From positions 1,416 to 65,415 of the forward strand of contig DAOWEB010000162.1 of assembly GCA_030638735.1 (NCBI GenBank): a DNA stretch of 64,000 nucleotides, written 5' to 3'. The translations under genes were made by a program, and so were the position numbers. The number at the start of each line of letters is the position of its first letter. Positions within the stretch are counted from its first letter, which is position 1. This document shows, one piece after another, positions 1 through 64,000 of this stretch. Origin of the DNA: Spirochaetaceae bacterium (GTDB lineage Bacteria > Spirochaetota > Spirochaetia > B11-G9). The notes under the pieces are model-generated. The model was given only the letters and a program-made list of their open reading frames with translations. It ran no database searches and was not told the origin of the DNA.

Positions 1-15
1 TTAATTCATTCAGAT

Positions 16-1119
16 ATGATCAAAGTTGATAATATCCGATCAATTAATGGTACACCAACTGCGGCTGCTGTAGAGCAAGTAAGCCATATAGGTTATGATG
101 GAGCTACTGTTGGAACTGAGATTGAAGCTGTGAATAGTAAACTCTATGTAGTAAGAGTTAATCTTTTAGAAACAGATATCACTGGTTTCGGTCAGGAGGT
201 AATTCTGAATTCACCATATAAATCTGATTCTACTGCTACTCAAGATGAGGTTGCCCTTGGTGTAGCCCTGGCAATGTCTCGTACAATGCGCAGACAAGCA
301 CAAAGACCTATTAAAGTAGAGATGTTAAATTCAGCAACAGTTACTGCAGGAAATGATTTCCTTGGAAATTCAACGGTTGTTAATGGAGCTTCTTCATTTA
401 CTAATACTGAAAGTGGAGCTACTGGTGATGGTGGAGTTTATGCTACATCTACAGCAATCGTTGTCGGTGACTATGTAAGAATTGGAACTGTTGCTGGAGG
501 TACTGCTTTAACAAGTGGTGTTTATAAAGTAACTGCTATTAGTGGGGTAAGTACTGCTCTTGCTACAATTACCGTAGATCGTCCAATTGAGGCTGCTACA
601 GGAGCGTATGCAGCTGGTACTTCAGATATTGAGGTTATTCCTGCTGCAACTGCTATTGCTGCTGATTATGGAATACAGCTTACTGGTATTGCAAGAGATT
701 TTGGTGTGAAGAAATATAAGTATTCAAAAGTTTCTTTCAAGGTAGGATTAGATACTTCAGAATCATTTGGAGATACTGATGTTACATATACTACAGCAAT
801 GTCTCTTGGAGTTGGTACTTATGAGCAGGTTGCTCAGTTAGAATATGAACTTCTTGGTAATTCCGGGAATGTGTATCGAGGTGATTTCATGTATGTAGCT
901 GAAAGAGCAGATGCTGTTTCTGGTGAATCATATGATATGATTGGTATAAACTTCTACGGAGATCATCCAACCGAAGGGATTGGTGCTACTCCAAGAAGGT
1001 CTAAGCAACTTTTAATTGCTATGGGAAGTAGTTATCTCACTACTGAGTCTGGTGACATTATTGTCGAGATATTAGAAGCTTATACTACAATAGATCTAGG
1101 AACTCTGAATAGAACTTAA
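16..1119 (+). CDS. virion structural protein, possible major capsid protein
   Basis: 367-aa ATG-started ORF, rich in Ala/Thr/Gly/Val. It is the first gene of the + strand structural block and is followed directly by a strong intrinsic terminator (1145-1182), as is common for highly expressed capsid genes. No diagnostic motif recognised. Confidence 0.4.
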   Translation: MIKVDNIRSINGTPTAAAVEQVSHIGYDGATVGTEIEAVNSKLYVVRVNLLETDITGFGQEVILNSPYKSDSTATQDEVALGVALAMSRTMRRQAQRPIKVEMLNSATVTAGNDFLGNSTVVNGASSFTNTESGATGDGGVYATSTAIVVGDYVRIGTVAGGTALTSGVYKVTAISGVSTALATITVDRPIEAATGAYAAGTSDIEVIPAATAIAADYGIQLTGIARDFGVKKYKYSKVSFKVGLDTSESFGDTDVTYTTAMSLGVGTYEQVAQLEYELLGNSGNVYRGDFMYVAERADAVSGESYDMIGINFYGDHPTEGIGATPRRSKQLLIAMGSSYLTTESGDIIVEILEAYTTIDLGTLNRT

Positions 1120-1144
1120 TATATAGCTTTTAAGATGTTAATAA

Positions 1145-1182
1145 GGGGGAATGGAATGGATAATCTATTCCCCTATTTTTTT
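1145..1182 (+). terminator. Rho-independent terminator after the first structural gene
   Basis: Hairpin with left arm 1146-1155 (ggggaatgga) pairing with right arm 1164-1173 (tctattcccc). This gives 10 bp including one G.U, an 8-nt loop, and a following a+T7 run (1175-1182). Confidence 0.75.
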
Positions 1183-1203
1183 ACAAACTTAAATTGAAAA
1201 GCT

Positions 1204-2699
<1,496 letters not shown>

Positions 2700-2710
2700 G
2701 ATAGTATAAA

Positions 2711-3940
2711 ATGGCACAATATGATACCATATTATCACAGAACACAGCTGGAGCAGGGATTACCTATACAGAACGTATTGTAAATATATCTAAAGGTGAT
2801 ATATTATCTGCTACTGCAGGTCAGGTTCCTACTATACTTGCAGCAGGATCAGATACTTATGTGTTAATAAGAGATGATGCAGAAGCCACAGGGCTTAATT
2901 GGGCAGAAATTACAAGTTTATTAACTGCTGTAACTGTTGCCCAGGGAGGAACAGGAATCGCTACAGTAGCAGCTGATTGTTTATTAACAGGAAATGGAAC
3001 GGATCCATTGACCGTTGAAAGTACTTTGAAATTTTCAGCTGGATTATTAAAAATTATTGATAGTACGGATTCTGAGAAGGAATTAAGACTTGATGCAAAT
3101 TCAGTAGATAATAATGCTGTATCTATATATCATTGGGATACTGATGGTGAGGATTTCCAGGATTTAATTCTAGGAGGAACAGCAAAGAATAGTGGTATTT
3201 ATATCAAATCAGATATTGGAAAAATTGGAATATTTAATGATGCTCCTGCATATGAATTAGACTTAACCGGTACTTTACTGGTAAGTCAGAATCTTCACTT
3301 AACAAATCTGGCAGCAACAACTTCAGCATTGCTTGTTATTGATGCTGCAGGGCTTGTCGCTATAAAGGAATTACCCAATGTTAGTAGTACTGAAGTTCTA
3401 ACTGTTGATGCAAGTTATAATATCAGTTCGACAACAATTAATAATATACTCGAAGTTAACCTGGTAAATGATGATAGGATTATTAATAATTCCAGTACAA
3501 TAGTACTGGCACACACATATACAATTACAAATGCAGCTTATGAGGCTTTGGCTCCGAATGGAACTATTAAGTATACCGTAGCTTTTAAAAGAGATGATAG
3601 TGGTGGTATAGGATCACATGGAACAATTGATTTTTGGTTAAGACTAGGAACTGAAAATATTGTTCACATGGCAGCAGAAAATTCTGATCAGTATACTACT
3701 CATATACTTGAGATTGAAGTAATGCCATTAAACGGAACACTGAGTCTTGGAACAATAAAAATATTTAGTTATGGTGAAGGACAGGATCCGGTTGTTGTTA
3801 ATAAGGTTGGTTATACAGGAATTGTGGATAATGGTTTTGCAACTCATGGTGCAGGAAATGATTTAAATTTATATGTAAAAGATTCGGAAACAGATAGTGA
3901 AGTCTGGATGCAAATGATAAGAATAGAAAAAATAGAATAA
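2711..3940 (+). CDS. tail fibre protein (short), sharing an N-terminal domain with the next gene
   Basis: 409-aa ORF. Its first ~65 aa (MAQYDTILSQNTAGAGITY...ATGLNW) align at roughly 50 percent identity with the N-terminus of the 2,072-aa fibre. It also has an AQGGTG motif like the repeated ADGGTG of the large fibre. Confidence 0.6.
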   Translation: MAQYDTILSQNTAGAGITYTERIVNISKGDILSATAGQVPTILAAGSDTYVLIRDDAEATGLNWAEITSLLTAVTVAQGGTGIATVAADCLLTGNGTDPLTVESTLKFSAGLLKIIDSTDSEKELRLDANSVDNNAVSIYHWDTDGEDFQDLILGGTAKNSGIYIKSDIGKIGIFNDAPAYELDLTGTLLVSQNLHLTNLAATTSALLVIDAAGLVAIKELPNVSSTEVLTVDASYNISSTTINNILEVNLVNDDRIINNSSTIVLAHTYTITNAAYEALAPNGTIKYTVAFKRDDSGGIGSHGTIDFWLRLGTENIVHMAAENSDQYTTHILEIEVMPLNGTLSLGTIKIFSYGEGQDPVVVNKVGYTGIVDNGFATHGAGNDLNLYVKDSETDSEVWMQMIRIEKIE

Positions 3941-6900
3941 ATGGCTCAGTTTGATCTTCTATTATCACAAAATACAGAACTTGCAGGAATTGATTATGCT
4001 GCAAAAATCGTTAATATTACTAAAGGCGATTTATTAACAGCGAACACATCTCAAACTCCTGTGATTCATTCTGTTGGTGCTAATGGAAAGATCTTAGCTG
4101 CAGATAGTACAGAGACAACAGGATTAAATTGGGTTGATTATATTTCTGCTCATAGTCAACTAAGTGGATTAACCGGTACAGATCACCATACTCATTACGC
4201 TTTACTTGCAGGTAGAATAGATGATGTTTTACATATTGATGATATTCATGAATATTCCGCTGATGCTGGAGTTACCGTTGACGAGGTACTACTTAAAAAT
4301 GGTAATATAACAATCACTGATAATGATGCTGTCTTTTTTGGTACAGGAGGAATACTAGATTCTTATTTCACATATGATGGATCCAACTTTTATAACGAAG
4401 TTATAGCGGGTGATTATTATTTGAGATTAACATCGGATAATGATAATGCTATAGTTGCAGAAGCCAACGGACCAGTATCACTTTACTATAGTGATAGTGT
4501 TAAATTTGCTACAAGTAATGCAGGATCCACCACTACAGGAATTGCATCCGTAACAGGTAGTGTTTTAGTTGATATAATAGTTGAATATACTGGTGCTGTT
4601 GGTGTAACTATAGAGGGAGTATTACTAAAAGATAATGGTATTACTGCAGGAGGAGTATGGGAGCCTACCATAGCCCAAGATTTAACCACGAAAGCATATG
4701 TAGATGCATTAGCCGAAACAATAGTATATCCTGTTGCGTCTATTAATGATGTAGCCTCTGATGGTATTACAGGTGATTTTGGTTCACTAGGAACTCCACT
4801 GGATGCTGATATATTACAAATAGAAGAATTAGCAGCCGATCCGGGTTTTGATGTTAGATTTACTGTAAATGATGTAGTTGAGTTTAACAGTATATTACTT
4901 TATTCTAAATATACCGGAGGATCTAATCATTCTATTCTTATAGAACTTTATAATCCAGATACTACTAATTGGGATCAAGTTGAGGAATTTACAGATGAAA
5001 CGGCTTTTGTTATACATGCTATTCCAATTATAGATGGAGATACTTATATAGATTCTGGAACTGTAATATTCAGGATTTACCATGATGATACAGGTGATAT
5101 TACTCATTACCAGGAGATAGATTATGCTGTACTTCGTAAAACACCAGTTCTTGGTGGCGGTGGAGTTACTTCTCATGGTGCTTTAACGGGTCTTGATGTT
5201 GTTGCTGATCATCCATATGCATTGTTAATTGACGGTACAAGAGCCCTTGCCGGGGCCTGGGACATGGGTAATCAGGTATTAACTAACGTAAACATAGACT
5301 CAGGCGTTATAACAGGGATAACAGATTTATTGGTTGCAGATGGTGGTACGGGTGCTGGTACATTCACAGATCATGGTGTATTGGTTGGTTCTGGTACTGG
5401 TGCTATTACAGCATTAACAGTAGGTACGGATGGACAATTATTAGTTGGTGATTCTGCAAATGATCCGGTATTTGCTACACTAGGAACTTCTGCTGCACTT
5501 AGTATTTCAACTGGAGCAGGGACCTTAACTATTAATCATTTAACTACAACAGGATATAAACATATTCCTGTAAGTGGAGCATCAGCACAAATATTACAAT
5601 ATTCTGCTGCCGGAACAGCTAAATGGATTACCGTATCAGGAGATGTTACAATAGCAGACGGAGGGGCAATTACTATAGGTTTAAATAAAGTTCACGACTC
5701 GATGATTGATTGGGGAACGGGCGCCAGCCAGGTTAGTGCCGTTGACGTTCCTATTGCTGATTCTGGTGGGTACTTTACGGGTAGTGAGCTTGAAACGGCT
5801 TTACAGGAGATATATCCAGCATTTGCTTCGACTACAATTGGTTCTTCCGGGGGAACACTTGTGGGCTTAGATAGTATTAGTACTCCAACATATAATGATC
5901 TTCAGGATTATGTTAATCAATTTGGACAAAGAACAAAGATAACAGGAATTGATATAACAGATAATTATGACGGAACTGTAAATATATCGTCTGGTACTGC
6001 ATGGTGTAAGACAACTTCTTCTATAAATGCAGCCGGAGCTTTCTTTAATTTTGCTGGTGGAGATTCAGATGATGTTAGTGGAGCATTAACAGATCTTAGT
6101 GCAAATTATATATATCTTGATTATAATGGAGGGACACCACAGATAGTTCATGATACAACAGGTGCTTTACTTGGACACTTTGACCATATAGTATTAGGTC
6201 AAGTATTTAGACATGGTACTCACGCTCATATAATAAATGGAGAGGAAACAGGTCTTGATATAGGACACAAAACAAAGTTAAGGTTTTTCCAAGAAGGGGG
6301 AGCAACAAGAGTATCGGGTATGATTACTTCGTCCACGGGGACAAGGAATCTTATTGTTTCTTTGGGTGCGTTTTGGATGGGGCTTACAAGGATAGTGTCA
6401 TTATCTTTTGATTCTAGTGCAGTTGATTCTGGTACGGCGACATCTACTGAGGTTGATTATCTTAATGATTCTGGTGCTTCATTTACTCTTAATGATGTAA
6501 ATAAGAAATTACATAACACAACCGATGACACTTATACAACTGTTGTAGAATTTATGAGTTCGACCAGGTTGAGAGTAAAAGATGATATATTTGTAAATAC
6601 TGAAGGATATGATTTATATAATGCCTGGGATAGTTGGTATACAGATGATAGTGGTACAACATGGACTCAAGTTGAAGGAAATACTCAAATAGACAATGCA
6701 AATTGGAATGATATTACATCTGGACTTGATGCGCTTACACCTAATAAATATGCAGTTCATTGGTTATATTTAGATTTAGAAGGGGCACATCTTCATATGG
6801 TTTATGGACAGGGGGATTATACCGCAGCAGATGCCGAAGACACATCAGTACCATCTATTCTTCCAAATATAGCATCTGCATTTGGTGTTCTTATAGCTAA

Positions 6901-9900
6901 GATAATTGTTCAAGAAGGTGAGGATACATTAATTATTACTTATCCCTGGACATCTGCATTTTCATCATCACTTGCTCAGGTTCATGGAAACTTAACCGGA
7001 CTTTCAGAAGTAGCCGATCACCCCTATGCTTTACTAATTGATGGTACCAGGAATCTTACTGGTGCGTGGAATTTAGATAGTCAGAATTTAACCAATGTAA
7101 ATATTGATAGCGGAACAATAGATGGAGCCACAATAGCGACATCAGATATTACAGTAGGAGTAGGTAAAACTTTAGATGTAAGTGCAGGAACGTTAACGCT
7201 TGCAAATAATCAGATAAGCGGAGATAAGGTAGAGGGTGGTACTATTAATGCGATTACGATTACTACAGCTAGTATTGGAACTTTAGGAAGTGCTCTAGAT
7301 GCTAATAGCCAAGCTATTACAAATATAAATATAGATTCGGGTGTTATAACGGGTATAACTGATTTACTGGTTGCTGATGGGGGAACAGGAAGAAGCACTT
7401 CAACAACGGCTTATGGACTTATTGCCGCCGGTACTGTTGCTACCGGAGCACATCAAACATTAGCAGCCGGCTTAACAACACAGGTATTAATTGGTGGTGG
7501 TGCTGCAGCTTTACCTGCTTGGGGAACAGATATTCATACAGATGTTACAATAGGTACTGCATATATCTATAGAGTAGGTGGAACAGATATATCTATAGCA
7601 GACGGGGGAACAGGAGCAGGTACAGCAATAGAAGGGTTTGATGCATTATCACCAATAACAACTACAGGAGATATTATATATGGTGGAGCAGCTGGTACGA
7701 ATACAAGATTAGCAGCCGGAACAGAAGCTCAGGTTTTAACAGCACACGGGGCAGCATCACCGACATGGGAAAATCCCACTGTTGGTATTGTTACATCTAT
7801 TGGGGAAGGGGTTTTAACAGATATTTCAGGTACAGCAGCGGTTCCTATTGTAGATGTAGATTTATCAGAATTAGCAACATCAGTATCAGATTATGATGGA
7901 GATTTCTTCGTTGTTGTAGATGATGGAGATGCTCAATATAAATTAACTAAAGCTAATATAGCATTAAGTGGATTTGATAATGATACTCCATTTTTAGTAT
8001 CGGCTGATTTATCAGGATATTTATTAAATACTTCTGACACTTTAGATGGTGATTTAACTATTACTACAGGGACTATTAAAATAGCAACTCTTGGTGATGG
8101 GAAGATTCCTTACCACGTTGATGATGCTACGGGATTAGTTGATAGTCCTATTTCAGTTAGTGGAATAGATATAATTATAACAGGAACGCTTGATGTTTAT
8201 GAAGATGGCTCAATAATAAGTAATGACGTTGCTATATTTGGTGAAGAAGATTCAACGGGATATTGGAAAATTAGAAATGCTGGAAATCCAACAACAAGAA
8301 GAATATTGGAGGGGTATTTAGGAACATCTGAGAAGATTCATTTTGATCCTGGAGCAGCGGCCTCATTCTTTGATACAGGTGGAAATATAGAAATTAGAAG
8401 TGGCACCCTCAAAGTAAACACCATAGAGGACTACTCAGGAGATTTAGTAACGATAGGGAATAATACTGCTATAACAGGGGAGCTAAATACAACATCTGAA
8501 ACTATACAAAGTACAACTCCTAATATGTATCTATATGAAACAGATGCTCCTGCTGATGAAAAATATTATAGGTTTGTTTCAAGTGGAGGGGAGTTTTACA
8601 TTCAAACTCGTACAGATGCAAAGGCTGTTGGTGTTAATATAATGAGAGTTATAAGAACTGGAACAAATGTAGATGAAATTGAGTGGAGAGGGGATATATT
8701 ACAATTAATCAGTCCTGATATACAATTAACAGGAGACACCACTATAACAGGGGACTTAATTGTTGATACAAATCTGTTGGTTGTTGATGCAGTGGCCAAC
8801 ACCGTTAGTATAAGGGGTGATTTAACTGAGTCAAGGGATGGAATTGCTATTATTGAAATAATTGCAAGCAACACCGTGAATGGTATAATTGGAACAGATA
8901 CAGATCATGACTTATTGTTACGAAGGAATAATGCAGAGAAATTAAGATTAGTTTCTGCAGGCGTAAACATAACAGGAGACACCACTATAACAGGGGACTT
9001 GGAGTTTACAACTATTAATGCAGGAGCATGGGAAGGAACTGCTATAGCTATAGGATATGGGGGAACGGGAGAGGCTACTGCTACAGCGGGATTTGATGCA
9101 TTATCTCCAATGACAACGGTGGGAGATATAATATATGGTGGAGCAAGTGGAACAGGAACAAGATTAGCAGATGGGACAGTAGGACAGGTATTAACTACAG
9201 ATGGTGCTGGTGCTATATCGTGGGGATCAGCAATAGGAGATGTAATTGCCGATGTAGCAACTACAGAAAATGATTTGGCTGTATGGGATGCTACATCAAA
9301 ACATATTAAAGATACTAGTGGAGAATTTACTTGGGTTAGTGGTTTGTTAACAATGGTTGGTAGATTTGTTTTAAGTGATGGGGCTGGTTCAAATAGTATA
9401 TATATAGGAAGTGGTGCTGGAGCCGTTGATGATAATACTAATAATCATAATATAGGTATTGGAGTTAACTCTTTAAATGATCTTACCGTTGGAACATATA
9501 ATATTGCAATAGGTGAACTGGCATTAGATGCTAATGTGTCTGGTCATTACAATATAGCTATAGGGCAGGGGTCGCTTGGAGCTTTTAATGTAACAACCAC
9601 TTCTACTTACAATGTGGCATTAGGTCATAACAGTGGTATCAATCTTACTACAGGAACACGTAATGTTTTTATAGGTAATAGTACGGCTGGAGGAATAACT
9701 ACTGGCAGTAATAATACAATAATAGGAGATGATGTTGATGGTCTTGCTATAGATTTAGAAGATAATATAATTTTAGCTTATGGGGGTGGAAATATTAGGG
9801 CACAATACAATGGAACCACATGGGCTTTTACTGGAGCTACAACAGTTAGCAATACTGTTACAGCAACAAACTTTTTATTATCTTCCGATGAAAGATTAAA

Positions 9901-10159
9901 AACAAATATATCCACTATTGTTACATCTCCTATAGATGTAGAATATAAAGAATTTGAGTTAATATCTGAACCTGGTCAGCGTAGATATGGAATTTTAGCT
10001 CAGGATTTACAGAAAGAACATCCTGAATTAGTCAGAGAAGATAGTGAAGGTATGTTAAGTGTGGCGTATGTCGACTTGCTTGTAATGGAAGTTGCTTCAT
10101 TAAAAAAACGTAATATTGAATTAGAAAATAGATTATCAGAATTAGAAAATAAAAATTGA
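3941..10159 (+). CDS. large tail fibre or spike protein with C-terminal S74-type intramolecular chaperone domain
   Basis: 2,072-aa ORF with internal sequence repeats and Gly/Thr-rich beta-type stretches. The C-terminus (SSDERLKTNI...YGILAQDLQKEHPELV...coiled coil) matches the auto-cleaving chaperone domain of endosialidase and T5 L-shaped fibre proteins. Confidence 0.85.
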   Translation: MAQFDLLLSQNTELAGIDYAAKIVNITKGDLLTANTSQTPVIHSVGANGKILAADSTETTGLNWVDYISAHSQLSGLTGTDHHTHYALLAGRIDDVLHIDDIHEYSADAGVTVDEVLLKNGNITITDNDAVFFGTGGILDSYFTYDGSNFYNEVIAGDYYLRLTSDNDNAIVAEANGPVSLYYSDSVKFATSNAGSTTTGIASVTGSVLVDIIVEYTGAVGVTIEGVLLKDNGITAGGVWEPTIAQDLTTKAYVDALAETIVYPVASINDVASDGITGDFGSLGTPLDADILQIEELAADPGFDVRFTVNDVVEFNSILLYSKYTGGSNHSILIELYNPDTTNWDQVEEFTDETAFVIHAIPIIDGDTYIDSGTVIFRIYHDDTGDITHYQEIDYAVLRKTPVLGGGGVTSHGALTGLDVVADHPYALLIDGTRALAGAWDMGNQVLTNVNIDSGVITGITDLLVADGGTGAGTFTDHGVLVGSGTGAITALTVGTDGQLLVGDSANDPVFATLGTSAALSISTGAGTLTINHLTTTGYKHIPVSGASAQILQYSAAGTAKWITVSGDVTIADGGAITIGLNKVHDSMIDWGTGASQVSAVDVPIADSGGYFTGSELETALQEIYPAFASTTIGSSGGTLVGLDSISTPTYNDLQDYVNQFGQRTKITGIDITDNYDGTVNISSGTAWCKTTSSINAAGAFFNFAGGDSDDVSGALTDLSANYIYLDYNGGTPQIVHDTTGALLGHFDHIVLGQVFRHGTHAHIINGEETGLDIGHKTKLRFFQEGGATRVSGMITSSTGTRNLIVSLGAFWMGLTRIVSLSFDSSAVDSGTATSTEVDYLNDSGASFTLNDVNKKLHNTTDDTYTTVVEFMSSTRLRVKDDIFVNTEGYDLYNAWDSWYTDDSGTTWTQVEGNTQIDNANWNDITSGLDALTPNKYAVHWLYLDLEGAHLHMVYGQGDYTAADAEDTSVPSILPNIASAFGVLIAKIIVQEGEDTLIITYPWTSAFSSSLAQVHGNLTGLSEVADHPYALLIDGTRNLTGAWNLDSQNLTNVNIDSGTIDGATIATSDITVGVGKTLDVSAGTLTLANNQISGDKVEGGTINAITITTASIGTLGSALDANSQAITNINIDSGVITGITDLLVADGGTGRSTSTTAYGLIAAGTVATGAHQTLAAGLTTQVLIGGGAAALPAWGTDIHTDVTIGTAYIYRVGGTDISIADGGTGAGTAIEGFDALSPITTTGDIIYGGAAGTNTRLAAGTEAQVLTAHGAASPTWENPTVGIVTSIGEGVLTDISGTAAVPIVDVDLSELATSVSDYDGDFFVVVDDGDAQYKLTKANIALSGFDNDTPFLVSADLSGYLLNTSDTLDGDLTITTGTIKIATLGDGKIPYHVDDATGLVDSPISVSGIDIIITGTLDVYEDGSIISNDVAIFGEEDSTGYWKIRNAGNPTTRRILEGYLGTSEKIHFDPGAAASFFDTGGNIEIRSGTLKVNTIEDYSGDLVTIGNNTAITGELNTTSETIQSTTPNMYLYETDAPADEKYYRFVSSGGEFYIQTRTDAKAVGVNIMRVIRTGTNVDEIEWRGDILQLISPDIQLTGDTTITGDLIVDTNLLVVDAVANTVSIRGDLTESRDGIAIIEIIASNTVNGIIGTDTDHDLLLRRNNAEKLRLVSAGVNITGDTTITGDLEFTTINAGAWEGTAIAIGYGGTGEATATAGFDALSPMTTVGDIIYGGASGTGTRLADGTVGQVLTTDGAGAISWGSAIGDVIADVATTENDLAVWDATSKHIKDTSGEFTWVSGLLTMVGRFVLSDGAGSNSIYIGSGAGAVDDNTNNHNIGIGVNSLNDLTVGTYNIAIGELALDANVSGHYNIAIGQGSLGAFNVTTTSTYNVALGHNSGINLTTGTRNVFIGNSTAGGITTGSNNTIIGDDVDGLAIDLEDNIILAYGGGNIRAQYNGTTWAFTGATTVSNTVTATNFLLSSDERLKTNISTIVTSPIDVEYKEFELISEPGQRRYGILAQDLQKEHPELVREDSEGMLSVAYVDLLVMEVASLKKRNIELENRLSELENKN
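5171..5353 (+). repeat. intragenic repeat copy A (SHGALTGLDVVADHPYALLIDGTRALAGAW...NVNIDSGVITGITDLLVADGGTG)
   Basis: The protein-level repeat recurs at 6983-7113 (first half) and 7322-7390 (second half, also clearly similar at nucleotide level). Confidence 0.85.
6983..7113 (+). repeat. intragenic repeat copy B (HGNLTGLSEVADHPYALLIDGTRNLTGAW...NVNIDSG)
   Basis: Aligns with 5174-5310 of the same gene. Confidence 0.85.
7322..7390 (+). repeat. intragenic repeat copy C (NINIDSGVITGITDLLVADGGTG)
   Basis: Near-identical peptide to the second half of copy A. Confidence 0.85.
7634..7768 (+). repeat. intragenic repeat (GFDALSPITTTGDIIYGGAAGTNTRLAAGTEAQVLT...W), copy 1
   Basis: Recurs at 9089-9223 as GFDALSPMTTVGDIIYGGASGTGTRLADGTVGQVLT...W. 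Confidence 0.85.
9089..9223 (+). repeat. intragenic repeat (GFDALSPMTTVGDIIYGGASGTGTRLADGT...), copy 2
   Basis: Pairs with 7634-7768. Confidence 0.85.
9881..10156 (+). other. S74-type intramolecular chaperone / auto-proteolysis domain of the large fibre
   Basis: SDERLKTNI signature, then YGILAQDLQKEHPELV, and a terminal leucine/glutamate-rich coiled coil (LKKRNIELENRLSELENKN). Confidence 0.75.
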
Positions 10160-10160
10160 T

Positions 10161-10964
10161 ATGCCAATTCCAAACACAGATTCGTTTTCACTTCAAGATG
10201 TTGTAGATGAAATTAATCCTACAACAGATGATTTGGTAGATTGTTTTGCTGATGCAGATGCTAATTTATTCGATCCATTATATGAAGGAAGTAAAAATAG
10301 TTTGTTGAATTTTAGAAATTATGGTAATGCATTGAAAGATAAAGATGGAAATGCTTATACTATTGTTGAAATTAATGGACAACAATGGATAGTTGAAAAT
10401 TTAAGAGTTATAACATATGCTGATGATGCTGCTATAACCAATATTACAGTTATGGCAACTTGGGCAGCAGATACTACTGGAGCATATTGTTATTATGATA
10501 ATGATGCTGGTACATACGAAGAGGATTACGGATGTTTGTATAATTGGTATGCTGTAGATAATGCTTCTGGTTTAGCTTATCTTGAAAGGGGTGGCGTTCA
10601 AGAGGCTGGTTGGAGAGTACCTACAAAAACAGATTATGAAGATTTAGAAACTTATTTAGAAACATTAGGTTCTTATCCCGGGGGACGGTTAAAAGAAATA
10701 GGAACAAGTCATTGGGATAGTCCTAATTCTGAAGCAACAGATCAATTTGGTTTTCTTTTACTCCCAGGTGGATATAGAAGGGGTAATACTTCTGATTTTT
10801 ATCAATTAGGTACTCATGCTAATTTATGGTCTGCTACGGATTTTGATACTGATGAAGCTTATACTGTTCAAATTGCTTATAATAGTGGAGGTATGATTGT
10901 TGCTTATCTTAATGTTTATAAATATTATGGAAGAAGTGTAAGATTAGTAAGAGATATACCTTAA
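10161..10964 (+). CDS. FISUMP (Fibrobacter succinogenes major paralogous) domain protein, candidate receptor-binding accessory protein
   Basis: DKDGNAYTIVEINGQQWIVENLR...GCLYNWYAV...GWRVPTKTDYEDL...GGRLKE...HWDSPN...TDQFGFLLLPGGYR...ANLWSAT matches the recalled TIGR02145 pattern. The start lies 1 nt after the fibre stop. Confidence 0.8.
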   Translation: MPIPNTDSFSLQDVVDEINPTTDDLVDCFADADANLFDPLYEGSKNSLLNFRNYGNALKDKDGNAYTIVEINGQQWIVENLRVITYADDAAITNITVMATWAADTTGAYCYYDNDAGTYEEDYGCLYNWYAVDNASGLAYLERGGVQEAGWRVPTKTDYEDLETYLETLGSYPGGRLKEIGTSHWDSPNSEATDQFGFLLLPGGYRRGNTSDFYQLGTHANLWSATDFDTDEAYTVQIAYNSGGMIVAYLNVYKYYGRSVRLVRDIP

Positions 10965-11058
10965 AATTATATTAACTAAATAAGAAAAAACACTTGTATA
11001 GAAATATTTTGTAATTTTATAAACGCAGCAATTAGTATTAATTTAAAAATGACAGGTT

Positions 11059-11655
11059 ATGAAACTAAAAAGAAGAAAAGTAATTAAGATGAAACACGGA
11101 CATGATATTATCAGAAAGTCCGGAAGAAAATTTACTTATGTAGTAAGTAGAAATAAAAATTATCTTGATAAAGAATTCGAAGATTCCGAAGAGTTTAAAA
11201 CTCCAAGTGAGGATTATCAGAAGTTCCTTGATGCTCTGGAAGAGGTTAGAAAAAATTGTGCAAATAAAGATGCTAACAAAAAACCAATCACAACAGTTCA
11301 ACCTCTTGGTGATGGAAGACAAAGGATTGTGTATGATATTCCTGATGCTGATAACCCAACCGGTAAGTTTCGGGTTGAGCTGGCTAAAGCTGAAAAGAAA
11401 TTTGAGAAAGCAATCAAAGATCATGAGGCCAAACTTAAGGAATTTGATGAAGTGTTTATGGAAGAGGAGATTGAAATACGCCTGATTAAAATCAACTATG
11501 ATGATATTCCTGCAGATGCTAATCAGGATGAGATGGATGCTATTTTTCCTCTTATTGATCCAAGTACTTTGCCTGATGATTTGAAGGAAGAACCAGAAGA
11601 AGAGATTAAAGCTGAAGATGATAAGAAGGAGAAACCGAAAGAAGAAGTGAAATAA
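11059..11655 (+). CDS. highly charged Lys/Glu/Asp-rich protein
   Basis: 198-aa ORF after the only sizeable + strand intergenic gap (10965-11058). Acidic C-terminal tail (EEPEEEIKAEDDKKEKPKEEVK). An alternative ATG exists at 11089. Confidence 0.55.
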   Translation: MKLKRRKVIKMKHGHDIIRKSGRKFTYVVSRNKNYLDKEFEDSEEFKTPSEDYQKFLDALEEVRKNCANKDANKKPITTVQPLGDGRQRIVYDIPDADNPTGKFRVELAKAEKKFEKAIKDHEAKLKEFDEVFMEEEIEIRLIKINYDDIPADANQDEMDAIFPLIDPSTLPDDLKEEPEEEIKAEDDKKEKPKEEVK

Positions 11656-11663
11656 TTGTTCTT

Positions 11664-12734
11664 ATGGATACAATTAAAAATACTGTATGCCTTTGTCTTA
11701 TTGTAAAAAATGAGTCTAAGGTTATAAAGCGAATGATTGATTCATGTCGTGATATAATCGATTCATGGCTTATAATAGATACAGGGAGTGTAGATGATAG
11801 CAAGGAAATAATCTCCCGGGAACTGAAGAATATCCCGGGGGAACTTCTTGAATCTAAATGGGTAGATTTTGCTACTAACAGAACTGAGCTTGTTCAAAAA
11901 GCTAAAAATAAAGCTACTTACTTATTGATATTAGATGCAGATATAACAGTTGTTTTGAATAAATCTTTCGATAAACAATCTTTATCACATCAAGCATATT
12001 ATATACGCCATCTTGGAGAACTTGATTATGCTAAACTTCTTCTTGTTAGAACTGATCTTAATTGGTATTATAAAAATGTTGTACATGAATATATTACTGC
12101 TGATGATTTTAATGAGAAGCCGGTAGTAACAGATATGATGATGATACGGGATTATTATGATGGGTCCAATCAAAGAGATGATGTAAAAACACTTTTGGAA
12201 TCTATAAAGAAAGAACCTACTAATGCCAGAAACTATTTCTATCTAGCTCAGAGTTATTTGAATAATGAAGAATATTCAAAGGCCATTGATAATTATAAGA
12301 ATAGGGTGAATTTAGGTGGTTGGCAGGAAGAGGTTTATTATTCATTGTATCAGATAGGTGTATGTTATTATCATATCAAGGATAATGAGAATGCAAAAAG
12401 ATATCTACTGGAAGCATACAATTATCGTCCAAGCAGATTTGAATCATTGTACCATTTAGGACTTATATATCGAAATGAGAATAAGCATAATCTTGCTTTA
12501 TTATATCTTGAAACAATAGAAAGTATTGGATATCCGGATGATATACTCTTTATACATAGGGACCAATGGGAGTATAAAGTTTATTTTGAATTGGCGATAT
12601 GTTATTATTGGATAGGTGAATATAAGTTATCCTTAAAATATTCAACCCTGGTAGATAATGTAGAGGATGTAACAGAAGAATATAAGGCTTATAATGATAA
12701 GAACATGAAGTATGCCCAGGATAAACTAAAGTAA
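11664..12734 (+). CDS. family-2 glycosyltransferase fused to TPR repeats
   Basis: N-terminal CLCLIVKNESKVIKRMIDSC...WLIIDTGSVDDSKEII and the LILDADI (DxD) motif are typical of GT2. The C-terminal half has TPR-like repeats (YFYLAQSYLNNEEYSKAIDNY..., YSLYQIGVCYYHIKDNENAKRYL..., YHLGLIYRNENKHNLALLYL...). Confidence 0.7.
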   Translation: MDTIKNTVCLCLIVKNESKVIKRMIDSCRDIIDSWLIIDTGSVDDSKEIISRELKNIPGELLESKWVDFATNRTELVQKAKNKATYLLILDADITVVLNKSFDKQSLSHQAYYIRHLGELDYAKLLLVRTDLNWYYKNVVHEYITADDFNEKPVVTDMMMIRDYYDGSNQRDDVKTLLESIKKEPTNARNYFYLAQSYLNNEEYSKAIDNYKNRVNLGGWQEEVYYSLYQIGVCYYHIKDNENAKRYLLEAYNYRPSRFESLYHLGLIYRNENKHNLALLYLETIESIGYPDDILFIHRDQWEYKVYFELAICYYWIGEYKLSLKYSTLVDNVEDVTEEYKAYNDKNMKYAQDKLK

Positions 12735-12752
12735 GAACTTAAAAATATAGCC

Positions 12753-13046
12753 ATGCAAGTATTGAATCAGACACAGTTAAACAGTGATATAGCGATAATA
12801 CAATTATTGCATGGTCGTTTTGGTGATGATCTGGCGAAATGTCTTGCTTATCATACCGGGAATATAGAACACATCAGAACTCTCAATGATGAAAATTTTA
12901 TGATTGGGAATTATCTTGAAGCATTGAATCGTTATGTAGTTGTTGGAGATACAACGGCGAATGATTTAAAGAATGTATTAACCGTTACTGATATAGAAGC
13001 AATAATCGATGATTGTTATAGGCGTATGAATAGATACAATACTTAA
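12753..13046 (+). CDS. hypothetical protein
   Basis: 97-aa ATG ORF, co-oriented and tightly spaced with neighbours. Confidence 0.6.
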   Translation: MQVLNQTQLNSDIAIIQLLHGRFGDDLAKCLAYHTGNIEHIRTLNDENFMIGNYLEALNRYVVVGDTTANDLKNVLTVTDIEAIIDDCYRRMNRYNT

Positions 13047-13065
13047 AATTAAATAATTAGAAACC

Positions 13066-13383
13066 ATGGGAACAAAAGTACATGTTATACAGAGTCAAGA
13101 TTCTAAAGGGAATCCTGTTATGGCTTTAAGACCAAAAGCTGAGGGTACAGAGGCTGTAGCAAGTGGAGCAATTTCTTCTGCTTTTACTAGTAATGTAGTT
13201 CGTTTGGTAGCTACATCTGGTAATACAAGAATTCGTTTCGGTACTCTTGCTACTGCTACTACGGCTGGAGTAACAGATATTTTACTTCTTGAAAATGTTC
13301 CTGAATACTTCAGTGTTATTCCTGGACAAATATTATGGAATCAGGGAGTTGAAGTAGATGTTACTAATTTTGATGTAGGTTAA
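13066..13383 (+). CDS. hypothetical small virion protein
   Basis: 105-aa ATG ORF, Ala/Thr/Val-rich with beta-type composition. Confidence 0.6.
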   Translation: MGTKVHVIQSQDSKGNPVMALRPKAEGTEAVASGAISSAFTSNVVRLVATSGNTRIRFGTLATATTAGVTDILLLENVPEYFSVIPGQILWNQGVEVDVTNFDVG

Positions 13384-13395
13384 TAATTAGTAATT

Positions 13396-14115
13396 ATGGC
13401 AAAGTTTGCATCATATAGAAATCAGATGGGTGTTATACTTGGTGCAAGTGCAAGTACACCACCATCTTCATACGAGGATTTAACTACGTATACAGAAGTT
13501 GATCCAGAAACTGATTTTGCGGTTACATCAACCACACTGACAGTTACAGATATGCATACTGAGCATGTAGCTGCATATATATATAAAGATTATACAGCAG
13601 ATTATTTTACAAAAGATCTTGAGATACAATTTGAATTTGTTGTTACAGACCCGAATAACGGTCAGGATACAAGTGATATGTTTGGTATTTTATCTCTTAA
13701 CAGTATTTTAGGTACAAGGAATAGTGGAACATCTGGTCCTACTGTTCGTTGGACTCCAAAGATGGTGTCAAATCAAATACAGTTATTTTGTGGAGATAAT
13801 AATTATGCTACAAGTTATGCGACTTTTATTGCTGGTGCTGGTGTTGTTTTCTATTGTACTCTTACAAGGGTGTCGGTAGCAGCTCCGGGTGATTGTAGTA
13901 TATTACTTGATGTATATAGTGATTCTGCCAGAACTATACGGATGAATATGGCTAATGGTAATCCATCAATACAATATGGACGTAATGATATACCAACAGT
14001 AGACGGATTAACAAAATACAGGTACTTGCAATTAGGAACGAGCGAAAAGGATAGTGCTGATACTACGGCTTATGGTTCATATTATATTCAAAATGTTGAA
14101 ATAGTATCACATTAA
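13396..14115 (+). CDS. hypothetical protein (beta-sandwich-like composition)
   Basis: 239-aa ATG ORF. No motif recognised. Confidence 0.65.
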   Translation: MAKFASYRNQMGVILGASASTPPSSYEDLTTYTEVDPETDFAVTSTTLTVTDMHTEHVAAYIYKDYTADYFTKDLEIQFEFVVTDPNNGQDTSDMFGILSLNSILGTRNSGTSGPTVRWTPKMVSNQIQLFCGDNNYATSYATFIAGAGVVFYCTLTRVSVAAPGDCSILLDVYSDSARTIRMNMANGNPSIQYGRNDIPTVDGLTKYRYLQLGTSEKDSADTTAYGSYYIQNVEIVSH

Positions 14116-14142
14116 AAATAATATTAATTAAAAATTAATAAA

Positions 14143-14538
14143 ATGTGTATTGATCTACTTAAAGCGTATACAGATAAGCTTGTTCAACTGGAGGATATCA
14201 GTGAGAAGAAGAATGGTAGTACTGTATATAGTTTGGAACGAGGAACAGCTATTTCATTTGATCTTCTAAGAGGGGAAAATGTTGATGTGTTTCATACATT
14301 TCTATCTAAGGACTCTATATTCCCATTACATGAGCATGTAGAATCTTGTGAAACATTTATTCTTATTAGTGGAAAATTGACGGTTATTTGTGATGAAGAT
14401 GGAATAGAAAATCATCATGAATTACTAATTGGTATTCCTTTTTATATTGATAAAAAAATAAAGCATTTATTAAGTGTGAAGGAGGATAGTTGGGTGATAA
14501 CAATTATAATTCCACCTGATGCACAAATTTTAAAATAG
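14143..14538 (+). CDS. cupin-fold protein
   Basis: PLHEHVESCETFILISGKLTV resembles cupin motif 1 (HxH...E...G). The 131-aa size fits a single-domain cupin. Confidence 0.5.
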   Translation: MCIDLLKAYTDKLVQLEDISEKKNGSTVYSLERGTAISFDLLRGENVDVFHTFLSKDSIFPLHEHVESCETFILISGKLTVICDEDGIENHHELLIGIPFYIDKKIKHLLSVKEDSWVITIIIPPDAQILK

Positions 14539-14545
14539 ATGCTTT

Positions 14546-14836
14546 ATGGCCAATGTGGAATCAAGTAGTAGCTTTTTTAATTGGATTAAAGAGGTTTACA
14601 AGGAAATAAGAGAACTCAGAGATGAGGATAATCAATGTCAGAAAGACCGGGATGCGATTAAAGTATTAATAAATAAGATTGAAAAAGATGTTAAAGATGA
14701 TAATAATGAATTGCGTATTGCTTTTGAAAAGTTTGAAACGAAGATAGATACAAGATACAAAATACAACAAAGAATCATTACAATAGTATTATCAATTATG
14801 GGTTTAGCATTAACATTGACACTAATTTTTAAATAA
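14546..14836 (+). CDS. tail-anchored membrane protein with coiled-coil
   Basis: 96 aa: a charged helical N-terminal part and one C-terminal hydrophobic helix (IITIVLSIMGLALTLTLIF). Sits immediately upstream of the endolysin. Confidence 0.55.
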   Translation: MANVESSSSFFNWIKEVYKEIRELRDEDNQCQKDRDAIKVLINKIEKDVKDDNNELRIAFEKFETKIDTRYKIQQRIITIVLSIMGLALTLTLIFK

Positions 14837-14842
14837 GATATC

Positions 14843-15340
14843 ATGAAAATCAGAGATTTATATTCCTTTGGAAATAGCAGTAATACAAGACTTGAAACTG
14901 TTTCTGGTTATTTACAATTAACTGCAAGAAAAATGATACGTACTACACCTGTTGATTGTGGTGTGCCATATAGAGGTGGTAAGCGAACTATTGATGATCA
15001 GGAAGACATATTTTCAAAAGGTTGGTCTAAATGCGATGGTATTGAAAAGATTAGTTATCATCAAAAAACAGATAATGAAGGATTTGGACTTGCCCTTGAT
15101 ATTGTTCCTTATATAAAAGGAAAAGGATTTGATTATACAGCTACAGGAAGGTTTGGTATTATCATAGCCTATATGCTTGAGGCATGGGAAGAATTACAAG
15201 ATTCTGGAGAGATCCCTATTGATTTATATTTACATGCCGGTGGTTTATGGAAGAATCGTGGAGGTGATCCTACAGCACTTGGATGGGATATGGCACACTT
15301 TGAAATCAGAGACTATCCACAGATACAAAGATTAACTTAA
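14843..15340 (+). CDS. peptidase M15 (LAS-family, VanY / L-Ala-D-Glu peptidase-like) endolysin
   Basis: ISYHQ...GLALDIVP (SxHxxGxAxD-type zinc site) and GWDMAHFEI (DxxHxE) motifs. Confidence 0.75.
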   Translation: MKIRDLYSFGNSSNTRLETVSGYLQLTARKMIRTTPVDCGVPYRGGKRTIDDQEDIFSKGWSKCDGIEKISYHQKTDNEGFGLALDIVPYIKGKGFDYTATGRFGIIIAYMLEAWEELQDSGEIPIDLYLHAGGLWKNRGGDPTALGWDMAHFEIRDYPQIQRLT

Positions 15341-15351
15341 AATATAATATC

Positions 15352-15669
15352 ATGGAAACATTTGTATTAATTTTACTTGGATTTGCAGGAATACTTCTGC
15401 ATGTTGTTATGAAGTTCAGGGATCAGATTACTAAGTTCCCAAAGAATGGAAACTCTTTTAAGGAAAGACTTAGAAAGGTCTGGAATGTATTTGATCTTCT
15501 TGGTAATGTAGTGTATGCTATATTTGCTTTGATCGTTGTTATTGTATGTGTAATTGCCAGGGATAAAATGGAAAGCATTGGACTTCCAATTACAGAGTTA
15601 ACGATTCTTGGTATTGGTTATGCTGCAGATTCATTTGTTAAGAATATTAAGACTGAAAAGAAACAGTGA
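15352..15669 (+). CDS. holin candidate (2-3 transmembrane helices)
   Basis: 105 aa with hydrophobic helices FVLILLGFAGILLHVVM and VVYAIFALIVVIVCVIA, a weaker third helix, and a charged C-terminus. Adjacent to the endolysin. Confidence 0.5.
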   Translation: METFVLILLGFAGILLHVVMKFRDQITKFPKNGNSFKERLRKVWNVFDLLGNVVYAIFALIVVIVCVIARDKMESIGLPITELTILGIGYAADSFVKNIKTEKKQ

Positions 15670-16133
15670 TGAAAATTGATGTAAAAAAGATAGCTGGATG
15701 GTTAGCTCCTGTTATTCTTATTCTAAGTGTTCTTGGAATAAGTGCTGCATCATTGAGTAATAATGTTAAAAATATATGGAGAGCTCCGGCTGAAATCGTA
15801 AAACTAAAAGCTGAAATTGTTAGTAAAGATTCTATTATCAATCTTCAGGAAAATCGTATAGATCATTTACAAAATCAAGTTCGAATGTTTTATGAGACTG
15901 ATCGAACATTAACTGATCGTTTTGATTCTATATGGTATGAAATTACATTGGATGATGGAACTAAATATGATGTGCATATCCGTACTACTAATGAAGGAGC
16001 AATGATTGGATTTATCTCAGATCTTTGGATTCAATATCCTGTTTATTACGATACTGATGGTTTAATGTATATTACACCACACCAACCGGATACTCATGTA
16101 AAAAAAGGTACTTATCTTAAAGTGAAACAATAA
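15669..16133 (+). CDS. N-terminally membrane-anchored protein, possible i-spanin-like lysis accessory protein
   Basis: The ORF track starts at GTG 15666. ATG at 15669 overlaps the upstream TGA (TGATG). N-terminal anchor WLAPVILILSVLGISAASL is followed by a coiled-coil segment. Confidence 0.4.
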   Translation: MKIDVKKIAGWLAPVILILSVLGISAASLSNNVKNIWRAPAEIVKLKAEIVSKDSIINLQENRIDHLQNQVRMFYETDRTLTDRFDSIWYEITLDDGTKYDVHIRTTNEGAMIGFISDLWIQYPVYYDTDGLMYITPHQPDTHVKKGTYLKVKQ

Positions 16134-16873
16134 TGAATTTGATTAAACAATTTTTAGCCTGGTTAAAACTGAACAAGGGATATGTTCGGTTTGTATTAAC
16201 TATTATAGTAGTTATTTTAATAATCTCTTTTTATATTTCCAGAGGAAAACATATCAGAGAATCTACAGAATACAAAGTTAAATCTGAACAACTTCAGAAA
16301 GATAGAACTGATAATCAAAAACTTATATCTATTCTTAATCTTGGTATTAAAAATAGAAATAAGAAAATTAGTACTCTTATGATAGATAAGGCTAGAATTA
16401 TAATTGAAAGAGAAGATACTGCAAAGCAAAGAGATGCTATTAAAAAAGAACGGGATGATTTGCAAGATCAGATCGATAACATGCCTAAAAGTGATATCTA
16501 TACTATTCTCATGGACATATGGCCACCCAAAGGAATATTGGAATTTGAGTTTGCCGGGAACCAGATAGGAGAAATATATAAAGTAACTGTTGATTACAAA
16601 CTGGTATTAAAAGATAATGTAGCTCTTGAAAAAGATGTTAAGGATTGTGATTTAATGGTACTTAAGGGAGATAGTATTCAACATCAGTTAAAAGGAAATA
16701 TACTGGATCTTAATACAACGGATTCTTTGAATAATGAATTAATCCTTAACTTGTCTGAGGAAGTAGAGATTGGTCAGGATGAAGTTAAAAGATTAAAACG
16801 TAAATTATTCTGGACATATGTAGGTGCCGGTATAATAATCGTAGGGGAAACAGTAGTATTTATTTCTAATTAA
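16133..16873 (+). CDS. bitopic coiled-coil membrane protein
   Basis: 246 aa with an N-terminal TM (VRFVLTIIVVILIISFYI), a long charged coiled coil and a C-terminal TM (WTYVGAGIIIVGETVVFI). TAATG overlap with the upstream gene. Confidence 0.45.
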   Translation: MNLIKQFLAWLKLNKGYVRFVLTIIVVILIISFYISRGKHIRESTEYKVKSEQLQKDRTDNQKLISILNLGIKNRNKKISTLMIDKARIIIEREDTAKQRDAIKKERDDLQDQIDNMPKSDIYTILMDIWPPKGILEFEFAGNQIGEIYKVTVDYKLVLKDNVALEKDVKDCDLMVLKGDSIQHQLKGNILDLNTTDSLNNELILNLSEEVEIGQDEVKRLKRKLFWTYVGAGIIIVGETVVFISN

Positions 16874-16879
16874 AATATT

Positions 16880-17596
16880 ATGGTATTAGCGGAATACATA
16901 TATGAATTAAGACTTATTATCAGAAGAGAAAACCTTTATGATGATGATCGTCTTGATGATAGGTTATTAAAGCATTGGATTCATAATCAGCGTTCTTTAT
17001 GGTTAAGAAATGAAATGAATAAGCCCAGGTCAGTAGATGAGCAGATTATTCAGTCTTTAGGTGCTGTAGCTTTAGAGGTTGCGGATAGGAGTACTTCTTT
17101 AAGTTATTTAACCGGTTACTCTGTATTACAAACTGCAAGTGATATACCAAAGGTTATTGAACTGAATAACGGAGATGGTATTATTGAGGTAGGGCCGGTA
17201 GATAAAATATCACGGCCATTTTCATATATAAATATACAACGTTCCAGGTTTATCGGAAATGGTAGATTTAATAAAAACTGCATTTATGCTTTCCGTTATG
17301 GTAATAGAATTTTATTGGCAGCTAAAGAGATGGAATCCGGATCTTTTCTTAAGTATATGCGCTATATTACTGTAAGGGGAGTATTTGAAAATCCTCTTGA
17401 TGTAGCAACATTTAATCATGTTTCCGGGGATTCGTGTTATGATGTTAATACTGATGATTATCCATTAAACAGATGGATGTGGAATTATATACGGGACATG
17501 ATAATTAAGACAAATTTTGACTTGCTGGTACAGGCTCCTACTGATAAAGCTAATGATTCGTCAGAAACTTTAACTGTAGACACACATGAAGAATAA
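16880..17596 (+). CDS. hypothetical structural-module protein
   Basis: 238-aa ATG ORF. Confidence 0.65.
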   Translation: MVLAEYIYELRLIIRRENLYDDDRLDDRLLKHWIHNQRSLWLRNEMNKPRSVDEQIIQSLGAVALEVADRSTSLSYLTGYSVLQTASDIPKVIELNNGDGIIEVGPVDKISRPFSYINIQRSRFIGNGRFNKNCIYAFRYGNRILLAAKEMESGSFLKYMRYITVRGVFENPLDVATFNHVSGDSCYDVNTDDYPLNRWMWNYIRDMIIKTNFDLLVQAPTDKANDSSETLTVDTHEE

Positions 17597-18098
17597 AGAG
17601 AAAAACGGTTTGAAGGAAATCTATAAGCATTTCTGTGAGAACTATAAGATGTATGAGAAAGTTGTTGATTATAAAACATTTAGAGATGTTATAAAAGCAT
17701 TTAACAAGGAGATTGTCAGGTTGTTAGTTGAAGAGGGTGCTGAATTTAAAATGCCGGATAGATTAGGAACTATCAGGCTTAGAAAATATAAGCGGAGAAT
17801 AGAATTTAATGATGAAGGAAGAATTAAAAATCTACCTGTCAATTGGAAAATGACATGGGAACTTTGGGATAGGGAATATCCTAATGTGGTCCGAAGTGAA
17901 ATGAAATATATAAAAGGAAAACCTTTAGTATATCATTTAAATGAACATACAGATGGATATCGAATTTATTTATACTGGAATAAAAAAGGCAGTAATGCTC
18001 GTAACAAAGGTGTTTATGCTTTCCAGTTTACATCAGTTAATAATCGTTACCTAGCAAGAGTTGTGCAAGGTGATAATAAACCAGAATATTATGAATGA
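17586..18098 (+). CDS. possible HU/IHF-like DNA-binding protein
   Basis: FRDVIKAFNKEIVRLLVEEGAEFKMPDRLGTIRLRKYKRRIEFN resembles the HU fold (helix, then a beta-arm with basic residues). IHF/HU-like genes are known in crAss-like structural modules. Confidence 0.4.
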   Translation: MKNKEKNGLKEIYKHFCENYKMYEKVVDYKTFRDVIKAFNKEIVRLLVEEGAEFKMPDRLGTIRLRKYKRRIEFNDEGRIKNLPVNWKMTWELWDREYPNVVRSEMKYIKGKPLVYHLNEHTDGYRIYLYWNKKGSNARNKGVYAFQFTSVNNRYLARVVQGDNKPEYYE

Positions 18099-18429
18099 TT
18101 TAAAAGAAGTACCATTTGATACAGACATTAAAGATAAAAAAGAATCTTTTAGCTTTAGTAAGGAAGTAGATGGTGTAACGAAAACCCTTTCTGGCCGTCA
18201 GGTTGAAAATGGATGGCTGGTAACTATTCGTAAAGAATGGAGGGACGAACCAAAAGAAGGAAGTGATTATAGGGAGTGGCATTCAAAAGAGTTTGAGTAT
18301 GTCACAAAAACAAATCCTGTTGAGGATTTAAAAAAGAAGAAGAAAGAGGAAAAGGGAGAAGGAGATACAGAGATAACTAAACTCTTAAGTGCCTTTGCAA
18401 CTAATTCAGGTATGTTACTGGTAGACTAA
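18091..18429 (+). CDS. hypothetical Lys/Glu-rich protein
   Basis: The ORF track begins at TTG 18061. The in-frame ATG at 18091 overlaps the upstream stop (ATGAATGA). Confidence 0.55.
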   Translation: MNDLKEVPFDTDIKDKKESFSFSKEVDGVTKTLSGRQVENGWLVTIRKEWRDEPKEGSDYREWHSKEFEYVTKTNPVEDLKKKKKEEKGEGDTEITKLLSAFATNSGMLLVD

Positions 18430-18440
18430 TATTTAAAGCC

Positions 18441-19187
18441 ATGAATAATTATATTTCATTATCGAGGGTCCTTGAGGAAGTATATCAAAACGAGGATTAT
18501 GCACATGAGTTAGATTGGAATGATGCTGTATCCTGGGCTGGTAAAGCCTTAAGGTTAATAGGAGCTCCTAAAGCTTTTTTAGAAAAGACTACCGGGAATT
18601 CTCTTGTTACTCCGAATATTACTGTAGTAGATTACAGGGGTGAGTTACCTATAGATCTTATATCTATATTACCTGGTGGTGTAAGAGATTATGATAGTAA
18701 ACAGGTTTATGATTCTAATAAGAATTCATTTGCTACAAGAGCTGCAATTAAGGATGAAGCCCCTTCAGTAACAACAGGTAGATTTAGTTATATAATCAAA
18801 GATAGTTTTATTGAAATAAATCAAGCAACCGCAACACTTGAACTGGCATATAAAGCCTTTGCTATTGATGATGATGGTTTTCCAATGATCCCGGATATTG
18901 AAAGAGTTATTGAGGCTATACGTGCATTTATCACATATAGAACTGATCATAAACTTTGGAGAAGAAATAAATTAAGAGAGTCTGTTTATCGTGATAGTGA
19001 AAAGGAATGGTTATGGTATGTTGGTAGTGCTCAGACTGCATTACGTATTCAGTCTCCGGACGAGAGGGCTGTATGGACAATAGAATGGACCAGGTTGTTA
19101 CCGGTTCTTAAAGGGTTTGATCAATCAAATGCATTTATGGGAAGTCGTGAAGACTTAAATATTGGATTTAATAATGTAAATCAGTAA
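18441..19187 (+). CDS. hypothetical structural-module protein
   Basis: 248-aa ATG ORF. TAATG coupling to the next gene. Confidence 0.65.
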   Translation: MNNYISLSRVLEEVYQNEDYAHELDWNDAVSWAGKALRLIGAPKAFLEKTTGNSLVTPNITVVDYRGELPIDLISILPGGVRDYDSKQVYDSNKNSFATRAAIKDEAPSVTTGRFSYIIKDSFIEINQATATLELAYKAFAIDDDGFPMIPDIERVIEAIRAFITYRTDHKLWRRNKLRESVYRDSEKEWLWYVGSAQTALRIQSPDERAVWTIEWTRLLPVLKGFDQSNAFMGSREDLNIGFNNVNQ

Positions 19188-22100
19188 TGGAAATATTTCA
19201 GAATACATATCGAAAACTGGATAGAGATACGGCGATTAATAAATATGATAATCAAAGTTATTATGATGCTCGTAATGTAAGGATTACAAGTGATGATCCA
19301 CTTAAGAGTGGTGCTATCTCTAATGTTCTTGGTAATGAATTACTTATATCAGCATTTCCTTCTTATTCTTCAGATAAAATTATTGGAGCAAAGAAGTTTA
19401 GAGATCAGGTTGTGATTTTCTCTAGTCCTCAAGATGATGATGAGGGTGCTTTAGATGGTAAGTTGTGGGTATGGACAAATAATAATATTGCTTTTAATGT
19501 AGGTAATTTAGAATTATTGTATAATGGATTTAATTTTTCTCAACAGTTTCCTATTGAACATATTGAAGTTTTTTATGAAGGTCCAGATGTACAAAAAGTA
19601 TATTGGACAGATGGTTATAACAATTTGCATTATGCTAATATTGCAGATGCTGATATTTTAACTAAGGATTTAGCAGAATTTGATATCATTCCTGATATTG
19701 ATCTATCATCTCCTACATTAAATGCTATTACTACTGGTAGTATTCCTGTTGGTATGGTTCAATATGCTTATAGATTATATAGATTAAATGGTTCTGCTTC
19801 GAATTTTTGTCCTGCAGGTAATTTGATTCCAATAACCACAGCTTCAGAAAGCATGGGAAATACTATTCAATATCGTGGATCTGATTATTTGGATAGTAAT
19901 GGAAATCCGGTTATCTCCGGAAAGGGTGTAAGAATTAAAATCGAAGATATAGATGATACTTATGACAGAATAGAGGTTGTCGCAATACATTATGATAGAA
20001 TCCATTCTACTCCAAGGATATATATTGTAGAGGTATCTCCTACGACTTCTACCATGTATTTTACAGATGAAGGATTATGGGATATTGGGGAATATTCTTT
20101 ATCAGAGTTTTTATTAATAAGTAATCCTTTTGTAGCAAAGACTATAGCATCTAAAAATAACATCTTGTTTGCCGGTAATATCGAAGGAGATGAATATGAT
20201 CTGAGTTTTGATGCAAGAGCTTATAGATATTCAACAGAGGATGCTGGATTGAAACACTGTTATTTATATGAACATGATAGTGGAAGCTTTTCTATTGGTG
20301 CAGATGTGTTAGGAACATATTATGTGAGGGAACTTACTGCTGGAGATGTATGGATAAAGTATATTAATAATGTTGCACAGACACCAACATATACTACAGC
20401 AACACTTCCCGAAGACATTGATGCAATATGTATGAATAATCCTAAGTATGATCAGAATCAAAACCAACCATTAGCAGGTAAATATCAACAAAGTACCTAT
20501 GATGTTGGTGGTGAGGGAGTAAATGTAGCATATACATTTGGAGTAAAAGATCAAATGGTTATAGATTTGCAAGCGAATGCAGATGAAATTATTACATTTA
20601 AACAAGGTAGTACAGATGCTCCTTATTATTATTATGGTCCTGACAGTCCTTATTATAATCAAGAATATACTACTTGGGTTCGTGATGAGACTTATCGATT
20701 TGGAGTTGTCTTTTTTGATGAAAAAGGTAGATTAAGTCCTGTTAAATGGATTGGAGATATTAGGATGCCACATCAAATGGAAACTCTTGGAGAGGTTGAA
20801 CCAGGCTTTTCTTATACTTCAGATCTTGGTGGTGATCAATTAATAAATTATGGACAACCAATAAAGGTTACATTTGAATTAACAAATATTCCAACTACAG
20901 CAAAGTATTGTCAAATAGTATATGTGGAAAGAACAAATGTAGATAAGACTTGTGTTGCTCAGGGTGTATTAGGATGGCAATATAGTGGGTTTGAATCTTT
21001 TTTATTTATGGATCCTCTTTTTAATATTACTAAAGCTAATTATTCTAGTCAGACATTTTTAAATATGTTCTCTCCAGAGTTTTCTGTATTTAAAGATTTT
21101 TCTAAAGGAAGTGATGATTATTTAGAAATAATTGGAAATGTTACAGTAACAGATCAAGCAAATCATGATTATGATGCTTCGTTTCCAGTTATAAATTATA
21201 TTACTAAACATCATTCATTTACACCTGTAGCGTCAGTATGGAAAGCAGTAGCAGATGCCAGATTAGAAATTGCAAATACAACATTAGATATTGAACATAC
21301 AACAAAGAATTTTGCTGGTAATGATTATGAACAAGGAATGTCACAAGATGCTACACATGAAGCAGATCTTGGTACCTGTTTATTAATCGATGTTGCAGAT
21401 GCTTTAATTTTAACAACATTAAGTGCAGATACTGGTATAATGGTTAACTATCGTAAGATGCTTTTTGGTTCTCAATATGGTGGTTATTCATTTGAAGATC
21501 GTTCTCGTAATGTATATATTCCTGCAGGACCAATGGTTAAAATAACAGCACAAGCAGCTACAGCTTATGCTAGTTGGGGTGATGCTTGGATAGGTTATTC
21601 AGATCATCTAACGGCATTTTTTAATGATTATTATTATACTGATAATAGTGTTGGTTATATGACAGTTGATTATATACCATGTGAAACTTCTGTTAATTTA
21701 ACTTATCGTCATGATGATTCATTTCATACAGTATATGAAAGTGATGCTGCAATCTATATGAAAGAAACTGGTAATGCTGAATTTTCAGTAATTGAAACTG
21801 GTGTAGGTACTGATACAAATACTTATTCTCCGGATTGGACAGATTACTATGTTTATAATACAGTATATTCCCGTAGACCTGATGCTAGAAAGTATTATGC
21901 AAAACCACTTGATTATATAACATCTTTTGCAAATGATATTATTGTACAAGCTTCTGATGTCAAAGAGGGAATGGAAACGATTGATCCATGGACCAGGTGG
22001 GCGAATAATGAATATCTATATGTAGATGGAACCCATGGACCACTTAATAGATTATACAGCTGGAAAAATGAATTACTATACTGGCAGGAAGATGCCGTAG

Positions 22101-23020
22101 GAGTGCTTAGTGTTTTCGATAGGTCTGTACTTAGTGATAGTCAGGGTAAACAGGTTTCCCTTGGAGAAGGAACTATATTACAAAGATATGATCATATAAT
22201 AACTGAAGCCGGGATATCTACCAAACAAAGCATTGCTTCAAGTTCTTCAGGGATATATTGGTTTGATGCAAAGAGAAAGAAGTTTCGTAGGTTTCGTAAT
22301 TCCATTGAGGATATTGGTATTGTCTATGGTATAAATTCATGGCTCAAAGATATAGCTGATGATGTTATAAGTGCGGATTGTGCTATATCTAGTGATTTGG
22401 ATTATAAGGGATTTGTAATGGCAGATAATCCATTGTATAATGAGATATGGTTTACTGTAAAAAGTGCATTAGCAACCGGGACTACTCTTGTTTATAATGA
22501 AATTGTGGATTCATTTACTGGTTTTCTGGATAATCATGCATGCATGCAGTTTACTATAAATGATAGACTTTTTAGTTCTTATTCATCTGCATTATATGAA
22601 GAGAATATTGGAGATAAAGGACATTTCATGGGGTCATATTATGATAGTTATATTACTATGATGGTTGTTCCTATGGCTAATATTCCTGTTACTGTTTCTA
22701 ATTTTGAAATTACTAGTGAGGTTTGGGATGGTGCATCACATATGCACGATTTAACCATGACAAATATACAGGTTGAAAATGATTACCAGGATACAGGAGT
22801 AGTCACAATTGATTCTGATAACAGCAGGAGATTACTTAGAACATGGAAGATTGATGCCGGTAGAAATTCAGGTGATGATGCCAGATTAAGAGATACATAT
22901 AGTAAGGTTACTCTTACTTATGAAAATGATGCAAGTAATTATGGAATTGTTTTACATGATTTTCTTACTCTTTATTCAGTACCGGCTGAATCGATTGCTA
23001 ATAAAATGAGAGAGAACTAA
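19187..23020 (+). CDS. large virion structural protein (tail hub or muzzle-type candidate)
   Basis: 1,277-aa ORF rich in Tyr/Asn/Asp/Thr, located upstream of putative ejection proteins. No catalytic motif recognised. Confidence 0.5.
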   Translation: MEIFQNTYRKLDRDTAINKYDNQSYYDARNVRITSDDPLKSGAISNVLGNELLISAFPSYSSDKIIGAKKFRDQVVIFSSPQDDDEGALDGKLWVWTNNNIAFNVGNLELLYNGFNFSQQFPIEHIEVFYEGPDVQKVYWTDGYNNLHYANIADADILTKDLAEFDIIPDIDLSSPTLNAITTGSIPVGMVQYAYRLYRLNGSASNFCPAGNLIPITTASESMGNTIQYRGSDYLDSNGNPVISGKGVRIKIEDIDDTYDRIEVVAIHYDRIHSTPRIYIVEVSPTTSTMYFTDEGLWDIGEYSLSEFLLISNPFVAKTIASKNNILFAGNIEGDEYDLSFDARAYRYSTEDAGLKHCYLYEHDSGSFSIGADVLGTYYVRELTAGDVWIKYINNVAQTPTYTTATLPEDIDAICMNNPKYDQNQNQPLAGKYQQSTYDVGGEGVNVAYTFGVKDQMVIDLQANADEIITFKQGSTDAPYYYYGPDSPYYNQEYTTWVRDETYRFGVVFFDEKGRLSPVKWIGDIRMPHQMETLGEVEPGFSYTSDLGGDQLINYGQPIKVTFELTNIPTTAKYCQIVYVERTNVDKTCVAQGVLGWQYSGFESFLFMDPLFNITKANYSSQTFLNMFSPEFSVFKDFSKGSDDYLEIIGNVTVTDQANHDYDASFPVINYITKHHSFTPVASVWKAVADARLEIANTTLDIEHTTKNFAGNDYEQGMSQDATHEADLGTCLLIDVADALILTTLSADTGIMVNYRKMLFGSQYGGYSFEDRSRNVYIPAGPMVKITAQAATAYASWGDAWIGYSDHLTAFFNDYYYTDNSVGYMTVDYIPCETSVNLTYRHDDSFHTVYESDAAIYMKETGNAEFSVIETGVGTDTNTYSPDWTDYYVYNTVYSRRPDARKYYAKPLDYITSFANDIIVQASDVKEGMETIDPWTRWANNEYLYVDGTHGPLNRLYSWKNELLYWQEDAVGVLSVFDRSVLSDSQGKQVSLGEGTILQRYDHIITEAGISTKQSIASSSSGIYWFDAKRKKFRRFRNSIEDIGIVYGINSWLKDIADDVISADCAISSDLDYKGFVMADNPLYNEIWFTVKSALATGTTLVYNEIVDSFTGFLDNHACMQFTINDRLFSSYSSALYEENIGDKGHFMGSYYDSYITMMVVPMANIPVTVSNFEITSEVWDGASHMHDLTMTNIQVENDYQDTGVVTIDSDNSRRLLRTWKIDAGRNSGDDARLRDTYSKVTLTYENDASNYGIVLHDFLTLYSVPAESIANKMREN

Positions 23021-24894
23021 TGGCAAAGAAGAATTTCATAATGAATGATATTTTGAGGGATGCTTTATTAGAGCAATTGCCAGTAAAGGTTCTAGCTACT
23101 GGTGGTAATATAAAAAATAAAAGTATGAAAAAGAAAAGATTAGCAAGTGGTGGTGCAGCATTCACATCAAGTAATGCTTTTAATATTATGAAGCTTGTTG
23201 GTGGTGCTGCTATTACAGCAACAGGAAATCCGGCAATAGGATTACCTTTAGGTATATCAGGTGTTACAGGATTAGCAGGAGATTTAACGGATGAAGAATC
23301 TCAGGTATACAATCCTCCGGTATCAAAAGAAAGTCAACTGTATCAAACACCATTGGCTTATGGTGGTAAAATAAGTCGTACAGATTATGAAGGATTCTCA
23401 CATGAGGATGGTGGAATAAGTATGTCTAATGCTGGAGTAGAACTTGAGGGTGGAGAAACACGTACTGGAGATATGGTTCATTCAGAAAGAGTAAAATTAA
23501 ATAGGGCTATGTTTAATTATTTTATAAATAAAATTCCATTAAAGAAAGGTGATATTGGTAAATCAATTTCAGATATTGTTAAGTCCCGGGATAAGGGTTT
23601 TGAAATGCGTGAAGGGGATAAGTGGAATGACATAGCCAGGAAAGCTACTCAAAAGCCTTTTGAGATAATGAGTGAAGAGATATCCGAAGTAAGTAATGAG
23701 TTGATTGAACAGGATGTTATGATGGGTGCCACGGGATTTAATTTTGAAGATTTATCATCTATGGAATACGCTCCTGTATCAGCAAATATAGGTTTAGGAA
23801 TCGCAGAAGCACTTACCCCTGTTGAGAAGGTTGATTACGAACAAGCTAAGTTTACACCTACAAAGGTTTCTCCTGTAGATACAAGTGCCGGTATTGGTCG
23901 TATAAAAAGATCATTTGGTAATATTGTAGAAAAAAGGAGAAGACTTAATCCAAGGGGTTACATGAAAGATATGATTAATATCGGGGCTGCAGAAACAGAA
24001 GCTATCGGAGATCTGACTTCAAAAGCTAATGTAGAAAATGCACGTTTAAAAAGCAGGGCATATGCAATAGATTCTAGTAAGCAAGGTAGATTAAGTATGT
24101 TCAACTCACAATTAGCAGCCAGAGAAGCAGAGGCTAATGCAGCCAATAGAGCAAAGAAAGCGAGTACTGTAAGTACTAGGATTGCGAGTGCAGCAACCCA
24201 GGCAGGACAGATAGCACGGGATGATAAATTATTTACAGCTCAGGATGAACAGAATCAAGCTTTAATAGATTTGTATAATAAGAGACTTAATTTAGATTAT
24301 GGTACTGGTGAAGAAGGAACTGCAGGATTAGAAAATGAAATTGAGTTACTTAATCCTGAATATAATGCCCAGGATAATTTATTATCTATAGGAGATGAAT
24401 CTATAGATGCTGTATCAAAAGGATTAGATACTCCAAGTTATAATATTAATAGATCTTCTTCAGCACCATCTAATATTTTAAACCAGGCAGGAACATATGA
24501 TCCGGAATTAGGAGGATTTAGAGCAAATCAAGATATGACAGCATATCCAAATGATAATCTTTCAAATAATGATGCTATTTCTAAGGGATTAGATTTTACT
24601 TCATCAATGTCAGAACCTTTTGAACAAGAAGATTGGATGAGTGAATTATTTCATCCTGAAGGTGATATTCAAAATAAAGCAATGAAAGATAAAATTCAAA
24701 AAAAGCGGTTTGATGATACAACAAAAAAAGTAAATACAGCAATGGGAAGTGCTTTTAATCCTAATATGATGATTATAACTGATAAAGATGGTAGGAAAAG
24801 ATTAGTACCCCGAACAACTAAAAATAGATATCCATCTCTTCCATATAAAGGAAGTGTAGAGGAATTTGAGACTGAATTAGAATATGGATTTTAA
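23020..24894 (+). CDS. putative internal virion / ejection protein
   Basis: 624 aa with a Gly/Ala-rich hydrophobic N-terminal segment (LVGGAAITATGNPAIGLPLGISGVTGLAGDL) and an Ala/Gln/Asn-rich coiled-coil centre. Lies directly upstream of the giant RNAP-containing ORF. Confidence 0.4.
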   Translation: MAKKNFIMNDILRDALLEQLPVKVLATGGNIKNKSMKKKRLASGGAAFTSSNAFNIMKLVGGAAITATGNPAIGLPLGISGVTGLAGDLTDEESQVYNPPVSKESQLYQTPLAYGGKISRTDYEGFSHEDGGISMSNAGVELEGGETRTGDMVHSERVKLNRAMFNYFINKIPLKKGDIGKSISDIVKSRDKGFEMREGDKWNDIARKATQKPFEIMSEEISEVSNELIEQDVMMGATGFNFEDLSSMEYAPVSANIGLGIAEALTPVEKVDYEQAKFTPTKVSPVDTSAGIGRIKRSFGNIVEKRRRLNPRGYMKDMINIGAAETEAIGDLTSKANVENARLKSRAYAIDSSKQGRLSMFNSQLAAREAEANAANRAKKASTVSTRIASAATQAGQIARDDKLFTAQDEQNQALIDLYNKRLNLDYGTGEEGTAGLENEIELLNPEYNAQDNLLSIGDESIDAVSKGLDTPSYNINRSSSAPSNILNQAGTYDPELGGFRANQDMTAYPNDNLSNNDAISKGLDFTSSMSEPFEQEDWMSELFHPEGDIQNKAMKDKIQKKRFDDTTKKVNTAMGSAFNPNMMIITDKDGRKRLVPRTTKNRYPSLPYKGSVEEFETELEYGF

Positions 24895-24905
24895 TACTTA
24901 ATATT

Positions 24906-27251
24906 ATGGGAGGCATCAATAGATTTTACAATCCTGCAATACCTCAATATACTTCTCAATTTGTTGAGGATAAGGTACCATTTCAGGAGATGATGGCACT
25001 TGAAGATTATCGTACACAGCGTACTGAAAGGGCAGATGAAACTCTTGCTGATACAAATGCGCTTATATCTGCATTAATGCCGGGTGCCAGTACTCAGGAT
25101 TTATCCCAGGAAGTACAGAAAAAACATATGGGTAATATTCAGAACTGGATGGAGAAGTATGGTAAAGGTGATAATATTGCTTCTATTCCTGCTATGCGTG
25201 ATTTAAATAAGATACGTGCTGCATGGCAAAATGATATGGATGTAAAGACTATTTTACAGGATCGTGAAGCTACTCCTGCTTATACACAAATGACTATGAA
25301 TGCAAGTTCCAGAGATATTAATCCTAATCTGATAGATGGAAAAGTAAGGCAGATAGAAAGTGGTGAAGGATTTACTCCGTATCAAAACCTTATTCGTCCT
25401 GAAGAAAGTGAAGAGTATATAAGAGATGTATTAAAAGGTGTTGAAACTACTTCTGGTTCAAGACGTAGATTAGAATATGTTAAAGATGCAGAGGGAAATA
25501 TTATTGAAGATGATAAAGGAAATAAATTACAGGAATATGTAAATGAATTCTATGAATCAAGTGATGATGTACAATTAGGAAAGACAATCGATGATTTAAG
25601 TGAACAAGTTTTAAGTGGTAAGATGCAAGGATCTGAATATATTAAAGCTAAGTTAGGTGATGATTTTAATAAAGAAGGTATTGTTGATTACTTGCAGGAT
25701 TACAGGCAGGAATTTACTTTTGCAGAAAAAACTCGAGCAACCGGACAATTATTACCTGGTCAGTTTACTAATAAAGAAGAGAAGGAAGAGGAGAAAGATG
25801 TAAGTGGTACTACATCATTACCAGTACATACAGGTTCAGGAAGTGATACTCCGGGTAATATAGGTGGTGGTTTAGGTGATCCAGGTGTTATTGATAGAGC
25901 AAGCAGTATAGTTACTGATATTATTCGTGGTGAAAGATTTTGGGGTGCTCTTAATAATATAAGTGATGAAAATGATATTATGGATCCTTCGAAACTTTAT
26001 AATTATGACGCTAAAGATGCGGCTTTTTGGCCAGCAGGAGTATTAACTCCACGGGATTATAGAAGGAACTATGTATGGGCTGCGCTTGATAAAAATTATG
26101 AAGATAATAAAGCGGCCATTGAAAGTTATATTGAAAAGTTTGATAAAAATCCTGATGCTAAAGCTTATGATACTATTACATGGAATAATTATAAGAGGCA
26201 CATGACTAAGGCAATATCAAGTTGGGAGAATCAAAATACTGCAAATGGTAAATCAATGTTCTCTAATGATATAAGTGAAAAGGAAGCTTATTATACTATA
26301 CTTAATGAATCGACTATAGATTGGAATAAAAGTCCATTTGGAGATCGGGAAAGTTTTAAAGACAAACCTCTTGAGGAATGGACAAAGAGTGATAAATTAT
26401 GGGTTAGGAAAAAGCAAAAGCAAGAAATTAATGATTTAGCTAAGACTAAAAGTTCTGATAAGGTATTATTATGGAATAGTGCTTCTATACCACAGGGCTT
26501 AAGAGATCTTGTTGATGAAGCATTTGCAAGTCATACAGAAGCCGGTGTAATAACTGCTGATAATGCTTCAGCTATATGGAGAGGTCCTAGAATTATAAAG
26601 GTAGGAGATAAAGATCATAAAGATATGTCACCATTAGATAGGAATAGAGTTTTTAGAAAAGGTGTATCATTTAAAATCAATGGTATTGTAGATTCTAAAT
26701 CAACAACTTTTGGACCTGGTAACTTATCTGTTAGTGTAGATGGAGAAGATTATTATATTGATATGTCTGGTATTTTAGGTGATCAGGAGAGACTTGAATC
26801 AGCATTTTATACTTATAATCAAAAAGATTCTCAAGGATCCAGTGATGTATTTTATATTAAAAATACCAGAGGTTTAATGGATGTAGATGTAGCTGATAAA
26901 TGGACAAAGGAAGAACGAGGAATTCAATATGGTGATACACCAATGATGGTTCGTAAAAATATTATGACCGATCAATTGGAATTGCTTATTTATACTGAAG
27001 ATCCAAATTCTAGAACTCCTTCAGATGGAGTATCTAATGAAAGATCTGAAACTAATCCACAGGGTTTTAAAAAAGTTAAATTAGGAAAGATAAATGATGA
27101 TCCATATCCAGTATCTATGAGGTATAAAGTAACTCAGGAATATTTATTAGATCAAATTGAAAAGACAGATGATTCTACAATAAAAGCTCAATTACAAGAA
27201 GAGTTAATCGAATTAGAACAAACTTATGATTTATTTCGTACTCAATTTTAA
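24906..27251 (+). CDS. putative internal virion / ejection protein
   Basis: 781-aa ATG ORF between the 624-aa protein and the giant ORF. No motif recognised. Confidence 0.4.
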   Translation: MGGINRFYNPAIPQYTSQFVEDKVPFQEMMALEDYRTQRTERADETLADTNALISALMPGASTQDLSQEVQKKHMGNIQNWMEKYGKGDNIASIPAMRDLNKIRAAWQNDMDVKTILQDREATPAYTQMTMNASSRDINPNLIDGKVRQIESGEGFTPYQNLIRPEESEEYIRDVLKGVETTSGSRRRLEYVKDAEGNIIEDDKGNKLQEYVNEFYESSDDVQLGKTIDDLSEQVLSGKMQGSEYIKAKLGDDFNKEGIVDYLQDYRQEFTFAEKTRATGQLLPGQFTNKEEKEEEKDVSGTTSLPVHTGSGSDTPGNIGGGLGDPGVIDRASSIVTDIIRGERFWGALNNISDENDIMDPSKLYNYDAKDAAFWPAGVLTPRDYRRNYVWAALDKNYEDNKAAIESYIEKFDKNPDAKAYDTITWNNYKRHMTKAISSWENQNTANGKSMFSNDISEKEAYYTILNESTIDWNKSPFGDRESFKDKPLEEWTKSDKLWVRKKQKQEINDLAKTKSSDKVLLWNSASIPQGLRDLVDEAFASHTEAGVITADNASAIWRGPRIIKVGDKDHKDMSPLDRNRVFRKGVSFKINGIVDSKSTTFGPGNLSVSVDGEDYYIDMSGILGDQERLESAFYTYNQKDSQGSSDVFYIKNTRGLMDVDVADKWTKEERGIQYGDTPMMVRKNIMTDQLELLIYTEDPNSRTPSDGVSNERSETNPQGFKKVKLGKINDDPYPVSMRYKVTQEYLLDQIEKTDDSTIKAQLQEELIELEQTYDLFRTQF

Positions 27252-27260
27252 ATTCTAGAA

Positions 27261-30200
27261 ATGGCCAAGAAGAATAGAACATGGATAAAGTTAGATGGTC
27301 AAACGATCATGCCTCCAACACTAGATGAAAATCTACTTCCTATTGAAGAAACTTTACCTTTAGATGAAGATATTTTAGAGCTTAATACAGGAAGGGGAAA
27401 ACAATCTTATTTTGATATTGATTATTCTAAATCTACTTCAAGAAGACTTGAGGGTACAGGTCAGCCTATTTATGATGAAGAAGGGGTGCTTGCTGCCAAT
27501 CAATCTTTTATTAGTAAAGTAGCGAGTGGTGTTGTTAGTAGAGGTACAAGTATCTTTCCAAAGATAGGACAGAATGTAGCTCATATGGCCGGAGCAATAA
27601 ATTATGGTGTTGATTATATGTTTGAAGCTGCTAAGTTTCTTACAACTGAAGAAGGGACAAAGTTTGAACCAGATGTTGATCCAGCAATGATTTGGGACAA
27701 TCAATTAGCTGAGACATTTAAGATAGTAGATGATAAGTTACTTGAAGAACTACCTGTTTATAAACATCATTATGAAAGATATGGAAGTTTGAAAGATCAA
27801 ATGCGGGGTACTGCTTTTTGGGCAAATGATCTTTTAGATGGTATAGCATTTCTTGGAATGGCGTATGTAACCGGTGCTGGTATTGGTGCTGCATCCAAAG
27901 GAATGTTATTCTCAAAAGCTTTTCTTGCCACAACCAAGGGTAAGCAAGCTGTACAAAGTGTAAAAACTATATCTGCTACAGTATTAAATGCTATGGGTGA
28001 ATCAGGTTTTGAAACAAAAGATTATAATGATTCACAACGAGATTTTATTTCATACAGAGAATATGGAGAAGCGTATAAACAACTTCCGGAAGACTTACAG
28101 AAAGAAATAAAAGAACAGGTTGCTCCGGGTGCCGCCCGTGTATATAGAGGTAATCTTGGTGTTCTTATCCTTCCTAATTATGTTCAAAGTAGATTTATGT
28201 ATGGTTCAGCTGGTCGGGCTGCCAAGGGAGTACGTAATGCAGTACGTAGTGGTAAAATGACAGCTAGTGATATCAAAGTGTGGAAAGAGGGACTTAAAGG
28301 AGGAGGGTTAAGTGCTTTGACTGAAGGACTTTGGGAAGAAGGTATGCAGCATTCTTTACAAACTTATAATGAACGTAAGATATCAAGTAATCAAGATTGG
28401 GGTGATTATATGAATGGCCTTGCTAATCAGTGGGTAGATAATTGGGCTACAACAGAAGGTCAGAAAAGTATGATGCTTGGAGCTCTCATTGGATTAGGTT
28501 TTGGTGGGATAGGTGGAGTAGGACAGGCAATGGCTAAAAAGAAATTTATTTCCGAAGAAGAGAAAATTTGGGATGATCTGACAAAGATATTAGATATTAA
28601 TAACCAATGGTATACAGAACATATATCTGCACCATTTCAAAAACATAAGAATAAAAAGACTGTAAATGGTGAGACTATTGAAATAGAAGGATATTATGAT
28701 GAGAATGGAGAAGTAACAACGGATCCTGAGAAACTTCGTAGGATGTTTCTGTACATGGTGAACAATAAGTTCCTTTATGATGAAGCAATGGCCGCCGCCG
28801 TCAATGGTGATGATATTCACCTGAAGGCTGTTAACAATGATGCACTGGCAAGATTGTATTACAGGTATGCAACATCTCCTGGTATCACTAATCTTGATGA
28901 AGTAGATGAACTGCTTTTAAAACGGGAGTTACAAGTCCCGGTTGAATTACAAGATGAAGGTATAACCCAACAGTTTACCAAAGAGTCTTTAGCTCCTTTT
29001 CGTGAAGCATATGAAGAAGCTGAAACTGCATTGATGGATCTTGATGATTTTACTGAAAACAAAGATGATAGATTCTGGAAGGATGTTGTTCAGAAAACAT
29101 TATTCGGGGAGAAGATGAAAAGGGATTTCCTTAATGATCTGAAATTAGATGAAAATATATCCAAGGAAACCAGTGAGCAAATAGATCGTTTATTAAAAGA
29201 TAGTTCACAAAGAACAAAATTATTATTAAGGAAAGATACCAGGGAGAAATTAAAGAAGGAATATCAAAAAGAAATATCAAGTCAGGAAGAGGCATTACTA
29301 AAGCAAAAGGCTATTTTCAATAAGGAGATTGATACTGAAGAAGAACGTATTCGTGCTCAGTATGAAATTGATGAGTTCTTTGATATCAATGGTAAGTCAA
29401 CACCTTTTTCAACGGAATGGATATATGATTATGATATCACTTATGACAATGCTCTTGGTATGTCCAGACCATTTGGTACGAAATATAATTATTTTAAAGA
29501 GTTAGGTGATCAGTATTCTAAAAAAGCAACTATCAGGGATGAACTTGATAAAACAAAATCAGGACGTGCTTCTATTTCAGTTCCTTTAAAAATGGCAGAG
29601 CAGGCTGGTATAAGTGGTGTGATGTTTTCGGAAGAGGAAGTACTTGAGATGGAAACGGCTGTTGGTGAACGAGATAAAAACTTAAGCAGGGCTGAAAAGA
29701 AAGTTGCAGAAAGAGAGGCTTTTAATGAGTCATATCCTGAAGAAATTACTGAAGCATTTATAAACGAACAGGGCTTTCCGGAAGGAAGACAAATTCCTAA
29801 TCCTGCGATAACACCTGAAATACAGGCTGCTATTGATAGGAATAGTAAATACCTTGATGCATATCAAAAAAGAGTTGCTGATCAAATCTTAGCAAAAGAA
29901 GCTTTAAATGCACTTCGAGAAATGACCAAGGCAAATGATGAGAAGGTTTCCAGAAATAAGATTAAAACACACAGGAGATTCCAGCGTAAATTTGCAGATT
30001 ATCCTGTTAAAAGAGCTATTAATCTGGCAAATACATTTAAGAGTAACAAATCATTTGATGATGCTAATATTGTTGGATCGACTCTTCGTGAATTAAAAAA
30101 CCGTAAGAGGATATATGCAATGCCTGGTCGTAAAATGATGCTTACAACAAATGAATTTAAAGGATATATTGAAAGTGTTAATGATGTTATTACAGAGCTT

Positions 30201-33200
30201 GAGGAGATACGCCCAAAGGTTGAAGAAAATTTTGAAAACAGAAAGACTATTGATCGCCGTAGTATGGTGAATTATTCCCGGGCTTTATTCTCAGCACTTG
30301 GTATTAAGATTGAAGAAGGGATATTTAAGATAATAGATAGTGATATTTATAAGTTAATCTCTGATATTATCGGTGAAGATATATTAACATCTATATTAAA
30401 TGATGCTGCAACTATTAAAAGTGAGGAATATAATTTTACTGGTGATTCAATTTTTGCAGAAAAGATTATAGACCTGGTTAAAAAGAGTGGTAAAAAGAAT
30501 AAGCTCATTGAAAATATAGATGAAAAGCTTAAAATTTTACACGAACAGTTTAATAAGGCTTTTGAGAAATTACCTTCTAATGATCCAAGTGGCGTAAATA
30601 CACAGCTTTCCCTTGCTGGTTATGAACACAATCCATTTAAAGCCATAGATCATATAATTGGTATCTTATTTGATCGTTATAGCACTGAACTGGACGAGGC
30701 GAGTATATTAGATCTCTTTATGCGTAATAAGGATCCTTTGGCTTTATATGAAGCTATTATTAATGGCTCAGATCTTGGTTATAAAAATATAACACCTGAA
30801 GAATTACTGACTATTTTAGAACCACATATTAAAATAACCGGGCTTACCAGAATAAAAGACAGGCTTAAGAGTAAAAAGAATATTGCAGATGTAATTGCTG
30901 TTGAGGCTAGTGTAGCAAAAAGCAAAAAACATGCTCCGAGTAATCAGCAATTGATTGCCCTTCGTGAGGCTGTTTTTCAATTGGAAGAAAGTTTATCTAA
31001 GCGTCATATCAAATATCATGGATGGTATTATATAAAAGGATTGGCCGGTACAGGGAAAACTCAATTAATGGCCCTTTATTTTCCCGAGTTAATAGGTCTG
31101 ACTTATGATAATATAATTGCATTAAGTACACATGAGAATGCATTAAAAGTTTTACAAAGTACTCTTGATGGTGTTAAAAATACAGGACTTGCACAGGATA
31201 TTACTCAAGAGCAATTACAAAATGAAAAAATAGAACTTGTTATAGTTGATGAAGTCTCTAAATTATCTTCTGAAGAACTTGGTCAGTTGGCAGATAAGAT
31301 TACAGAAGCAAATGTCAAAAGACATGAGAATGAATTCAAAGATCTGAAGGTTGTTGTCCTTGGGGATCCGGCACAAGTATTAAATAAAGAATCGGAGAGT
31401 GCTCCTATAAATCGTATAGTTGGTGCTATCCTTAATATCAAAGAACTTTCTCCATTAACAACAGTATTTCGTTCAGGAAACACTGCGATTATCAGGGCTC
31501 AGAATATGTTCATAGACTTCCCTGGTAAGGTTAAGAACTTTATTGGTATGGCTTCTGAGAATATTGGATTACCAGCTATAGGTGTACATGTGTCTAATAG
31601 CGTGGTTGATCTTACAACACAACTAGCTATTCATAAAAAAGTAAATAAAAGATCTCGGGCAGTTGTTGTTGGAAATGAAGAACAGAAGAAACAGTATAAA
31701 CAAAAAGGTGTTGATGTGTTCTTACCACATGAGATTTCAAGTCTTGAGTATGATGAAGTTTATATTGATATTAATCCAAAAGAATATGATAAAGTCAGGA
31801 AATATAACGATGCAATGTATACTTCCATTTCACGGGCTATGGCATATACTTTTATTGTATCATACGAACAAGGGGATAGTTGGGGATATGAGACAGGAAA
31901 GATAGAGCAGGAAGATGTTGATCAAAGAGCAGCTGAGGTTCGTGCTGATTATACTGCCAGGTTAGAATTAGAAGTTAGTGTATTAGGAGATGAACTGAAA
32001 GCTGCAGGGATTAAACAGTCTCAGATATTTAATAATACTCCTGAAGAAGAAGAACAAGTCACTGAGAAACAAACAGATCAGTCAGATAATGATGGTGATC
32101 CGGTAAGTTCAAAGAATGTTGATGATATAGGTGGTAAGTTTGCAGATTCAGAACAGGTTAAAAGTGGACAGGTTCATGAATTGGAGTTTCCTTCATATGA
32201 TCCTATTAAAAATCAGGGTAAATTTGAGGATACAAAACCATTTGTACGTGAAGGATCCAGGGTTAAATACATTCATGTTTTAAATCCGAAGACTAAATTA
32301 CATGAAATACATATTGTAGCACAACATATTAATATTGATGGTACCCCACTTATTGGAGATGTATGGAGCTTGATAGGTGTAATGTCTCAAAATGAATTTG
32401 ATAATACCAAGATTGGAAAGAAGCTACTTCTTAAATCAGCAGAGAAGAAAACTACAGATGGTTATTTATCCAAAGGAAAGTATGGTACCATTAAACCTGC
32501 ATCTACAGGTAATCATGTCTTAGCTGAAGGAGTAATTAAAAAAGCCTCTTCATTATCATACATCTATGGTGATGATATATCTCGTAGTGGAATAGGTTTT
32601 ATAGCCGGGTTAAAGAAAAAAGTCCAAGAGGTTTTTAAGGGAGAGAAATTAACATTTAAAGTTAAAATATATACAACCAGTGATAATCGGCTTACTGCAG
32701 GTATTCCATATCTGGAGATCATACGTGAGCATACCAATCAATTTATACGCTTAACGGGACGCAGAATGCGCCGTGATGATCAGCACATGGTAGCAATTGA
32801 TAAGTTCCGGTCAGTAATGAAGCAGGTTGAAGATGCTGGTATTGGTAAATTAGGAGATCCATATGTTAATGAATTGTTAAAGCGATTCAGAAAAAACTTT
32901 GAGGTACAAAATGAAGAGATTGTAAGAAAAGAAAAAGATGGTTATACCTATGAGGTATATACCAAAGAAGCAAAAGAGAGACAGTTTCCAAAGATAACAG
33001 AAGAACAATTTAATTTACTTAATGAGTTATCAAAGGATTATATTCCTTCATTCTATAAATCAGGAGAGGTTAATAAGAAATTTGATACAGAACAAGAATA
33101 TAAAACGTGGTTAAAATCAGGACCGGAACTAGACAAAGATAATTCTTATGAGTGGGAAGAGAAGACGGGATATATAAAGGGAACCAGTACCCGTAATCCG

Positions 33201-36200
33201 GATCAGACAAAGTATTTGCGTGAGATGGGTCTTAAAGCAGAAGATGGGCCATTACAGATCAGGCTTAATGTAATTGCTAAAACGAATCCTAAATCATCTT
33301 TTGCTATTACCAAACGAATAAGTATCGAGAGAAACGGGAAAATTACAGTTAAGTATATCACTAAAGCTAAGTCTATTTTTAGTGAGAAATCTACCAGTGG
33401 TGTTTATTATCAGCACTTACTCGCTATTTATAAATCCATTAAGGAAGAGGCAACAAAGGAAGGGCTTGAAGATCTTATGCCTGTTAAATTGAGTGATTTT
33501 TTAAAGGACTCAAAGAAATATACCGAAGAAGATAATTTAACATTTCTGGAAGATATCTTATTGCAGTATAAAAATAAAGCAGGTACAACTGTCAAGGGAA
33601 TAAGTGCAACTGAGTTCAGGGAAGAGAGAGAGAAGCATCAGTCGGATCCTATTACCATGGAAACATTGGATGAGATATTATCTTTTGATGAGAATGGTAT
33701 TAACAATAATTTATATTACCCTTTACTATTACCATGGGTTAATAAGTTAGGTGAAGATCTTGGAACAAATGAGGGAGAATTAGAACAGGTATTGGGTTCC
33801 AGGCTCAAGGATATTAACAGGACCAGAATACAGGTAGAACTGGATCCCGGGACTATAGATATTTCTGAAGAGGGTGTACCGGAAAAAGCCCCAGGCAAAA
33901 AAGTAAAAGATAAGGTTGGTGAGGGAGTAAAGAAAATTCGTAGGCGTTGGGATAAACCCGATAAGAAAAGGCTTACACCAAAACGTGCCGGTAATGATCC
34001 CGGGGAAGTAGTTACAATTGAACAGGCTTTAGAGATGGCTCATAGATGGTTGCCTTCATTGAAAGATGATAAAGATTCATTACAGTTTGTAGAAAAAATG
34101 ATTATCGATGCTCTATCTGGAGAAAGTTCATATGGCCTTTATCAAGATCAGGTTGCTTATGTCATGAGTAAGGATGGTAAAACATTTGTTAAGCCTTTAC
34201 GTCATGAGATATTCCATAAGATATTTAATGAATTTCTTACTGGAAAAGAACAGCTAGCATTTGAGAAAGCATTTAAAGAGCAGTTTCCACAGTATAAGAA
34301 CAAGTCTTTGGAAGAGATAGAAGAACTGGCAAATGAGAAATGGCATGATCATACCAGAAAACCAATCAAAGGATTGAATAAAGTCATAATGGATTTCTTT
34401 AACATGCTATCAAAGGTATTTGGTTTTATGAATATGAATGTAAAAAATCTTGATCGCTTGTTCGAAACAATTGAGTCGGGACATTTTGTAAAGTCTAAGA
34501 ATGATGCTACAGGTATTAAAAGAAAAATGCGTGACCTGGTAAAGGATTTTGGAAATGGTACTGATACATTTAAGGGAGCCCTTGAGAACTATAAAAAGTC
34601 TAAGAATATAATCCTTACCGCTGTAAATGAAATACAGAGAGATGGATACCAGTATGAAGAGGATGGAAAATTATATCCTGTATCTATTTCAGAATTAGAT
34701 TTTATTGTAAGACAGGAGCTGGAGAATTTATATAAAGGATTGTTAAGTGATTTAAAAGAATATGATGTCGGTGTTGATATACTAACAAAGGCTGAGTATT
34801 TACGTGGTAATGAAAAGAAAGTTACCTACTCCTTGGCGTTGAAGAACTTTGATTCTCTTTGGAAATCTTTATTTCAGAATTATAAGATTACCACTCCTGT
34901 AGAACTTCGAATTGATGAGTCAATGACTGAAGAGGAGATTATTCAAGAATATAAAGAAGGAGATAATAAAACCAATCTTATTGATCATATAAGAAATTCA
35001 GATGAAGTTAATCAGGAAGATAAAATTAGTTTATTGGTAAAGGATTTCCTTAGTAATATATCTTTGAATGATGAAGCGTACATGAAATGGCGTGAAGCAT
35101 ATATCAGAACCTTACAAGTTTTAGAAGGTGTTCAGTTGAATGAAGATTTTATTATACAGATAGATCAGATGGTTAAAAAGCTTGGTAATAATCCAAGGGT
35201 TAAGATTGTAGCTGATAATCTAAAGGAGATGTATCAGGAGATAGTTCGGCCACCAAAGAATAGTAAAAATGAATCTCTGAGTAACACGGCTAAGTTTGTT
35301 ACTGAAGATATATTTGTTAAAGATGAAGAGTCTGTAAAGGATATTCATGGTAAACATTCTGCTGAGGTTTTAAATATCATACCCATTAACAGGAAGAATA
35401 AGGAAACTACTATAGCGTTTATAGATCGTATCTCTGAGGAAACAGAAATTCCTGTTGATGATGTTATCTCTTATTTTAATCATAATCAGAAACTTCGTAA
35501 GTTCAAGGCAATAAATAATCTTCTTAATAACCAGAATCAAAAAGACTTTTTTGTTGTCGAGAGAAAGAATGAAAGTGGGGGATTGTTTTCTATCAGCTAC
35601 ATACCTGCATCTACATACGGTGTACGTACTACCATTAAATCACAGATAGAAGAAGCTTTAAGAAATAAGATTTCAAATCGTGATGAGCTTGATGAATTTC
35701 TAAATAAATGGCTGGACCGTAATCGTAAGCAGCTGGCCGGGAACAGGTATACATTTGTAAAGAGTTTCCTTAAGCATATTGGCCTTGGCCACCTGGCCCC
35801 TACCTTACCAGATGTTGCATCAGATGAATTATATAATTCTATTATAGGATTCTTTGACCGTGCTAATAAAGAGATGGGTACTATTAAAAAAACTGAAGAA
35901 CATTTATTTGGTGTAGTAATTAAAGAAGAATTTGAGATAGGACTTGATTATCTTATTTCCAAGGATCCTAAGTTTATTAATCTCTTATCTACGATAATTG
36001 GTAGTAGTAGTTCATATATGAGAGCTACAAATATTAAGACTGGTGACGGGAAGAAAAGATACTTATGGTCCACATCATCATTTATGAATACTGTATTCAC
36101 TCACTTAATGAATAACAGTTCTAAGATCTATTCAAAGGTTAAATCTGTATTGCCAAAATATTTGGAAGCTGATTACTTTAAAAAGAATCCTTTTATATCT

Positions 36201-39200
36201 GGACAGTCAAGGATAAGTGCTATTATAAATAATGATGGTATTAAGAAAATATCGGACAGATCTTTTAGTGAATCATTTACTTCTTATAAAAATGAGAATC
36301 GTAAAGATTATATCACCCGTACTTTCATTGCCGGTTTTATGGATAGGATCAGAAGGTCAAAAGATGTTGATGTACGTTATTTCCAATGGTTATATCCCAA
36401 TGAACGTACCCAGGCAGTAGCAGCTGAGGTTGGGGTTAAAACCAAAGATCAAGTTCGTGATTATATAAAAATAGCTATCGAACAAATTAATGAATCTGAA
36501 AAATTTGATTCTATTAAACAAACAGAAAGTAAGAGATTCATAAATATGAGACTTCTTGAAGAGGCTCTTGGTAAGAGAAATATAACAACGAAAAAGCTTT
36601 CTCCAAAAGAGATAGATAAATATACTGATAAAGTAATTGAGTTATTAGCCCGTGAAGCAGATGAATTTGCTCAGTCAGTTATAGATAATAAGGTTCCATT
36701 TGATTCATTAGCTGGTCATATAGGTAATCTGCGTAAATTCCTTAGTAAAGAGGAAGTAAATATGCTTAAGGGTGAAGATGATCTTGTTATTACTACAGCA
36801 AATAAGGAATATAATATTCTAAAAGAGAATATCCTTCCACTAGTTGAGCTTTATGTGATGAATGATTATGTGAATTCATATTTCCTTAATCAACTTATCC
36901 TTGGAGATAACAATCAATTTGAAAATGAAGAGGATGTTATGAGAAGACATTCCCTTGCCACGGCACCGGGATCTATTCCTATTGTAAATGAAACATTTGG
37001 AATAAAGGAAAAAGTAAAGTTTGTTGTATTAGGAAATTCCATTAAGAGTATTGATGATATTAAAAATAGATTACTTCCATTGCTTACCGATGCTGAGAAA
37101 GAAAAACTTCCTGCATTACTTGATAAGTTTACAGATAATTTTGATTCTACAGATGGGCAAGGATTTATGACACCAGAGAGATTTGAAGAATTAGAGAACG
37201 CTGGATTTACAGAAGACTTTGGTATTAATGAGGTTTTAAAACCTGTTGTATATTCAATAAATGACAATGGAGTTGTTACCGGATTGAAATTCTCCTCTAT
37301 TGTACTCACAGACGAGCTTGTTGAGGAGTTCCCATCTCTAGGGGTACTTAGGTATAACTTAAGGAAAAAAAAAGGCGTAGATGAGGCTATATTCGCCTCA
37401 GGAGTGAAATTAGGAATGCCACAGGCTACAGCATCCTATCCTGAAATACTTACCGGTGAATATGAGATAATGGACACTATGACTATTGATGTGTTTAATC
37501 GTGATTACAGATTACAGCTTGATCCTAAATCAAAAATTAAAAGTAGAACAACACAACCCTCACAGCTTATCTATTTAATGAGTGTTCTGGATCAGAATAT
37601 TGATAGAGCAAAGAGAGCATATAATGCATTGGCTAAAATATCAAATCTTGAAGGAGAGACATTTTTGAGTAGATTTAAGAATAAGAAAACATTTAGAGAT
37701 GCCCTTTCAAATTTACTTGAAGGTCGTGGTAATGAGAGAATGTCAGATTTATTTAAGAGTGGTATATCTCATAATTTTCCTAATATCACAGATAAGCTTG
37801 TCATTCAAATGGCTAATCGTTTAAGTGATTCAATTGTTCATATTAAGTTCCCGGGTAATAAACTTGTATTACAATCAGAAACCGGTGTTCGTAAATATGG
37901 TAAATCAATTATTGATGAAGGAGCTCAGAAATTAGCATATAAACTAGATGATCAGGGTAATCTTGTTGCTGAGGTTATACTTCCATCGGGGATATTACCA
38001 AGAGAATATGAAGATAGAATCAAGGCTGCAATAGCACAAGGAAAAGACGCTCATGATTTTTATGATCTTCCTGATTTATTAGGATTCAGGATTCCTTCTT
38101 CAGATATTCATAGTGGAGTGGCCATGAAAGTTGTAGGATTTTATTCTACTCCTGATATTAATGTTGTTATAGCTCCGGATTTACTTGTTGCTTTACATGG
38201 TTCAGACTTTGATGTAGACTCATTATTTTTGATAAACAGATATCATTATCCAAAAGGACATGAAAATCAATATGAACCAATAGGATATTACAAAGGAAAA
38301 AATGGTAGATGGGAATTTAATGAAAAGAAAGAAGAGTTTGATACCAGGGAAGAGGAAATCAAGTATTATAAAAATACTGTTGTTCATGAATTACTTGATC
38401 TTATAAGCAATCCAAAGAATAAAATAGATATGTTATCTCCTATTCCTATGAATCCTATTTATAAGGAAAAAGATAGGGCTGAGGGATTAACTAAAGAACA
38501 AGTAACTTTTGATTTGAGTAATACTAATCATAAGCTTGAAGCTCATGATGTAATCTTTGGTGCTGCAACAGCAACCGGAGTATTTGGTAATGCTGCCAAA
38601 GCATTTGCATATTTACTTAGAACAAATAGCAAGGGTACAATGCCTGAATTAAAAGAAGATGTTTCCGGGATTGTTGTCAATGATCATGAGTTTCGTAAGA
38701 TCCAGTTATATGATGGCATTAAAGAAGATGGTGAAAATCTTTTTACATCAATCGATGGATTTATTAATGCTGCTATTGATAATATCAGGGTACTGGCCCT
38801 TCATTCATTGAATATTACAAGTGAAACTATAGATGCATTTATAACTATGCGTGGTCTTGGAGTACCCCTTGAGACAGTAGATAATATTTTACTTCAACCA
38901 TCTATCAGGGATTATTCTAAAATAGGTTCTTTGGAAAAGGTGCGTGAACATATTATGTATAAACTTGGTAAAACAGATGTAGATACAGATGAGATCGAGT
39001 TAAATGATGATAACCTATCAATTAAAATTAAAAAATATAATAGCATAAGTGATATCCCTGATGGTAATTTAAAAGAATTGACCTTTCAACTCAGAGTAAT
39101 AGAGGAATTTGCAAAAGCAAAAGCTATTGGTGATCAAATAAGCAATATGTCAAAATGGCTTAAGATTGCCAGAACATTACCGGTTACTAAAGTTGAGATC

Positions 39201-42200
39201 GATGATAGTATTGAGTCTGCAATAAAACTCTTTGGTGAAGTAAGTGTTGATGGTAAGATACCTGATCAGATATCATCAGAATTTCCATTTCTAATCCCGG
39301 AATTCTTCGAAAAAAATATGCATATCTTATCATTCTTTAATAAACTCAGAGAGGTTAATGGTTTAATCGAACAAAAATTTCTTAAATATAGTCCAGAATT
39401 TAATAGTCATGTTGAAAAAGCATTGGCATTATTTTCTAAGATTTCTACTATCAGGGAAGACAAAGGGGAGTTTATGAGAAATGAATTGCTGACCTATCTT
39501 ATTGCAAATGAAATTTATTCTGGTGAGTATTCACTCGAGAGAGATGTTGAGTATCAATATAAAATAGGGAATGATATAATTACTATTACCGGTCCAAAGG
39601 CAATAAACCAGATCTTTATTAAGAAAATCTTTGCATTGACGGATTACATGGGTAAGCAAACAGCTAAAACAGGTAAAGAAATAAATAATCAATTCCTGGA
39701 TCATATCAGTCCTGTTTATAATATCATTACAAAAACATATGAGTTGAGATTTGATGGTGGTTCTCACTTAGATACTGATGATCAACTTGATTTTCAATCA
39801 GCATTTTTGGAACTTAATAAATATGAGGTTAATTATAACAAGAAAACTGGAGCATATACTGTGGTTGAAAGAAAAGGAGAGATTGCAGATAATAATTATA
39901 GTAATTTCCAGAAAGAATTTGTCAGTTATGGAGTAATGAATTGGGGATTACAATTCGGATCTTCTAATTACAGTTCTATATTACCAGGGGAGATGTATGC
40001 TGAAGTAGATGGACTATTTAATGAGATACTTGAAAATGCCACAAGTGCTGCATCAGATATATTTTGGGATAATATACAGGATGATTTTGCTATCCAGTTT
40101 GTGATTAATCATGGTAGGAGATTACAGGATCATTTCTTTTTTACCGGTAAGCCAGTTAAACAAGGTGATATGTATATTGGAAATGACAGGATAGATTTTT
40201 ATGGTGGACGTACAGATTCTTTCTTTTATGATAGATCTTATAGCAATCCTGATGGTAAAGTACATGATAAATATATAGTTACCAGATCTTTTAAAGGTGG
40301 ATATCAAGCATTTATAAGAATGAATGGTGAAACAGCCGATACAGTATACTATCAAAGGATAGGAAGAGTTAATCCATTTAAATTCTATAATACTTCAGAT
40401 GAAGTTCTTACCAAGGGATATATAGTGGAAGATCATTTTGGTGGACTTACCTATAATCATACTGTAAACGATCTTAATAGTAAAATGTTTGAGTATCATG
40501 GTTCAGATCTTAAGGTTGGTGATGATATAACATTTACACAACATCATGACGTTACCAGAGTGGATAAAGCTTATAAAAAAATCACAAAAATTGAAGGTAC
40601 GAATGTAACAGTGAAAGACTCTAAAATAACGGAAGTAAAAAAAGCAGATCTTAAGCCTAAGTCCAGTATTATTAATGAGAAACAATCTGTAAATAAAGCA
40701 AGTGCGGAGCTTATTACTGGTGAGAACGGAAAAGTATATCAAATTTTAGATCGTATTATTAATAGTATCCCTTCCGGAATAAGAAAAAAAGCCCTTGAAA
40801 CATTACGTGATGAGATACTTAAAAGAGATATTAAGATAATCAGACAAGATTTAGACGGATCATGGGCCAGGTTCTATCCTGATGGAACTGTGGCTATTGA
40901 TATAAATAAGATAGTTGAAGAAATTAAAGATGATGTTGTCCAGCATACAGATACTGCTTTTACTCATGAACTGTTTCATTCTGTAACTCTTATTAATTAT
41001 TTGACTGATAAAGATTTTAAAGGAAAAATTGATTCTATTATTAAACAACATTTTACAGTAGATAAAAAAGGGGTTCTTCGTTTTAAAAATGAATCTGATT
41101 TTAATGCTGTCAAGGAAGTATATAAAAGACATGGTTTCATTGTTAAAAAGGAAGATGATATTTATGGACTTACTGATATTATTGAATTTATGTCAGAGAT
41201 ATTTAATGATGGTAAGTTCTCGGAAGCCATGGATGCTATTTATGAATCATCGGAGCAGAAAAGTGCCCTAAGAAGAATTATAGATGCTATTTTAGAATTC
41301 TTTGGATGGAAAAATTCAGAAGAATTTAAGATTTCGGATCATCTCCTTGGTCTTGTAAAGGAACAGGTCCAAAGACCTGATCTTATTAGAGTATCTAAGG
41401 ACCTTTATAAAGATGCAGCTGGTAATTATTACAATTTAAAATCTATAAATTATGTAGATATTGAGGTAGAGACTGAACCGGAAGCCAAGGAAGAGGTTAA
41501 GGATAAAACCCGGGAAAAGATTATGAATACCGCTAATAATATCAAGGAACATTCAGAGAAGGTACATGTAGAAAAGCTTGAAAACGGGTTAGAGGGTAAT
41601 AGTTATATAATTAAAGCTACTGCAGATCGTATTCGTAGAATTACTGATCGAAAAGGTGGGATGATATCTTTTTTCTCAAATAAAGTAATAGATCCTCTAG
41701 TATCCTGGGCACAGAATCTTGCGGATATGAAATGGCAAGACACAGAAAAGGAACATAAGTTTCGAACTGATGAAGGTAAGATGGAGGATTATAATGAATT
41801 CAAAACCCGTAAAGAAAGTGAGCTTAAGTTTGGTGAGATAAAAGGTAAGATCGTACACTTGAATTTTGTGAAGGTGGCTAATAAACTATTCAATCTAAGA
41901 TTAAATAATGATGATATCACCAAAGAGATAAATGACCTGGCATCATTATCTGAAAATCAAATATCCCCATCCAATTATGATTGGGTGTTTGATCCTGCTA
42001 CATTACAGAAGATATTTAAAAATGCTGGTATTAATGTATTAATGGAAGATATCCCGGAAACATTAAAAGATATGGCATACCTTCCAGAACAGATAGTATG
42101 GAATGAGAAACTTGGTTTTGGAGGATCAGTTGATGCATTAATTGGACATGCTGATAATACATGGAGTATTATTGATTGGAAAACAGGTAGGAATTTTGGT

Positions 42201-45197
42201 AAGCGAACATCCACTGAACCACTTAAATATGGTCAGCAGGAAGTATTTATTACAGATAATCAAAGGGAACATGCCAAACTACAGGTAATGATGTATGCAG
42301 TAATGCTTAAGCTTAATAATAAAGAAATGAAATTTAGGGACCTGATGGTTATGTGGGTTCCTGATGATTGGATGGCAGAACGTGTGGATAATGAAAGGTT
42401 TGTTGAGGTACGTGCTTATTTACGTATGGTAGAATCATTCTTTAATGATAAGAAAGCCTTGAAAGAGGCGGGTATTGATCCAAATATTAAGGATTATATG
42501 CTTGAAAATAGTCCTGATATTTTTAACCCTACACATTATACTGCTAAATCCAGTGATAGTTTAACCAAGGAACTAATCGATAATGAATTTACTCCTGAAG
42601 AGGCATATCGTAGAAAAGTTCTTGAAATGACTATTATACTAAGTCGCTTTAAAGAACAACGTCAGGTGCGTCATGATGAATTACGTGATGATGAATTGGA
42701 AAGACTAAAGGTATTATATGAAGAGATAGCTATTATGCGTTCTGATCCGGGATTACAGATAGATGTTAGTTCATCCCAGGATATAGGAGTATTTACAGAA
42801 TGGTTTGGGAATTACAATGATATCAGCATGGATGTGTTTCAAACATGGGTAAAAATTAGAAATGAAAACTGGAATAAATATACTCAGCAACATGATAGAG
42901 AGGTTAATAAAATAAATGAGCTTCTAAAGCCTATTTATGCTAGATATATGAAGGGGAAAGTGAAATTTACCAGGGGGGGTATAGATAGACTTGCTCTTGT
43001 GAATTATGCTGAGTTATTTTCATTTGCCTTTAAAGAAGTTGAACTTGATGGATATGCCAGAGAACGTTTATTAACAGATGAAGATGAAGAGTGGAATAAT
43101 TTACGTGATGATGAAAAAGCATTCTTAAATTTTGTAAATAATAAATTTCAACAGTGGTACATTGGAGAAAAAGCTTATCTGAATCAGACAGCTACTGAAA
43201 TGGGTGGGAAGAAATATTCATGGCTTGAACTATATAATATAAATCGTTCTGAGGAAAAGAAGATGAAGTATTATGATGGTTGGTTTCCAAAGATAATGAA
43301 AACCCAGGAAGAAGTTAATTACGAACAAGGGGCCCGGGTACTTGGTCAGCAAATAGGGGCAGGAGATATTACAGGAGCAAATATCATTGGTAAATTCAGC
43401 AGGCAATCTATAAGGGGAAGAATTAAACGAGCTTTAACCTGGTACGAAGAAAATACATTTGAAGGTTTTGATGATCGAAGAATGAGTCTTCCTATTAAAT
43501 TCCAAGACAGTCATTATATTTTAAATAGTAGAGATTATTCCAAGAATGTGCTTTTCATGTTTGATAAATTTAATAAGTCTATGCTTCATAAATCTCATAT
43601 GGATAAGGTTTATGCTACAGGACAAGGTTTAAAAGCATATTTACAATTAAAAAAATATGGTAATGGTCAACCTATGTTTGAAAATACTATTCGATTCTTA
43701 GATAAGAAAATGATATCTGATCTTCAAAATGTTACCATTCCTATTAAATATTCCAGCAAACCAATAACTTTTGGTAAAAAGAATATTTCTCCTGATAAAA
43801 TTATAATGCAGCTTATTAATTGGACCAGTGCTACAATAATGTGGTTAAAACCATTTCAAGGTACAGGTAATGGATTACATGCTAAATTACTTACATATAG
43901 AGAGGGATTAAAAGGTACTATAGCAAGTAAATTCTTAAACATAGAAGGTGATGCTATTGATTTTAGAGTTGAAGATAATGCTTTTGCAGATACACAATAT
44001 TTTGGTGATTTTACAAAAGATGCATTATTTGGAGATCTGAATAAAAATAAGATGTGGTTATTAGCTAGAAAATTGAATTATATACCTGATAATTATGATT
44101 ATGCTACAAATAAAAGATTCTTATTATCTACCAGGAATGTTCTTATTAATAGAAGTAATATGTATATGTTTCATAGTAAGCCAGAGGAATATGTATCATT
44201 GACTACAATGACAGCACAATTAAATTATTTAAAAAATCCAGTTACAGGAAAATCATTATGGGATTCATATCAAGTAGAGAAACAAGAAGATGGTACATAT
44301 GATGTTGTTTGGAAAGGTGGTGTCAGAGGATTTGAACGTGAAGGAAAAGGTATTGCTTCGAGAGATATACCAATTACAGAACTTACATCACATGAAATAA
44401 GTAAACTCAAAAGGGTACATGAGAGAATGCAGGGTGGTTATAGAAAAGAAGAAGCTGCTAATATTGAAGTATATGTGATGGGAAAGGCCTTTATACAATT
44501 CAAAAAATATTTACCAAGACTTATTATAAATGCATTATCAAGTAAAAGAGCTGAGGTTTCATTGGGTACATATAGAGAGCTTAGTGAAAAAAGAATATGG
44601 ACAGATCCAGAAACAGGAGAGAAAACAGAACTTGATGTTTATGAATGGATAAGAAGAACAAATGAAGGTCGTTGGCGTACAACTGTTAATTGGATTCTCG
44701 CTTCTACCAATATGAGTAAGAACCGGGAATATAAATGGTCACAACTTGAATCAGAACAGAAACAGAATGTTGTTGATTTTATGCTTGGAATAAGTATATG
44801 GGGATTATTTAGTGCTTTATATGCAGTGATGTTTGCTGATGATGATGATGATGATACATTTAAGAAATGGTGGAGAAATTATATGATATTAAACTTGAGT
44901 CAACAATATAATCCATATGAATTACTTCATACAGTAGAAACAGCAATGCGTCCTGTATCATTCAGTCGTGCTTTTAAAGCTACAGAAGCTATAAGAAATA
45001 TGATGATTGCTACTGGAAATTTAATGATTGGGAATACAGATAAAGCATTAACTACATCAGGAGAATTACAAGGTTGGAATGAATTTATGAGATCAGTACC
45101 CTATTTGGCATCATGGCATGATTTTGCTAATAAGATGAAACATGGTGATACTACAGAAGAATGGTGGACAAGTACTTGGGATTACAAATGGCGATAA
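27261..45197 (+). CDS. giant multidomain virion protein containing a crAss-type (two-barrel, beta-prime-like) RNA polymerase module
   Basis: A 17,937-nt ORF with no stop codon in an AT-rich genome. It contains RIPSSDIHS...GSDFDVD (comparable to the bacterial beta-prime NRAPTLHRLG...NADFDGD), SF1-helicase motifs, two HExxH motifs, a PD-(D/E)xK motif set, and terminal hydrophobic segments. Confidence 0.8.
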   Translation: MAKKNRTWIKLDGQTIMPPTLDENLLPIEETLPLDEDILELNTGRGKQSYFDIDYSKSTSRRLEGTGQPIYDEEGVLAANQSFISKVASGVVSRGTSIFPKIGQNVAHMAGAINYGVDYMFEAAKFLTTEEGTKFEPDVDPAMIWDNQLAETFKIVDDKLLEELPVYKHHYERYGSLKDQMRGTAFWANDLLDGIAFLGMAYVTGAGIGAASKGMLFSKAFLATTKGKQAVQSVKTISATVLNAMGESGFETKDYNDSQRDFISYREYGEAYKQLPEDLQKEIKEQVAPGAARVYRGNLGVLILPNYVQSRFMYGSAGRAAKGVRNAVRSGKMTASDIKVWKEGLKGGGLSALTEGLWEEGMQHSLQTYNERKISSNQDWGDYMNGLANQWVDNWATTEGQKSMMLGALIGLGFGGIGGVGQAMAKKKFISEEEKIWDDLTKILDINNQWYTEHISAPFQKHKNKKTVNGETIEIEGYYDENGEVTTDPEKLRRMFLYMVNNKFLYDEAMAAAVNGDDIHLKAVNNDALARLYYRYATSPGITNLDEVDELLLKRELQVPVELQDEGITQQFTKESLAPFREAYEEAETALMDLDDFTENKDDRFWKDVVQKTLFGEKMKRDFLNDLKLDENISKETSEQIDRLLKDSSQRTKLLLRKDTREKLKKEYQKEISSQEEALLKQKAIFNKEIDTEEERIRAQYEIDEFFDINGKSTPFSTEWIYDYDITYDNALGMSRPFGTKYNYFKELGDQYSKKATIRDELDKTKSGRASISVPLKMAEQAGISGVMFSEEEVLEMETAVGERDKNLSRAEKKVAEREAFNESYPEEITEAFINEQGFPEGRQIPNPAITPEIQAAIDRNSKYLDAYQKRVADQILAKEALNALREMTKANDEKVSRNKIKTHRRFQRKFADYPVKRAINLANTFKSNKSFDDANIVGSTLRELKNRKRIYAMPGRKMMLTTNEFKGYIESVNDVITELEEIRPKVEENFENRKTIDRRSMVNYSRALFSALGIKIEEGIFKIIDSDIYKLISDIIGEDILTSILNDAATIKSEEYNFTGDSIFAEKIIDLVKKSGKKNKLIENIDEKLKILHEQFNKAFEKLPSNDPSGVNTQLSLAGYEHNPFKAIDHIIGILFDRYSTELDEASILDLFMRNKDPLALYEAIINGSDLGYKNITPEELLTILEPHIKITGLTRIKDRLKSKKNIADVIAVEASVAKSKKHAPSNQQLIALREAVFQLEESLSKRHIKYHGWYYIKGLAGTGKTQLMALYFPELIGLTYDNIIALSTHENALKVLQSTLDGVKNTGLAQDITQEQLQNEKIELVIVDEVSKLSSEELGQLADKITEANVKRHENEFKDLKVVVLGDPAQVLNKESESAPINRIVGAILNIKELSPLTTVFRSGNTAIIRAQNMFIDFPGKVKNFIGMASENIGLPAIGVHVSNSVVDLTTQLAIHKKVNKRSRAVVVGNEEQKKQYKQKGVDVFLPHEISSLEYDEVYIDINPKEYDKVRKYNDAMYTSISRAMAYTFIVSYEQGDSWGYETGKIEQEDVDQRAAEVRADYTARLELEVSVLGDELKAAGIKQSQIFNNTPEEEEQVTEKQTDQSDNDGDPVSSKNVDDIGGKFADSEQVKSGQVHELEFPSYDPIKNQGKFEDTKPFVREGSRVKYIHVLNPKTKLHEIHIVAQHINIDGTPLIGDVWSLIGVMSQNEFDNTKIGKKLLLKSAEKKTTDGYLSKGKYGTIKPASTGNHVLAEGVIKKASSLSYIYGDDISRSGIGFIAGLKKKVQEVFKGEKLTFKVKIYTTSDNRLTAGIPYLEIIREHTNQFIRLTGRRMRRDDQHMVAIDKFRSVMKQVEDAGIGKLGDPYVNELLKRFRKNFEVQNEEIVRKEKDGYTYEVYTKEAKERQFPKITEEQFNLLNELSKDYIPSFYKSGEVNKKFDTEQEYKTWLKSGPELDKDNSYEWEEKTGYIKGTSTRNPDQTKYLREMGLKAEDGPLQIRLNVIAKTNPKSSFAITKRISIERNGKITVKYITKAKSIFSEKSTSGVYYQHLLAIYKSIKEEATKEGLEDLMPVKLSDFLKDSKKYTEEDNLTFLEDILLQYKNKAGTTVKGISATEFREEREKHQSDPITMETLDEILSFDENGINNNLYYPLLLPWVNKLGEDLGTNEGELEQVLGSRLKDINRTRIQVELDPGTIDISEEGVPEKAPGKKVKDKVGEGVKKIRRRWDKPDKKRLTPKRAGNDPGEVVTIEQALEMAHRWLPSLKDDKDSLQFVEKMIIDALSGESSYGLYQDQVAYVMSKDGKTFVKPLRHEIFHKIFNEFLTGKEQLAFEKAFKEQFPQYKNKSLEEIEELANEKWHDHTRKPIKGLNKVIMDFFNMLSKVFGFMNMNVKNLDRLFETIESGHFVKSKNDATGIKRKMRDLVKDFGNGTDTFKGALENYKKSKNIILTAVNEIQRDGYQYEEDGKLYPVSISELDFIVRQELENLYKGLLSDLKEYDVGVDILTKAEYLRGNEKKVTYSLALKNFDSLWKSLFQNYKITTPVELRIDESMTEEEIIQEYKEGDNKTNLIDHIRNSDEVNQEDKISLLVKDFLSNISLNDEAYMKWREAYIRTLQVLEGVQLNEDFIIQIDQMVKKLGNNPRVKIVADNLKEMYQEIVRPPKNSKNESLSNTAKFVTEDIFVKDEESVKDIHGKHSAEVLNIIPINRKNKETTIAFIDRISEETEIPVDDVISYFNHNQKLRKFKAINNLLNNQNQKDFFVVERKNESGGLFSISYIPASTYGVRTTIKSQIEEALRNKISNRDELDEFLNKWLDRNRKQLAGNRYTFVKSFLKHIGLGHLAPTLPDVASDELYNSIIGFFDRANKEMGTIKKTEEHLFGVVIKEEFEIGLDYLISKDPKFINLLSTIIGSSSSYMRATNIKTGDGKKRYLWSTSSFMNTVFTHLMNNSSKIYSKVKSVLPKYLEADYFKKNPFISGQSRISAIINNDGIKKISDRSFSESFTSYKNENRKDYITRTFIAGFMDRIRRSKDVDVRYFQWLYPNERTQAVAAEVGVKTKDQVRDYIKIAIEQINESEKFDSIKQTESKRFINMRLLEEALGKRNITTKKLSPKEIDKYTDKVIELLAREADEFAQSVIDNKVPFDSLAGHIGNLRKFLSKEEVNMLKGEDDLVITTANKEYNILKENILPLVELYVMNDYVNSYFLNQLILGDNNQFENEEDVMRRHSLATAPGSIPIVNETFGIKEKVKFVVLGNSIKSIDDIKNRLLPLLTDAEKEKLPALLDKFTDNFDSTDGQGFMTPERFEELENAGFTEDFGINEVLKPVVYSINDNGVVTGLKFSSIVLTDELVEEFPSLGVLRYNLRKKKGVDEAIFASGVKLGMPQATASYPEILTGEYEIMDTMTIDVFNRDYRLQLDPKSKIKSRTTQPSQLIYLMSVLDQNIDRAKRAYNALAKISNLEGETFLSRFKNKKTFRDALSNLLEGRGNERMSDLFKSGISHNFPNITDKLVIQMANRLSDSIVHIKFPGNKLVLQSETGVRKYGKSIIDEGAQKLAYKLDDQGNLVAEVILPSGILPREYEDRIKAAIAQGKDAHDFYDLPDLLGFRIPSSDIHSGVAMKVVGFYSTPDINVVIAPDLLVALHGSDFDVDSLFLINRYHYPKGHENQYEPIGYYKGKNGRWEFNEKKEEFDTREEEIKYYKNTVVHELLDLISNPKNKIDMLSPIPMNPIYKEKDRAEGLTKEQVTFDLSNTNHKLEAHDVIFGAATATGVFGNAAKAFAYLLRTNSKGTMPELKEDVSGIVVNDHEFRKIQLYDGIKEDGENLFTSIDGFINAAIDNIRVLALHSLNITSETIDAFITMRGLGVPLETVDNILLQPSIRDYSKIGSLEKVREHIMYKLGKTDVDTDEIELNDDNLSIKIKKYNSISDIPDGNLKELTFQLRVIEEFAKAKAIGDQISNMSKWLKIARTLPVTKVEIDDSIESAIKLFGEVSVDGKIPDQISSEFPFLIPEFFEKNMHILSFFNKLREVNGLIEQKFLKYSPEFNSHVEKALALFSKISTIREDKGEFMRNELLTYLIANEIYSGEYSLERDVEYQYKIGNDIITITGPKAINQIFIKKIFALTDYMGKQTAKTGKEINNQFLDHISPVYNIITKTYELRFDGGSHLDTDDQLDFQSAFLELNKYEVNYNKKTGAYTVVERKGEIADNNYSNFQKEFVSYGVMNWGLQFGSSNYSSILPGEMYAEVDGLFNEILENATSAASDIFWDNIQDDFAIQFVINHGRRLQDHFFFTGKPVKQGDMYIGNDRIDFYGGRTDSFFYDRSYSNPDGKVHDKYIVTRSFKGGYQAFIRMNGETADTVYYQRIGRVNPFKFYNTSDEVLTKGYIVEDHFGGLTYNHTVNDLNSKMFEYHGSDLKVGDDITFTQHHDVTRVDKAYKKITKIEGTNVTVKDSKITEVKKADLKPKSSIINEKQSVNKASAELITGENGKVYQILDRIINSIPSGIRKKALETLRDEILKRDIKIIRQDLDGSWARFYPDGTVAIDINKIVEEIKDDVVQHTDTAFTHELFHSVTLINYLTDKDFKGKIDSIIKQHFTVDKKGVLRFKNESDFNAVKEVYKRHGFIVKKEDDIYGLTDIIEFMSEIFNDGKFSEAMDAIYESSEQKSALRRIIDAILEFFGWKNSEEFKISDHLLGLVKEQVQRPDLIRVSKDLYKDAAGNYYNLKSINYVDIEVETEPEAKEEVKDKTREKIMNTANNIKEHSEKVHVEKLENGLEGNSYIIKATADRIRRITDRKGGMISFFSNKVIDPLVSWAQNLADMKWQDTEKEHKFRTDEGKMEDYNEFKTRKESELKFGEIKGKIVHLNFVKVANKLFNLRLNNDDITKEINDLASLSENQISPSNYDWVFDPATLQKIFKNAGINVLMEDIPETLKDMAYLPEQIVWNEKLGFGGSVDALIGHADNTWSIIDWKTGRNFGKRTSTEPLKYGQQEVFITDNQREHAKLQVMMYAVMLKLNNKEMKFRDLMVMWVPDDWMAERVDNERFVEVRAYLRMVESFFNDKKALKEAGIDPNIKDYMLENSPDIFNPTHYTAKSSDSLTKELIDNEFTPEEAYRRKVLEMTIILSRFKEQRQVRHDELRDDELERLKVLYEEIAIMRSDPGLQIDVSSSQDIGVFTEWFGNYNDISMDVFQTWVKIRNENWNKYTQQHDREVNKINELLKPIYARYMKGKVKFTRGGIDRLALVNYAELFSFAFKEVELDGYARERLLTDEDEEWNNLRDDEKAFLNFVNNKFQQWYIGEKAYLNQTATEMGGKKYSWLELYNINRSEEKKMKYYDGWFPKIMKTQEEVNYEQGARVLGQQIGAGDITGANIIGKFSRQSIRGRIKRALTWYEENTFEGFDDRRMSLPIKFQDSHYILNSRDYSKNVLFMFDKFNKSMLHKSHMDKVYATGQGLKAYLQLKKYGNGQPMFENTIRFLDKKMISDLQNVTIPIKYSSKPITFGKKNISPDKIIMQLINWTSATIMWLKPFQGTGNGLHAKLLTYREGLKGTIASKFLNIEGDAIDFRVEDNAFADTQYFGDFTKDALFGDLNKNKMWLLARKLNYIPDNYDYATNKRFLLSTRNVLINRSNMYMFHSKPEEYVSLTTMTAQLNYLKNPVTGKSLWDSYQVEKQEDGTYDVVWKGGVRGFEREGKGIASRDIPITELTSHEISKLKRVHERMQGGYRKEEAANIEVYVMGKAFIQFKKYLPRLIINALSSKRAEVSLGTYRELSEKRIWTDPETGEKTELDVYEWIRRTNEGRWRTTVNWILASTNMSKNREYKWSQLESEQKQNVVDFMLGISIWGLFSALYAVMFADDDDDDTFKKWWRNYMILNLSQQYNPYELLHTVETAMRPVSFSRAFKATEAIRNMMIATGNLMIGNTDKALTTSGELQGWNEFMRSVPYLASWHDFANKMKHGDTTEEWWTSTWDYKWR
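30980..31870 (+). other. SF1 (RecD/Dda/UvrD_C_2-like) helicase-type P-loop domain inside the giant ORF
   Basis: Walker A GLAGTGKT (31038-31061), Walker B LVIVDEVS (DE at 31248-31253), motif III VLGDPAQ (about 31363-31377), and the C-terminal MYTSISRAMAYTFIV motif (about 31813-31860). Confidence 0.7.
34203..34217 (+). other. HExxH motif 1 (HEIFH, aa 2315-2319 of the giant ORF)
   Basis: Context is KPLRHEIFHKIFNEF, so the zincin-like motif sits in a predicted helix. Confidence 0.45.
38088..38219 (+). other. beta-prime-type DPBB catalytic segment (R3610...D3649-F-D-V-D3653)
   Basis: FRIPSSDIHSGVAMKVVGFY...VVIAPDLLVALHGSDFDVD parallels E. coli beta-prime NRAPTLHRLGIQAF...AIQLHPLVCAAYNADFDGD in both order and spacing. 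Confidence 0.75.
40965..40979 (+). other. HExxH motif 2 (HELFH, aa 4569-4573 of the giant ORF)
   Basis: Context is DTAFTHELFHSVTLINYL. Confidence 0.45.
41830..42300 (+). other. RecB/Cas4-like PD-(D/E)xK nuclease motif set inside the giant ORF
   Basis: GEIKGKIVHLNF (G..vH), GGSVDALIGH (D4958), WSIIDWKTG (D4972-x-K4974) and LQVMMYAVM (QxxxY), in canonical order and spacing. Confidence 0.65.
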
Positions 45198-45220
45198 AAA
45201 AAGGCCCGTAGGCCCTTCTA
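45198..45220. terminator. GC hairpin at the convergent junction, best suited as terminator of the - strand block
   Basis: ggcc-cgta-ggcc stem-loop (45203-45214). On the - strand the stem extends to 7 bp (aagggcc/ggccttt with one G.U) and runs into a T7 tract. The hairpin fills the whole 23-nt gap between the two stop codons. Confidence 0.55.
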
Positions 45221-45403
45221 TTACAATTCATTTATTATTTGATTTCTATATTTCATATTTTTAGAAACTTTTCTAGCTAATTTTAATTTTCTAGTTTTAA
45301 GTCTTTTAATTCTTGTTTGAATTTCTGTAATTTCTTTTGTTAATTCTATTTCACGTTCTCTTAATTCTATTAATTTATCCCTTATTTGTTGTTCTGTTTT
45401 CAT
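45221..45403 (-). CDS. small basic coiled-coil protein
   Basis: 60 aa with a heptad-like Glu/Lys/Arg pattern. TAATG overlap with the upstream gene. Confidence 0.5.
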   Translation of the reverse strand: MKTEQQIRDKLIELREREIELTKEITEIQTRIKRLKTRKLKLARKVSKNMKYRNQIINEL

Positions 45404-45585
45404 TACAATTCATCTTTATGGATTTCAACAATTTCTTTAACATCACTGGGTTTACCATTTTTATCATAAAATATCATTCCCATTCTAAGAGTGTCACCTG
45501 GTTTAAGATTACCATTGGATAACCATTTTATTAAAGTTCTAAAATAACATTTTGCGTAATTTCTCATTATTATATTATTAAACAT
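45403..45585 (-). CDS. hypothetical small protein
   Basis: 60-aa ATG ORF. An alternative ATG at 45567 lies just after the upstream stop. Confidence 0.5.
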   Translation of the reverse strand: MFNNIIMRNYAKCYFRTLIKWLSNGNLKPGDTLRMGMIFYDKNGKPSDVKEIVEIHKDEL

Positions 45586-45929
45586 TCATCATCAATAGCT
45601 TTTTCTTTCTGATCAAATTCCTCTCTATTTTTAAATATATAGAGGTTTCTATCATTAAAGTATCTGAGTAATTTATTCATATTTGTATGTTCACTGATAA
45701 ATCCATACCAGTATCTATTTAAATAATCAGAGAATACAAGATAATGTAAACCATAACAAGGTTCTAGATTATCTTTTGTTGCAACACGTTTCTTTGGTTT
45801 AAGTCTATAGAAATGTGTAAAGTCTTCAGATAGTTTGAAAGTATCTGGTAGAGAATTAAAATAAGCATTCACATGATCACCATATGGCATCTTTAATCCT
45901 ATTAATGCTATATAAGTTGGTACTTCCAT
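45570..45929 (-). CDS. hypothetical protein
   Basis: 119-aa ATG ORF. TAATG overlap with the HNH gene. Confidence 0.6.
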   Translation of the reverse strand: MEVPTYIALIGLKMPYGDHVNAYFNSLPDTFKLSEDFTHFYRLKPKKRVATKDNLEPCYGLHYLVFSDYLNRYWYGFISEHTNMNKLLRYFNDRNLYIFKNREEFDQKEKAIDDECLII

Positions 45930-46462
45930 TAGAAATTGGTTTTATTATATGTTATTAATTTGTTAATCCATTTAATAAAATCATCATAATCTATTGCTGC
46001 TTTTGCTTTATTACATTGATTACAACACGAAACACAATTTTTTATAGTGTAAGCTTTTAAATTATTCATTCGATCAATACCATTATAAATATATTCACCA
46101 TTTGCTCTATCTGCTTTAATGGACATACTTGGTATTTGTCCACAATAATGACAATTACCTTTTGTAAGAGTTGTAAAATTTTTATCAGATAAATACCAAC
46201 TTATTTTTCTCTTAATTGCTCCTTTTTTATATATACGAAGTATTCTTTTAAATGAAGAAACACCTTTTGGTAATGATCCTGCACAACCGCAACTTTTTAC
46301 ATGCTTACTGGTCAAATGTCCTGATGCTAATAACGTAGTATTACCACATTCACAAATACATTCCCATATGGCATTTCCAGATTTAGTGTATTTACCAGAA
46401 AATTTAACTGCAGTTAGTTTTCCTGATATAATTCCTGTTTGATCTTTTATTTTTCCTTTCAT
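45929..46462 (-). CDS. HNH endonuclease
   Basis: N-terminal WECICECGN...SCGC zinc module and C-terminal CHYCG...NGIDRMNNLKAYTIKNCVSCCNQCNKAK (HNH/HNN core). Confidence 0.75.
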   Translation of the reverse strand: MKGKIKDQTGIISGKLTAVKFSGKYTKSGNAIWECICECGNTTLLASGHLTSKHVKSCGCAGSLPKGVSSFKRILRIYKKGAIKRKISWYLSDKNFTTLTKGNCHYCGQIPSMSIKADRANGEYIYNGIDRMNNLKAYTIKNCVSCCNQCNKAKAAIDYDDFIKWINKLITYNKTNF

Positions 46463-46479
46463 ATAATAAAGATATTAAT

Positions 46480-47277
46480 TTAGAATAAGATAGAACCTCT
46501 TGCGTCCCAAGTTGTATAAAGATGTCCGTCAGCTTGGTAAATCAAAGAACGCATGTGTTCTCCATTTTGACTTTCAACACAATATTCCATGTATGTAAAC
46601 CCTATACCATCGATATCATATACTGTAGAGCCAAACATCAGATCCCGAACCTTTTTAGCTTTTTTATCATGGATTAATTCTTGCAGATCCTGAATGATTA
46701 ATTTATATGCACTTGGCATAGAATTATCTTTAATCCATTTAGCTGTATTTATAGATTTTTCAGAAGTCATAATGGTTTTTGGAATAGTTGGTTGACGAAT
46801 AGTTAGTTGTTGTATTCCAAGTTTTTTACATTCATCTATAAATGCCATCAATCTCCATCCATCAAATTTATTAGTTAACATTACAGCAGCTCTTGTTATA
46901 TAATTTCTATCATTATGATCTATCCAATGTTTAGGTTTAAATTGAATTGGATGATCTATAGAAATAGCAACAACATTAAAATAATAATGATATTTTATTA
47001 ATTCAGCTGAAAAATTAGTTTGAATTTCAAGAGGAAAATCTTTGAACTCTTTAACAACATTTAGAAGTTCTGAATAATTTTGTGTTGGTTCCGCTTTTGC
47101 TGTAATTAAAATATGTGTTATACCTAATCTTTCAGATAATAATCTTACTTTATGAAGGTTGTTTCTAAATAGTTCAGGATCTTCTGTAACACTATAAGTC
47201 ATATTACTTACACAATACGGACAATTGTATTTACAAAATCCACATGGTATTGAAATGGTTAAATTATTTGCTTTCAT
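46480..47277 (-). CDS. radical SAM enzyme of unknown specificity
   Basis: N-terminal C-KYN-C-PY-C (CxxxCxxC) within ISIPCGFCKYNCPYCVS. ILITAKAEPT is a plausible GGE-like SAM motif. 265 aa with no SPASM-type Cys cluster. Confidence 0.7.
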   Translation of the reverse strand: MKANNLTISIPCGFCKYNCPYCVSNMTYSVTEDPELFRNNLHKVRLLSERLGITHILITAKAEPTQNYSELLNVVKEFKDFPLEIQTNFSAELIKYHYYFNVVAISIDHPIQFKPKHWIDHNDRNYITRAAVMLTNKFDGWRLMAFIDECKKLGIQQLTIRQPTIPKTIMTSEKSINTAKWIKDNSMPSAYKLIIQDLQELIHDKKAKKVRDLMFGSTVYDIDGIGFTYMEYCVESQNGEHMRSLIYQADGHLYTTWDARGSILF

Positions 47278-47293
47278 ATTTTTTTATATTTTA

Positions 47294-47329
47294 GAAAAAA
47301 GTAGGCCCCATCCGTCCAATGGGACCTAC
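47294..47329 (-). terminator. Rho-independent terminator or attenuator inside the - strand block
   Basis: On the - strand, gtaggtccca / tggggcctac forms a 10-bp stem (one G.U) with a 9-nt loop, followed by TTTTTT. It starts 21 nt after the RusA-like stop and ends 17 nt before the radical-SAM ATG. Confidence 0.75.
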
Positions 47330-47350
47330 CTAACCATGAAAAATGAAACA

Positions 47351-47725
47351 CTAAGAAATATTTTTAATTATAAGTCCAGAACTATGTTCAGACCAGTACT
47401 TTTCAAAATGGAATTTCCATATCCCGGAATCTTCTTTTCTAAGAATATCTTGAATAGATTTAAGGATATTATCACCATCAGGTTTTTGCTTATGTGGTTT
47501 ACCTTTCATTATTTCCTTCTTATTTTTAGACCATGACTTAGGCATCTGGATATAACAAACTATATCTATAGCATCACCTAGTACAAAGCTTTGTTTATTA
47601 GCTTCAAGAGTTAAAAGGTCTTTAAATGCCCAATATCTATTAACTACCTTTCGGTTTTTCCACTTATCAGATTGATTCATTCTAGGTTTGGCTACTATAT
47701 CACCACTAAATTCAAACATTAGCAT
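47351..47725 (-). CDS. rusA: RusA-like Holliday junction resolvase
   Basis: KPDGDNILKSIQDIL matches the RusA D-x-D-N-x-x-K-x-x-x-D-x-L catalytic motif. PRMNQSDKW...RYWAFKD is an N-terminal pattern seen in phage RusA homologues. Confidence 0.65.
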   Translation of the reverse strand: MLMFEFSGDIVAKPRMNQSDKWKNRKVVNRYWAFKDLLTLEANKQSFVLGDAIDIVCYIQMPKSWSKNKKEIMKGKPHKQKPDGDNILKSIQDILRKEDSGIWKFHFEKYWSEHSSGLIIKNIS

Positions 47726-48291
47726 TATTTTTTAAATTGTTTAATTTCTTCAAGGAATTCGTTCCAGTTTACATGTGCTTCACCCCATTGTTCCTGATCA
47801 TCATCATTCCAGTTATTAGGAAATACTATATCATGAGGATAGTATCTACTCCACCAAGAACAAGTAAAAAGTGATTCTTTTTCATAGCTCTCAACGGCTG
47901 TCATAAGTTCGATTGCAAGTTGAGGGTTGTTTTTGCCAACAGATATTACATAAGTTCTGGCAGCATTTCTTGCATGAGGATCTTTATCTATACGAAGAAC
48001 AAAATACCAGGCTGCAGGATCAACAGGTTCATCATTTGCTTTTTTGATGATATATTTGTTTGCTTGAAGACCACCACGTTTGTAACCGGCTTCAATATCA
48101 GGAATTTCTCCTCTGGTAAGTACATTACATAATACTAGTCCTTCAGAATCATATATTATTTCACCATCATCAACCGTGGTTGGTTGTATAAAGAAAGGGA
48201 AATGTAGATATATGTTTCCATCCTTTTCAATTTTTTGACCTGAATTAAGAAGGAATATTTGACCTGAATCCAAATTTATTTTATTCATCAT
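47725..48291 (-). CDS. hypothetical protein
   Basis: 188-aa ATG ORF. Confidence 0.65.
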   Translation of the reverse strand: MMNKINLDSGQIFLLNSGQKIEKDGNIYLHFPFFIQPTTVDDGEIIYDSEGLVLCNVLTRGEIPDIEAGYKRGGLQANKYIIKKANDEPVDPAAWYFVLRIDKDPHARNAARTYVISVGKNNPQLAIELMTAVESYEKESLFTCSWWSRYYPHDIVFPNNWNDDDQEQWGEAHVNWNEFLEEIKQFKK

Positions 48292-48652
48292 TTCTTATAT
48301 TTAGTGATACATGTACTGATTCAGTACGATCTTTACATTCTTTACGCATTGGAACATTATCAAATTCAGGTAAATCAAACCAGTTCTTTTTACGTTCTAC
48401 AATAGGGGGATATATAGCCATATTATGTAAGTGACAAAAAGATATCCATACACGATCATACAATTCTTTTCCTTCATCACCAATATCATATATTTCTATA
48501 TTTTTAGCTTGGTTATAAGAACAACCTCTACATGCTCTTTTATTATCTGGATGTTCATCACAAATTAGTTCATGTTTTTCACAAGCTGATTTGCTTCGGT
48601 AAAATTTCTTACAATATTCACAATAGTAAGCTTTAATTGTTTTTTCTATCAT
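48281..48652 (-). CDS. zinc-finger protein
   Basis: CEYCKKFYRSKSACEKHELIC (C2H(C)-type finger) plus further Cys/His residues. ATGA overlap with the upstream gene. Confidence 0.55.
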   Translation of the reverse strand: MIEKTIKAYYCEYCKKFYRSKSACEKHELICDEHPDNKRACRGCSYNQAKNIEIYDIGDEGKELYDRVWISFCHLHNMAIYPPIVERKKNWFDLPEFDNVPMRKECKDRTESVHVSLNIRNDE

Positions 48653-49170
48653 AATAAGATTATTTCAAATTCATTATTTCTATTGATATAAGCAAAAACA
48701 TCAGATTTATTTATCTCTTTTCTGATTATCATAGATTTATTAAACATTTCCTTATACTTTTCTGCATAAGTTTCATCTAATGTCCAAGAGAGTCCTTTAT
48801 CATTCATATTATTAGTAGCTCTGTATATAGTTAATGTTTCTGGTAATGAAGCTAATAATTCAGATTCTTCAGGTGTGCTAAAATAATATTTGTGTTTCCT
48901 CTTATTAGTCATTAATAATCTGAATGTATCAGCTTTTTCTATAGAACCACAAACAATCCATACAGTGCGTAATATTTCCCAGTATCGATAATCAGATAAT
49001 AAATGTCTTTTATCAACAAAGTATTGAAATACTTTATTAGTATCTCCTTCATGATCCCAATAATGAACAATATGTTTAGCAATTTTACCATCCCTTAGAT
49101 GTTGTTTTTCTTTGAGTTTAGGGTAACGCCTTGTCATTGGAATTAATTCATTATTTGCTTTTGTTTTCAT
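48649..49170 (-). CDS. hypothetical protein
   Basis: The ORF track starts at TTG 49179. ATG at 49170 forms an ATGA overlap with the upstream stop. Confidence 0.6.
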   Translation of the reverse strand: MKTKANNELIPMTRRYPKLKEKQHLRDGKIAKHIVHYWDHEGDTNKVFQYFVDKRHLLSDYRYWEILRTVWIVCGSIEKADTFRLLMTNKRKHKYYFSTPEESELLASLPETLTIYRATNNMNDKGLSWTLDETYAEKYKEMFNKSMIIRKEINKSDVFAYINRNNEFEIILL

Positions 49171-49448
49171 TCGTCCCAATATTTATGATTTTTACCATCA
49201 ATAGCCAATTCTACCAGTTCAGCTTCACCCTTTTTTCTTAATTCTACCATTTTAGAACAAGAGAAGCGGGGTTTTACCCTTAAGACTTTCACATTAGGAG
49301 TATTGTAGTTTATCATCTCAGCCCATAATATGCAATTGAGTTCACTACATGTATAGGTTTTTATTAATAATTTCATTGGTTTATCACCAAATGGAATAAG
49401 ATTAGGACATGTCATTCCATTATTTATAGCTCTACAATCATATTTCAT
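49167..49448 (-). CDS. hypothetical Cys-rich protein
   Basis: The ORF track starts at TTG 49466. The in-frame ATG at 49448 lies after the upstream stop (49460). Confidence 0.55.
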   Translation of the reverse strand: MKYDCRAINNGMTCPNLIPFGDKPMKLLIKTYTCSELNCILWAEMINYNTPNVKVLRVKPRFSCSKMVELRKKGEAELVELAIDGKNHKYWDE

Positions 49449-49459
49449 ATTATTAGTTT

Positions 49460-50005
49460 TTAACAAGATACGTAATAAAAGAATGCATATATACCAAGTT
49501 TCTGATTAGAAGCTTTTTTAGGAACAATAGTAGCACATTTATTTTCTCCTTGCATAAGTTTTTTAGAAATGTACACTATAGTTGTCATTTGATTTTTTTC
49601 AGTATATGATCTGGCAGATTTAATAGCATTGGCAAGATTATTATTATATCCTATACGTTCACCAGTGCTTCTAACTTCCACTTCATAGATAGTAACCCAT
49701 TTCCGGGCCCCTTTTTGTGGTATCCTGGTAACTATACTTTTAATTTTATTTGTATTTAAAACTGGTTTTCTAATACAATATCCCCATGCTATACCTTTTT
49801 CTCCAACATGAATTTTATTTCCAACATGTTTTTCCCATTCTTTAAAGGTCATTAATCTGGTAAAATCTGTTTTAAGACTAGCATTGTTTATTTCACCATT
49901 ATATGGATCATAACCATATTCAGATGTTGCTTTTTCTTGAGCAATTTTAAAGGCTTGTTGCATTGATATGCCTTGTTCTGTTGTATATCCTGTGGTTCCT
50001 CCCAT
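49460..50005 (-). CDS. hypothetical protein
   Basis: 181-aa ATG ORF. Confidence 0.65.
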   Translation of the reverse strand: MGGTTGYTTEQGISMQQAFKIAQEKATSEYGYDPYNGEINNASLKTDFTRLMTFKEWEKHVGNKIHVGEKGIAWGYCIRKPVLNTNKIKSIVTRIPQKGARKWVTIYEVEVRSTGERIGYNNNLANAIKSARSYTEKNQMTTIVYISKKLMQGENKCATIVPKKASNQKLGIYAFFYYVSC

Positions 50006-50008
50006 AAT

Positions 50009-50410
50009 TTAAGCTTTAAGATTACATTCAGGAAATCCCATTTTGTGAGCAGCTTCTACTGAAAAGAAACTTGCACCTTTCTTAACTACTGCTTCTGCAG
50101 ATTTAGAATCAAAAGATTTTCTTACAAATTCTTCTGAAACTACCCATTGATTACCAGATCGATACGGATTTACATGATCATTAGATTTAGAATCAATTAC
50201 TCCAATTAATAGAATACCTTGTTTCATTAGTTCCTGACATTCAGAACACGGCTTATCCATCATTCCGATTACCTTACCATTCAGTTCCTCAACTTTTTTC
50301 GCCCTATCGGTAGTAAGGATTGAGTTCATTATTATTGGTCCGTCTTCTGTTTTTGCACAGAGAGGACATGCTTCTTTTACTAAGGCTATGTCTAATACAT
50401 TTTCTTTCAT
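50009..50410 (-). CDS. zinc-ribbon-type (CxxC...CxxC) protein of unknown function
   Basis: CPLC and PCSEC pairs about 45 aa apart. No H(C)AE motif, so this is not a deaminase. Confidence 0.55.
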   Translation of the reverse strand: MKENVLDIALVKEACPLCAKTEDGPIIMNSILTTDRAKKVEELNGKVIGMMDKPCSECQELMKQGILLIGVIDSKSNDHVNPYRSGNQWVVSEEFVRKSFDSKSAEAVVKKGASFFSVEAAHKMGFPECNLKA

Positions 50411-50431
50411 AGGATTATTATTTTATATATT

Positions 50432-50734
50432 TCAATTATTTTCGTTATACCATTTAATAAATTCAATTATTAATTCATATGTATCTGTAATATTACAAGT
50501 GATGTATAAATCTCCAGTATGATACATTGCGTATGAGTTTTTTTCAAAAAATATTTTAACATTATTATTAGCATCAATATATTCTTGTATTCTCATAATA
50601 CAAGGTATAAGCCAATCCCATGAAGTATGAAAAAGAATATAATTATCTGGTGGTTGGTTTGGATATCCCATGTTTACCCAAAATTCATGAGGCATAAATT
50701 TGGCTATCAATTTGTTTGATTCGATTGTTTTCAT
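50432..50734 (-). CDS. small protein, paralogue of 52652-52990
   Basis: Shares NKLIAxFM, HxSWDWLxP and EFIxWYNEN with the 112-aa ORF. Confidence 0.65.
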   Translation of the reverse strand: MKTIESNKLIAKFMPHEFWVNMGYPNQPPDNYILFHTSWDWLIPCIMRIQEYIDANNNVKIFFEKNSYAMYHTGDLYITCNITDTYELIIEFIKWYNENN

Positions 50735-50988
50735 TCATATATTTTTTTAAATTTCATTTCATCAAGTTCTTTCGGAGTATACAATTTATTTGATTCCATA
50801 CCTTGTTCTTCAAATTGCTCTTCATTTAAAGGAGTACCTAATACTTCCCCACCAGGATTAATATTTAGAGAATGTGCTTTTGAAATAGCTTCATTAAGAT
50901 TAGATGCATCTTCTATAATTGTACATCCAAGATTTTTATTTATATCTGGATCAACGAATGATAACCAGAAATAGTTTTTTATTTCCAT
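50731..50988 (-). CDS. hypothetical small protein
   Basis: The ORF track starts at TTG 51036. ATG at 50988 follows the upstream stop at 50999. Confidence 0.55.
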   Translation of the reverse strand: MEIKNYFWLSFVDPDINKNLGCTIIEDASNLNEAISKAHSLNINPGGEVLGTPLNEEQFEEQGMESNKLYTPKELDEMKFKKIYE

Positions 50989-50998
50989 TAGAATAATT

Positions 50999-51196
50999 TT
51001 AAAATTTTGTAATTCTACCTTCTGAATCAGGACCAAATTCTAATTTAATTTCTGGTCTTGTAAAAGTCACAATTGTTAATGATTTACATTCTATACATTC
51101 AATATAAAGATTGTCTTTATTTCCATTTTTAGAATAGATATAATGTTTAGCACATTCACAATTACCACATCTTAATTTTGTTAATCCTTCTATCAT
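50999..51196 (-). CDS. zinc-ribbon protein
   Basis: CGNC...CIECKS pairs in 65 aa. Confidence 0.5.
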   Translation of the reverse strand: MIEGLTKLRCGNCECAKHYIYSKNGNKDNLYIECIECKSLTIVTFTRPEIKLEFGPDSEGRITKF

Positions 51197-51537
51197 AATA
51201 TTGGTTTTAAGGTTCCATCTTTATGTCCTGCATCAATCATTTGATTCCATTCATCATGTCTGAAATCATAAGTATTTTTATCTTCATCAAATTGATTTTC
51301 TTTTTCATTATCATTATCCCATAAATTAAAGGCTAGGTTACAATTAGCACTTACTCCCTGTAAGCAACCACCTTCTATATAAGCATATGCTTCCGGGTAC
51401 CAGTGTTTAAACCGTTGGACAAAATCCTCCAGTTTCGTTAAATAATCCTTGTTCGTTAAATTTGGTTGAATTTCTTGGCATTTCTTTAATAAAACTACCA
51501 TCTGGTCCATGTGTGTTTTTGCATCGTCTAGAATCAT
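51193..51537 (-). CDS. hypothetical protein
   Basis: 114-aa ATG ORF. Confidence 0.6.
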   Translation of the reverse strand: MILDDAKTHMDQMVVLLKKCQEIQPNLTNKDYLTKLEDFVQRFKHWYPEAYAYIEGGCLQGVSANCNLAFNLWDNDNEKENQFDEDKNTYDFRHDEWNQMIDAGHKDGTLKPIL

Positions 51538-51547
51538 AATTTTCTTT

Positions 51548-52216
51548 TTATTTAAAATGGTATTGAATCGTTTGTCTTATTTTTTCTCTAAAGAATTTAT
51601 TACGTTTAACTTTATTAGGAGCTATACGTTGCACACACTCATATATATCCTGTAATTTAGGATCATTGAGCATCTGGAGAGCTTCACCTACAATTATCTT
51701 CCATGTTTTAGATATATCATTAATAATAAACATAAATAGTTCCGGTTCAAGATTAACATATTGTCCCTGCAAAGGATATTCTGCCAAGATTTCATTATTT
51801 GATTTTCCATAAGCTATAAGAATGGAAGGAGCACCAGCATTTCCGGATTCATTACCATTTATATCAAGGAATTTAATTCTCCTTTTAAAGAAAAACATTC
51901 CCCTGGCTACATTCCATACAAAAGAATGAAACCATTGTGTCTCTGTTCTGGCAAATACTAAAGCCAAACCATTGTTGCTTAGAGCCATTTTATTCATCCA
52001 GGCATCTATATCCTTACCATAAGGTGGATTAAGCCATATACGGCCATCCCATGGCATTAATAAGCCATTATTATTAATGTTATACATAATCCTGGCTGTA
52101 GTCCATGGCATATTAACAGGAACACAGGGATCTGTATCAAATTCTCCCAAATCTTTTGTAATATATCTTGGTGTTAACCATTCATCAGATAACATTGTGG
52201 TATTTTCATGTTTCAT
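51548..52216 (-). CDS. dam: phage-type DNA N6-adenine methyltransferase (Dam family)
   Basis: LSDEWLTPRYI...FDTDPC at the N-terminus and IWLNPPYGKDI (NPPY catalytic motif). Confidence 0.8.
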   Translation of the reverse strand: MKHENTTMLSDEWLTPRYITKDLGEFDTDPCVPVNMPWTTARIMYNINNNGLLMPWDGRIWLNPPYGKDIDAWMNKMALSNNGLALVFARTETQWFHSFVWNVARGMFFFKRRIKFLDINGNESGNAGAPSILIAYGKSNNEILAEYPLQGQYVNLEPELFMFIINDISKTWKIIVGEALQMLNDPKLQDIYECVQRIAPNKVKRNKFFREKIRQTIQYHFK

Positions 52217-52478
52217 TATATTCTTTTATGTTAAGTTTTTGTAATATCCATTTCATTCTATCATTTAATGCAACCGATGAACCAAATATTTTCTTTCTAT
52301 CTTCATAATATTTTTTCATATGTATTAATAATTTAGTTGCATGTCCTTTTCCTTCTTTTTTACTTTGTATATGATAAACTGTTGCCCAATTATTACCTAC
52401 TCCAATAGTTGCTATACAACTTTCATGAGTCCATTCATCAACTAACATTCCCATACTATCTACTTGTTTCATTTTCAT
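52206..52478 (-). CDS. small GNAT-like acetyltransferase candidate
   Basis: SKKEGKGHATKLLIHMKKYYE resembles GNAT motif A (Q/RxxGxG/A). The ORF-track start is TTG, and the true start is ambiguous between ATG codons at 52478, 52472 and 52454. Confidence 0.35.
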   Translation of the reverse strand: MKMKQVDSMGMLVDEWTHESCIATIGVGNNWATVYHIQSKKEGKGHATKLLIHMKKYYEDRKKIFGSSVALNDRMKWILQKLNIKEYNET

Positions 52479-52662
52479 TTTCAATACATTTTTTATGTGT
52501 CATATCAACTCTTTCAATAGAGTATTGAGTATCAGGAGTAAATTCATGAATAACTTTATCATCCATAATATCACCATAACTGATATATCTACCGCATATA
52601 GTACATTTGAAACAGTCAGATCTACCAAGTCGTCTTTTTAAGAGAGGAAGATCAGTTTTCAT
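52456..52662 (-). CDS. small zinc-binding protein
   Basis: CFKCTICGRY plus a distal HKKC, in 68 aa. Confidence 0.5.
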   Translation of the reverse strand: MKTDLPLLKRRLGRSDCFKCTICGRYISYGDIMDDKVIHEFTPDTQYSIERVDMTHKKCIENENETSR

Positions 52663-52990
52663 TGTACCAGGTTATAAATTCACATACAGCATTTAAAGTT
52701 GTTTCAATACGAGTATCTCCAATAGATTCAATTGTAAAACTTTCTGATTTAGTATTAGGGAATATCCAACTAGGATTACATATTTCAATGAAACATCTGT
52801 TATAACTAATAGTAACAAAATCATCATCAGCAAGTAATTGATCTATCTTTTCTACTACAGGCATTAACCAATCCCATGAAGAATGATATAAACCACAAGT
52901 ATTTTTATAATGAAGAAGTTTATAAGATTGCATTTGTCCTTCTGTTTTTAATCCCATAAATTCAGCTATAAGCTTATTTTTATCATTCAT
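52652..52990 (-). CDS. small protein, paralogue of 50432-50734
   Basis: NKLIAEFM, YHSSWDWLMPVVEKI and CEFITWYNEN are shared with the 100-aa ORF. Confidence 0.65.
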   Translation of the reverse strand: MNDKNKLIAEFMGLKTEGQMQSYKLLHYKNTCGLYHSSWDWLMPVVEKIDQLLADDDFVTISYNRCFIEICNPSWIFPNTKSESFTIESIGDTRIETTLNAVCEFITWYNEN

Positions 52991-52994
52991 GATA

Positions 52995-53150
52995 TTATAT
53001 TTTTATTTCAGTAATAAGAATAGAGTCTTCAAGAATTTCTTCTTTAACATCTTCTGGAAAATTTAACATTTCTGCAGCTATTTCATAGAGTCGTATTGCT
53101 ACTTGATTAATAGTTCCAGATCCTGTAATTTTAATCTCAATCTGTTTCAT
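52995..53150 (-). CDS. short ORF (51 aa) not in the supplied track
   Basis: Hand translation gives MKQIEIKITGSGTINQVAIRLYEIAAEMLNFPEDVKEEILEDSILITEIKI. It fills an otherwise empty gap, and its stop lies 4 nt upstream of the next ATG. Confidence 0.45.
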   Translation of the reverse strand: MKQIEIKITGSGTINQVAIRLYEIAAEMLNFPEDVKEEILEDSILITEIKI

Positions 53151-53153
53151 AAT

Positions 53154-53324
53154 TCATTTTATAAATGTGTTATATAATTTACGATATGCTTTCATAAGTT
53201 TATCATATGACTCTTGATATACCATTTCATCATCTTGAATATCACTGTCTATATCAAATAAACCTTCGATAGTTCCACCTTTAGCATGAAAGTTATTTGG
53301 ATGTTTGAATTTTATCTTATTCAT
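53154..53324 (-). CDS. short ORF (56 aa) not in the supplied track
   Basis: Hand translation gives MNKIKFKHPNNFHAKGGTIEGLFDIDSDIQDDEMVYQESYDKLMKAYRKLYNTFIK. ATGA overlap with the upstream stop (53321-53324). Confidence 0.45.
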   Translation of the reverse strand: MNKIKFKHPNNFHAKGGTIEGLFDIDSDIQDDEMVYQESYDKLMKAYRKLYNTFIK

Positions 53325-53791
53325 GATTTATCCATTCTTAATTGTTCTTTTTTAATTATTTCAGGTATATGTTTTATCCTTTCTATATAACTATCCCACC
53401 ACTCAATATCTTTACATGACATTGAATGATATTCACCTACATGACATGAATTATGAGATAGAAACCAGAAAGTAATATCTAGAAGAGATTCATCATCACG
53501 GCCCATACCATGATGAAGACTAGGTTCATTATATATCTGCTTACCACAAAAAATACAAAAGAGTCTTCCTTTTTTATCACGCTGTCCTTCAATAAATAAT
53601 TTACGTTTAGGTGTATATTGCTTATTTTGTTTAGCACATTTAGGAGTATTCTTAGGTATTTTGTAGGATTTTTTTGGAGTTTTGGGATCAGATTTTTTAG
53701 CAAGATATTTAGAACGATAATGAAAGGAACAATAGCCCCGGGCAAACAAGGGCCATGTACATCCTTCCACAGTACATATCTTTTTACTCAT
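53321..53791 (-). CDS. HNH-type endonuclease (NinG-like layout)
   Basis: CTVEGC...GYCSFHY zinc module and CIFCGK...LHHGMGR...SHNSCHVGEYH. The track start is TTG 53845; ATG 53791 overlaps the upstream stop. Confidence 0.55.
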   Translation of the reverse strand: MSKKICTVEGCTWPLFARGYCSFHYRSKYLAKKSDPKTPKKSYKIPKNTPKCAKQNKQYTPKRKLFIEGQRDKKGRLFCIFCGKQIYNEPSLHHGMGRDDESLLDITFWFLSHNSCHVGEYHSMSCKDIEWWDSYIERIKHIPEIIKKEQLRMDKS

Positions 53792-54167
53792 GGAATATAT
53801 CAGGATCAATGGGTTCACCAAATTCTTCAACTTCCTTTTGAGCAAACATTTCTGTAATAGGATCTGTTGATTTCATTACAATCATATTGTCATTAATATA
53901 GATATAGTTATCCTGGACATCATCTTTGGAAGAGAATCCTTTGTTAAGCCATAACATATTAGCTGTAACACGATCATATTTTTCTGTTATAATATCCATA
54001 ATCATTATAGCAGTATTTCGTGATACTATAGGATGTTTTATCTTTTCAATATTATCCCAATCAATATTAATAGCAAGTTTGTATAATTCTACAAGAGCAT
54101 CAGGAAGGTTTTCCGAATCGTTTACAATATTTGCAACGATAAATTTATCAATCTTAATTTTTCTCAT
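53784..54167 (-). CDS. hypothetical protein
   Basis: 127-aa ATG ORF. Confidence 0.6.
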   Translation of the reverse strand: MRKIKIDKFIVANIVNDSENLPDALVELYKLAINIDWDNIEKIKHPIVSRNTAIMIMDIITEKYDRVTANMLWLNKGFSSKDDVQDNYIYINDNMIVMKSTDPITEMFAQKEVEEFGEPIDPDIFHE

Positions 54168-54182
54168 ATTACAAAATGTTTT

Positions 54183-54425
54183 TTAATAATTATGTACACA
54201 TGAATTAACTGCTGTTTCAATTCCTTCAATATATTCTGGAGTATTGATGTTAACACCTGCACAAGCATGAGCAAGAATCATTGATTCAATACCATTCATT
54301 GCAGCGTCATACTCTTTATCTTCATCATCATTATATTTTGTTATTAAACCGGTTGAAGTTATTGTACCTCTACCATTATTAACTATCACTATGATTCCGA
54401 AACATGGTAATTCAATTTTATTCAT
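54183..54425 (-). CDS. hypothetical small protein
   Basis: 80-aa ATG ORF. Confidence 0.55.
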   Translation of the reverse strand: MNKIELPCFGIIVIVNNGRGTITSTGLITKYNDDEDKEYDAAMNGIESMILAHACAGVNINTPEYIEGIETAVNSCVHNY

Positions 54426-54427
54426 AA

Positions 54428-55306
54428 TTAATTTAGGTTATAACGACTCATTAGATATTCACTCATTGCACTATTGTTAGAGAGTAACAGAGGAAAATCA
54501 GTAAGACCGGGTTTGTATAATTGTGTAGCAAAATTGTATATATCCCATGCAGAAAAATTCTTATCAAATTCCTTTTGTTTTTCAAGCATATAGCTTTTGG
54601 TAAAAGTTCCAATCTGACTTTGATTTAAAGGATTGATTATTTCTTTTGGAAATTCTTTTGAATTTTCTCTCCGGATCCTTTTAGCTGTCATATCACCAAC
54701 AAGTTCCATTACTTCATGATGTGGAATAATAGTTGTTTGTAGTGATAGAATAGTTTCAAGTTCCTTTTCACGAATCTCTTTAAAATTACCCAACCATTCA
54801 CCAAGGACCTCAATCATTCTTTCTGGAGTAGGCATTTTATTATCATGTGAATATGTACTCATGAATTTATCAACTCCCATGATACATTGATTCTTACAAA
54901 TCTTCACATTTGGTCCAAATGCTAACTGGAATCCCATTTGATTATAACTTAAAGCTACAGCAGTATTGGTAAAATCATTTTCTAAATTGGAAATGATAAT
55001 ACGAGCGAATATTCTACGCATCAGAAAACTTTGAAGAGATCCTTCACCAAATTCTTCTCTTTGTTTTTCAATGACAGTTACACCGGGTCTGGTTTTATCT
55101 CTATTTTGTGCAGAATAAATTGGATCAAGAGTAGATTTCAGTTTGGCTTTATCAACTGCTTCCATTGCACGTTCTATAAAATCAAAATGATACATTCCCA
55201 TTACAGGCTTACCATCATAACCTTCTTCTTTAACAGTTGTTTTTAGTTCTTCCAGGTTCAATTCCTGAATCTGGTTATCTTTGTAATTAAGTGTTCTCGT
55301 TTTCAT
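54428..55306 (-). CDS. DUF932/DUF3871-like phage/plasmid protein
   Basis: TNTAVALSYNQMGFQLAFGPNVKICKNQCIMG resembles the recalled DUF932 core (NSxDgs.a...G..v.vC.Ng.v.g). Confidence 0.4.
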   Translation of the reverse strand: MKTRTLNYKDNQIQELNLEELKTTVKEEGYDGKPVMGMYHFDFIERAMEAVDKAKLKSTLDPIYSAQNRDKTRPGVTVIEKQREEFGEGSLQSFLMRRIFARIIISNLENDFTNTAVALSYNQMGFQLAFGPNVKICKNQCIMGVDKFMSTYSHDNKMPTPERMIEVLGEWLGNFKEIREKELETILSLQTTIIPHHEVMELVGDMTAKRIRRENSKEFPKEIINPLNQSQIGTFTKSYMLEKQKEFDKNFSAWDIYNFATQLYKPGLTDFPLLLSNNSAMSEYLMSRYNLN

Positions 55307-55319
55307 TATTTATTATAAT

Positions 55320-56237
55320 TTATATTGTTTCAATCTTAATTTTATCAGGGCAATCTTTCCAGGGACATTTCTTACATAAATCATACATAGGGTTAGTAGG
55401 CCAATCTTCTGTTTCAGCAATATCAAGGATACTGATAGTTTTACGGATACTTTCATCAAGTTCTGCTTTTTTAGTAGCATCCCATTTTACCTGAATGAAT
55501 TTATCTTCAAGGACTTGTCCTTTATAATTGAATATCCATAGTAAGAAGCGTATCCTGTTGTTATCAATAAGATTTTTTATGGAATCAGTTATAATAGCAT
55601 TAATCTGAGGATTTAATTCATGATCCAGATTACGAACGATGTAATGGTACATTTTTGCTTGAATAAGATCCAGATACTCGGGTTTACCGTAGCAAAATTC
55701 ACCATAATCGTTATGTATATCAGCAGTAAGTTTCAGATCTATTATTGCAGCTTCCAATTCATCATCAAGGAGTACAGTAGTAGGAAAGACATCAAATTCA
55801 CCTTTAAGAAGTACATTTTTATCTTTTTCCCAATAAGCATATGCAGTTACCTGAACATTTTCATTAGTAATTATGATTTGCTTATTTTTAACTAAAGCTT
55901 TAAATCTTTCTACCTGATCATCAGTACGAATATGATCAAGATATCTTTCTCCTTCTAATAATGGACGACCTTCATCTTTACGTACAGCATTTTCCTGTTC
56001 CATTTTTATAGTAAGTTTCTTTCGGGGTAAATCTTTTTGTTTATCCCCTTTAGCACTTTTACCTAAAGCCTGAGTTTCAAAATACTTTCCATAAAGCATT
56101 GGTCTGGAAGTTTCTTCTTTTATTAGTTTGGTAATTGTTGTAAGATATACTCTTCTCATACATGTATCTCGTTCCTCACCATTATGTAAAAGTTTTTTGA
56201 TAATAGATTGACTGATAGGGAATTTTATATAATCCAT
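55320..56237 (-). CDS. Cas4/RecB-like PD-(D/E)xK exonuclease with probable Fe-S cysteines
   Basis: GEFDVFP (D), AAIIDLKLT (D-x-K) and IQAKMYHYIV (QxxxY), with an N-terminal Cys (DTCMRR) plus C-terminal CKKCPWKDC. Confidence 0.7.
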   Translation of the reverse strand: MDYIKFPISQSIIKKLLHNGEERDTCMRRVYLTTITKLIKEETSRPMLYGKYFETQALGKSAKGDKQKDLPRKKLTIKMEQENAVRKDEGRPLLEGERYLDHIRTDDQVERFKALVKNKQIIITNENVQVTAYAYWEKDKNVLLKGEFDVFPTTVLLDDELEAAIIDLKLTADIHNDYGEFCYGKPEYLDLIQAKMYHYIVRNLDHELNPQINAIITDSIKNLIDNNRIRFLLWIFNYKGQVLEDKFIQVKWDATKKAELDESIRKTISILDIAETEDWPTNPMYDLCKKCPWKDCPDKIKIETI

Positions 56238-56821
56238 TATCCTTTCATCTTTTCAAAAACATATTCATACTCTTTGTCCACGTATTCCAATACTTTATCA
56301 GAAGAATTGATTCCTAATGATTTGAATTTAACCAGGATCATAGTCACATCTTTTAATCTTGCCTGAAGTGATATATTGGCTTGTGTATCATTATTGCTTT
56401 TGGTTTTAATGTAGTTATAGAATTTATCAGCTACATCAAATACATTTTTTAAATCCGGTTTTGCTTTATCAGCAAGATCAAGATTATAAATTGCATTTAT
56501 AGCACAATCAAGACATACATTTGCAAGTATGCTTCTTTGTACTTCAGGGGATTTTTTACCACCACCACCACCAGTATAAGTTTCTTTAACTAAATCAATT
56601 TTAACAAAAGGACCTCTGGCATTAGATGTATCTTCATAAGAATAAAGTACTTCTGTACCAATAACAAATTTTGTTTGTTCTCTTTTTGTGGTTGAGAATT
56701 CTCCTGCTATACCATCTTCAAATTGAATATTGAAGTAAAATATTGTTCCCTTGGGACCATCCCAGGAGCGTCCAAAAGTAATTTCTCTAGGCTTACTTCG
56801 TGCCTGTTTTTCGTTTGCCAT
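56237..56821 (-). CDS. possible single-stranded DNA-binding protein
   Basis: 194 aa. Sits between the ATPase and the nuclease, as in the ATPase-SSB-nuclease cluster described for crAss-like phages. Beta-rich N-terminal half, a GGGGG linker and a helical C-terminal half. No canonical OB motif recognised. Confidence 0.3.
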   Translation of the reverse strand: MANEKQARSKPREITFGRSWDGPKGTIFYFNIQFEDGIAGEFSTTKREQTKFVIGTEVLYSYEDTSNARGPFVKIDLVKETYTGGGGGKKSPEVQRSILANVCLDCAINAIYNLDLADKAKPDLKNVFDVADKFYNYIKTKSNNDTQANISLQARLKDVTMILVKFKSLGINSSDKVLEYVDKEYEYVFEKMKG

Positions 56822-56827
56822 AATAAT

Positions 56828-58366
56828 TTAAAATAAAGGTTTTAATTCAGAATCTTCCCCGGAAGGTTTATCTTTTTTATCATCCTGACCGGGTTCTTCA
56901 GTATCTTGCTCATTGGCAAGTTTTGAGGGAATATTACTAAGATCTTTTTTTAATACTTGTCCTTTTTCCATTGGATTTATTAAAGGATCATTAGATGTAT
57001 ATTCATTAATAGTATTAGATTTCTTTTTTCCTTTTTGAACTACTTTATCAACTTTCTTTTTTAAGTCTTCAAGAGCTATACTTTCATAACCGGTTACAAC
57101 CATTTCAGATCCATCTCTTATCACTTCATCAACAAACATTACTTTGTTGTTTTTAATAGCAATATCATTGAGTATTTCCAGTTTTTCATGATCCAGTATA
57201 CTTGCATCACCAATAATTTGTACGGGTCCCGGGTTTATTTTGGCCAGGATATTAGCCAGAATAATAACAGCATCAGATTCACATACCTGATTTTCTTTAA
57301 ATACAAAGCCATCTATTACCAGATAATCATCTTCAAATGCTATATTTTCAACTGGTAGATCACTATTAGTTACAATTTTCTGTTTTGCGGTTCTGATTTT
57401 ATTAATCTTTTCATCTAAGTTTTCACTTATTTCAGTATGACTAATAATATCATTACCAAATTTCTCTTTTGCTTCTTTAAGTCCAGAATGTTTTTGAATC
57501 TTTTCAATGATCTTAGTACCATCAGCAATTTTGGTATCTAATTTTTCAATAGTAATCTCACTTAACTTATCAAGTTTAAGATTTGTTTGAGCAAGAGCAG
57601 TCTCTCTTGCTAATTTACGTTCTTTGAGATTTTTTAATTTAGCTTCAAGTTCAATCAGTTCTAAATTAACATTTTGAATATCTAATATATTCGCTAATTT
57701 ATATTTTACTTGATCTCTTGCTTCATTATAAGTCTTAATGAGCTTTTTAGCTTCCTCCTCCCGGTCAAGATATTTTTGAATATCAGGATCTATTATTATA
57801 CTATTGAAATTTATCTGTGCAGTTTCAAGAGATTTATTGGATTCAGTTCTTTCTGAATAATGATGTCCTTCCTGCAAATCCAGATCATTGAATTTATTTC
57901 TATCAATTTCCGGAAGAAGTTTTAAAATGATATCTCTTTGCTTGCGTCTTCCCTCAGCTGAATTGCTGAGAGCAAAAAACTGGTTAACATCAATAGGAGT
58001 ATAATTAAATAGGTTACGAATCTCTGTTACAGATGATATTTTGGTACCATCTTCACGGATAGCTATAAACTTACCTTTCTTGGTATCTGTAAATTCATGT
58101 CTCACTGTGATCATACTACCATCAGAAGCGGGTATAGTGGCTTCATAGTAGCCTTCTGATTCACCTGTTGATACTTTCTTAGGTGTATCATCACTTGCAG
58201 TCTGTAAGCTTGTTAAAGCCTTTAAAAAGGATGTTTTGCCTGTCTTGTTTGGTCCTTGTACAAAATAGATAAATGATCCATTAAGTACAAAACTATTATC
58301 TTTCAATAATTTGTAGTTGTAAAAATGGATAGGAATTTCAATTTCCTGTGCTTTCATTTTTGTCAT
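56828..58366 (-). CDS. AAA/SMC-like (RecF/SbcC-type) ATPase
   Basis: Walker A VQGPNKTGKTSFLKAL near the N-terminus, a long central coiled coil, MFVDEV (Walker B-like) near the C-terminus, and an acidic tail. Confidence 0.7.
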   Translation of the reverse strand: MTKMKAQEIEIPIHFYNYKLLKDNSFVLNGSFIYFVQGPNKTGKTSFLKALTSLQTASDDTPKKVSTGESEGYYEATIPASDGSMITVRHEFTDTKKGKFIAIREDGTKISSVTEIRNLFNYTPIDVNQFFALSNSAEGRRKQRDIILKLLPEIDRNKFNDLDLQEGHHYSERTESNKSLETAQINFNSIIIDPDIQKYLDREEEAKKLIKTYNEARDQVKYKLANILDIQNVNLELIELEAKLKNLKERKLARETALAQTNLKLDKLSEITIEKLDTKIADGTKIIEKIQKHSGLKEAKEKFGNDIISHTEISENLDEKINKIRTAKQKIVTNSDLPVENIAFEDDYLVIDGFVFKENQVCESDAVIILANILAKINPGPVQIIGDASILDHEKLEILNDIAIKNNKVMFVDEVIRDGSEMVVTGYESIALEDLKKKVDKVVQKGKKKSNTINEYTSNDPLINPMEKGQVLKKDLSNIPSKLANEQDTEEPGQDDKKDKPSGEDSELKPLF

Positions 58367-58745
58367 TTTCTTGTTTTTTAATATTTCTATTTATAAAATC
58401 ATTTACATATTCGGGATAAAATTCAGCACCCCAATCAGCTACTTGTTGAGTATCATAATCTATATCTTCTCCTTCTATTTTAGCGATACGGAATTTACGT
58501 TCTCCTTTATCATTTTCAGTACAGGCAATACCGATAGAATCTTTACCAGTAATCCACATTATATCAATTATTTTCATTTTATTTTCATTTTGGACAATTA
58601 CCCCATTTATATTTATGAAATAAATAGTTTCATTGTTCTTTCTAATATTCCAGTCATCCTTACTATTATCTCTTATAGACTGTGCTGTTTTCTCGCTCAT
58701 TGGTAATCTTTTACCATCAAGCATAAAATAATTTTCTGTTTTCAT
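58338..58745 (-). CDS. hypothetical protein
   Basis: 135-aa ATG ORF overlapping the ATPase start by 29 nt. Confidence 0.6.
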   Translation of the reverse strand: MKTENYFMLDGKRLPMSEKTAQSIRDNSKDDWNIRKNNETIYFININGVIVQNENKMKIIDIMWITGKDSIGIACTENDKGERKFRIAKIEGEDIDYDTQQVADWGAEFYPEYVNDFINRNIKKQENDKNESTGN

Positions 58746-58749
58746 TTTA

Positions 58750-60543
58750 TTATATTATTGGTTTATCATCTATTTCAATTATTGGTTCAAAAGTATTATA
58801 ACCAAGATTAGCTTTATATCTGATAATATTATTATCATCTGCATCATCACCATCTCTGTTTTTTGCACTTTCAACAATAAATAGTTCATTAATATGAGAC
58901 ATAAGATTTAAATTATTACCATATAAATAATAAGATCTGCTGTTTTGTTTAGGGCTATAATCTTCAGTCCATTTTTTATTTACTATAAATGAGTAAATAC
59001 ACATTTTCTCAGATTTATATTGAGATAATCTACCACGATTCTTCTCTTCCATATGAATGAAATACTGATTATACTTATTTAGTATATATCCTGCTCGTAT
59101 ATCAGAGCCATCAGATAGTTTATCAATTGTTACAGCATATTTTAAAGCATCCCATGTAGCTTTGAGTAAATCCGGAATATCTTTAGTATTTTTATCCCCT
59201 TCTGGGTTAATAGGCCAGAATTCTTTTTCAAAACGAGAGATATTAAATTTCCCTTCTTTAATTTTAAAACTGAATACTTTTGCTTTATTCCTTTCTTCAG
59301 ATATTAGATCTTTATATCTTCTAGGCAAGTTGATCATTATAGCTTGCTGAACATAATCAAGAATACGTGTAGATCCTTTGATATATTCCTTCCTGGGTCT
59401 ATAACCTTCTTCAAGATTAAATTTTTTAGCACTTTCTTTGGTAATATGATGAAGAAGAATTACTGATATGTTATATATATCTGATATTTCTTTTAATTTA
59501 CCGGCTACATAATCATCTTTATCAATACCTTTTAAAAATGAATCAGTAGTTATAAGACCTAAATTATCTACTATAAGAATGAGTTTGGATGTTTTATATT
59601 TTTCACGTAATAACCTGGTTTTTCTAGTAATAGTACGCATGGAAGAAACATGATCTACAAATTGAATATTATATTCATCAAAATTATCAATGATATATGA
59701 TATTTTATCCAGTTGTTCCTGGGAAAGAGTATAATTTATACTTTGAAGTTGCTTTGTAGTTAGTTTAATTTCCATGGAAATAAATGAACGAATAATTTGT
59801 TCTTTAGTATCTTCCATTGAAAACCATAATACACGTATATCTTTATCTTGATTGATTATTTTCCTGATGATATAGGTAACATATTTTGTTTTACCATGGC
59901 CTTCTGCTCCAGCAATGAGTAGTATTTGTCTTTCCCTAAGTGATATTTTGGAATCTATTTCCGGATCACCGGTTACTATGAATGAACTTATAATACCTTT
60001 GGCTTTATTAGATATATCGATAAGGGTAGTTCGTAAAGCATCTTTAAAAGAAGCTTTTTCATTTCCTTCGATATCAAAATTATCAAGTATTTCATTTTCA
60101 GCCCATTCTGCCACTTCAGAAGGATCTTCTTCATTGTAGGCTTTTTTTGCCATCTCATGACCAATTCGAATTAATTCACGTAGTAAATATTTATCTGTGA
60201 TAACTCTACAATGAAATTCTAGGTGATTGGCATTGGCTACTTTAGCAGTAAGTGATATTAGGTAAGTTGCACCACCTATATCGTCTAATAAATTTGTTAT
60301 TTTTAATTGATCTGTTACGGTTAAGATATCTATTGATCCTCCTTTTTCATATAGAATTTGAATAGCATCCATTATTTTTTGGTTACAATCTTTATAAAAT
60401 ATGTATTTGTTAAAATAATGGGATACTTTGAGATAAGCCGTACTCTCCAGTAAGATAGCACCTAAAATGGCTTCTTCAATTTCTAATGCTTGAGGAGGAA
60501 TCTTACCATAATCGGGGTCTATGGTTCTTCCTTTGTTATTCAT
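58750..60543 (-). CDS. dnaB: DnaB-type replicative helicase with a large C-terminal-domain insertion
   Basis: N-terminal PPQALEIEEAILGAILLES (compare DnaB PPHSIEAEQSVLGGL), Walker A GAEGHGKT and a late AKNRDG motif. About 150 extra residues lie between the H4-like region and AKNRDG. Confidence 0.85.
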   Translation of the reverse strand: MNNKGRTIDPDYGKIPPQALEIEEAILGAILLESTAYLKVSHYFNKYIFYKDCNQKIMDAIQILYEKGGSIDILTVTDQLKITNLLDDIGGATYLISLTAKVANANHLEFHCRVITDKYLLRELIRIGHEMAKKAYNEEDPSEVAEWAENEILDNFDIEGNEKASFKDALRTTLIDISNKAKGIISSFIVTGDPEIDSKISLRERQILLIAGAEGHGKTKYVTYIIRKIINQDKDIRVLWFSMEDTKEQIIRSFISMEIKLTTKQLQSINYTLSQEQLDKISYIIDNFDEYNIQFVDHVSSMRTITRKTRLLREKYKTSKLILIVDNLGLITTDSFLKGIDKDDYVAGKLKEISDIYNISVILLHHITKESAKKFNLEEGYRPRKEYIKGSTRILDYVQQAIMINLPRRYKDLISEERNKAKVFSFKIKEGKFNISRFEKEFWPINPEGDKNTKDIPDLLKATWDALKYAVTIDKLSDGSDIRAGYILNKYNQYFIHMEEKNRGRLSQYKSEKMCIYSFIVNKKWTEDYSPKQNSRSYYLYGNNLNLMSHINELFIVESAKNRDGDDADDNNIIRYKANLGYNTFEPIIEIDDKPII

Positions 60544-60562
60544 ATTAATTTAAGTATAAATT

Positions 60563-60943
60563 TTAAAGTGTAAGTATCATTTGTCGAATTAATATATGAT
60601 CATTTGATTTAAGTATATCCAGGGCATGAAGCATTGTTTGTTTATTTCTTGTTACTATTCTTTTTTTCATAAATTCAGTAAATTCTGTAGTAGTTAATTC
60701 CTGAACTTTATGATTTATCATATAAAGTCGTAATGCTCTTAACCAGATATATGTATGTGATATCTTATTTATTTCACTGATAATTGCTGATTTAATATCT
60801 GAGAAATCTGATTCAAGTGAAATAGACCGGGGAAGAGGATGTTTAACATTTTTTGTTTTGTCTCTGTCTAACCAAGTTCGCACCGGGTTATTATCTTCCT
60901 TATATAGTGAAGGAGGATAGTCTTGTGCTTTAAGTGTATCCAT
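60563..60943 (-). CDS. hypothetical protein (replication-module accessory protein)
   Basis: 126-aa ATG ORF between the DnaA-like gene and the DnaB-like gene. Confidence 0.6.
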   Translation of the reverse strand: MDTLKAQDYPPSLYKEDNNPVRTWLDRDKTKNVKHPLPRSISLESDFSDIKSAIISEINKISHTYIWLRALRLYMINHKVQELTTTEFTEFMKKRIVTRNKQTMLHALDILKSNDHILIRQMILTL

Positions 60944-60982
60944 GTCATTGTATTTATCCGAAATTTATAAAAAATATTGATA

Positions 60983-61432
60983 TTAAGCATCTTCCATGAA
61001 TGAGATAATTAATTTATCCATTTTTAATGTATCCCATATATTTAGATAATCAATCCATAAATTTTGAGTTCTAAATTCTGCATTATTTACTACTTTAATA
61101 CCATGGAACACTGTAGCATGATTTTTATCAAATAATTTACCAATTTTTTTATAGGATAATTTAGGGAATATTTTTCTAGCTATTTTATAATATATCTGTC
61201 GTGCATAAACATATTCTCTATCTCTAAGTTCTTTTTTAGCTAAAAATTTACGCTTATCAAGATTATAATACTTTGTAATTTTTAATATTATTTTATTTCT
61301 GATAATTGCTGGATCAATAGGAATTTTAGAATCGATTAATTGTTTTTCGATACTAGCAATTTCTATTTGTATTGATTCACTCATTGATTGAAATTTTTTC
61401 AATGATGAACATAAATCTTCATTATCTATCAT
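60983..61432 (-). CDS. DnaA C-terminal (domain IV, DnaA-box-binding HTH) domain protein
   Basis: ITKYYNLDKRKFLAKKELRDREYVYARQIYYKIARKIFPKLSYKKIGKLFDKNHATVFHGIKVV aligns with the DnaA domain IV pattern (...YY.i....l.s..R.r....aRQ.amyl.......S...IG..Fg.rdHtTVlHa..ki). The track start is TTG 61456, trimmed here to ATG 61432. Confidence 0.8.
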   Translation of the reverse strand: MIDNEDLCSSLKKFQSMSESIQIEIASIEKQLIDSKIPIDPAIIRNKIILKITKYYNLDKRKFLAKKELRDREYVYARQIYYKIARKIFPKLSYKKIGKLFDKNHATVFHGIKVVNNAEFRTQNLWIDYLNIWDTLKMDKLIISFMEDA

Positions 61433-61691
61433 CGCTTGCAGGTAATGGTAAATCAAGAGCTAATAAATTAAGATGATCTATTGGAACTTGATATTTTTCC
61501 CAGTATTCTATCATTTTACTATTTGGTATATTATCCATATTGGAGCTTTTCCAAAATATCAATTCTTTATCTTCAAGCATAGTATAATCAAATACCTGTA
61601 TAAAATATTCTCCAAGAGGGTAGTCAAATCCATAGGCAACTTCTAATTTTTTACCATTTATTTTTGGAGTTATTGTGTATCTACAATTCAT
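61422..61691 (-). CDS. hypothetical protein
   Basis: 89-aa ATG ORF. Confidence 0.55.
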   Translation of the reverse strand: MNCRYTITPKINGKKLEVAYGFDYPLGEYFIQVFDYTMLEDKELIFWKSSNMDNIPNSKMIEYWEKYQVPIDHLNLLALDLPLPASDDR

Positions 61692-61704
61692 ATTCTATTC
61701 CTCC

Positions 61705-61932
61705 TTAGTTAGTTTTAATAGGTTTCAAATCAAATGCTACTAAATCACCATGTATATCTGATGTTATACCTATGAATCTTTTGCAGTATTTACACTTTTT
61801 ACGAATTATTATTTCATTTTGTTCGTCATATAAATCCTGCCATTCATTGGGAACTTTTTGTTCGCAATAAGGGCAAATAGCATTATTTTCACATACATGA
61901 AGTATTCCATTTTTTATTGGTATTGCTTTCAT
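61705..61932 (-). CDS. zinc-ribbon protein
   Basis: CPYC...CKYCKR pairs in 75 aa. Confidence 0.5.
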   Translation of the reverse strand: MKAIPIKNGILHVCENNAICPYCEQKVPNEWQDLYDEQNEIIIRKKCKYCKRFIGITSDIHGDLVAFDLKPIKTN

Positions 61933-61943
61933 CTCATTTAGTT

Positions 61944-62240
61944 TTATTGATTAGTTTTTAAGTTAAAACTGGTTTCACTATTTGGTCGCATAGGATTGAA
62001 TTGTACGGTATATCCTAAATCTTTCATTTCTTGAATATGCTCAATCTCAACACCAATAAACCCCTCTATTTGATTATGACCACAACAACATCCTGTTGTA
62101 ATTATTTCATCTGCCCAAAGTAAAGTGATTTCATCAAATAGACATCTATCAATACAGATGAAGCTGTTAGACCACCAAGCCAATACCATTACTTGATTAC
62201 CATAGTTTCCTATCTGAGTATGTTTATTGCAGTTGCACAT
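61944..62240 (-). CDS. Cys-rich hypothetical protein
   Basis: 98 aa with CNCN, CIDRC and TTGCCCGH motifs. Confidence 0.55.
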   Translation of the reverse strand: MCNCNKHTQIGNYGNQVMVLAWWSNSFICIDRCLFDEITLLWADEIITTGCCCGHNQIEGFIGVEIEHIQEMKDLGYTVQFNPMRPNSETSFNLKTNQ

Positions 62241-62497
62241 TATGTTTGTTTTAATTTTATCATTACTTCTTCTGTATATAAATATTCAATCCCACTAGAC
62301 CAATAATGATCTGAAATTATATTATTTATTTCTTTAAAAACAGATTCAAGAAAAGCATCTAAGTTTTGATCACAATTATCTGCCTTCTTATTATACAAGG
62401 CCTCTCCTTGATTTCCAACATATATCGTATAACAGTTGTCTTTAGGATGAACGCTTACTTTTGCAGTAGCCATGCAATATACTTTGATTTCTTTCAT
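62240..62497 (-). CDS. hypothetical protein
   Basis: 85-aa ATG ORF. TAATG coupling. Confidence 0.55.
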   Translation of the reverse strand: MKEIKVYCMATAKVSVHPKDNCYTIYVGNQGEALYNKKADNCDQNLDAFLESVFKEINNIISDHYWSSGIEYLYTEEVMIKLKQT

Positions 62498-62498
62498 A

Positions 62499-62885
62499 TC
62501 ACTTTAGTTTTTGTTCAAAATAAAATATTACAGGTTTATCTATTTCATAAATAAGACCATATCTTTTTGCAATCTTATACTGAGTTGAATCTCTATTAAG
62601 AGAAATTATGAAGTTTTGTATTAATAATCGGAATCCTTCCAAAGACAATGAATGTTTATTGATATTGCAGCTTGGACAGGATGGCATTTGATTGTCTATA
62701 TGCAATCTTTCAGGATATTTGCATGTTCCATCGTGTACAAATTTTGTTTTTTCTTTATTGTACTTGAAATTCCTACAAACAGGGAAAAGTTCATCTACGT
62801 GCCATCCTTTTTGTAATTCACATCCACAATATGCACAATGACCATCATATTTGTCATAGACTATTTTTCTGTCTGATTTTTTCAT
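62499..62885 (-). CDS. HNH endonuclease
   Basis: GHCAYCG...WHVDELFP...NQMPSCPSCNINKH (HNH core). The track start is TTG 62906; ATG 62885 forms an ATGA overlap with the upstream stop. Confidence 0.7.
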   Translation of the reverse strand: MKKSDRKIVYDKYDGHCAYCGCELQKGWHVDELFPVCRNFKYNKEKTKFVHDGTCKYPERLHIDNQMPSCPSCNINKHSLSLEGFRLLIQNFIISLNRDSTQYKIAKRYGLIYEIDKPVIFYFEQKLK

Positions 62886-63448
62886 TTTAGTTTTTGTTTT
62901 AGCCAATTAATTGCATCTTGAAAACCACTCTTATATCCAAATCTATAATGTCCGCTATAAAATTCAATTTCGCATTCAAGATGTGTTTTTACTTCCCCAT
63001 CACTCGGCAACTGTATAGGGTTGCATTGTTGAACGTATTGTTCAATAATATCAGTCCTATGAAATTGTTTCCATTTCTTATTAATATCAATATAGATAGA
63101 GATTATTTCTCTATTTGGAGATATGTAAATACATTTTTTATTAGGAAACTCTTCCGCTGTCTGCATTGGTTCATTATACCTTTTATGGATAGATGTATCT
63201 CTACCCAATATACATTCATCCTGCATTGGTTTGCTTTCGGGTTGTTCTATTTCTTCAAGCCAATAGTTAATGTCGCTAGCAAAAGACCACTCCTCTCCGT
63301 CTTTTTCAACAAGCCATTTGCCATTTTGATATATAACTATACCACTCCCATTATCTTTTGTTATAACAAATTTCCATGAATTATCTTCTGAGGGTTTTTC
63401 CTTTGGCAATCTTTTACTTGCCTTAACTGTTCTGTATGTCTTTTCCAT
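62882..63448 (-). CDS. hypothetical protein
   Basis: 188-aa ATG ORF. Confidence 0.65.
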   Translation of the reverse strand: MEKTYRTVKASKRLPKEKPSEDNSWKFVITKDNGSGIVIYQNGKWLVEKDGEEWSFASDINYWLEEIEQPESKPMQDECILGRDTSIHKRYNEPMQTAEEFPNKKCIYISPNREIISIYIDINKKWKQFHRTDIIEQYVQQCNPIQLPSDGEVKTHLECEIEFYSGHYRFGYKSGFQDAINWLKQKLK

Positions 63449-63450
63449 GA

Positions 63451-63663
63451 TTATTCCTCCTCACTATCAATTTTACCAAAAGGTAATAAAATTGCTACTA
63501 TAAATACTCCAAATTCAAGCATCCCTATAATAAAACGTCCAAGTGGACTCCAGCTATCAGGGTTTAGATCCCAGGCTATTAAAGAACCTGTTAAGTATAA
63601 TACTACCATAAGCATTAAGCCTATTGGTATCATTGTTATGGCAAGTTTCTTACTAAATTTCAT
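63451..63663 (-). CDS. small two-pass membrane protein
   Basis: 70 aa with two hydrophobic helices (AITMIPIGLMLMVVLYLTGSLIAW and FIIGMLEFGVFIVAILLPF). Confidence 0.55.
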   Translation of the reverse strand: MKFSKKLAITMIPIGLMLMVVLYLTGSLIAWDLNPDSWSPLGRFIIGMLEFGVFIVAILLPFGKIDSEEE

Positions 63664-63666
63664 AAT

Positions 63667-64000
63667 TTAAGATTTTAAACAATATTCATCAAGAAAAAAA
63701 TCAATTGTATTCCAAGTAATACCTATAGATGCATCATGTTTATCAATCATTCTTTCTAAAGCATATTGGAATTTAGCAGGATCATATTTATTTAAGTATT
63801 TATGAGCTTCATCCATTGTAATTTCATAAAATTCAATATTAGGGTCTTTCATTTGAACATCTTCATTTCCTAATGCTTGAAACAAAAAATCATCAACAGA
63901 CCATTGAACAGATGTTTCTTCAATGATTTTAATTTGATCAATGATATAATCAAGATAAGCATACAGATCATCATTTTTTGGTTCAATTTTATCTCTAAAT
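63667..64000 (-). CDS. hypothetical protein, 5' end beyond the window
   Basis: The track entry starts at TTG 63885, but the same frame stays open with no stop and no ATG up to the window edge at 64000. The gene is therefore probably truncated by the window. Confidence 0.55.
   Translation of the reverse strand, partial: FRDKIEPKNDDLYAYLDYIIDQIKIIEETSVQWSVDDFLFQALGNEDVQMKDPNIEFYEITMDEAHKYLNKYDPAKFQYALERMIDKHDASIGITWNTIDFFLDEYCLKS

Follow-up and report, generated by a model that had tools for sequence, protein, structure and literature searches.

A single reading frame on the + strand, which begins with ATG at position 27261 and ends with TAA at position 45197 of the 64,000-nucleotide stretch of DNA analyzed here (hereafter the window), encodes 5,978 amino acids (686.5 kDa) without one Cys residue and is, with a probability that we put at about 0.9, a genuine gene representing the fused virion RNA polymerase and cargo ("transcription/cargo") block of a Crassvirales phage, as judged from profile homologies and gene order; the fuller mechanism by which its product would operate is proposed more conditionally. 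Fusions of this kind are already present in the literature and are recurrent rather than rare. Compared with Cellulophaga phage phi14:2 and Bacteroides phage PhiCrAss001, the clade to which the window belongs has gained a predicted SF1B helicase and a predicted PD-(D/E)xK nuclease; it also has one HExxH domain more than either of these two phages.

Reality of the reading frame and its genomic setting

At the local DNA composition each codon has a chance of 0.085 of being a stop, which puts the likelihood of a run of 5,978 codons without one at ~1e-231, and the two off-frames of 27261–45197 contain 408 and 941 stops; the original prediction that an uninterrupted 17.9-kb frame is not a product of chance is thus confirmed. 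An assembly or sequencing artefact joining neighboring genes might have been suspected from the first relatives found (L001 and L003), in which the corresponding region is annotated as 4–10 separate genes, but these "genes" share one frame and are split by TGA alone, at positions that align with Trp or Phe of the window protein. Furthermore, gene calling on another public assembly (Logan SRR13892605) yields an identical gene of 5,978 residues, the 48-kb contig concerned displaying 100% identity across positions 14906–37251 of the window, the proteins flanking the giant ORF are present on three public contigs, equally long standard-code ORFs occur in many relatives and sequencing errors break ORFs instead of creating them, all of which reduces the likelihood of an artefact to practically nil. 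An exact 40-mer of the giant ORF found no match in the IMG/VR or JGI metagenome contigs, and a scan of the DNA downstream of the ORF found no terminator.

The window is crAss-like and the giant ORF is the last gene of its virion block, as had been proposed from the sequence. Indeed, upstream genes are homologous to phi14:2 g072 (4e-18) and g071 (7e-90) and are matched by the Pfam families CrAss_Ring_1, CrAss_Ring_2 and crAss_MUZ, the tblastn matches belong without exception (84 of 84) to Crassvirales, and the gene order is that of phi14:2 g072–g065 (Ttub, muzzle, ..., gp67-gp66-gp65), with a strand switch directly after the giant ORF. The identity to GenBank Crassvirales does not exceed 27–28%, the muzzle protein included, and the present clade is environmental. 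A phmmer search with phi14:2 gp65, gp66 and gp67 gave no match to the giant ORF, and among 50,697 GenBank phage records none was matched at 1e-5 in tblastn searches with either half of it; the divergence of the family is too great for pairwise methods, and profiles alone connect it to its relatives.

The idea that the whole presumed ejectosome resides in a single polypeptide goes too far, as two Cys-free upstream ORFs (624 and 781 aa) stay separate from the fused block; TM helices were sought in both of them, as in C1-like cargo, and none was found.

Modules along the chain

Clade profiles match, collinearly inside the one ORF, phi14:2 gp67 (3e-59, gp67 aa 55–535), gp66 (4e-35) and, twice, gp65 (4e-19, aa 172–375, and 7e-15, aa 979–1404). 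The first of these matches is due to the N-terminal module (aa 60–600, 27438..29060, +; profile A6), which is also homologous to PhiCrAss001 gp47 (2e-19, aa 71–659) and in which hydropathy analysis located the two expected Gly/Ala-rich hydrophobic segments, at aa 191–212 (nt 27831–27896, +) and aa 403–421 (nt 28467–28523, +). The last is due to the C-terminal module (aa 5100–5978, 42558..45194, +; profile A7), which matches PhiCrAss001 gp49 (1e-14) as well and carries, again where expected, a conserved TM helix (aa 5840–5858, nt 44778–44834, +; hydropathy) followed by a conserved acidic run, D6 in the window (aa 5860–5865, nt 44838–44855, +; clade consensus 'MFxDDDDxD'). PDB profile searches with these two terminal modules gave no match.

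The central part of the chain (aa 2583–4446, 35007..40598, +) is homologous to gp66, a two-barrel (double DPBB) virion RNA polymerase, and presumably shares its activity. Profile A1 matches PDB 6VR4 (phi14:2 gp66) with E=7e-35 over chain residues 770–1805, a stretch that takes in the two DPBBs, connector, bridge helix and trigger loop and in which the catalytic blocks line up, and PhiCrAss001 gp50 with 3e-35. The segment RIPSSDIHS...DFDVD (aa 3610–3653), initially read as a beta-prime-type DPBB, is indeed that of a gp66-type crAss-like RNA polymerase: the catalytic residues of D3649-F-D3651-V-D3653 (nt 38205–38219), namely D3649, D3651 and D3653, show no variation across 13 sequences, R3610, P3612, S3618, G3647, K3534, N3836 and D3840 are likewise invariant in the block, and the Val of DFDVD conforms to the DFDxD rule (fourth residue Ile or Val) which, like the gp66 domain limits, is taken from the gp66 paper.

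Upstream of the polymerase, aa 1200–1560 (30858..31940, +) constitute a predicted SF1B (Pif1/RecD/Dda-like) helicase module, in which the complete SF1 motif set anticipated by the original prediction was recovered. Pfam AAA_30/Viral_helicase1 matches at aa ~1255–1527 with E=5e-10, and the best PDB profile matches are Pif1, RecD and Dda, the top-scoring helicases from which the assignment to SF1B derives. The residues invariant in an alignment of 31 sequences comprise Q1230, G1263/G1265/K1266 of Walker A (GTGKT, aa 1263–1267), D1330-E1331 of Walker B and, in addition, D1369/Q1372, R1404 and R1525, the Q motif, Walker A, Walker B, motif III and arginine fingers of SF1B helicases being all conserved. 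In the body text of the papers covered, no description of an SF1 helicase inside the crAss block was found.

On the other side of the polymerase, aa 4780–5100 (41598..42560, +) form a putative PD-(D/E)xK nuclease module of the RecB family. Pfam PDDEXK_1 matches at aa 4943–5036 (5.5e-5, and 9e-6 on the trimmed segment) and recognizes 16 of 21 clade members, the best with 1.5e-12; phrog_298, an exonuclease, matches the module with 6e-11, and the core residues D4958 and D4972-W-K4974 show no or almost no variation among 21 sequences and are accompanied by a QxxxY-like KLQVMMY motif. The claimed motif set is therefore real, but the designation "Cas4-like" is unsuitable, since a giant protein devoid of any Cys cannot hold a four-Cys Fe-S cluster.

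Both of the HExxH motifs pointed out at the start, HEIFH (aa 2315) and HELFH (aa 4569), are present and lie each in a conserved domain (28 and 7 sequences, respectively), named here Zn1 (aa 2240–2480, 33978..34700, +) and Zn2 (aa 4470–4780, 40668..41600, +). H2315, E2316 and H2319 of Zn1 are invariant and E2354/E2355 nearly so in the 28-sequence alignment, and the Zn1 profile matches the C-terminal end of PhiCrAss001 gp47 (HEAFH at 2157) with 2e-10; a protein homologue search with the Zn1 alignment returned one match, a PDB profile search none. As to Zn2 (H4569, H4573, T4576, E4642), both His are invariant, Glu is found in six of seven sequences and its match to gp65 (4e-19) falls on the domain that the literature calls zincin-like. 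Zn1 is a distant paralog of Zn2 (hhalign 92.6%, E=4e-7), and a zincin metallopeptidase fold is putative for both, the conserved Glu residues downstream of the motifs (E2354/E2355 and E4642) being candidates for a third metal ligand; neither has a significant peptidase match in Pfam or the PDB, and AF2 models from two-row alignments have a pLDDT of 49.9 (Zn1) and 43.6 (Zn2), too low for use.

The Zn2 profile also matches two podophage ejection proteins, the tetrameric gp48 of PhiM1 (PDB 8VB2; 4.5e-5) and 'gp10' (PDB 23sg; 4e-11), which travel inside the capsid and, once ejected, span the envelope. The match to gp48 is limited to Zn2 profile positions 97–232 against chain residues ~375–515, and a HExxH..T ... 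EFISE..N.EF..AL domain of ~140 residues is all that Zn2 shares with the two, the rest of these proteins (~1,250 aa) being unmatched and without a polymerase. The classification of Zn2 as a T7 gp16-class ejection protein was rejected, since full-length homology fails and the likeness is that of a shared domain, not of family membership.

Fusion and recoding among crAss-like phages

Position and order of the modules are those of phi14:2 gp67-gp66-gp65, the N-terminal module corresponding to the N-terminus of gp67, the polymerase to gp66, and Zn2 together with the C-terminus to gp65; a DFDxD with hydrophobic fourth residue and the Cys-poor nature of all the proteins are further common traits. On the other hand, phi14:2 distributes a total of 5,398 aa over three genes, as opposed to 5,978 aa in one ORF here, and clade profiles fail to detect a helicase, a PD-(D/E)xK nuclease or a Zn1 domain in it, gp67 being without Walker A. 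In the case of PhiCrAss001, gp47 comprises the N-terminal module and Zn1, gp50 (DFDVD) the polymerase and gp49 the C-terminal module, and gp47, gp50 and gp49 match the giant ORF in this same order. Their combined mass (~694 kDa) is close to the 686.5 kDa of the fused chain, but they are encoded by three genes on two strands, and the clade profiles found neither helicase nor nuclease nor Zn2 among them.

According to the text of Drobysheva et al., which cites Yutin et al. 2018, gp65, gp66 and gp67 are fused as one huge polyprotein in some phages, so that in these uncultured crAss-like phages, too, one huge ORF combines the three proteins; RNAP genes of "up to ~6000 aa" are mentioned in a review (PMC10136315), and the processing of the fused polyprotein into its components has been proposed in the literature. 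Versions of 5,500–6,700 aa were found in at least 15 IMG/VR relatives, with complete ORFs of 5,575–6,681 aa in more than 12 IMG/VR contigs, and an exhaustive search yielded eight cluster representatives of 6,009–6,302 aa. The combination of activities in a single ORF had been singled out as the most unusual feature of the window; the fusion itself was already known.

The notion that the modules are separate in relatives, and that their fusion in the window is consequently exceptional, was refuted by the finding that the in-frame stops of L001 and L003 are all TGA; when read in code 4, these two yield one ORF that is 4,550 aa or longer and another of ~1,320 aa. The apparently split genes of such relatives are artefacts of TGA→Trp recoding, a reassignment described for some crAss-like lineages (Drobysheva et al.; Yutin et al. 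2021; review PMC10136315), and scanning of the window, L001 and L003 detected no tRNA, hence no suppressor tRNA. Since public gene calls cut the ORF of TGA-recoded relatives into 4–10 pseudo-genes, surveys that ignore recoding misjudge the frequency of the fusion.

A real gene boundary is nevertheless found directly after the RNAP module in ~30 relatives, a few having one before Zn1, and Zn2 sits on the junction that corresponds to the former boundary. The units can thus work as separate proteins, and one may ask if the giant ORF is made as one protein at all or if, its stops having merely been lost, internal starts or programmed events generate gp67-, gp66- and gp65-like products. Against this alternative, which we regard as quite improbable, stand the lack of any stop within 5,978 codons, the nature of the junction (aa 4450–4780), which is no spacer but encodes the conserved gp65-homologous Zn2, and the recurrence of the full fusion in at least 15 independent contigs. 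Should the single fused product that we favor be cut, the likely sites would be the conserved junction following the polymerase and the region between the helicase and Zn1.

A possible role for the helicase and the nuclease

The N4 vRNAP (~3,500 aa) and the RNAP of Thermus phage P23-45 (5,002 aa, two-barrel and fused to TMP, a structural/ejection protein) are, like the crAss vRNAPs, giant polymerases that are packaged in the virion, injected and engaged in early-gene transcription. The former is a T7-like single-subunit enzyme and not a two-barrel one, and we know of no report of helicase or nuclease modules in either; no sequence match of the giant ORF to N4 vRNAP or P23-45 RNAP was seen.

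Virion presence, ejection and rifampicin-resistant early transcription are known for phi14:2 and PhiCrAss001 alone, and the PhiCrAss001 proteins are virion cargo that has to be partly unfolded to pass constrictions of <50 Å (PMC10172136). By analogy with these characterized crassviruses, we infer that the giant protein would be made late, packed in the capsid and passed through the tail into the host as a partly unfolded chain, before the DNA or together with it, and that its modules would be enzymatically active. The near-total absence of Cys in the giant protein and its orthologs fits an ejection in the partly unfolded state. Penetration of the envelope, and possibly processing, may fall to the hydrophobic segments near the N-terminus together with the TM helix near the C-terminus and the gp65/T7-gp16-like HExxH domain. 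The gp66-type polymerase would then transcribe the early genes, and the helicase located upstream and the nuclease located downstream of it could unwind or resect the entering DNA end and so supply a single-stranded template.

The clade may help to explain by what means the virion polymerases of crAss-like phages locate and open their template in vivo. In vitro, gp66 transcribes single-stranded or denatured, but not double-stranded DNA, the early transcripts share no common promoter motif, and QDE-1, the closest structural relative of gp66, requires the QDE-3 helicase and RPA for its ssDNA template (bioRxiv 10.1101/2020.03.07.982082). Our best guess, in which the activities are assigned by homology, is that helicase and nuclease give the polymerase its ssDNA template, which would explain the start of early transcription without recognizable promoters. 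The helicase module, with its matches to RecD, Pif1 and Dda, and the nuclease, a member of the RecB family, recall RecBCD/AddAB; by comparison with these machines and with QDE-1, however, both modules are here in cis with a polymerase, ~3,300 residues apart, and unlike AddAB-type machines they are without a Fe-S cluster, there being no Cys. The complete picture, that of a fused and injected "unwind, resect and transcribe" machine in which the absence of Cys represents an adaptation that lets a polypeptide of 686.5 kDa be threaded through the tail and across the oxidising periplasm, is offered tentatively and may well prove incorrect.

It is also possible, though doubtful, that the helicase and the nuclease do not supply template but are injected weapons, which immediately on entry would degrade or unwind host DNA, plasmids or the nucleic acids of defence systems or would shield the incoming genome end from host exonucleases. 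Consistent with this, neither module is present in phi14:2 or PhiCrAss001, which makes them accessory, as many as three PDDEXK nucleases of evidently distinct function have been noted in crAss-like phages (Yutin et al. 2021), and the family of the helicase is restricted to giant phage proteins of this kind, as expected of a fast-evolving conflict module. Yet position and catalytic residues of the modules are conserved across a deep clade (21–50% identity), which fits a core role equally well, and no similarity to known anti-defence proteins is seen. If the template-supplying role is the correct one, a sizeable environmental clade that keeps helicase and nuclease in one injected polypeptide, with their catalytic residues conserved, would provide a testable answer as well as natural fusion constructs.

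Two further observations concern the modules. Since neither phi14:2 nor PhiCrAss001 needs a helicase or nuclease fused to its cargo, the general mechanism does not depend on these modules, and their role may be a different one. Furthermore, the two flank the polymerase on opposite sides, unlike the arrangement in known helicase-nuclease machines.

As to composition, the corresponding ORF of the relatives contains 0–1 Cys, against a count of 0 across 5,978 aa in the window, and the near absence of this residue across crassvirus cargo proteins could help to recognize ejected proteins.

The reading frame and its genomic setting

The giant ORF (27261-45197, + strand) runs for 5,978 codons without interruption and encodes an acidic protein of 686.5 kDa. 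Judging from the base composition of this region, a random codon would be a stop with a probability of 0.085, which puts the chance of 5,978 consecutive codons without one at ~1e-231; the two other frames of the same DNA contain 408 and 941 stops. The gene is called at identical length in the Logan assembly of run SRR13892605, a contig of which is 100% identical to window 14906-37251, and the proteins flanking it are present on three public contigs. The uninterrupted frame announced by the original prediction is thereby confirmed; the motifs attributed to it were all found at their residues and its three hydrophobic segments are all real.

The + strand genes upstream constitute a crassvirus tail module. 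Precomputed Pfam annotation of an identical public contig identifies CrAss_Ring_2 and CrAss_Ring_1 (ORFs 16880-17596 and 18441-19187, respectively, both + strand), the latter ORF being a homolog of g072 of Cellulophaga phage phi14:2 (4e-18), as well as crAss_MUZ in the 1,277-aa muzzle protein (ORF 19187-23020, + strand), which matches phi14:2 g071 (7e-90), a protein labelled “tail stabilization protein” in older records. When this muzzle ORF was compared by tblastn with GenBank phages, 84/84 matches were Crassvirales, with identity not exceeding ~28%. The gene order is that of phi14:2 (g072, g071, g070, g069, g068, g067, g066, g065, then a strand switch), the giant ORF occupying the place of g067 (1,797 aa), g066 (the virion RNA polymerase, 2,180 aa) and g065 (1,421 aa), and being likewise followed by a strand switch leading to a replication block with DnaB, Dam, RusA and HNH. 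A second very large virion gene (3941-10159; 2,072 aa, one Cys) matches tail-fibre and virion structural PHROGs within its last ~100 residues only; it probably encodes a tail fibre or spike whose C-terminal domain is conserved.

At ~45-46 kb the GC skew flips from +0.15..0.29 to -0.11..-0.20, exactly where the + strand virion genes give way to the - strand replication genes. The first sizeable one of the latter encodes an HNH endonuclease (45929-46462; 6.2% Cys). Directly 3′ of the TAA of the giant ORF, in the 24-nt gap separating it from a convergent small ORF (45221-45403, - strand), lies A7-GGCC-CGTA-GGCC-CTTCT (45195-45225), a 4-bp G+C hairpin flanked by an A run and a T-rich stretch; a terminator scan of this region found none, the hairpin being too short for the scan.

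Modules of the giant protein and their counterparts

Pfam and PHROGs gave no match in the DFDVD region. A profile of 13 sequences (window aa 3001-4446 and 12 database homologs) matched a single PDB sequence, 6VR4, the DNA-dependent RNA polymerase gp66 of phi14:2 (E=7e-35), over chain residues 770-1805, which include both double-psi beta-barrels, the connector (1095-1238), the bridge helix and the trigger loop, so that the polymerase assignment originally proposed for this segment is borne out. In the catalytic alignment GFRIPS..HS...HGSDFDVDSLF faces GYRIPN..SS...TGSDFDIDKMY of 6VR4; the profile shows no variation at the three motif aspartates or at the R, P, S and G beside them, and the fourth position of the window motif is Val, which according to the gp66 paper is typical of crAss-like RNAPs. 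The same profile also matches gp50 of Bacteroides phage PhiCrAss001 (3e-35). The RNAP part has its closest database homolog in P0001 (44% identity, E=8e-227), which is recorded as a hypothetical protein on a 4.5-kb contig of an NCBI “Anaerolineales bacterium” MAG; most likely it comes from a crAss-like phage, a fragment of which ended up in the bacterial bin.

The SF1 helicase (aa 1200-1560) is supported as well: the module matches Pfam AAA_30 and Viral_helicase1, 31 clade sequences at only 21-46% identity all keep its Q motif, Walker A, Walker B, motif III and two arginines unchanged, and its profile matches the SF1B helicases Pif1, RecD and Dda. As to the predicted “RecB/Cas4-like nuclease” (aa 4780-5100), its PD-(D/E)xK character stands, since D4958 and D4972-x-K4974 are kept, Pfam PDDEXK_1 is found in 16/21 members (best 1.5e-12) and phrog_298 “exonuclease” is also matched; a Cas4- or AddB-like Fe-S nuclease is ruled out because the giant protein has no cysteine.

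The two putative zincin motifs lie in domains that are distant paralogs of each other (hhalign 92.6%, E=4e-7). In Zn1 (aa 2240-2480; HEIFH at 2315) the HExxH is invariant and an EE 35 residues downstream nearly so, while Zn2 (aa 4470-4780; HELFH) matches residues 172-375 of phi14:2 gp65 (4e-19) around its HEIMH, a region called zincin-like by Drobysheva et al. Zn2 also matches domains of the solved podophage ejection protein 23sg “gp10” (4e-11) and of 8VB2, the tetrameric ejection protein PhiM1 gp48 (4.5e-5), an analogue of T7 gp16. As regards the putative zincin fold, the search for a peptidase match found none for either domain, and the AF2 models of both have pLDDT <50.

The N-terminal module (aa 60-600) matches gp67 residues 55-535 (3e-59) and the C-terminal module matches gp65 979-1404 (7e-15). 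PhiCrAss001 has the same module order, but distributed over three genes: gp47 carries the N-terminal module (2e-19) with Zn1 at its C-terminal end (HEAFH, 2e-10), gp50 is the RNAP and gp49 corresponds to the C-terminal module (1e-14), their summed mass of ~694 kDa being essentially equal to that of the single product. The helicase and nuclease profiles found nothing in phi14:2 gp65-gp72 or PhiCrAss001 gp45-gp50, and what the giant ORF holds beyond these two characterised systems is a conserved in-cis SF1B helicase, a PD-(D/E)xK nuclease and a duplicated HExxH domain. The literature text covered, figures and Yutin et al. 2018 being outside its scope, does not place an SF1 helicase in the crAss RNAP block.

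Absence of cysteine and a possible route into the host

The giant protein has 0 Cys in 5,978 residues, whereas the Cys content of the remaining window ORFs would predict ~43 (P ~3e-19), and Cys codons number 76 and 287 in the off-frames of its DNA. The upstream ORFs of 624 and 781 aa also have none, so that the three consecutive ORFs of 23020-45197 (7,383 codons) are cysteine-free, against 0.71% Cys elsewhere in the window. The count is 1 Cys per ~4,500 aa in relatives, phi14:2 gp65-67 have 4 in 5,398 and PhiCrAss001 gp45-50 7 in 7,478, the depletion being common also to phi14:2 gp65-68 and gp70. The capsid houses the crassvirus RNAP/cargo proteins, which have to cross tail constrictions of <50 Å partly unfolded (PMC10172136); Cys depletion looks like a signature of proteins ejected unfolded through tail and periplasm, a model with which the zero-Cys giant protein fits.

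At the level of sequence, homology and synteny connect the giant ORF with the virion-packaged, ejected RNAP/cargo proteins of two characterised crassviruses, and every catalytic motif is under purifying selection. The functional reading as a virion RNAP block with helicase and nuclease is correct. Membrane insertion may be the task of the hydrophobic segments near the N-terminus and of the C-terminal TM helix, which is conserved together with its acidic run (clade consensus MFxDDDDxD), and the HExxH domains could serve envelope penetration and/or self-processing. Since gp66 is efficient on single-stranded or denatured but not double-stranded DNA, and its structural relative QDE-1 requires a helicase and RPA (bioRxiv 10.1101/2020.03.07.982082), the helicase and nuclease might act on the incoming DNA by unwinding or resection and so yield a single-stranded template for the RNAP. 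The main rival explanation sees in these two modules offensive or defensive effectors directed against host nucleic acids. Template preparation is the reading that we prefer. As to processing, Drobysheva et al. consider the fused polyprotein to be probably cleaved and place a zincin-like protease domain on gp65; if the chain is cleaved the likely sites would be the natural gene boundaries of the relatives.

Distribution of the fusion and TGA recoding

The fusion is not exceptional. Scanning IMG/VR with the RNAP profile yielded 63 loci (contig sizes 17-113 kb), many having a standard-code ORF of 5,575-6,681 aa through the catalytic site in which the full set of modules follows an unchanged order (e.g., L006, 6,393 aa; L012, 6,558; L027, 6,496; L030, 6,681). 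An exhaustive HMMER search of 1.84 billion representatives with aa 1041-2240 matched only 61 proteins; nearly all are giant, eight having 6,009-6,302 aa, and are hit at an equivalent point along the chain, and no ordinary cellular helicase is among the 61. The giant ORF is therefore not unusual within its own clade and is a member of the known fused giant virion-RNAP polyproteins of crAss-like phages, which Drobysheva et al. describe as gp65, gp66 and gp67 joined in some phages.

Mapping of true stops across the clade revealed one recurrent boundary directly 3′ of the RNAP module (window aa ~4250-4510 | 4560-4950), at which ~30 loci are split, ~15-19 being fully fused, and a second, rare one between helicase and Zn1. 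Zn2 (nt 40668-41600) sits exactly on the former junction; tblastn detected it only in closer relatives (L006-L009, L012, L013, L017, L024, L026, L032, L045, L046) and not in the more distant, fully fused L020, L027, L022 and L040. In L001 and L003 the lone HExxH domain 5′ of the RNAP bears the gp65/Zn2-type signature HELIHxxT.

That the modules of L001 (nt 1-17726) and L003 (nt 1-17634) are 4-10 separate genes was rejected, the pieces sharing one frame with only TGA between them. Of ten in-frame TGAs that align to a residue, five stand opposite Trp and four opposite Phe of the window protein, and code 4 BLAST alignments continue straight through them; these phages therefore reassign TGA to Trp, as already known for crAss-like phages (Yutin et al. 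2021); with recoding, one ORF of at least 4,550 aa and one of ~1,320 aa result. No suppressor tRNA was found in the examined parts of L001 and L003. TGA read-through is needed in 7/65 relatives examined (also L010, L016, L042, L050 and L058), and because of this reassignment their giant ORFs appear in public gene calls as 4-10 pseudo-genes sharing one frame; the window genome uses the standard code.

What the first reader, a model, noticed from the sequence alone, without database searches (positions are those of the whole stretch)
41830..42300. RecB/Cas4-type PD-(D/E)xK nuclease motifs near the C-terminus of the giant protein
GKIVHLNF, GGSVDALIGH, WSIIDWKTGRNFG and HAKLQVMMYAVM reproduce the G..H / D / D-x-K / QxxxY series of RecB-family nucleases. 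The stand-alone Cas4-like nuclease in this same window (55320-56237) shows the same series. A nuclease that enters the cell with the DNA could degrade host or competitor DNA, or process the phage genome ends. I have not seen it described as part of a virion RNAP protein.
Basis: partly seen in the sequence, partly recalled or inferred. Interest (0 to 1): 0.6.

Follow-up and report, generated by a model that had tools for sequence, protein, structure and literature searches.

The report
Nuclease domain in crAss-like giant protein
The 5,978-residue protein of this crAss-like phage carries a well-conserved, probably active DNA-cutting domain of the RecB/MGME1 type, but such a domain in the large transcription proteins of these phages has already been noted in the literature and its role is still unknown.

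Summary
The region scores over Pfam's PDDEXK_1 cut-off (26.3 vs 22 bits) and folds confidently (pLDDT 84.6). Its best structural matches are MGME1, ACE1/Cas4, Dna2, Exo5 and AdnAB. The catalytic residues are kept in 146 relatives: D4958 146/146, D/E4972 146/146, K4974 138/146.

The contig is a complete 99.4-kb crAss-like phage. The giant protein is a fusion of the equivalents of phi14:2 gp67, gp66 (virion RNA polymerase) and gp65 (RNAP-associated virion protein). The nuclease lies in the gp65-like part, between a zincin-like HExxH domain and a constant C-terminal region of about 860 aa.

Three parts of the interpretation fail:
- It is not Cas4 proper: it has no cysteines, so no Fe-S cluster.
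- It is not a detectable paralogue of the 305-aa nuclease.
- It is not undescribed: Yutin et al. 2021 and a 2023 review already mention a PDDEXK domain in a large transcription-block protein.

I also find it in published genomes (cr1_1, ProJPt-Bp1) and a weakly related domain in a different large protein of DAC15 and Kolpuevirus. phi14:2 gp65 and crAss001 gp49 lack it, so it is an accessory domain.

The function is inferred: an ejected nuclease that works on DNA ends. This is a new member of a known kind, of modest interest.

The parts
27261..45197 (+). Giant ORF of 5,978 aa: fused equivalents of phi14:2 gp67, gp66 (vRNAP) and gp65
   Evidence: ORF list and translation. Collinear matches to phi14:2 gp67, gp66 and gp65. 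Profile matches to gp65 and crAss001 gp49. 31 relatives of 5,600-8,000 aa share the same parts.
41634..42548 (+). PD-(D/E)xK nuclease domain, aa ~4792-5096
   Evidence: PDDEXK_1 26.3 bits, over the cut-off. phrog_298 exonuclease. AF2 pLDDT 84.6. Foldseek hits to MGME1, ACE1, Cas4, Dna2 and Exo5.
41844..41858 (+). Motif I, GKIVH (G4862, H4866), in the long first helix
   Evidence: G in 145/146 relatives; H in 132/146, with E or D in the rest. Helix 60-93 of the model.
42087..42089 (+). E4943 on the first core strand
   Evidence: E in 133/146 relatives, Q in 10. Strand 155-164 of the model.
42132..42134 (+). Motif II, catalytic D4958 (GGSVD)
   Evidence: D in 146/146 relatives. Strand 169-178 of the model.
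42174..42182 (+). Motif III, D4972-W-K4974 (the (D/E)xK)
   Evidence: D in 139 and E in 7 of 146 relatives; K in 138/146. Strand 184-191 of the model.
42282..42296 (+). Motif IV, Q5008xxxY5012
   Evidence: Q in 118 (E in 27) and Y in 109 (R in 28) of 146 relatives. Helix 217-235 of the model.
40623..41612 (+). Zincin-like region upstream of the nuclease, with HELFH at aa 4569-4573 (nt 40965-40979)
   Evidence: HExxH is kept: H 73, E 79 and H 81 of 85 relatives. The profile of this region hits phi14:2 gp65 aa 128-416 at E 7e-31. gp65 is described as zincin-like in 10.1101/2020.03.07.982082.
42603..45194 (+). Constant C-terminal region (aa 5115-5978) that follows the nuclease in every full-length relative
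   Evidence: 800-970 aa follow the nuclease in full-length proteins from 1,143 to 7,277 aa. The profile hits phi14:2 gp65 at 2e-26 and crAss001 gp49 at 1e-26. This is the most conserved part of the giant protein. No solved fold was found.
44778..44855 (+). Hydrophobic helix (aa 5840-5858) followed by an acidic run (D6)
   Evidence: Highest hydropathy in the protein. The hydrophobic and acidic pattern is kept in 122 relatives.
31023..31841 (+). SF1 helicase domain (aa 1255-1527) in the same polypeptide
   Evidence: Pfam AAA_30 37 bits and Viral_helicase1. Present in 31/31 giant relatives. Lies on a separate upstream gene in L023.
38205..38219 (+). DFDVD metal-binding motif of the two-barrel RNA polymerase part
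   Evidence: Position. DFDVD or DFDID is kept in 42 of 49 relatives that have the RNAP part, with DYDVD or DYDID in two more. Weak alignment to gp66 aa 1010-1370, which holds DFDID.
55320..56237 (-). Separate 305-aa Cas4-like nuclease in the replication block. It is a comparison only, not part of the feature.
   Evidence: PDDEXK_1 22.7 bits and Cas_Cas4 20.6 bits. Cys cluster CKKCPWKDC. No similarity to the giant protein's domain.

Best explanation
Residues ~4792-5096 form a metal-dependent PD-(D/E)xK nuclease of the RecB clade. It is the Fe-S-free type and is closest in fold to MGME1 and ACE1.

It is an accessory domain inserted in the gp65-like part of a fused gp67-gp66-gp65 polyprotein of a crAss-like phage. 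It lies between a zincin-like domain and the conserved C-terminal region.

By orthology to the virion proteins phi14:2 gp65 and crAss001 gp49, the protein is packed in the capsid and ejected with the DNA. The nuclease therefore acts in the first minutes of infection.

All its structural relatives work on free DNA ends or single-stranded tails. I therefore think its most likely substrate is a linear DNA end, first of all the entering end of the phage's own genome. Resection there, helped in this clade by the SF1 helicase of the same polyprotein, would expose single-stranded DNA. The crAss-type virion polymerase prefers that template, and exposed terminal repeats could then anneal.

Shown: the fold, the motifs, their conservation and the domain's position in a gp65 orthologue.
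Inferred: catalytic activity, packaging and the substrate.
For: Fold and family.

Selection on the active site: D4958 146/146, D/E4972 146/146, K4974 138/146. The nuclease core is 0.45-0.50 identical among 13 giant proteins, against a mean of 0.36.

gp65 orthology: the zincin profile hits gp65 at 7e-31, and the C-terminal profile hits gp65 at 2e-26 and crAss001 gp49 at 1e-26.

Packaging: gp65, gp66 and gp67 are virion proteins, and they are fused in some phages (10.1101/2020.03.07.982082; MS/MS notes in the record).

Position: the gene is the last of the structural block, after the muzzle protein (crAss_MUZ, 564 bits). The same position holds in relatives.

[quoted passage not shown] Helicase, RNAP and nuclease occur together in 31/31 giant relatives, and in L023 they occur as neighbouring genes.

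My estimates for each step: fold 0.95; catalytically active 0.8; virion-delivered 0.7; own genome end as substrate 0.35.
Against: No biochemical or proteomic data exist for this protein or its clade.

phi14:2 gp65 and crAss001 gp49 lack the nuclease. phi14:2 gp67 and crAss001 gp47 lack a Pfam helicase. phi14:2 nevertheless transcribes its early genes with the virion polymerase, so the nuclease cannot be needed for that step in general.

cr1_1 and ProJPt-Bp1 have the nuclease but no Pfam-detectable helicase in the upstream giant protein. A helicase-nuclease pairing is therefore not obligatory.

Helicase and nuclease lie about 3,300 residues apart, with the polymerase between them.

Eight of 146 relatives lack the lysine, and 28 have E...R in place of Q...Y.

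The physical genome ends are unknown. The 141-bp overlap of the contig ends most likely reflects a circular assembly.
Confidence: 0.55

Rival explanations
1. It is an ejected effector of the 'polyvalent protein' kind. On this reading it is a swappable weapon domain on the gp65 scaffold. It would attack host DNA, competing plasmids or phages, or nucleic-acid parts of host defence, rather than the phage's own DNA.
For: The domain is sporadic among crAss-like phages: present here and in cr1_1 and ProJPt-Bp1, absent in phi14:2 and crAss001. The cr1_1 orthologue carries an ADP-ribosyltransferase domain typical of polyvalent proteins just upstream (ART-PolyVal, 40.5 bits). Iyer et al. 2017 (PMC5512222) describe such multidomain injected proteins with self-cleaving peptidases. 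A conserved zincin-like domain lies next to it.
Against: All close structural relatives need DNA ends or single-stranded tails, and a circular host chromosome offers none. No target or immunity partner is evident. The strict linkage to the ~860-aa C-terminal region in every relative suggests a fixed place in a machine rather than a free effector.
Confidence: 0.28
2. The nuclease acts late, in the cell that makes the virions. It would serve recombination, concatemer processing or packaging before or while the polyprotein is loaded into capsids. Its delivery to the next host would then be incidental.
For: Many phage PD-(D/E)xK exonucleases serve recombination, and the best PHROG match is a generic phage 'exonuclease' family. 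The gene lies in the late structural block.
Against: The phage already has a separate Cas4-like nuclease in its replication block, as do relatives. The domain is embedded in an orthologue of a virion protein.
Confidence: 0.1
3. The domain is an inactive or purely DNA-binding remnant that anchors the protein to the genome end.
For: Some relatives have lost the lysine (8/146) or changed Q...Y to E...R (28/146). PD-(D/E)xK folds are known to be reused for binding.
Against: In this protein every catalytic residue is present. The two acidic positions are kept in 146/146 relatives down to about 28% identity.
Confidence: 0.07

Closest known systems
PDDEXK domain in the large transcription-block proteins of crAss-like phages (Yutin et al. 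2021, PMC7886860; review PMC10136315)
   Same: The phage order, gene block and superfamily are the same. I found the domain in the last large protein of the block in the published genomes cr1_1 (gp077, E 4.6e-8 with my profile) and ProJPt-Bp1 (PJPA_042, PDDEXK_1 28.7 bits). A BFVD model of a large cr4_1 protein is even named 'Exonuclease'.
   Different: Here the whole block is one 5,978-aa polypeptide that also holds an SF1 helicase. The clade is known only from metagenomes: tblastn with three family sequences found no counterpart of the nuclease among 50,697 GenBank phage records. The papers give no residues, structure or function.
phi14:2 gp65 and crAss001 gp49 (RNAP-associated virion proteins)
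   Same: They share the zincin-like domain and the C-terminal region (E 7e-31, 2e-26 and 1e-26), and the position next to the polymerase gene.
   Different: Neither has the nuclease. No profile hit was found even with filters off. In gp49 only about 170 residues lie between the two shared parts.
MGME1 and ACE1 (Fe-S-free or Cas4-family RecB-like nucleases), then Cas4, Dna2, Exo5 and AdnAB/AddAB/RecB nuclease domains
   Same: They share the PD-(D/E)xK core with the motif order G..H, E, D, (D/E)xK, QxxxY. Foldseek probability is 1.00, E 5.7e-4 to 5e-3. There are also weak profile hits to 9iab and MGME1.
   Different: Sequence identity is 10-15% and TM-scores are only 0.3-0.6. There is no Fe-S cysteine cluster, unlike Cas4, Dna2, Exo5 and AddB. 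The domain is embedded in a viral polyprotein rather than a repair or CRISPR protein.
C-terminal nuclease of the gp47-like protein of Bacteroides phages DAC15 and Kolpuevirus
   Same: They have a clear motif series: GTSVDE, GTLDLL, FDMKT, KQVSMY. PDDEXK_1 scores 17.9-21.2 bits. hhalign to my family gives E 1.7e-4 across motifs II-IV.
   Different: The domain sits in a different protein (the gp67/gp47 side) and at its extreme C-terminus. It is not followed by the ~860-aa region. Homology is only suggestive (probability 50%).
Polyvalent proteins of phages and conjugative elements (Iyer et al. 2017, PMC5512222)
   Same: They are giant multidomain proteins delivered with the DNA, combining peptidase, helicase and effector domains.
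   Different: That class was defined on other architectures. Membership here rests on analogy plus the ART-PolyVal domain in the cr1_1 orthologue.

Membership tests
PD-(D/E)xK nuclease superfamily, RecB-like (Pfam PDDEXK_1) | Score over Pfam's curated cut-off | tested here: met
   26.3 bits against 22 for the 430-aa piece, and 22.3 bits for the 3,178-aa piece.
PD-(D/E)xK nuclease superfamily, RecB-like (Pfam PDDEXK_1) | Alpha-beta-beta-beta-alpha-beta core fold | tested here: met
   AF2 model with pLDDT 84.6: helix 60-93, strands 155-164, 169-178 and 184-191, helix 217-235, strand 241-249. Foldseek hits to RecB-clade nucleases.
PD-(D/E)xK nuclease superfamily, RecB-like (Pfam PDDEXK_1) | Catalytic D ... 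(D/E)xK plus QxxxY, conserved in relatives | tested here: met
   D4958 146/146, D/E4972 146/146, K4974 138/146, Q5008 118/146, Y5012 109/146.
PD-(D/E)xK nuclease superfamily, RecB-like (Pfam PDDEXK_1) | Metal-dependent DNA cleavage | not testable with these tools
   Needs an enzyme assay.
Cas4 proper | Four cysteines that bind an Fe-S cluster | tested here: not met
   0 cysteines in aa 4785-5115.
Cas4 proper | Match to the Cas_Cas4 profile and a CRISPR-cas neighbourhood | tested here: not met
   No Cas_Cas4 hit for the domain at E up to 10. The neighbours are phage structural and replication genes.
crAss-like gp65/gp49 RNAP-associated virion protein | Zincin-like HExxH domain | tested here: met
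   HELFH at aa 4569 is conserved. The profile hits gp65 at E 7e-31.
crAss-like gp65/gp49 RNAP-associated virion protein | Homologous C-terminal region | tested here: met
   The profile hits gp65 aa 962-1406 (2e-26) and gp49 aa 562-1322 (1e-26).
crAss-like gp65/gp49 RNAP-associated virion protein | Presence in virions | not testable with these tools
   Known for phi14:2 only, through the record's MS/MS notes and the paper.
crAss-like virion RNA polymerase (gp66 type) | DxDxD motif and homology to gp66 around it | tested here: inconclusive
   DFDVD at aa 3649 is kept in relatives. The pairwise match to gp66 aa 1010-1370 is only E 0.0018, and there was no PDB or PHROG hit.
Crassvirales phage | Hallmark capsid, portal, terminase and muzzle genes | tested here: met
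   The MCP is 37% identical to Steigviridae MCPs. TerL, portal and MCP match PHROGs. crAss_MUZ scores 563.8 bits.
Helicase-nuclease end-resection enzymes (RecB, AddAB/AdnAB, Dna2) | SF1 helicase and RecB-type nuclease in one protein or complex | tested here: met
   AAA_30 at aa 1255-1413 (with Viral_helicase1 the helicase region runs to aa 1527) and PDDEXK_1 at aa ~4943-5036, inside the ~4792-5096 domain. Both are present in 31/31 giant relatives.
Helicase-nuclease end-resection enzymes (RecB, AddAB/AdnAB, Dna2) | Obligatory pairing and adjacency of the two domains | tested here: not met
   The two are about 3,300 aa apart. The nuclease occurs without a Pfam helicase in cr1_1 and ProJPt-Bp1.

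The most novel reading that the evidence does not exclude
In this clade the ejected polyprotein is a self-contained 'resect and transcribe' machine. The SF1 helicase and the RecB-like nuclease strip one strand from the entering genome end. This makes the single-stranded template that the QDE-1-like virion polymerase needs. The parallel is the need of QDE-1 for the helicase QDE-3 and RPA.
Probability: 0.15. Interest if true: 0.75.

Novelty: new member of a known kind. Interest (0 to 1): 0.33.

Why it matters
crAss-like phages are among the most abundant phages in the human gut, and they are also found in environmental viromes. How their virion polymerase gets a usable template is still open, because it transcribes single-stranded DNA well and native double-stranded DNA poorly.

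A nuclease that travels with that polymerase is an obvious candidate helper or weapon. It is conserved in at least 234 sequence clusters.

This report adds residue-level detail: the domain limits, the catalytic residues, their conservation, the lack of an Fe-S cluster and a fixed partnership with the C-terminal region. It also points to cultured Bacteroides phages with a related domain, where the question could be tested.

It does not reveal a new kind of system.

Tried and rejected
- **GenBank phage records.** blastn and tblastn of the region and of two other family members (P0064, P0143) found no counterpart of the nuclease or its module. The single weak hit, P0143 against Leptolyngbya phage Lbo-JY46, lies outside the nuclease.
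- **PDB by single sequence.** phmmer of the domain and of the polymerase part found nothing useful. The profile search gave only weak hits.
- **NCBIfam.** No hit for either nuclease.
- **Paralogy with the 305-aa gene.** Rejected by BLASTP and hhalign.
- **Nuclease in phi14:2 gp65 or crAss001 gp49.** Not found, even with filters off.
- **Obligatory helicase-nuclease pairing.** Rejected, because cr1_1 and ProJPt-Bp1 have the nuclease without a Pfam helicase.
- **Fold of nuclease plus C-terminal region (1,194 aa).** The model was mediocre (pLDDT 67, pTM 0.38). Foldseek returned only the nuclease hits, so the C-terminal region stays without a known fold.
- **Homologue search with the 1,278-aa module.** The word-index search found only two proteins. 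The exhaustive search was far more useful.
- **The look-up of sequencing runs.** I could not look for genome ends or transcription in reads.
- **One script timed out** because I merged spurious weak domains. It was redone.
Full report
**What is there**

The window has one uninterrupted ORF, 27261-45197 (+), of 5,978 aa.
- GKIVHLNF at aa 4862-4869
- GGSVDALIGH at aa 4954-4963
- WSIIDWKTGRNFG at aa 4968-4980
- HAKLQVMMYAVM at aa 5004-5015

The last string runs 5 nt past the stated end. The residue numbers D4958, D4972 and K4974 are correct.

**Is it a nuclease domain?**

- Pfam PDDEXK_1 matches at 26.3 bits, over the curated cut-off of 22 (E 8.3e-6). It still matches when the whole C-terminal half of the protein is scanned.
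- PHROGs gives phrog_298 'exonuclease' at E 1.9e-10.
- An AlphaFold2 model built on 15 homologous segments has pLDDT 84.6 and pTM 0.84. It shows a long helix bearing G4862/H4866. Three consecutive strands bear E4943, D4958 and D4972/K4974. A helix bearing Q5008/Y5012 follows, and then a fourth strand. This is the classic PD-(D/E)xK core.
- Foldseek against the PDB returns only RecB-clade nucleases at the top: MGME1, the Argonaute-associated Cas4-family protein ACE1, Cas4, Dna2, Exo5, AdnAB and RecBCD. Probability is 1.00 and E is 5.7e-4 and up. TM-scores are modest, at 0.3-0.6.
- Foldseek against viral models returns PD-(D/E)xK exonucleases. They include segments of large proteins of the gut crAss-like phages cr108_1 and cr4_1, and the cr4_1 segment is already named 'Exonuclease'.
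- A profile search of PDB sequences gives weak hits to the same families.
- The domain contains no cysteine. It therefore cannot carry the Fe-S cluster of Cas4, AddB, Dna2 or Exo5, and it resembles the Fe-S-free MGME1 type.

**Conservation**

A word-index search found 15 other giant proteins with this region at 28-54% identity. An exhaustive HMMER search of 1.84 billion representatives found 234 proteins, 139 of them at E <= 1e-10.

In 146 of these proteins with a near-complete domain:

| Residue | Conservation |
|---|---|
| D4958 | D 146/146 |
| D4972 | D 139, E 7 |
| K4974 | K 138/146 |
| G4862 | G 145/146 |
| H4866 | H 132/146, the rest E or D |
| E4943 | E 133/146 |
| Q5008 | Q 118/146, E 27 |
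| Y5012 | Y 109/146, R 28 |

Among 13 giant proteins, the nuclease core is 0.45-0.50 identical to the window's protein, against a whole-protein mean of 0.36. That is similar to the polymerase core.

**What the giant protein is**

The window lies on a 99,404-bp contig whose ends overlap by 141 bp. It is binned with a 4.3-Mb metagenome-assembled genome.

The contig encodes a terminase, a portal protein and a major capsid protein. The capsid protein is about 37% identical to those of Steigviridae, namely crAss001, DAC15, Kolpuevirus and Cellulophaga phage phi14:2. The gene at 19187-23020 is the Crassvirus muzzle protein (Pfam crAss_MUZ, 563.8 bits). This is a crAss-like phage.

The giant protein matches three neighbouring phi14:2 virion proteins in order:
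- aa 127-428 match gp67 (E 6e-12).
- aa 3325-3658 match gp66 aa 1010-1370, which holds the DFDID site (E 0.0018). DFDVD lies at aa 3649 here.
- aa 4615-4692 and 5544-5871 match gp65.

Profiles built from the relatives make the gp65 link firm:
- The 330 residues before the nuclease hit gp65 aa 128-416 at E 7e-31. This region holds a conserved HExxH, HELFH at aa 4569.
- The region after the nuclease hits gp65 aa 962-1406 at 2e-26.
- The same region hits crAss001 gp49 aa 562-1322 at 1e-26.

Drobysheva et al. report the following (10.1101/2020.03.07.982082):
- gp65, gp66 and gp67 are virion proteins.
- In some phages the three are fused into one huge polyprotein that is probably cleaved.
- gp65 has a zincin-like protease domain.

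The window's protein is such a fusion. The nuclease sits in its gp65-like part.

**Anatomy of the module**

Every full-length relative, from 1,143 to 7,277 aa, has 800-970 residues after the nuclease. Nuclease plus C-terminal region is therefore one unit. It occurs in three fusion states:
- alone, at about 1,250 aa, or about 1,500 aa with the zincin domain
- fused to the polymerase (12/12 proteins of 3,400-4,600 aa)
- fused to helicase plus polymerase (31/31 proteins of 5,600-8,000 aa)

Fused and split forms are mixed across the domain tree.

Gene order is kept in the split forms. In L002-L004 the 1,263-aa nuclease protein follows the polymerase gene. It ends the block just before a replication block on the other strand, which has its own small PDDEXK nuclease. 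In L023 a helicase-bearing gene precedes a polymerase-nuclease fusion.

The C-terminal region is the best-conserved part of the protein. It carries a conserved hydrophobic helix followed by an acidic run. It has no recognisable solved fold.

**Distribution among known phages**

- The nuclease profile does not hit phi14:2 gp65 or crAss001 gp49, even with filters off. In gp49 there is no room for it between the two shared parts.
- It does hit the last large protein of the block in two published Suoliviridae genomes. These are cr1_1 gp077 (E 4.6e-8) and Azobacteroides phage ProJPt-Bp1 PJPA_042 (PDDEXK_1 28.7 bits). Both are annotated as hypothetical proteins.
- Their upstream giant proteins have no Pfam helicase.
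- phi14:2 gp67 and crAss001 gp47 have no Pfam helicase either.
- The cultured Bacteroides phages DAC15 and Kolpuevirus have a clear PD-(D/E)xK motif series at the C-terminus of their gp47-like protein. This is a different position, and the domain is only weakly related to this family.

The nuclease is therefore an accessory domain that some lineages have and others lack.

**Relation to the 305-aa gene**

The stand-alone protein (55320-56237, -) is also PDDEXK_1 (22.7 bits). It has a weak Cas_Cas4 hit and a C-terminal cysteine cluster. BLASTP and hhalign find nothing significant between it and the giant protein's domain. The two share a superfamily, not a recent origin. They correspond to two of the nuclease classes named by Yutin et al.: the replication-block gene (PDDEXK_b) and the domain in a large transcription-block protein.

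**Prior knowledge**

Yutin et al. 2021 (PMC7886860) describe three PDDEXK varieties in crAss-like phages. One is in the structural block and one in the replication block. [quoted passage not shown] The 2023 review (PMC10136315) repeats this and says the function is unclear. I found no paper with a functional test. The domain is thus known at the level of annotation and uncharacterised beyond that.

**How it most likely works**

Shown: the fold, an intact and selected active site, and a fixed place in an orthologue of a virion protein.

Inferred: the protein is packed and ejected, so the nuclease acts at the very start of infection.

All close structural relatives process DNA ends or single-stranded tails. 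The only free end present in the cell at that moment is the entering phage DNA. gp66 transcribes single-stranded or denatured DNA well and native duplex poorly. Its eukaryotic relative QDE-1 needs a helicase and RPA. In this clade a helicase and the nuclease travel with the polymerase.

My best guess is therefore end resection of the incoming genome, to expose a template or to let terminal repeats anneal. This guess is weakened by two facts. Phages without the domain transcribe early genes anyway, and in Suoliviridae the nuclease occurs without a helicase.

The main rival is an injected weapon domain in the sense of polyvalent proteins (PMC5512222). It is supported by the sporadic distribution and by the ADP-ribosyltransferase domain in the cr1_1 orthologue. 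A late role in the producing cell, or a purely binding role, is less likely.

**Verdict**

The claims of Cas4 type, of paralogy and of novelty do not hold. This is a new, well-resolved member of a known but unstudied kind.

Noticed in passing
L021:6825-12848 (-), cr1_1 gp077: The gut crAss-like orthologue of the nuclease module carries an ADP-ribosyltransferase domain of the 'polyvalent protein' type (ART-PolyVal, 40.5 bits, aa 291-399). It lies upstream of its zincin and nuclease domains.
   Followed up: partly
L024 and L025 (Kolpuevirus OQ198718.1 39100-40500; DAC15 NC_055832.1 50400-51800): The cultured Bacteroides phages have a clear PD-(D/E)xK motif series (GTSVDE, GTLDLL, FDMKT, KQVSMY) at the C-terminus of their ~2,250-aa gp47-like protein. 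This is a different place from the window's domain. hhalign to the window's family gives E 1.7e-4.
   Followed up: partly
window 34203-34217 and 40965-40979: There are two HExxH motifs: HEIFH at aa 2315 and HELFH at aa 4569. The second is conserved in 85 relatives and lies in the region homologous to the zincin-like domain of phi14:2 gp65. It may cut the polyprotein.
   Followed up: partly
window 44778-44855: The most hydrophobic stretch of the protein (aa 5840-5858) is followed by six aspartates. The pattern is kept in 122 relatives. It could be a membrane-inserting helix of an ejected protein.
   Followed up: partly
window 27261-45197 and relatives (tree): Fused forms (~6,000 aa), half-fused forms (~3,800 aa) and split forms (~1,250-1,600 aa) of the same module are interleaved on the domain tree. 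Fusion and fission, or gene-calling breaks, have therefore happened many times.
   Followed up: partly
contig C200 (window = C200:1416-65415): The 99,404-bp contig has identical 141-bp ends, which suggests a circular assembly and hence a complete phage genome. It is binned in a 4.3-Mb, 431-contig genome of 36% G+C. The true physical ends are unknown.
   Followed up: no
window 54428-55306 (-): The gene next to the stand-alone Cas4-like nuclease matches DUF3871 (31.1 bits). It may be that nuclease's partner in recombination.
   Followed up: no
window 45929-47277 (-): An HNH endonuclease gene (45929-46462) and a weak radical-SAM match (46480-47277; 22.2 bits, under the cut-off) lie directly after the giant gene on the other strand.
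   Followed up: no
L020:10120-17145 (+), crAss001 gp47: The profile of the region upstream of the window's nuclease also hits the C-terminus of crAss001 gp47 (aa 2017-2270, E 5e-9). It hits gp49 as well (aa 78-390, E 1e-7). crAss001 may therefore have two copies of the zincin-like domain, in two proteins.
   Followed up: no

What the first reader, a model, noticed from the sequence alone, without database searches (positions are those of the whole stretch)
60983..61432. Phage-encoded DnaA domain-IV-only protein at the head of the replication module
The 149-aa protein aligns along its C-terminal ~70 aa with the DnaA-box-binding HTH domain of bacterial DnaA (ARQIYYKIARK...SYKKIGKLFDKNHATVFHGIKVV). 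It lacks the AAA+ and oligomerisation domains. It lies two genes upstream of the DnaB-type helicase. It could recognise DnaA-box-like sites at the phage origin and recruit the helicase. It could also compete with host DnaA at oriC or DnaA-regulated promoters, a host-takeover mechanism.
Basis: partly seen in the sequence, partly recalled or inferred. Interest (0 to 1): 0.6.

Follow-up and report, generated by a model that had tools for sequence, protein, structure and literature searches.

The report
Phage stand-alone DnaA DNA-binding domain protein
A crAss-like phage encodes a small protein that is only the DNA-binding end of the bacterial replication starter DnaA, placed just upstream of the phage's own helicase; the protein is real, but such proteins are already listed in many phages and none has been tested.

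Summary
ORF 60983-61432 (minus strand, 149 aa) matches Pfam Bac_DnaA_C (55.8 bits, cut-off 31.5). Its model (pLDDT 94) overlays solved DnaA domain IV (TM 0.83-0.85, rmsd 1.6-1.8 Å). It has no AAA+ or domain I. It lies two genes upstream of a DnaB-type helicase, in a complete 99.4-kb crAss-like phage genome.

The kind is not new:
- Hundreds of 90-250-aa stand-alone homologues exist in viral contigs.
- UniProt/BFVD names them "DnaA C-terminal".
- Two isolated phages annotate one.
- A 2021 paper reports the gene in most HTVC010P-type pelagiphages.
- No experimental characterisation turned up.

New here: the order DnaA-IV, variable gene(s), DnaB recurs in all three large relatives of this phage, and five reference crAss-like phages lack the domain.

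Canonical DnaA boxes sit at chance level and unclustered in this phage, in its relatives, and in 1.1 Mb around 160 homologues. I found no iterons.

My readings:
- Site-specific DNA binder serving phage replication, with a non-canonical site: about 0.4.
- Transcription regulator: about 0.25.
- Competitor for host DnaA boxes: about 0.18.

Verdict: new member of a known, untested kind. Interest is moderate.

The parts
60983..61432 (-). Stand-alone DnaA domain IV protein, 149 aa (alternative TTG start at 61456 gives 157 aa). It has an N-terminal long helix (residues 4-34) and a DnaA-type HTH domain (about residues 45-137).
   Evidence: Pfam PF08299 at 55.8 bits. AF2 pLDDT 94.3. Foldseek hits 3PVP/1J1V at TM 0.83-0.85. 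Family profile against 1J1V, E=7.5e-24.
61422..61691 (-). Upstream 89-aa ORF whose stop overlaps the ATG of the DnaA-IV ORF by 11 nt, so the two may be translationally coupled. Function unknown.
   Evidence: No Pfam or PHROG hit.
60563..60943 (-). 126-aa ORFan between DnaA-IV and DnaB. It sits where a helicase loader or adaptor would sit, but there is no evidence for that role.
   Evidence: Only sub-threshold Pfam hits. No PHROG or NCBIfam hit. No homologue among 5.8 billion proteins other than itself. Replaced by unrelated genes in relatives.
58750..60543 (-). DnaB-type replicative helicase, 597 aa, with a C-terminal extension of about 160 aa beyond the DnaB_C domain.
   Evidence: Pfam DnaB E=5.2e-23 and DnaB_C E=2.4e-16. 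phrog_19. 45-59% identical in relatives, next to their DnaA-IV genes.
56828..58366 (-). 512-aa protein of phrog_1499 with a weak AAA_27 N-terminus. It is syntenic with DnaB in relatives.
55320..56237 (-). PD-(D/E)XK (Cas4-like) nuclease, 305 aa: the recombination part of the same operon.
   Evidence: Pfam PDDEXK_1 at 22.7 bits against a cut-off of 22. Syntenic at 60% identity in L094.
54428..55306 (-). DUF3871 protein, 292 aa, in the same operon.
   Evidence: Pfam DUF3871 E=1.7e-7. Syntenic at 63% identity in L094.
47351..47725 (-). RusA Holliday-junction resolvase at the distal end of the leftward DNA-metabolism block.
   Evidence: Pfam RusA E=3e-12.

Best explanation
The gene encodes a sequence-specific DNA-binding protein made of DnaA domain IV plus one N-terminal helix. 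It belongs to the replication-recombination operon of a crAss-like phage in which I found no PolA or PolB. The operon order is DnaA-IV, a small variable gene, DnaB helicase, an ATPase, a PD-(D/E)XK nuclease and, further on, RusA. I think it most likely binds a phage-specific site that is not a canonical DnaA box and marks where the phage DnaB helicase is brought in, directly or through the variable neighbouring gene. Host enzymes would then do the synthesis. This resembles the origin-binding 'replisome organiser' that precedes the loader and helicase genes in phages such as SPP1. Shown here: domain identity, fold, retention of most DNA-contact residues, operon membership and conserved synteny with DnaB. 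Inferred: DNA binding itself, the target site, any contact with DnaB, and the role in initiation.
For: Domain and fold are established. DNA-contact positions are conserved across 51 unbiased homologues: R399 equivalent in 46/51, R407 in 51/51, H434 in 50/51, T436 in 48/51, H439 in 42/51. The roles of R399 and helix 434-451 come from PMC5742627. All three large relatives of this phage carry a stand-alone PF08299 ORF immediately upstream of DnaB. In G001 the order is DnaA-IV 150 aa, a 159-aa ORF, then DnaB 590 aa, with overlapping stops and starts. G007 and G008, which are near-identical contigs and so count as one lineage, have DnaA-IV 193 aa, a 314-aa ORF plus small ORFs, then DnaB 612 aa. DnaB is 45-59% identical and the intervening genes are unrelated. 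Across other phages the gene sits in DNA-metabolism modules. PD-(D/E)XK nuclease DUF3799 lies within 3 genes in 21 of 33 phage groups; VRR-NUC, HTH_36 and DnaB_C also occur. A DnaB or primase-helicase gene lies within about 5 kb in 42 of 160 loci. The recognition helix differs among the three crAss-like lineages (NHATVFH, DHSTVLH, DHVTALY), as expected if each co-evolves with its own site. No PolA or PolB was found on the phage contig. A published suggestion assigns the same role to the pelagiphage homologues (PMC8477408).
Against: I found no candidate binding-site array. DnaA boxes show no enrichment or clustering. There are no iterons within 3 kb of the gene. A genome-wide scan for 9-mer clusters found only coding repeats, and intergenic k-mers gave nothing. 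In DnaA, helicase recruitment and DNA melting need domains I and III, which are absent, and nothing shows that the N-terminal helix or the 126-aa ORFan replaces them. Across very different phages the reading head is fairly uniform ([KR][DN]HATV.H), which argues for a common target rather than phage-specific origins. Many homologues lie at the end of the early operon just before the terminase (12 of 33 groups), a position also typical of late-gene regulators. An earlier scan note on a related case concluded it was a gene-control cassette.
Confidence: 0.4

Rival explanations
1. It is a phage transcription regulator. The stand-alone HTH domain binds one or a few operator-like sites on phage DNA and switches phage genes, for example the transition from early or middle to late expression. 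DnaA itself also acts as a transcription factor through domain IV.
For: The protein is a DNA-binding domain with no enzymatic or loading domain. In 12 of 33 phage groups the homologue lies within 3 genes upstream of the large terminase, at the end of the early or DNA-metabolism operon. Single operators would escape the repeat and cluster scans that came out empty. An earlier scan note reached this reading for a Bacteroidota phage homologue flanked by site arrays (e1-3646521; unchecked).
Against: In this phage and its three large relatives the gene is tied to DnaB, not to a strand switch, a promoter region or the structural genes. I found no shared non-coding motif near 67 distinct homologous genes; the only enriched 8-mers encode the HATV motif itself.
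Confidence: 0.25
2. It is a host-takeover factor. The domain occupies host DnaA boxes at oriC, the dnaA promoter and other DnaA-regulated sites. Because it cannot oligomerise or melt DNA, it blocks host initiation or deregulates DnaA-controlled genes.
For: The phage genome, its relatives and 1.1 Mb around homologues carry no excess of DnaA boxes, so a canonical-box binder would find its targets in the host. The base-reading residues R399, H434 and H439 are conserved across phages of very different hosts, with D433 kept as D or N; this fits a universal target. Isolated domain IV of E. coli DnaA is sufficient for box binding (established knowledge; PDB 1J1V is that complex).
Against: T435 is Ala here and in 40 of 51 homologues, and E. 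coli T435M is defective in box binding (PMC5742627). The position equivalent to E. coli P423 is not conserved in the family. Within this one phage lineage the recognition helix varies at positions 433, 435, 437 and 439, which is unexpected for a fixed host target. Conserved adjacency to the phage helicase is not predicted by this model. The protein is only 28% identical to domain IV of the DnaA in the MAG that holds the contig, so it is not a recent copy. The host itself is uncertain.
Confidence: 0.18
3. It is a decaying or functionless remnant of a captured dnaA fragment.
For: None specific. The protein has no close homologue; the best match is 35-39% identical.
Against: The frame is intact and the model is confident and compact. 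Contact residues are conserved family-wide. The syntenic position is conserved in diverged relatives. Hundreds of similar stand-alone ORFs exist.
Confidence: 0.03

Closest known systems
DnaA domain IV (Pfam PF08299 Bac_DnaA_C; E. coli DnaA 374-467, PDB 1J1V; M. tuberculosis DnaA DNA-binding domain, PDB 3PVP)
   Same: The fold is the same over the whole 94-residue domain (TM 0.83-0.85, rmsd 1.6-1.8 Å). The basic-loop Arg is kept (R70 = R399), as are R78/Q79 = R407/Q408 and the recognition-helix residues H105, T107, V108 and H110 = H434, T436, V437 and H439.
   Different: There is no domain I, II or III, so the protein cannot bind ATP, oligomerise like DnaA, melt DNA or recruit helicase in the DnaA way. 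T435 is Ala, D433 is Asn and P423 is Lys. It is 28% identical to domain IV of the DnaA in the MAG. No DnaA-box arrays lie in cis.
Annotated stand-alone phage DnaA C-terminal-domain proteins: Olleya phage Harreka_1 gp24 ('DnaA protein', 145 aa), Pelagibacter phage Greip gp42 ('Bac_DnaA_C domain-containing protein', 173 aa), the PF08299 gene of HTVC010P-type pelagiphages (PMC8477408), and UniProt/BFVD entries named 'Chromosomal replication initiator, DnaA C-terminal'
   Same: Small size (about 90-250 aa) and a single domain IV with variable short extensions. They sit in the early DNA-metabolism region of tailed phages. None that I found has been characterised experimentally.
   Different: Sequence identity is 24-45% and confined to the domain. 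Here the host genome is a roughly 99-kb crAss-like phage and the gene is tied to a DnaB helicase. Most described cases are 30-45-kb marine phages where it follows a PD-(D/E)XK exonuclease and often precedes the terminase. Five reference Steigviridae crAss-like phages lack the domain.
Bacillus phage SPP1 replication genes 38-39-40 (origin-binding G38P, loader G39P, DnaB-type helicase G40P), recalled from the literature and not retrieved here
   Same: The gene order is the same: a small DNA-binding protein, a small protein of about 126 aa, then a DnaB-type helicase, in a phage that would rely on the host polymerase.
   Different: No sequence relationship was detected. The ORFan matches no Pfam family above threshold at E up to 1 and has no homologues. 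No origin repeats lie in or near the first gene. This is an analogy of layout only.

Membership tests
DnaA domain IV superfamily (PF08299 Bac_DnaA_C) | Profile match above the curated gathering score | tested here: met
   55.8 bits against a cut-off of 31.5, E=4.8e-15, profile positions 3-68 of 69. Six-frame search of the contig gives 57 bits.
DnaA domain IV superfamily (PF08299 Bac_DnaA_C) | Domain IV fold (helix bundle with HTH and basic loop) | tested here: met
   AF2 pLDDT 94.3. Foldseek hits 3PVP and 1J1V at target TM 0.83-0.85 and rmsd 1.6-1.8 Å over 94 columns.
DnaA domain IV superfamily (PF08299 Bac_DnaA_C) | DNA-contact residues: basic-loop Arg (R399), R407, and recognition helix D433-H434-T435-T436-V437-x-H439 | tested here: inconclusive
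   R70, R78, H105, T107, V108 and H110 are kept. D433 is N, T435 is A and P423 is K. E. coli T435M is binding-defective. The effect of Ala is unknown.
DnaA domain IV superfamily (PF08299 Bac_DnaA_C) | Specific binding to the 9-bp DnaA box TTATNCACA | not testable with these tools
   Only indirect evidence: boxes are neither enriched nor clustered in the phage, its relatives or homologous loci.
Chromosomal replication initiator DnaA (TIGR00362 equivalog) | AAA+ ATPase domain III and N-terminal domain I | tested here: not met
   The protein is 149 aa. TIGR00362 matches only positions 322-432 of 437, at 50 bits against a cut-off of 343.9. There is no Bac_DnaA (PF00308) hit.
Stand-alone phage DnaA-IV proteins (annotated class) | Short ORF (about 90-250 aa) made of one domain IV, encoded on a phage genome | tested here: met
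   149 aa on a complete crAss-like phage contig. The top 150 HMMER hits are all 87-252 aa. The 80 IMG/VR ORFs are 118-246 aa. BFVD entries are 92-290 aa.
Stand-alone phage DnaA-IV proteins (annotated class) | Location in the early replication/recombination gene block | tested here: met
   It lies upstream of DnaB, an ATPase, a PD-(D/E)XK nuclease and RusA on one strand. Contexts are comparable in other phages.
Phage origin-binding replisome organisers (functional class, e.g. lambda O, SPP1 G38P) | Cognate repeated binding sites (iterons) forming an origin, often in or next to the gene | tested here: not met
   There are no direct or inverted repeat arrays within 58000-64000. The genome-wide scan found none either.
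Phage origin-binding replisome organisers (functional class, e.g. lambda O, SPP1 G38P) | Physical recruitment of a loader or helicase | not testable with these tools
   Only gene adjacency to DnaB is available, conserved in three relatives.

The most novel reading that the evidence does not exclude
The phage uses a bare DnaA DNA-binding domain to sit on the host's DnaA boxes at oriC and the dnaA promoter. That would silence or deregulate host initiation while the phage's own DnaB-based replication proceeds from a site that needs no DnaA. To my knowledge, known anti-initiation factors bind DnaA itself, so this would be the first to mask the boxes. It would apply to a class present in hundreds of marine and other phages.
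Probability: 0.17. Interest if true: 0.7.

Novelty: new member of a known kind. Interest (0 to 1): 0.35.

Why it matters
Stand-alone DnaA domain IV proteins are among the more common small DNA-binding proteins of uncultured tailed phages. More than 480 IMG/VR contigs and more than 310 metagenome contigs matched in capped searches. Their role is still a guess: published annotation offers only a suggestion, and I found no experimental test. This case ties the gene to a phage DnaB helicase by conserved synteny in a polymerase-less crAss-like lineage. It also shows that, for this HATV-type subfamily, canonical DnaA-box arrays are absent in cis. That narrows the options to a non-canonical phage site or a host target. 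A single DAP-seq or EMSA experiment on any member would decide between these and would annotate hundreds of genes.

Tried and rejected
Searches that found no close relative:
- tblastn of the protein against 50,697 phage records gave no match.
- The word-index search of 5.8 billion proteins found only the protein itself.
- phmmer against PDB sequences found nothing. The profile search later succeeded.
- Loci of the closest full-length homologues, P0003 and P0004, were not found in IMG/VR.

Structure:
- The single-sequence AF2 model was too poor to use, pLDDT 47.

Binding-site searches, all negative:
- Perfect and 1-2-mismatch DnaA boxes in the phage, in relatives and around 160 homologous genes.
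- Repeats near the gene and in the gene-poor region at contig positions 70-77 kb.
- The genome-wide 9-mer cluster scan found only collagen-like coding repeats and chance groups.
- Intergenic k-mer enrichment gave only AT-rich words.
- 8-mers enriched around 67 distinct homologous genes were only the codons of the HATV motif.

Host origin:
- I could not locate oriC in the MAG by box clusters.
- The MAG is a Spirochaetia bin and may not be the host.

Other ideas rejected:
- The 126-aa neighbour as a known helicase loader: no family match and no homologues.
- RepL as a displaced initiator in reference crAss-like phages: no RepL was found anywhere.
- The phi14:2 replication module has a different composition and is not comparable.

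Full report
**What is there**

The minus-strand ORF 60983-61432 starts with ATG and encodes 149 aa. An in-frame TTG at 61456 would add 8 residues; the public gene call (157 aa) uses it.

Pfam Bac_DnaA_C matches residues 47-114 at E=4.8e-15 and 55.8 bits, against a curated cut-off of 31.5. The NCBIfam full-length DnaA models align only with their C-terminal ends. TIGR00362 covers positions 322-432 of 437 and scores 50 bits against a cut-off of 343.9. So this is domain IV, possibly with the helix that precedes it, and not a DnaA.

A single-sequence model was useless (pLDDT 47). With an alignment of 51 homologues the model reaches pLDDT 94.3 and pTM 0.79. Its best PDB matches are the DnaA DNA-binding domains 3PVP and 1J1V, with target-normalised TM 0.83-0.85 and rmsd 1.6-1.8 Å over 94 columns. 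Full-length DnaA structures follow. A profile of the family hits 1J1V at E=7.5e-24.

**Residue map**

I used the HMMER alignment to 1J1V (chain position 1 = E. coli residue 374). On that numbering:
- R70 = R399, R78/Q79 = R407/Q408, K95 = P423.
- N104 = D433, H105 = H434, A106 = T435, T107 = T436, H110 = H439.

According to the review PMC5742627, R399 reads the TTA part of the box in the minor groove. Helix 434-451 reads TnCACA in the major groove. R399A and T435M are binding-defective.

Among 51 homologues chosen only by HMMER rank:

| E. coli position | Residue in the 51 homologues |
|---|---|
| R399 | R in 46 |
| R407 | R in 51 |
| H434 | H in 50 |
| T436 | T in 48 |
| H439 | H in 42 |
| D433 | D in 36, N in 9 |
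| T435 | A in 40 (T in only 4) |
| P423 | not conserved |

DNA binding is therefore very probably retained. Whether the site is still a canonical DnaA box is open.

**The genome**

The window is positions 1416-65415 of a 99,404-bp contig with a 141-bp terminal direct repeat and 33% GC. That makes it a complete phage genome.
- It encodes a crAss-type major capsid protein (Pfam Crass_capsid, E=2.5e-123), a crAss tail-ring protein, a large terminase and a portal.
- The capsid protein is only about 37% identical to Steigviridae isolates.
- No PolA or PolB is detectable on the contig.
- The contig was binned into a 4.3-Mb MAG whose DnaA is closest to Spirochaetia MAGs.
- No spacer-like matches link the contig to the rest of the bin, and it is the second-strongest tetranucleotide outlier of 73 large contigs. 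The host is therefore uncertain.

**Gene context**

The gene lies in a long leftward block (window about 45.6-68.9 kb). In order:
- An 89-aa ORF whose stop overlaps the start of the DnaA-IV ORF.
- The DnaA-IV gene.
- A 126-aa ORFan.
- DnaB helicase (597 aa).
- A 135-aa ORF.
- A phrog_1499 ATPase-like protein.
- A 194-aa ORF.
- A PD-(D/E)XK nuclease.
- A DUF3871 protein.
- Further down, a methyltransferase, HNH endonucleases and RusA.

"Head of the replication module" is fair in one sense: this is the first recognisable replication gene. About twenty small unknown ORFs precede it in the same block.

**How common the kind is**

- A full HMMER search of 1.84 billion representative proteins found 544 hits at E<=1e-3. 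The best 150 are all 87-252 aa, and the best are 35-39% identical.
- A capped scan of IMG/VR confirmed 481 viral contigs. The 80 kept all carry stand-alone ORFs of 118-246 aa in low-GC DNA.
- A capped metagenome scan added 310 more, many from marine surveys.
- BFVD holds dozens of viral UniProt entries of similar size named "Chromosomal replication initiator, DnaA C-terminal".
- Two isolates annotate one: Olleya phage Harreka_1 gp24 ("DnaA protein") and Pelagibacter phage Greip gp42.
- Earlier notes of this scan describe the same kind in other phages.

The kind is known and annotated. I found no experimental test of it.

**What this case adds**

Five reference crAss-like phages (phi14:2, DAC15, a Kolpuevirus, cr111_1, crAss001) have no PF08299 match. 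All three large relatives of this phage in IMG/VR do, always just upstream of DnaB:
- G001 (86 kb; capsid 78% and DnaB 45% identical): DnaA-IV 150 aa, a 159-aa ORF, then DnaB 590 aa, with overlapping stops and starts.
- G007 and G008 (DnaB 59% identical): DnaA-IV 193 aa, a 314-aa ORF and small ORFs, then DnaB 612 aa. These two contigs are near-identical at the locus, so they count as one lineage.

The smaller related contigs are 17-44% complete and uninformative. The intervening genes are unrelated to each other. The DnaA-IV proteins themselves align only over the HTH (36-45% identity). Their extensions differ: an N-terminal helix here and in G001, and a 100-aa C-terminal tail in G007. The pairing with DnaB is thus conserved while everything else around it has turned over.

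In other phages the gene also sits among DNA-metabolism genes:
- A DUF3799 PD-(D/E)XK nuclease lies within three genes in 21 of 33 phage groups.
- A large terminase lies within three genes in 12 of those groups.
- VRR-NUC, HTH_36 and DnaB_C also occur.
- A DnaB or primase-helicase gene lies within about 5 kb in 42 of 160 loci. This is a lower bound, because many loci are short.

**The origin test**

The result is negative.
- The phage has 8 TTATNCACA sites, close to a rough composition-based estimate of about 7.6. All are scattered inside coding regions.
- Allowing one or two mismatches gives counts and maximum clusters within the range of shuffles.
- The relatives show scattered boxes too.
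- In 1.12 Mb around 160 homologous genes there are 62 boxes, against 58 for a reversed control and about 81 in shuffles. No locus has three within 300 bp.
- I found no iterons near the gene, none in the gene-poor region that holds the tRNA genes, none genome-wide and no enriched intergenic word.
- Around 67 distinct homologous genes, the only enriched 8-mers are the codons of the HATV motif.

**Mechanism**

Three readings remain.

(a) A site-specific binder serving phage replication, working like a replisome organiser upstream of the helicase. I prefer this one, at about 0.4.
- For: conserved DnaB adjacency, the general location in replication-recombination modules, and variation of the recognition helix among the three crAss-like lineages (NHATVFH, DHSTVLH, DHVTALY). 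That variation is what co-evolution with private sites would produce.
- Against: no site array was found, and the protein lacks the DnaA parts that melt DNA and recruit helicase.

(b) A transcription regulator, at about 0.25.
- For: it is a bare HTH domain, and many homologues lie just before the packaging genes.
- Against: in this lineage the gene is linked to DnaB rather than to promoters.

(c) A competitor for host DnaA boxes, at about 0.18.
- For: boxes are absent in cis, and the reading head is fairly uniform across phages of very different hosts.
- Against: the family-wide T435A change, the variable P423 position, the variation within this lineage, and the unexplained synteny with the helicase.

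A functionless remnant is very unlikely (about 0.03).

**Verdict**

The protein is real and correctly identified, and it is linked to the replication module. It is a new member of an already annotated, untested kind. Interest is moderate, and it lies mainly in the class-wide open question of what these proteins bind.

Noticed in passing
Same phage contig, just beyond the window end: L003:3644-4062 (-) = contig C200:65643-66061 (would be window 64228-64646): A roughly 600-bp ORF-free, GC-richer stretch matches Rfam RF04321 (permuted, two-piece tmRNA) at 58 bits against a gathering score of 47, E=1.8e-9, over the full model. ARAGORN did not call it. This may be a phage-encoded permuted tmRNA in a crAss-like phage.
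   Followed up: partly
L003:10772-11880 (-) = contig C200:72771-73879: A cluster of five tRNA genes (Leu-taa, Gln-ttg, His-gtg, Pro-tgg, Met-cat). It is flanked by two copies (90% identical) of a 92-nt element at L003:10203-10294 and 11989-12080.
   Followed up: no
whole contig C200 / MAG G000: The crAss-like phage genome was binned into a MAG whose DnaA is 80-89% identical to those of Spirochaetia MAGs, whereas cultured crAss-like phages infect Bacteroidota. There are no spacer-like matches to the rest of the bin, and the contig is a tetranucleotide outlier. The binning may be spurious, or the host range may be unusual.
   Followed up: partly
whole contig C200: This 99-kb crAss-like phage has no detectable PolA or PolB, unlike the annotated 'putative DNA polymerase' genes of phi14:2. 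Its replication block is DnaB plus recombination nucleases. Primase was not searched for.
   Followed up: partly
window 27261-45197 (+) and 3941-10159 (+): Two giant ORFs of 5978 aa and 2072 aa lie in the rightward late block. I did not analyse them.
   Followed up: no
window 1971-2699 (+): A 242-aa ORF contains at least 12 copies of a 9-nt unit (AGGTGCAAC / ACAGGTGCA). It looks like a collagen-like Gly-X-Y repeat protein, but I did not translate or check it.
   Followed up: no
window 58750-60543 (-): The DnaB helicase carries a C-terminal extension of about 160 aa beyond the DnaB_C domain. The extension is conserved in the relatives, where alignments run to residue 585 of 597.
   Followed up: no
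window 62499-62906, 53321-53845, 45929-46462 (all -): At least three HNH endonuclease genes are scattered through the leftward block. One of them (62499-62906) is 72% identical to a copy in relative G001.
   Followed up: no
L003:4354-5115 (-) = contig C200:66353-67114: An AntA/KilAC-type antirepressor-like protein (253 aa) lies next to the tmRNA-like region.
   Followed up: no
window 45198-45215: A GC-rich hairpin (GGCCCGTAGGGCC) with A/T-rich flanks lies where the rightward and leftward blocks converge. It is probably a bidirectional terminator.
   Followed up: no
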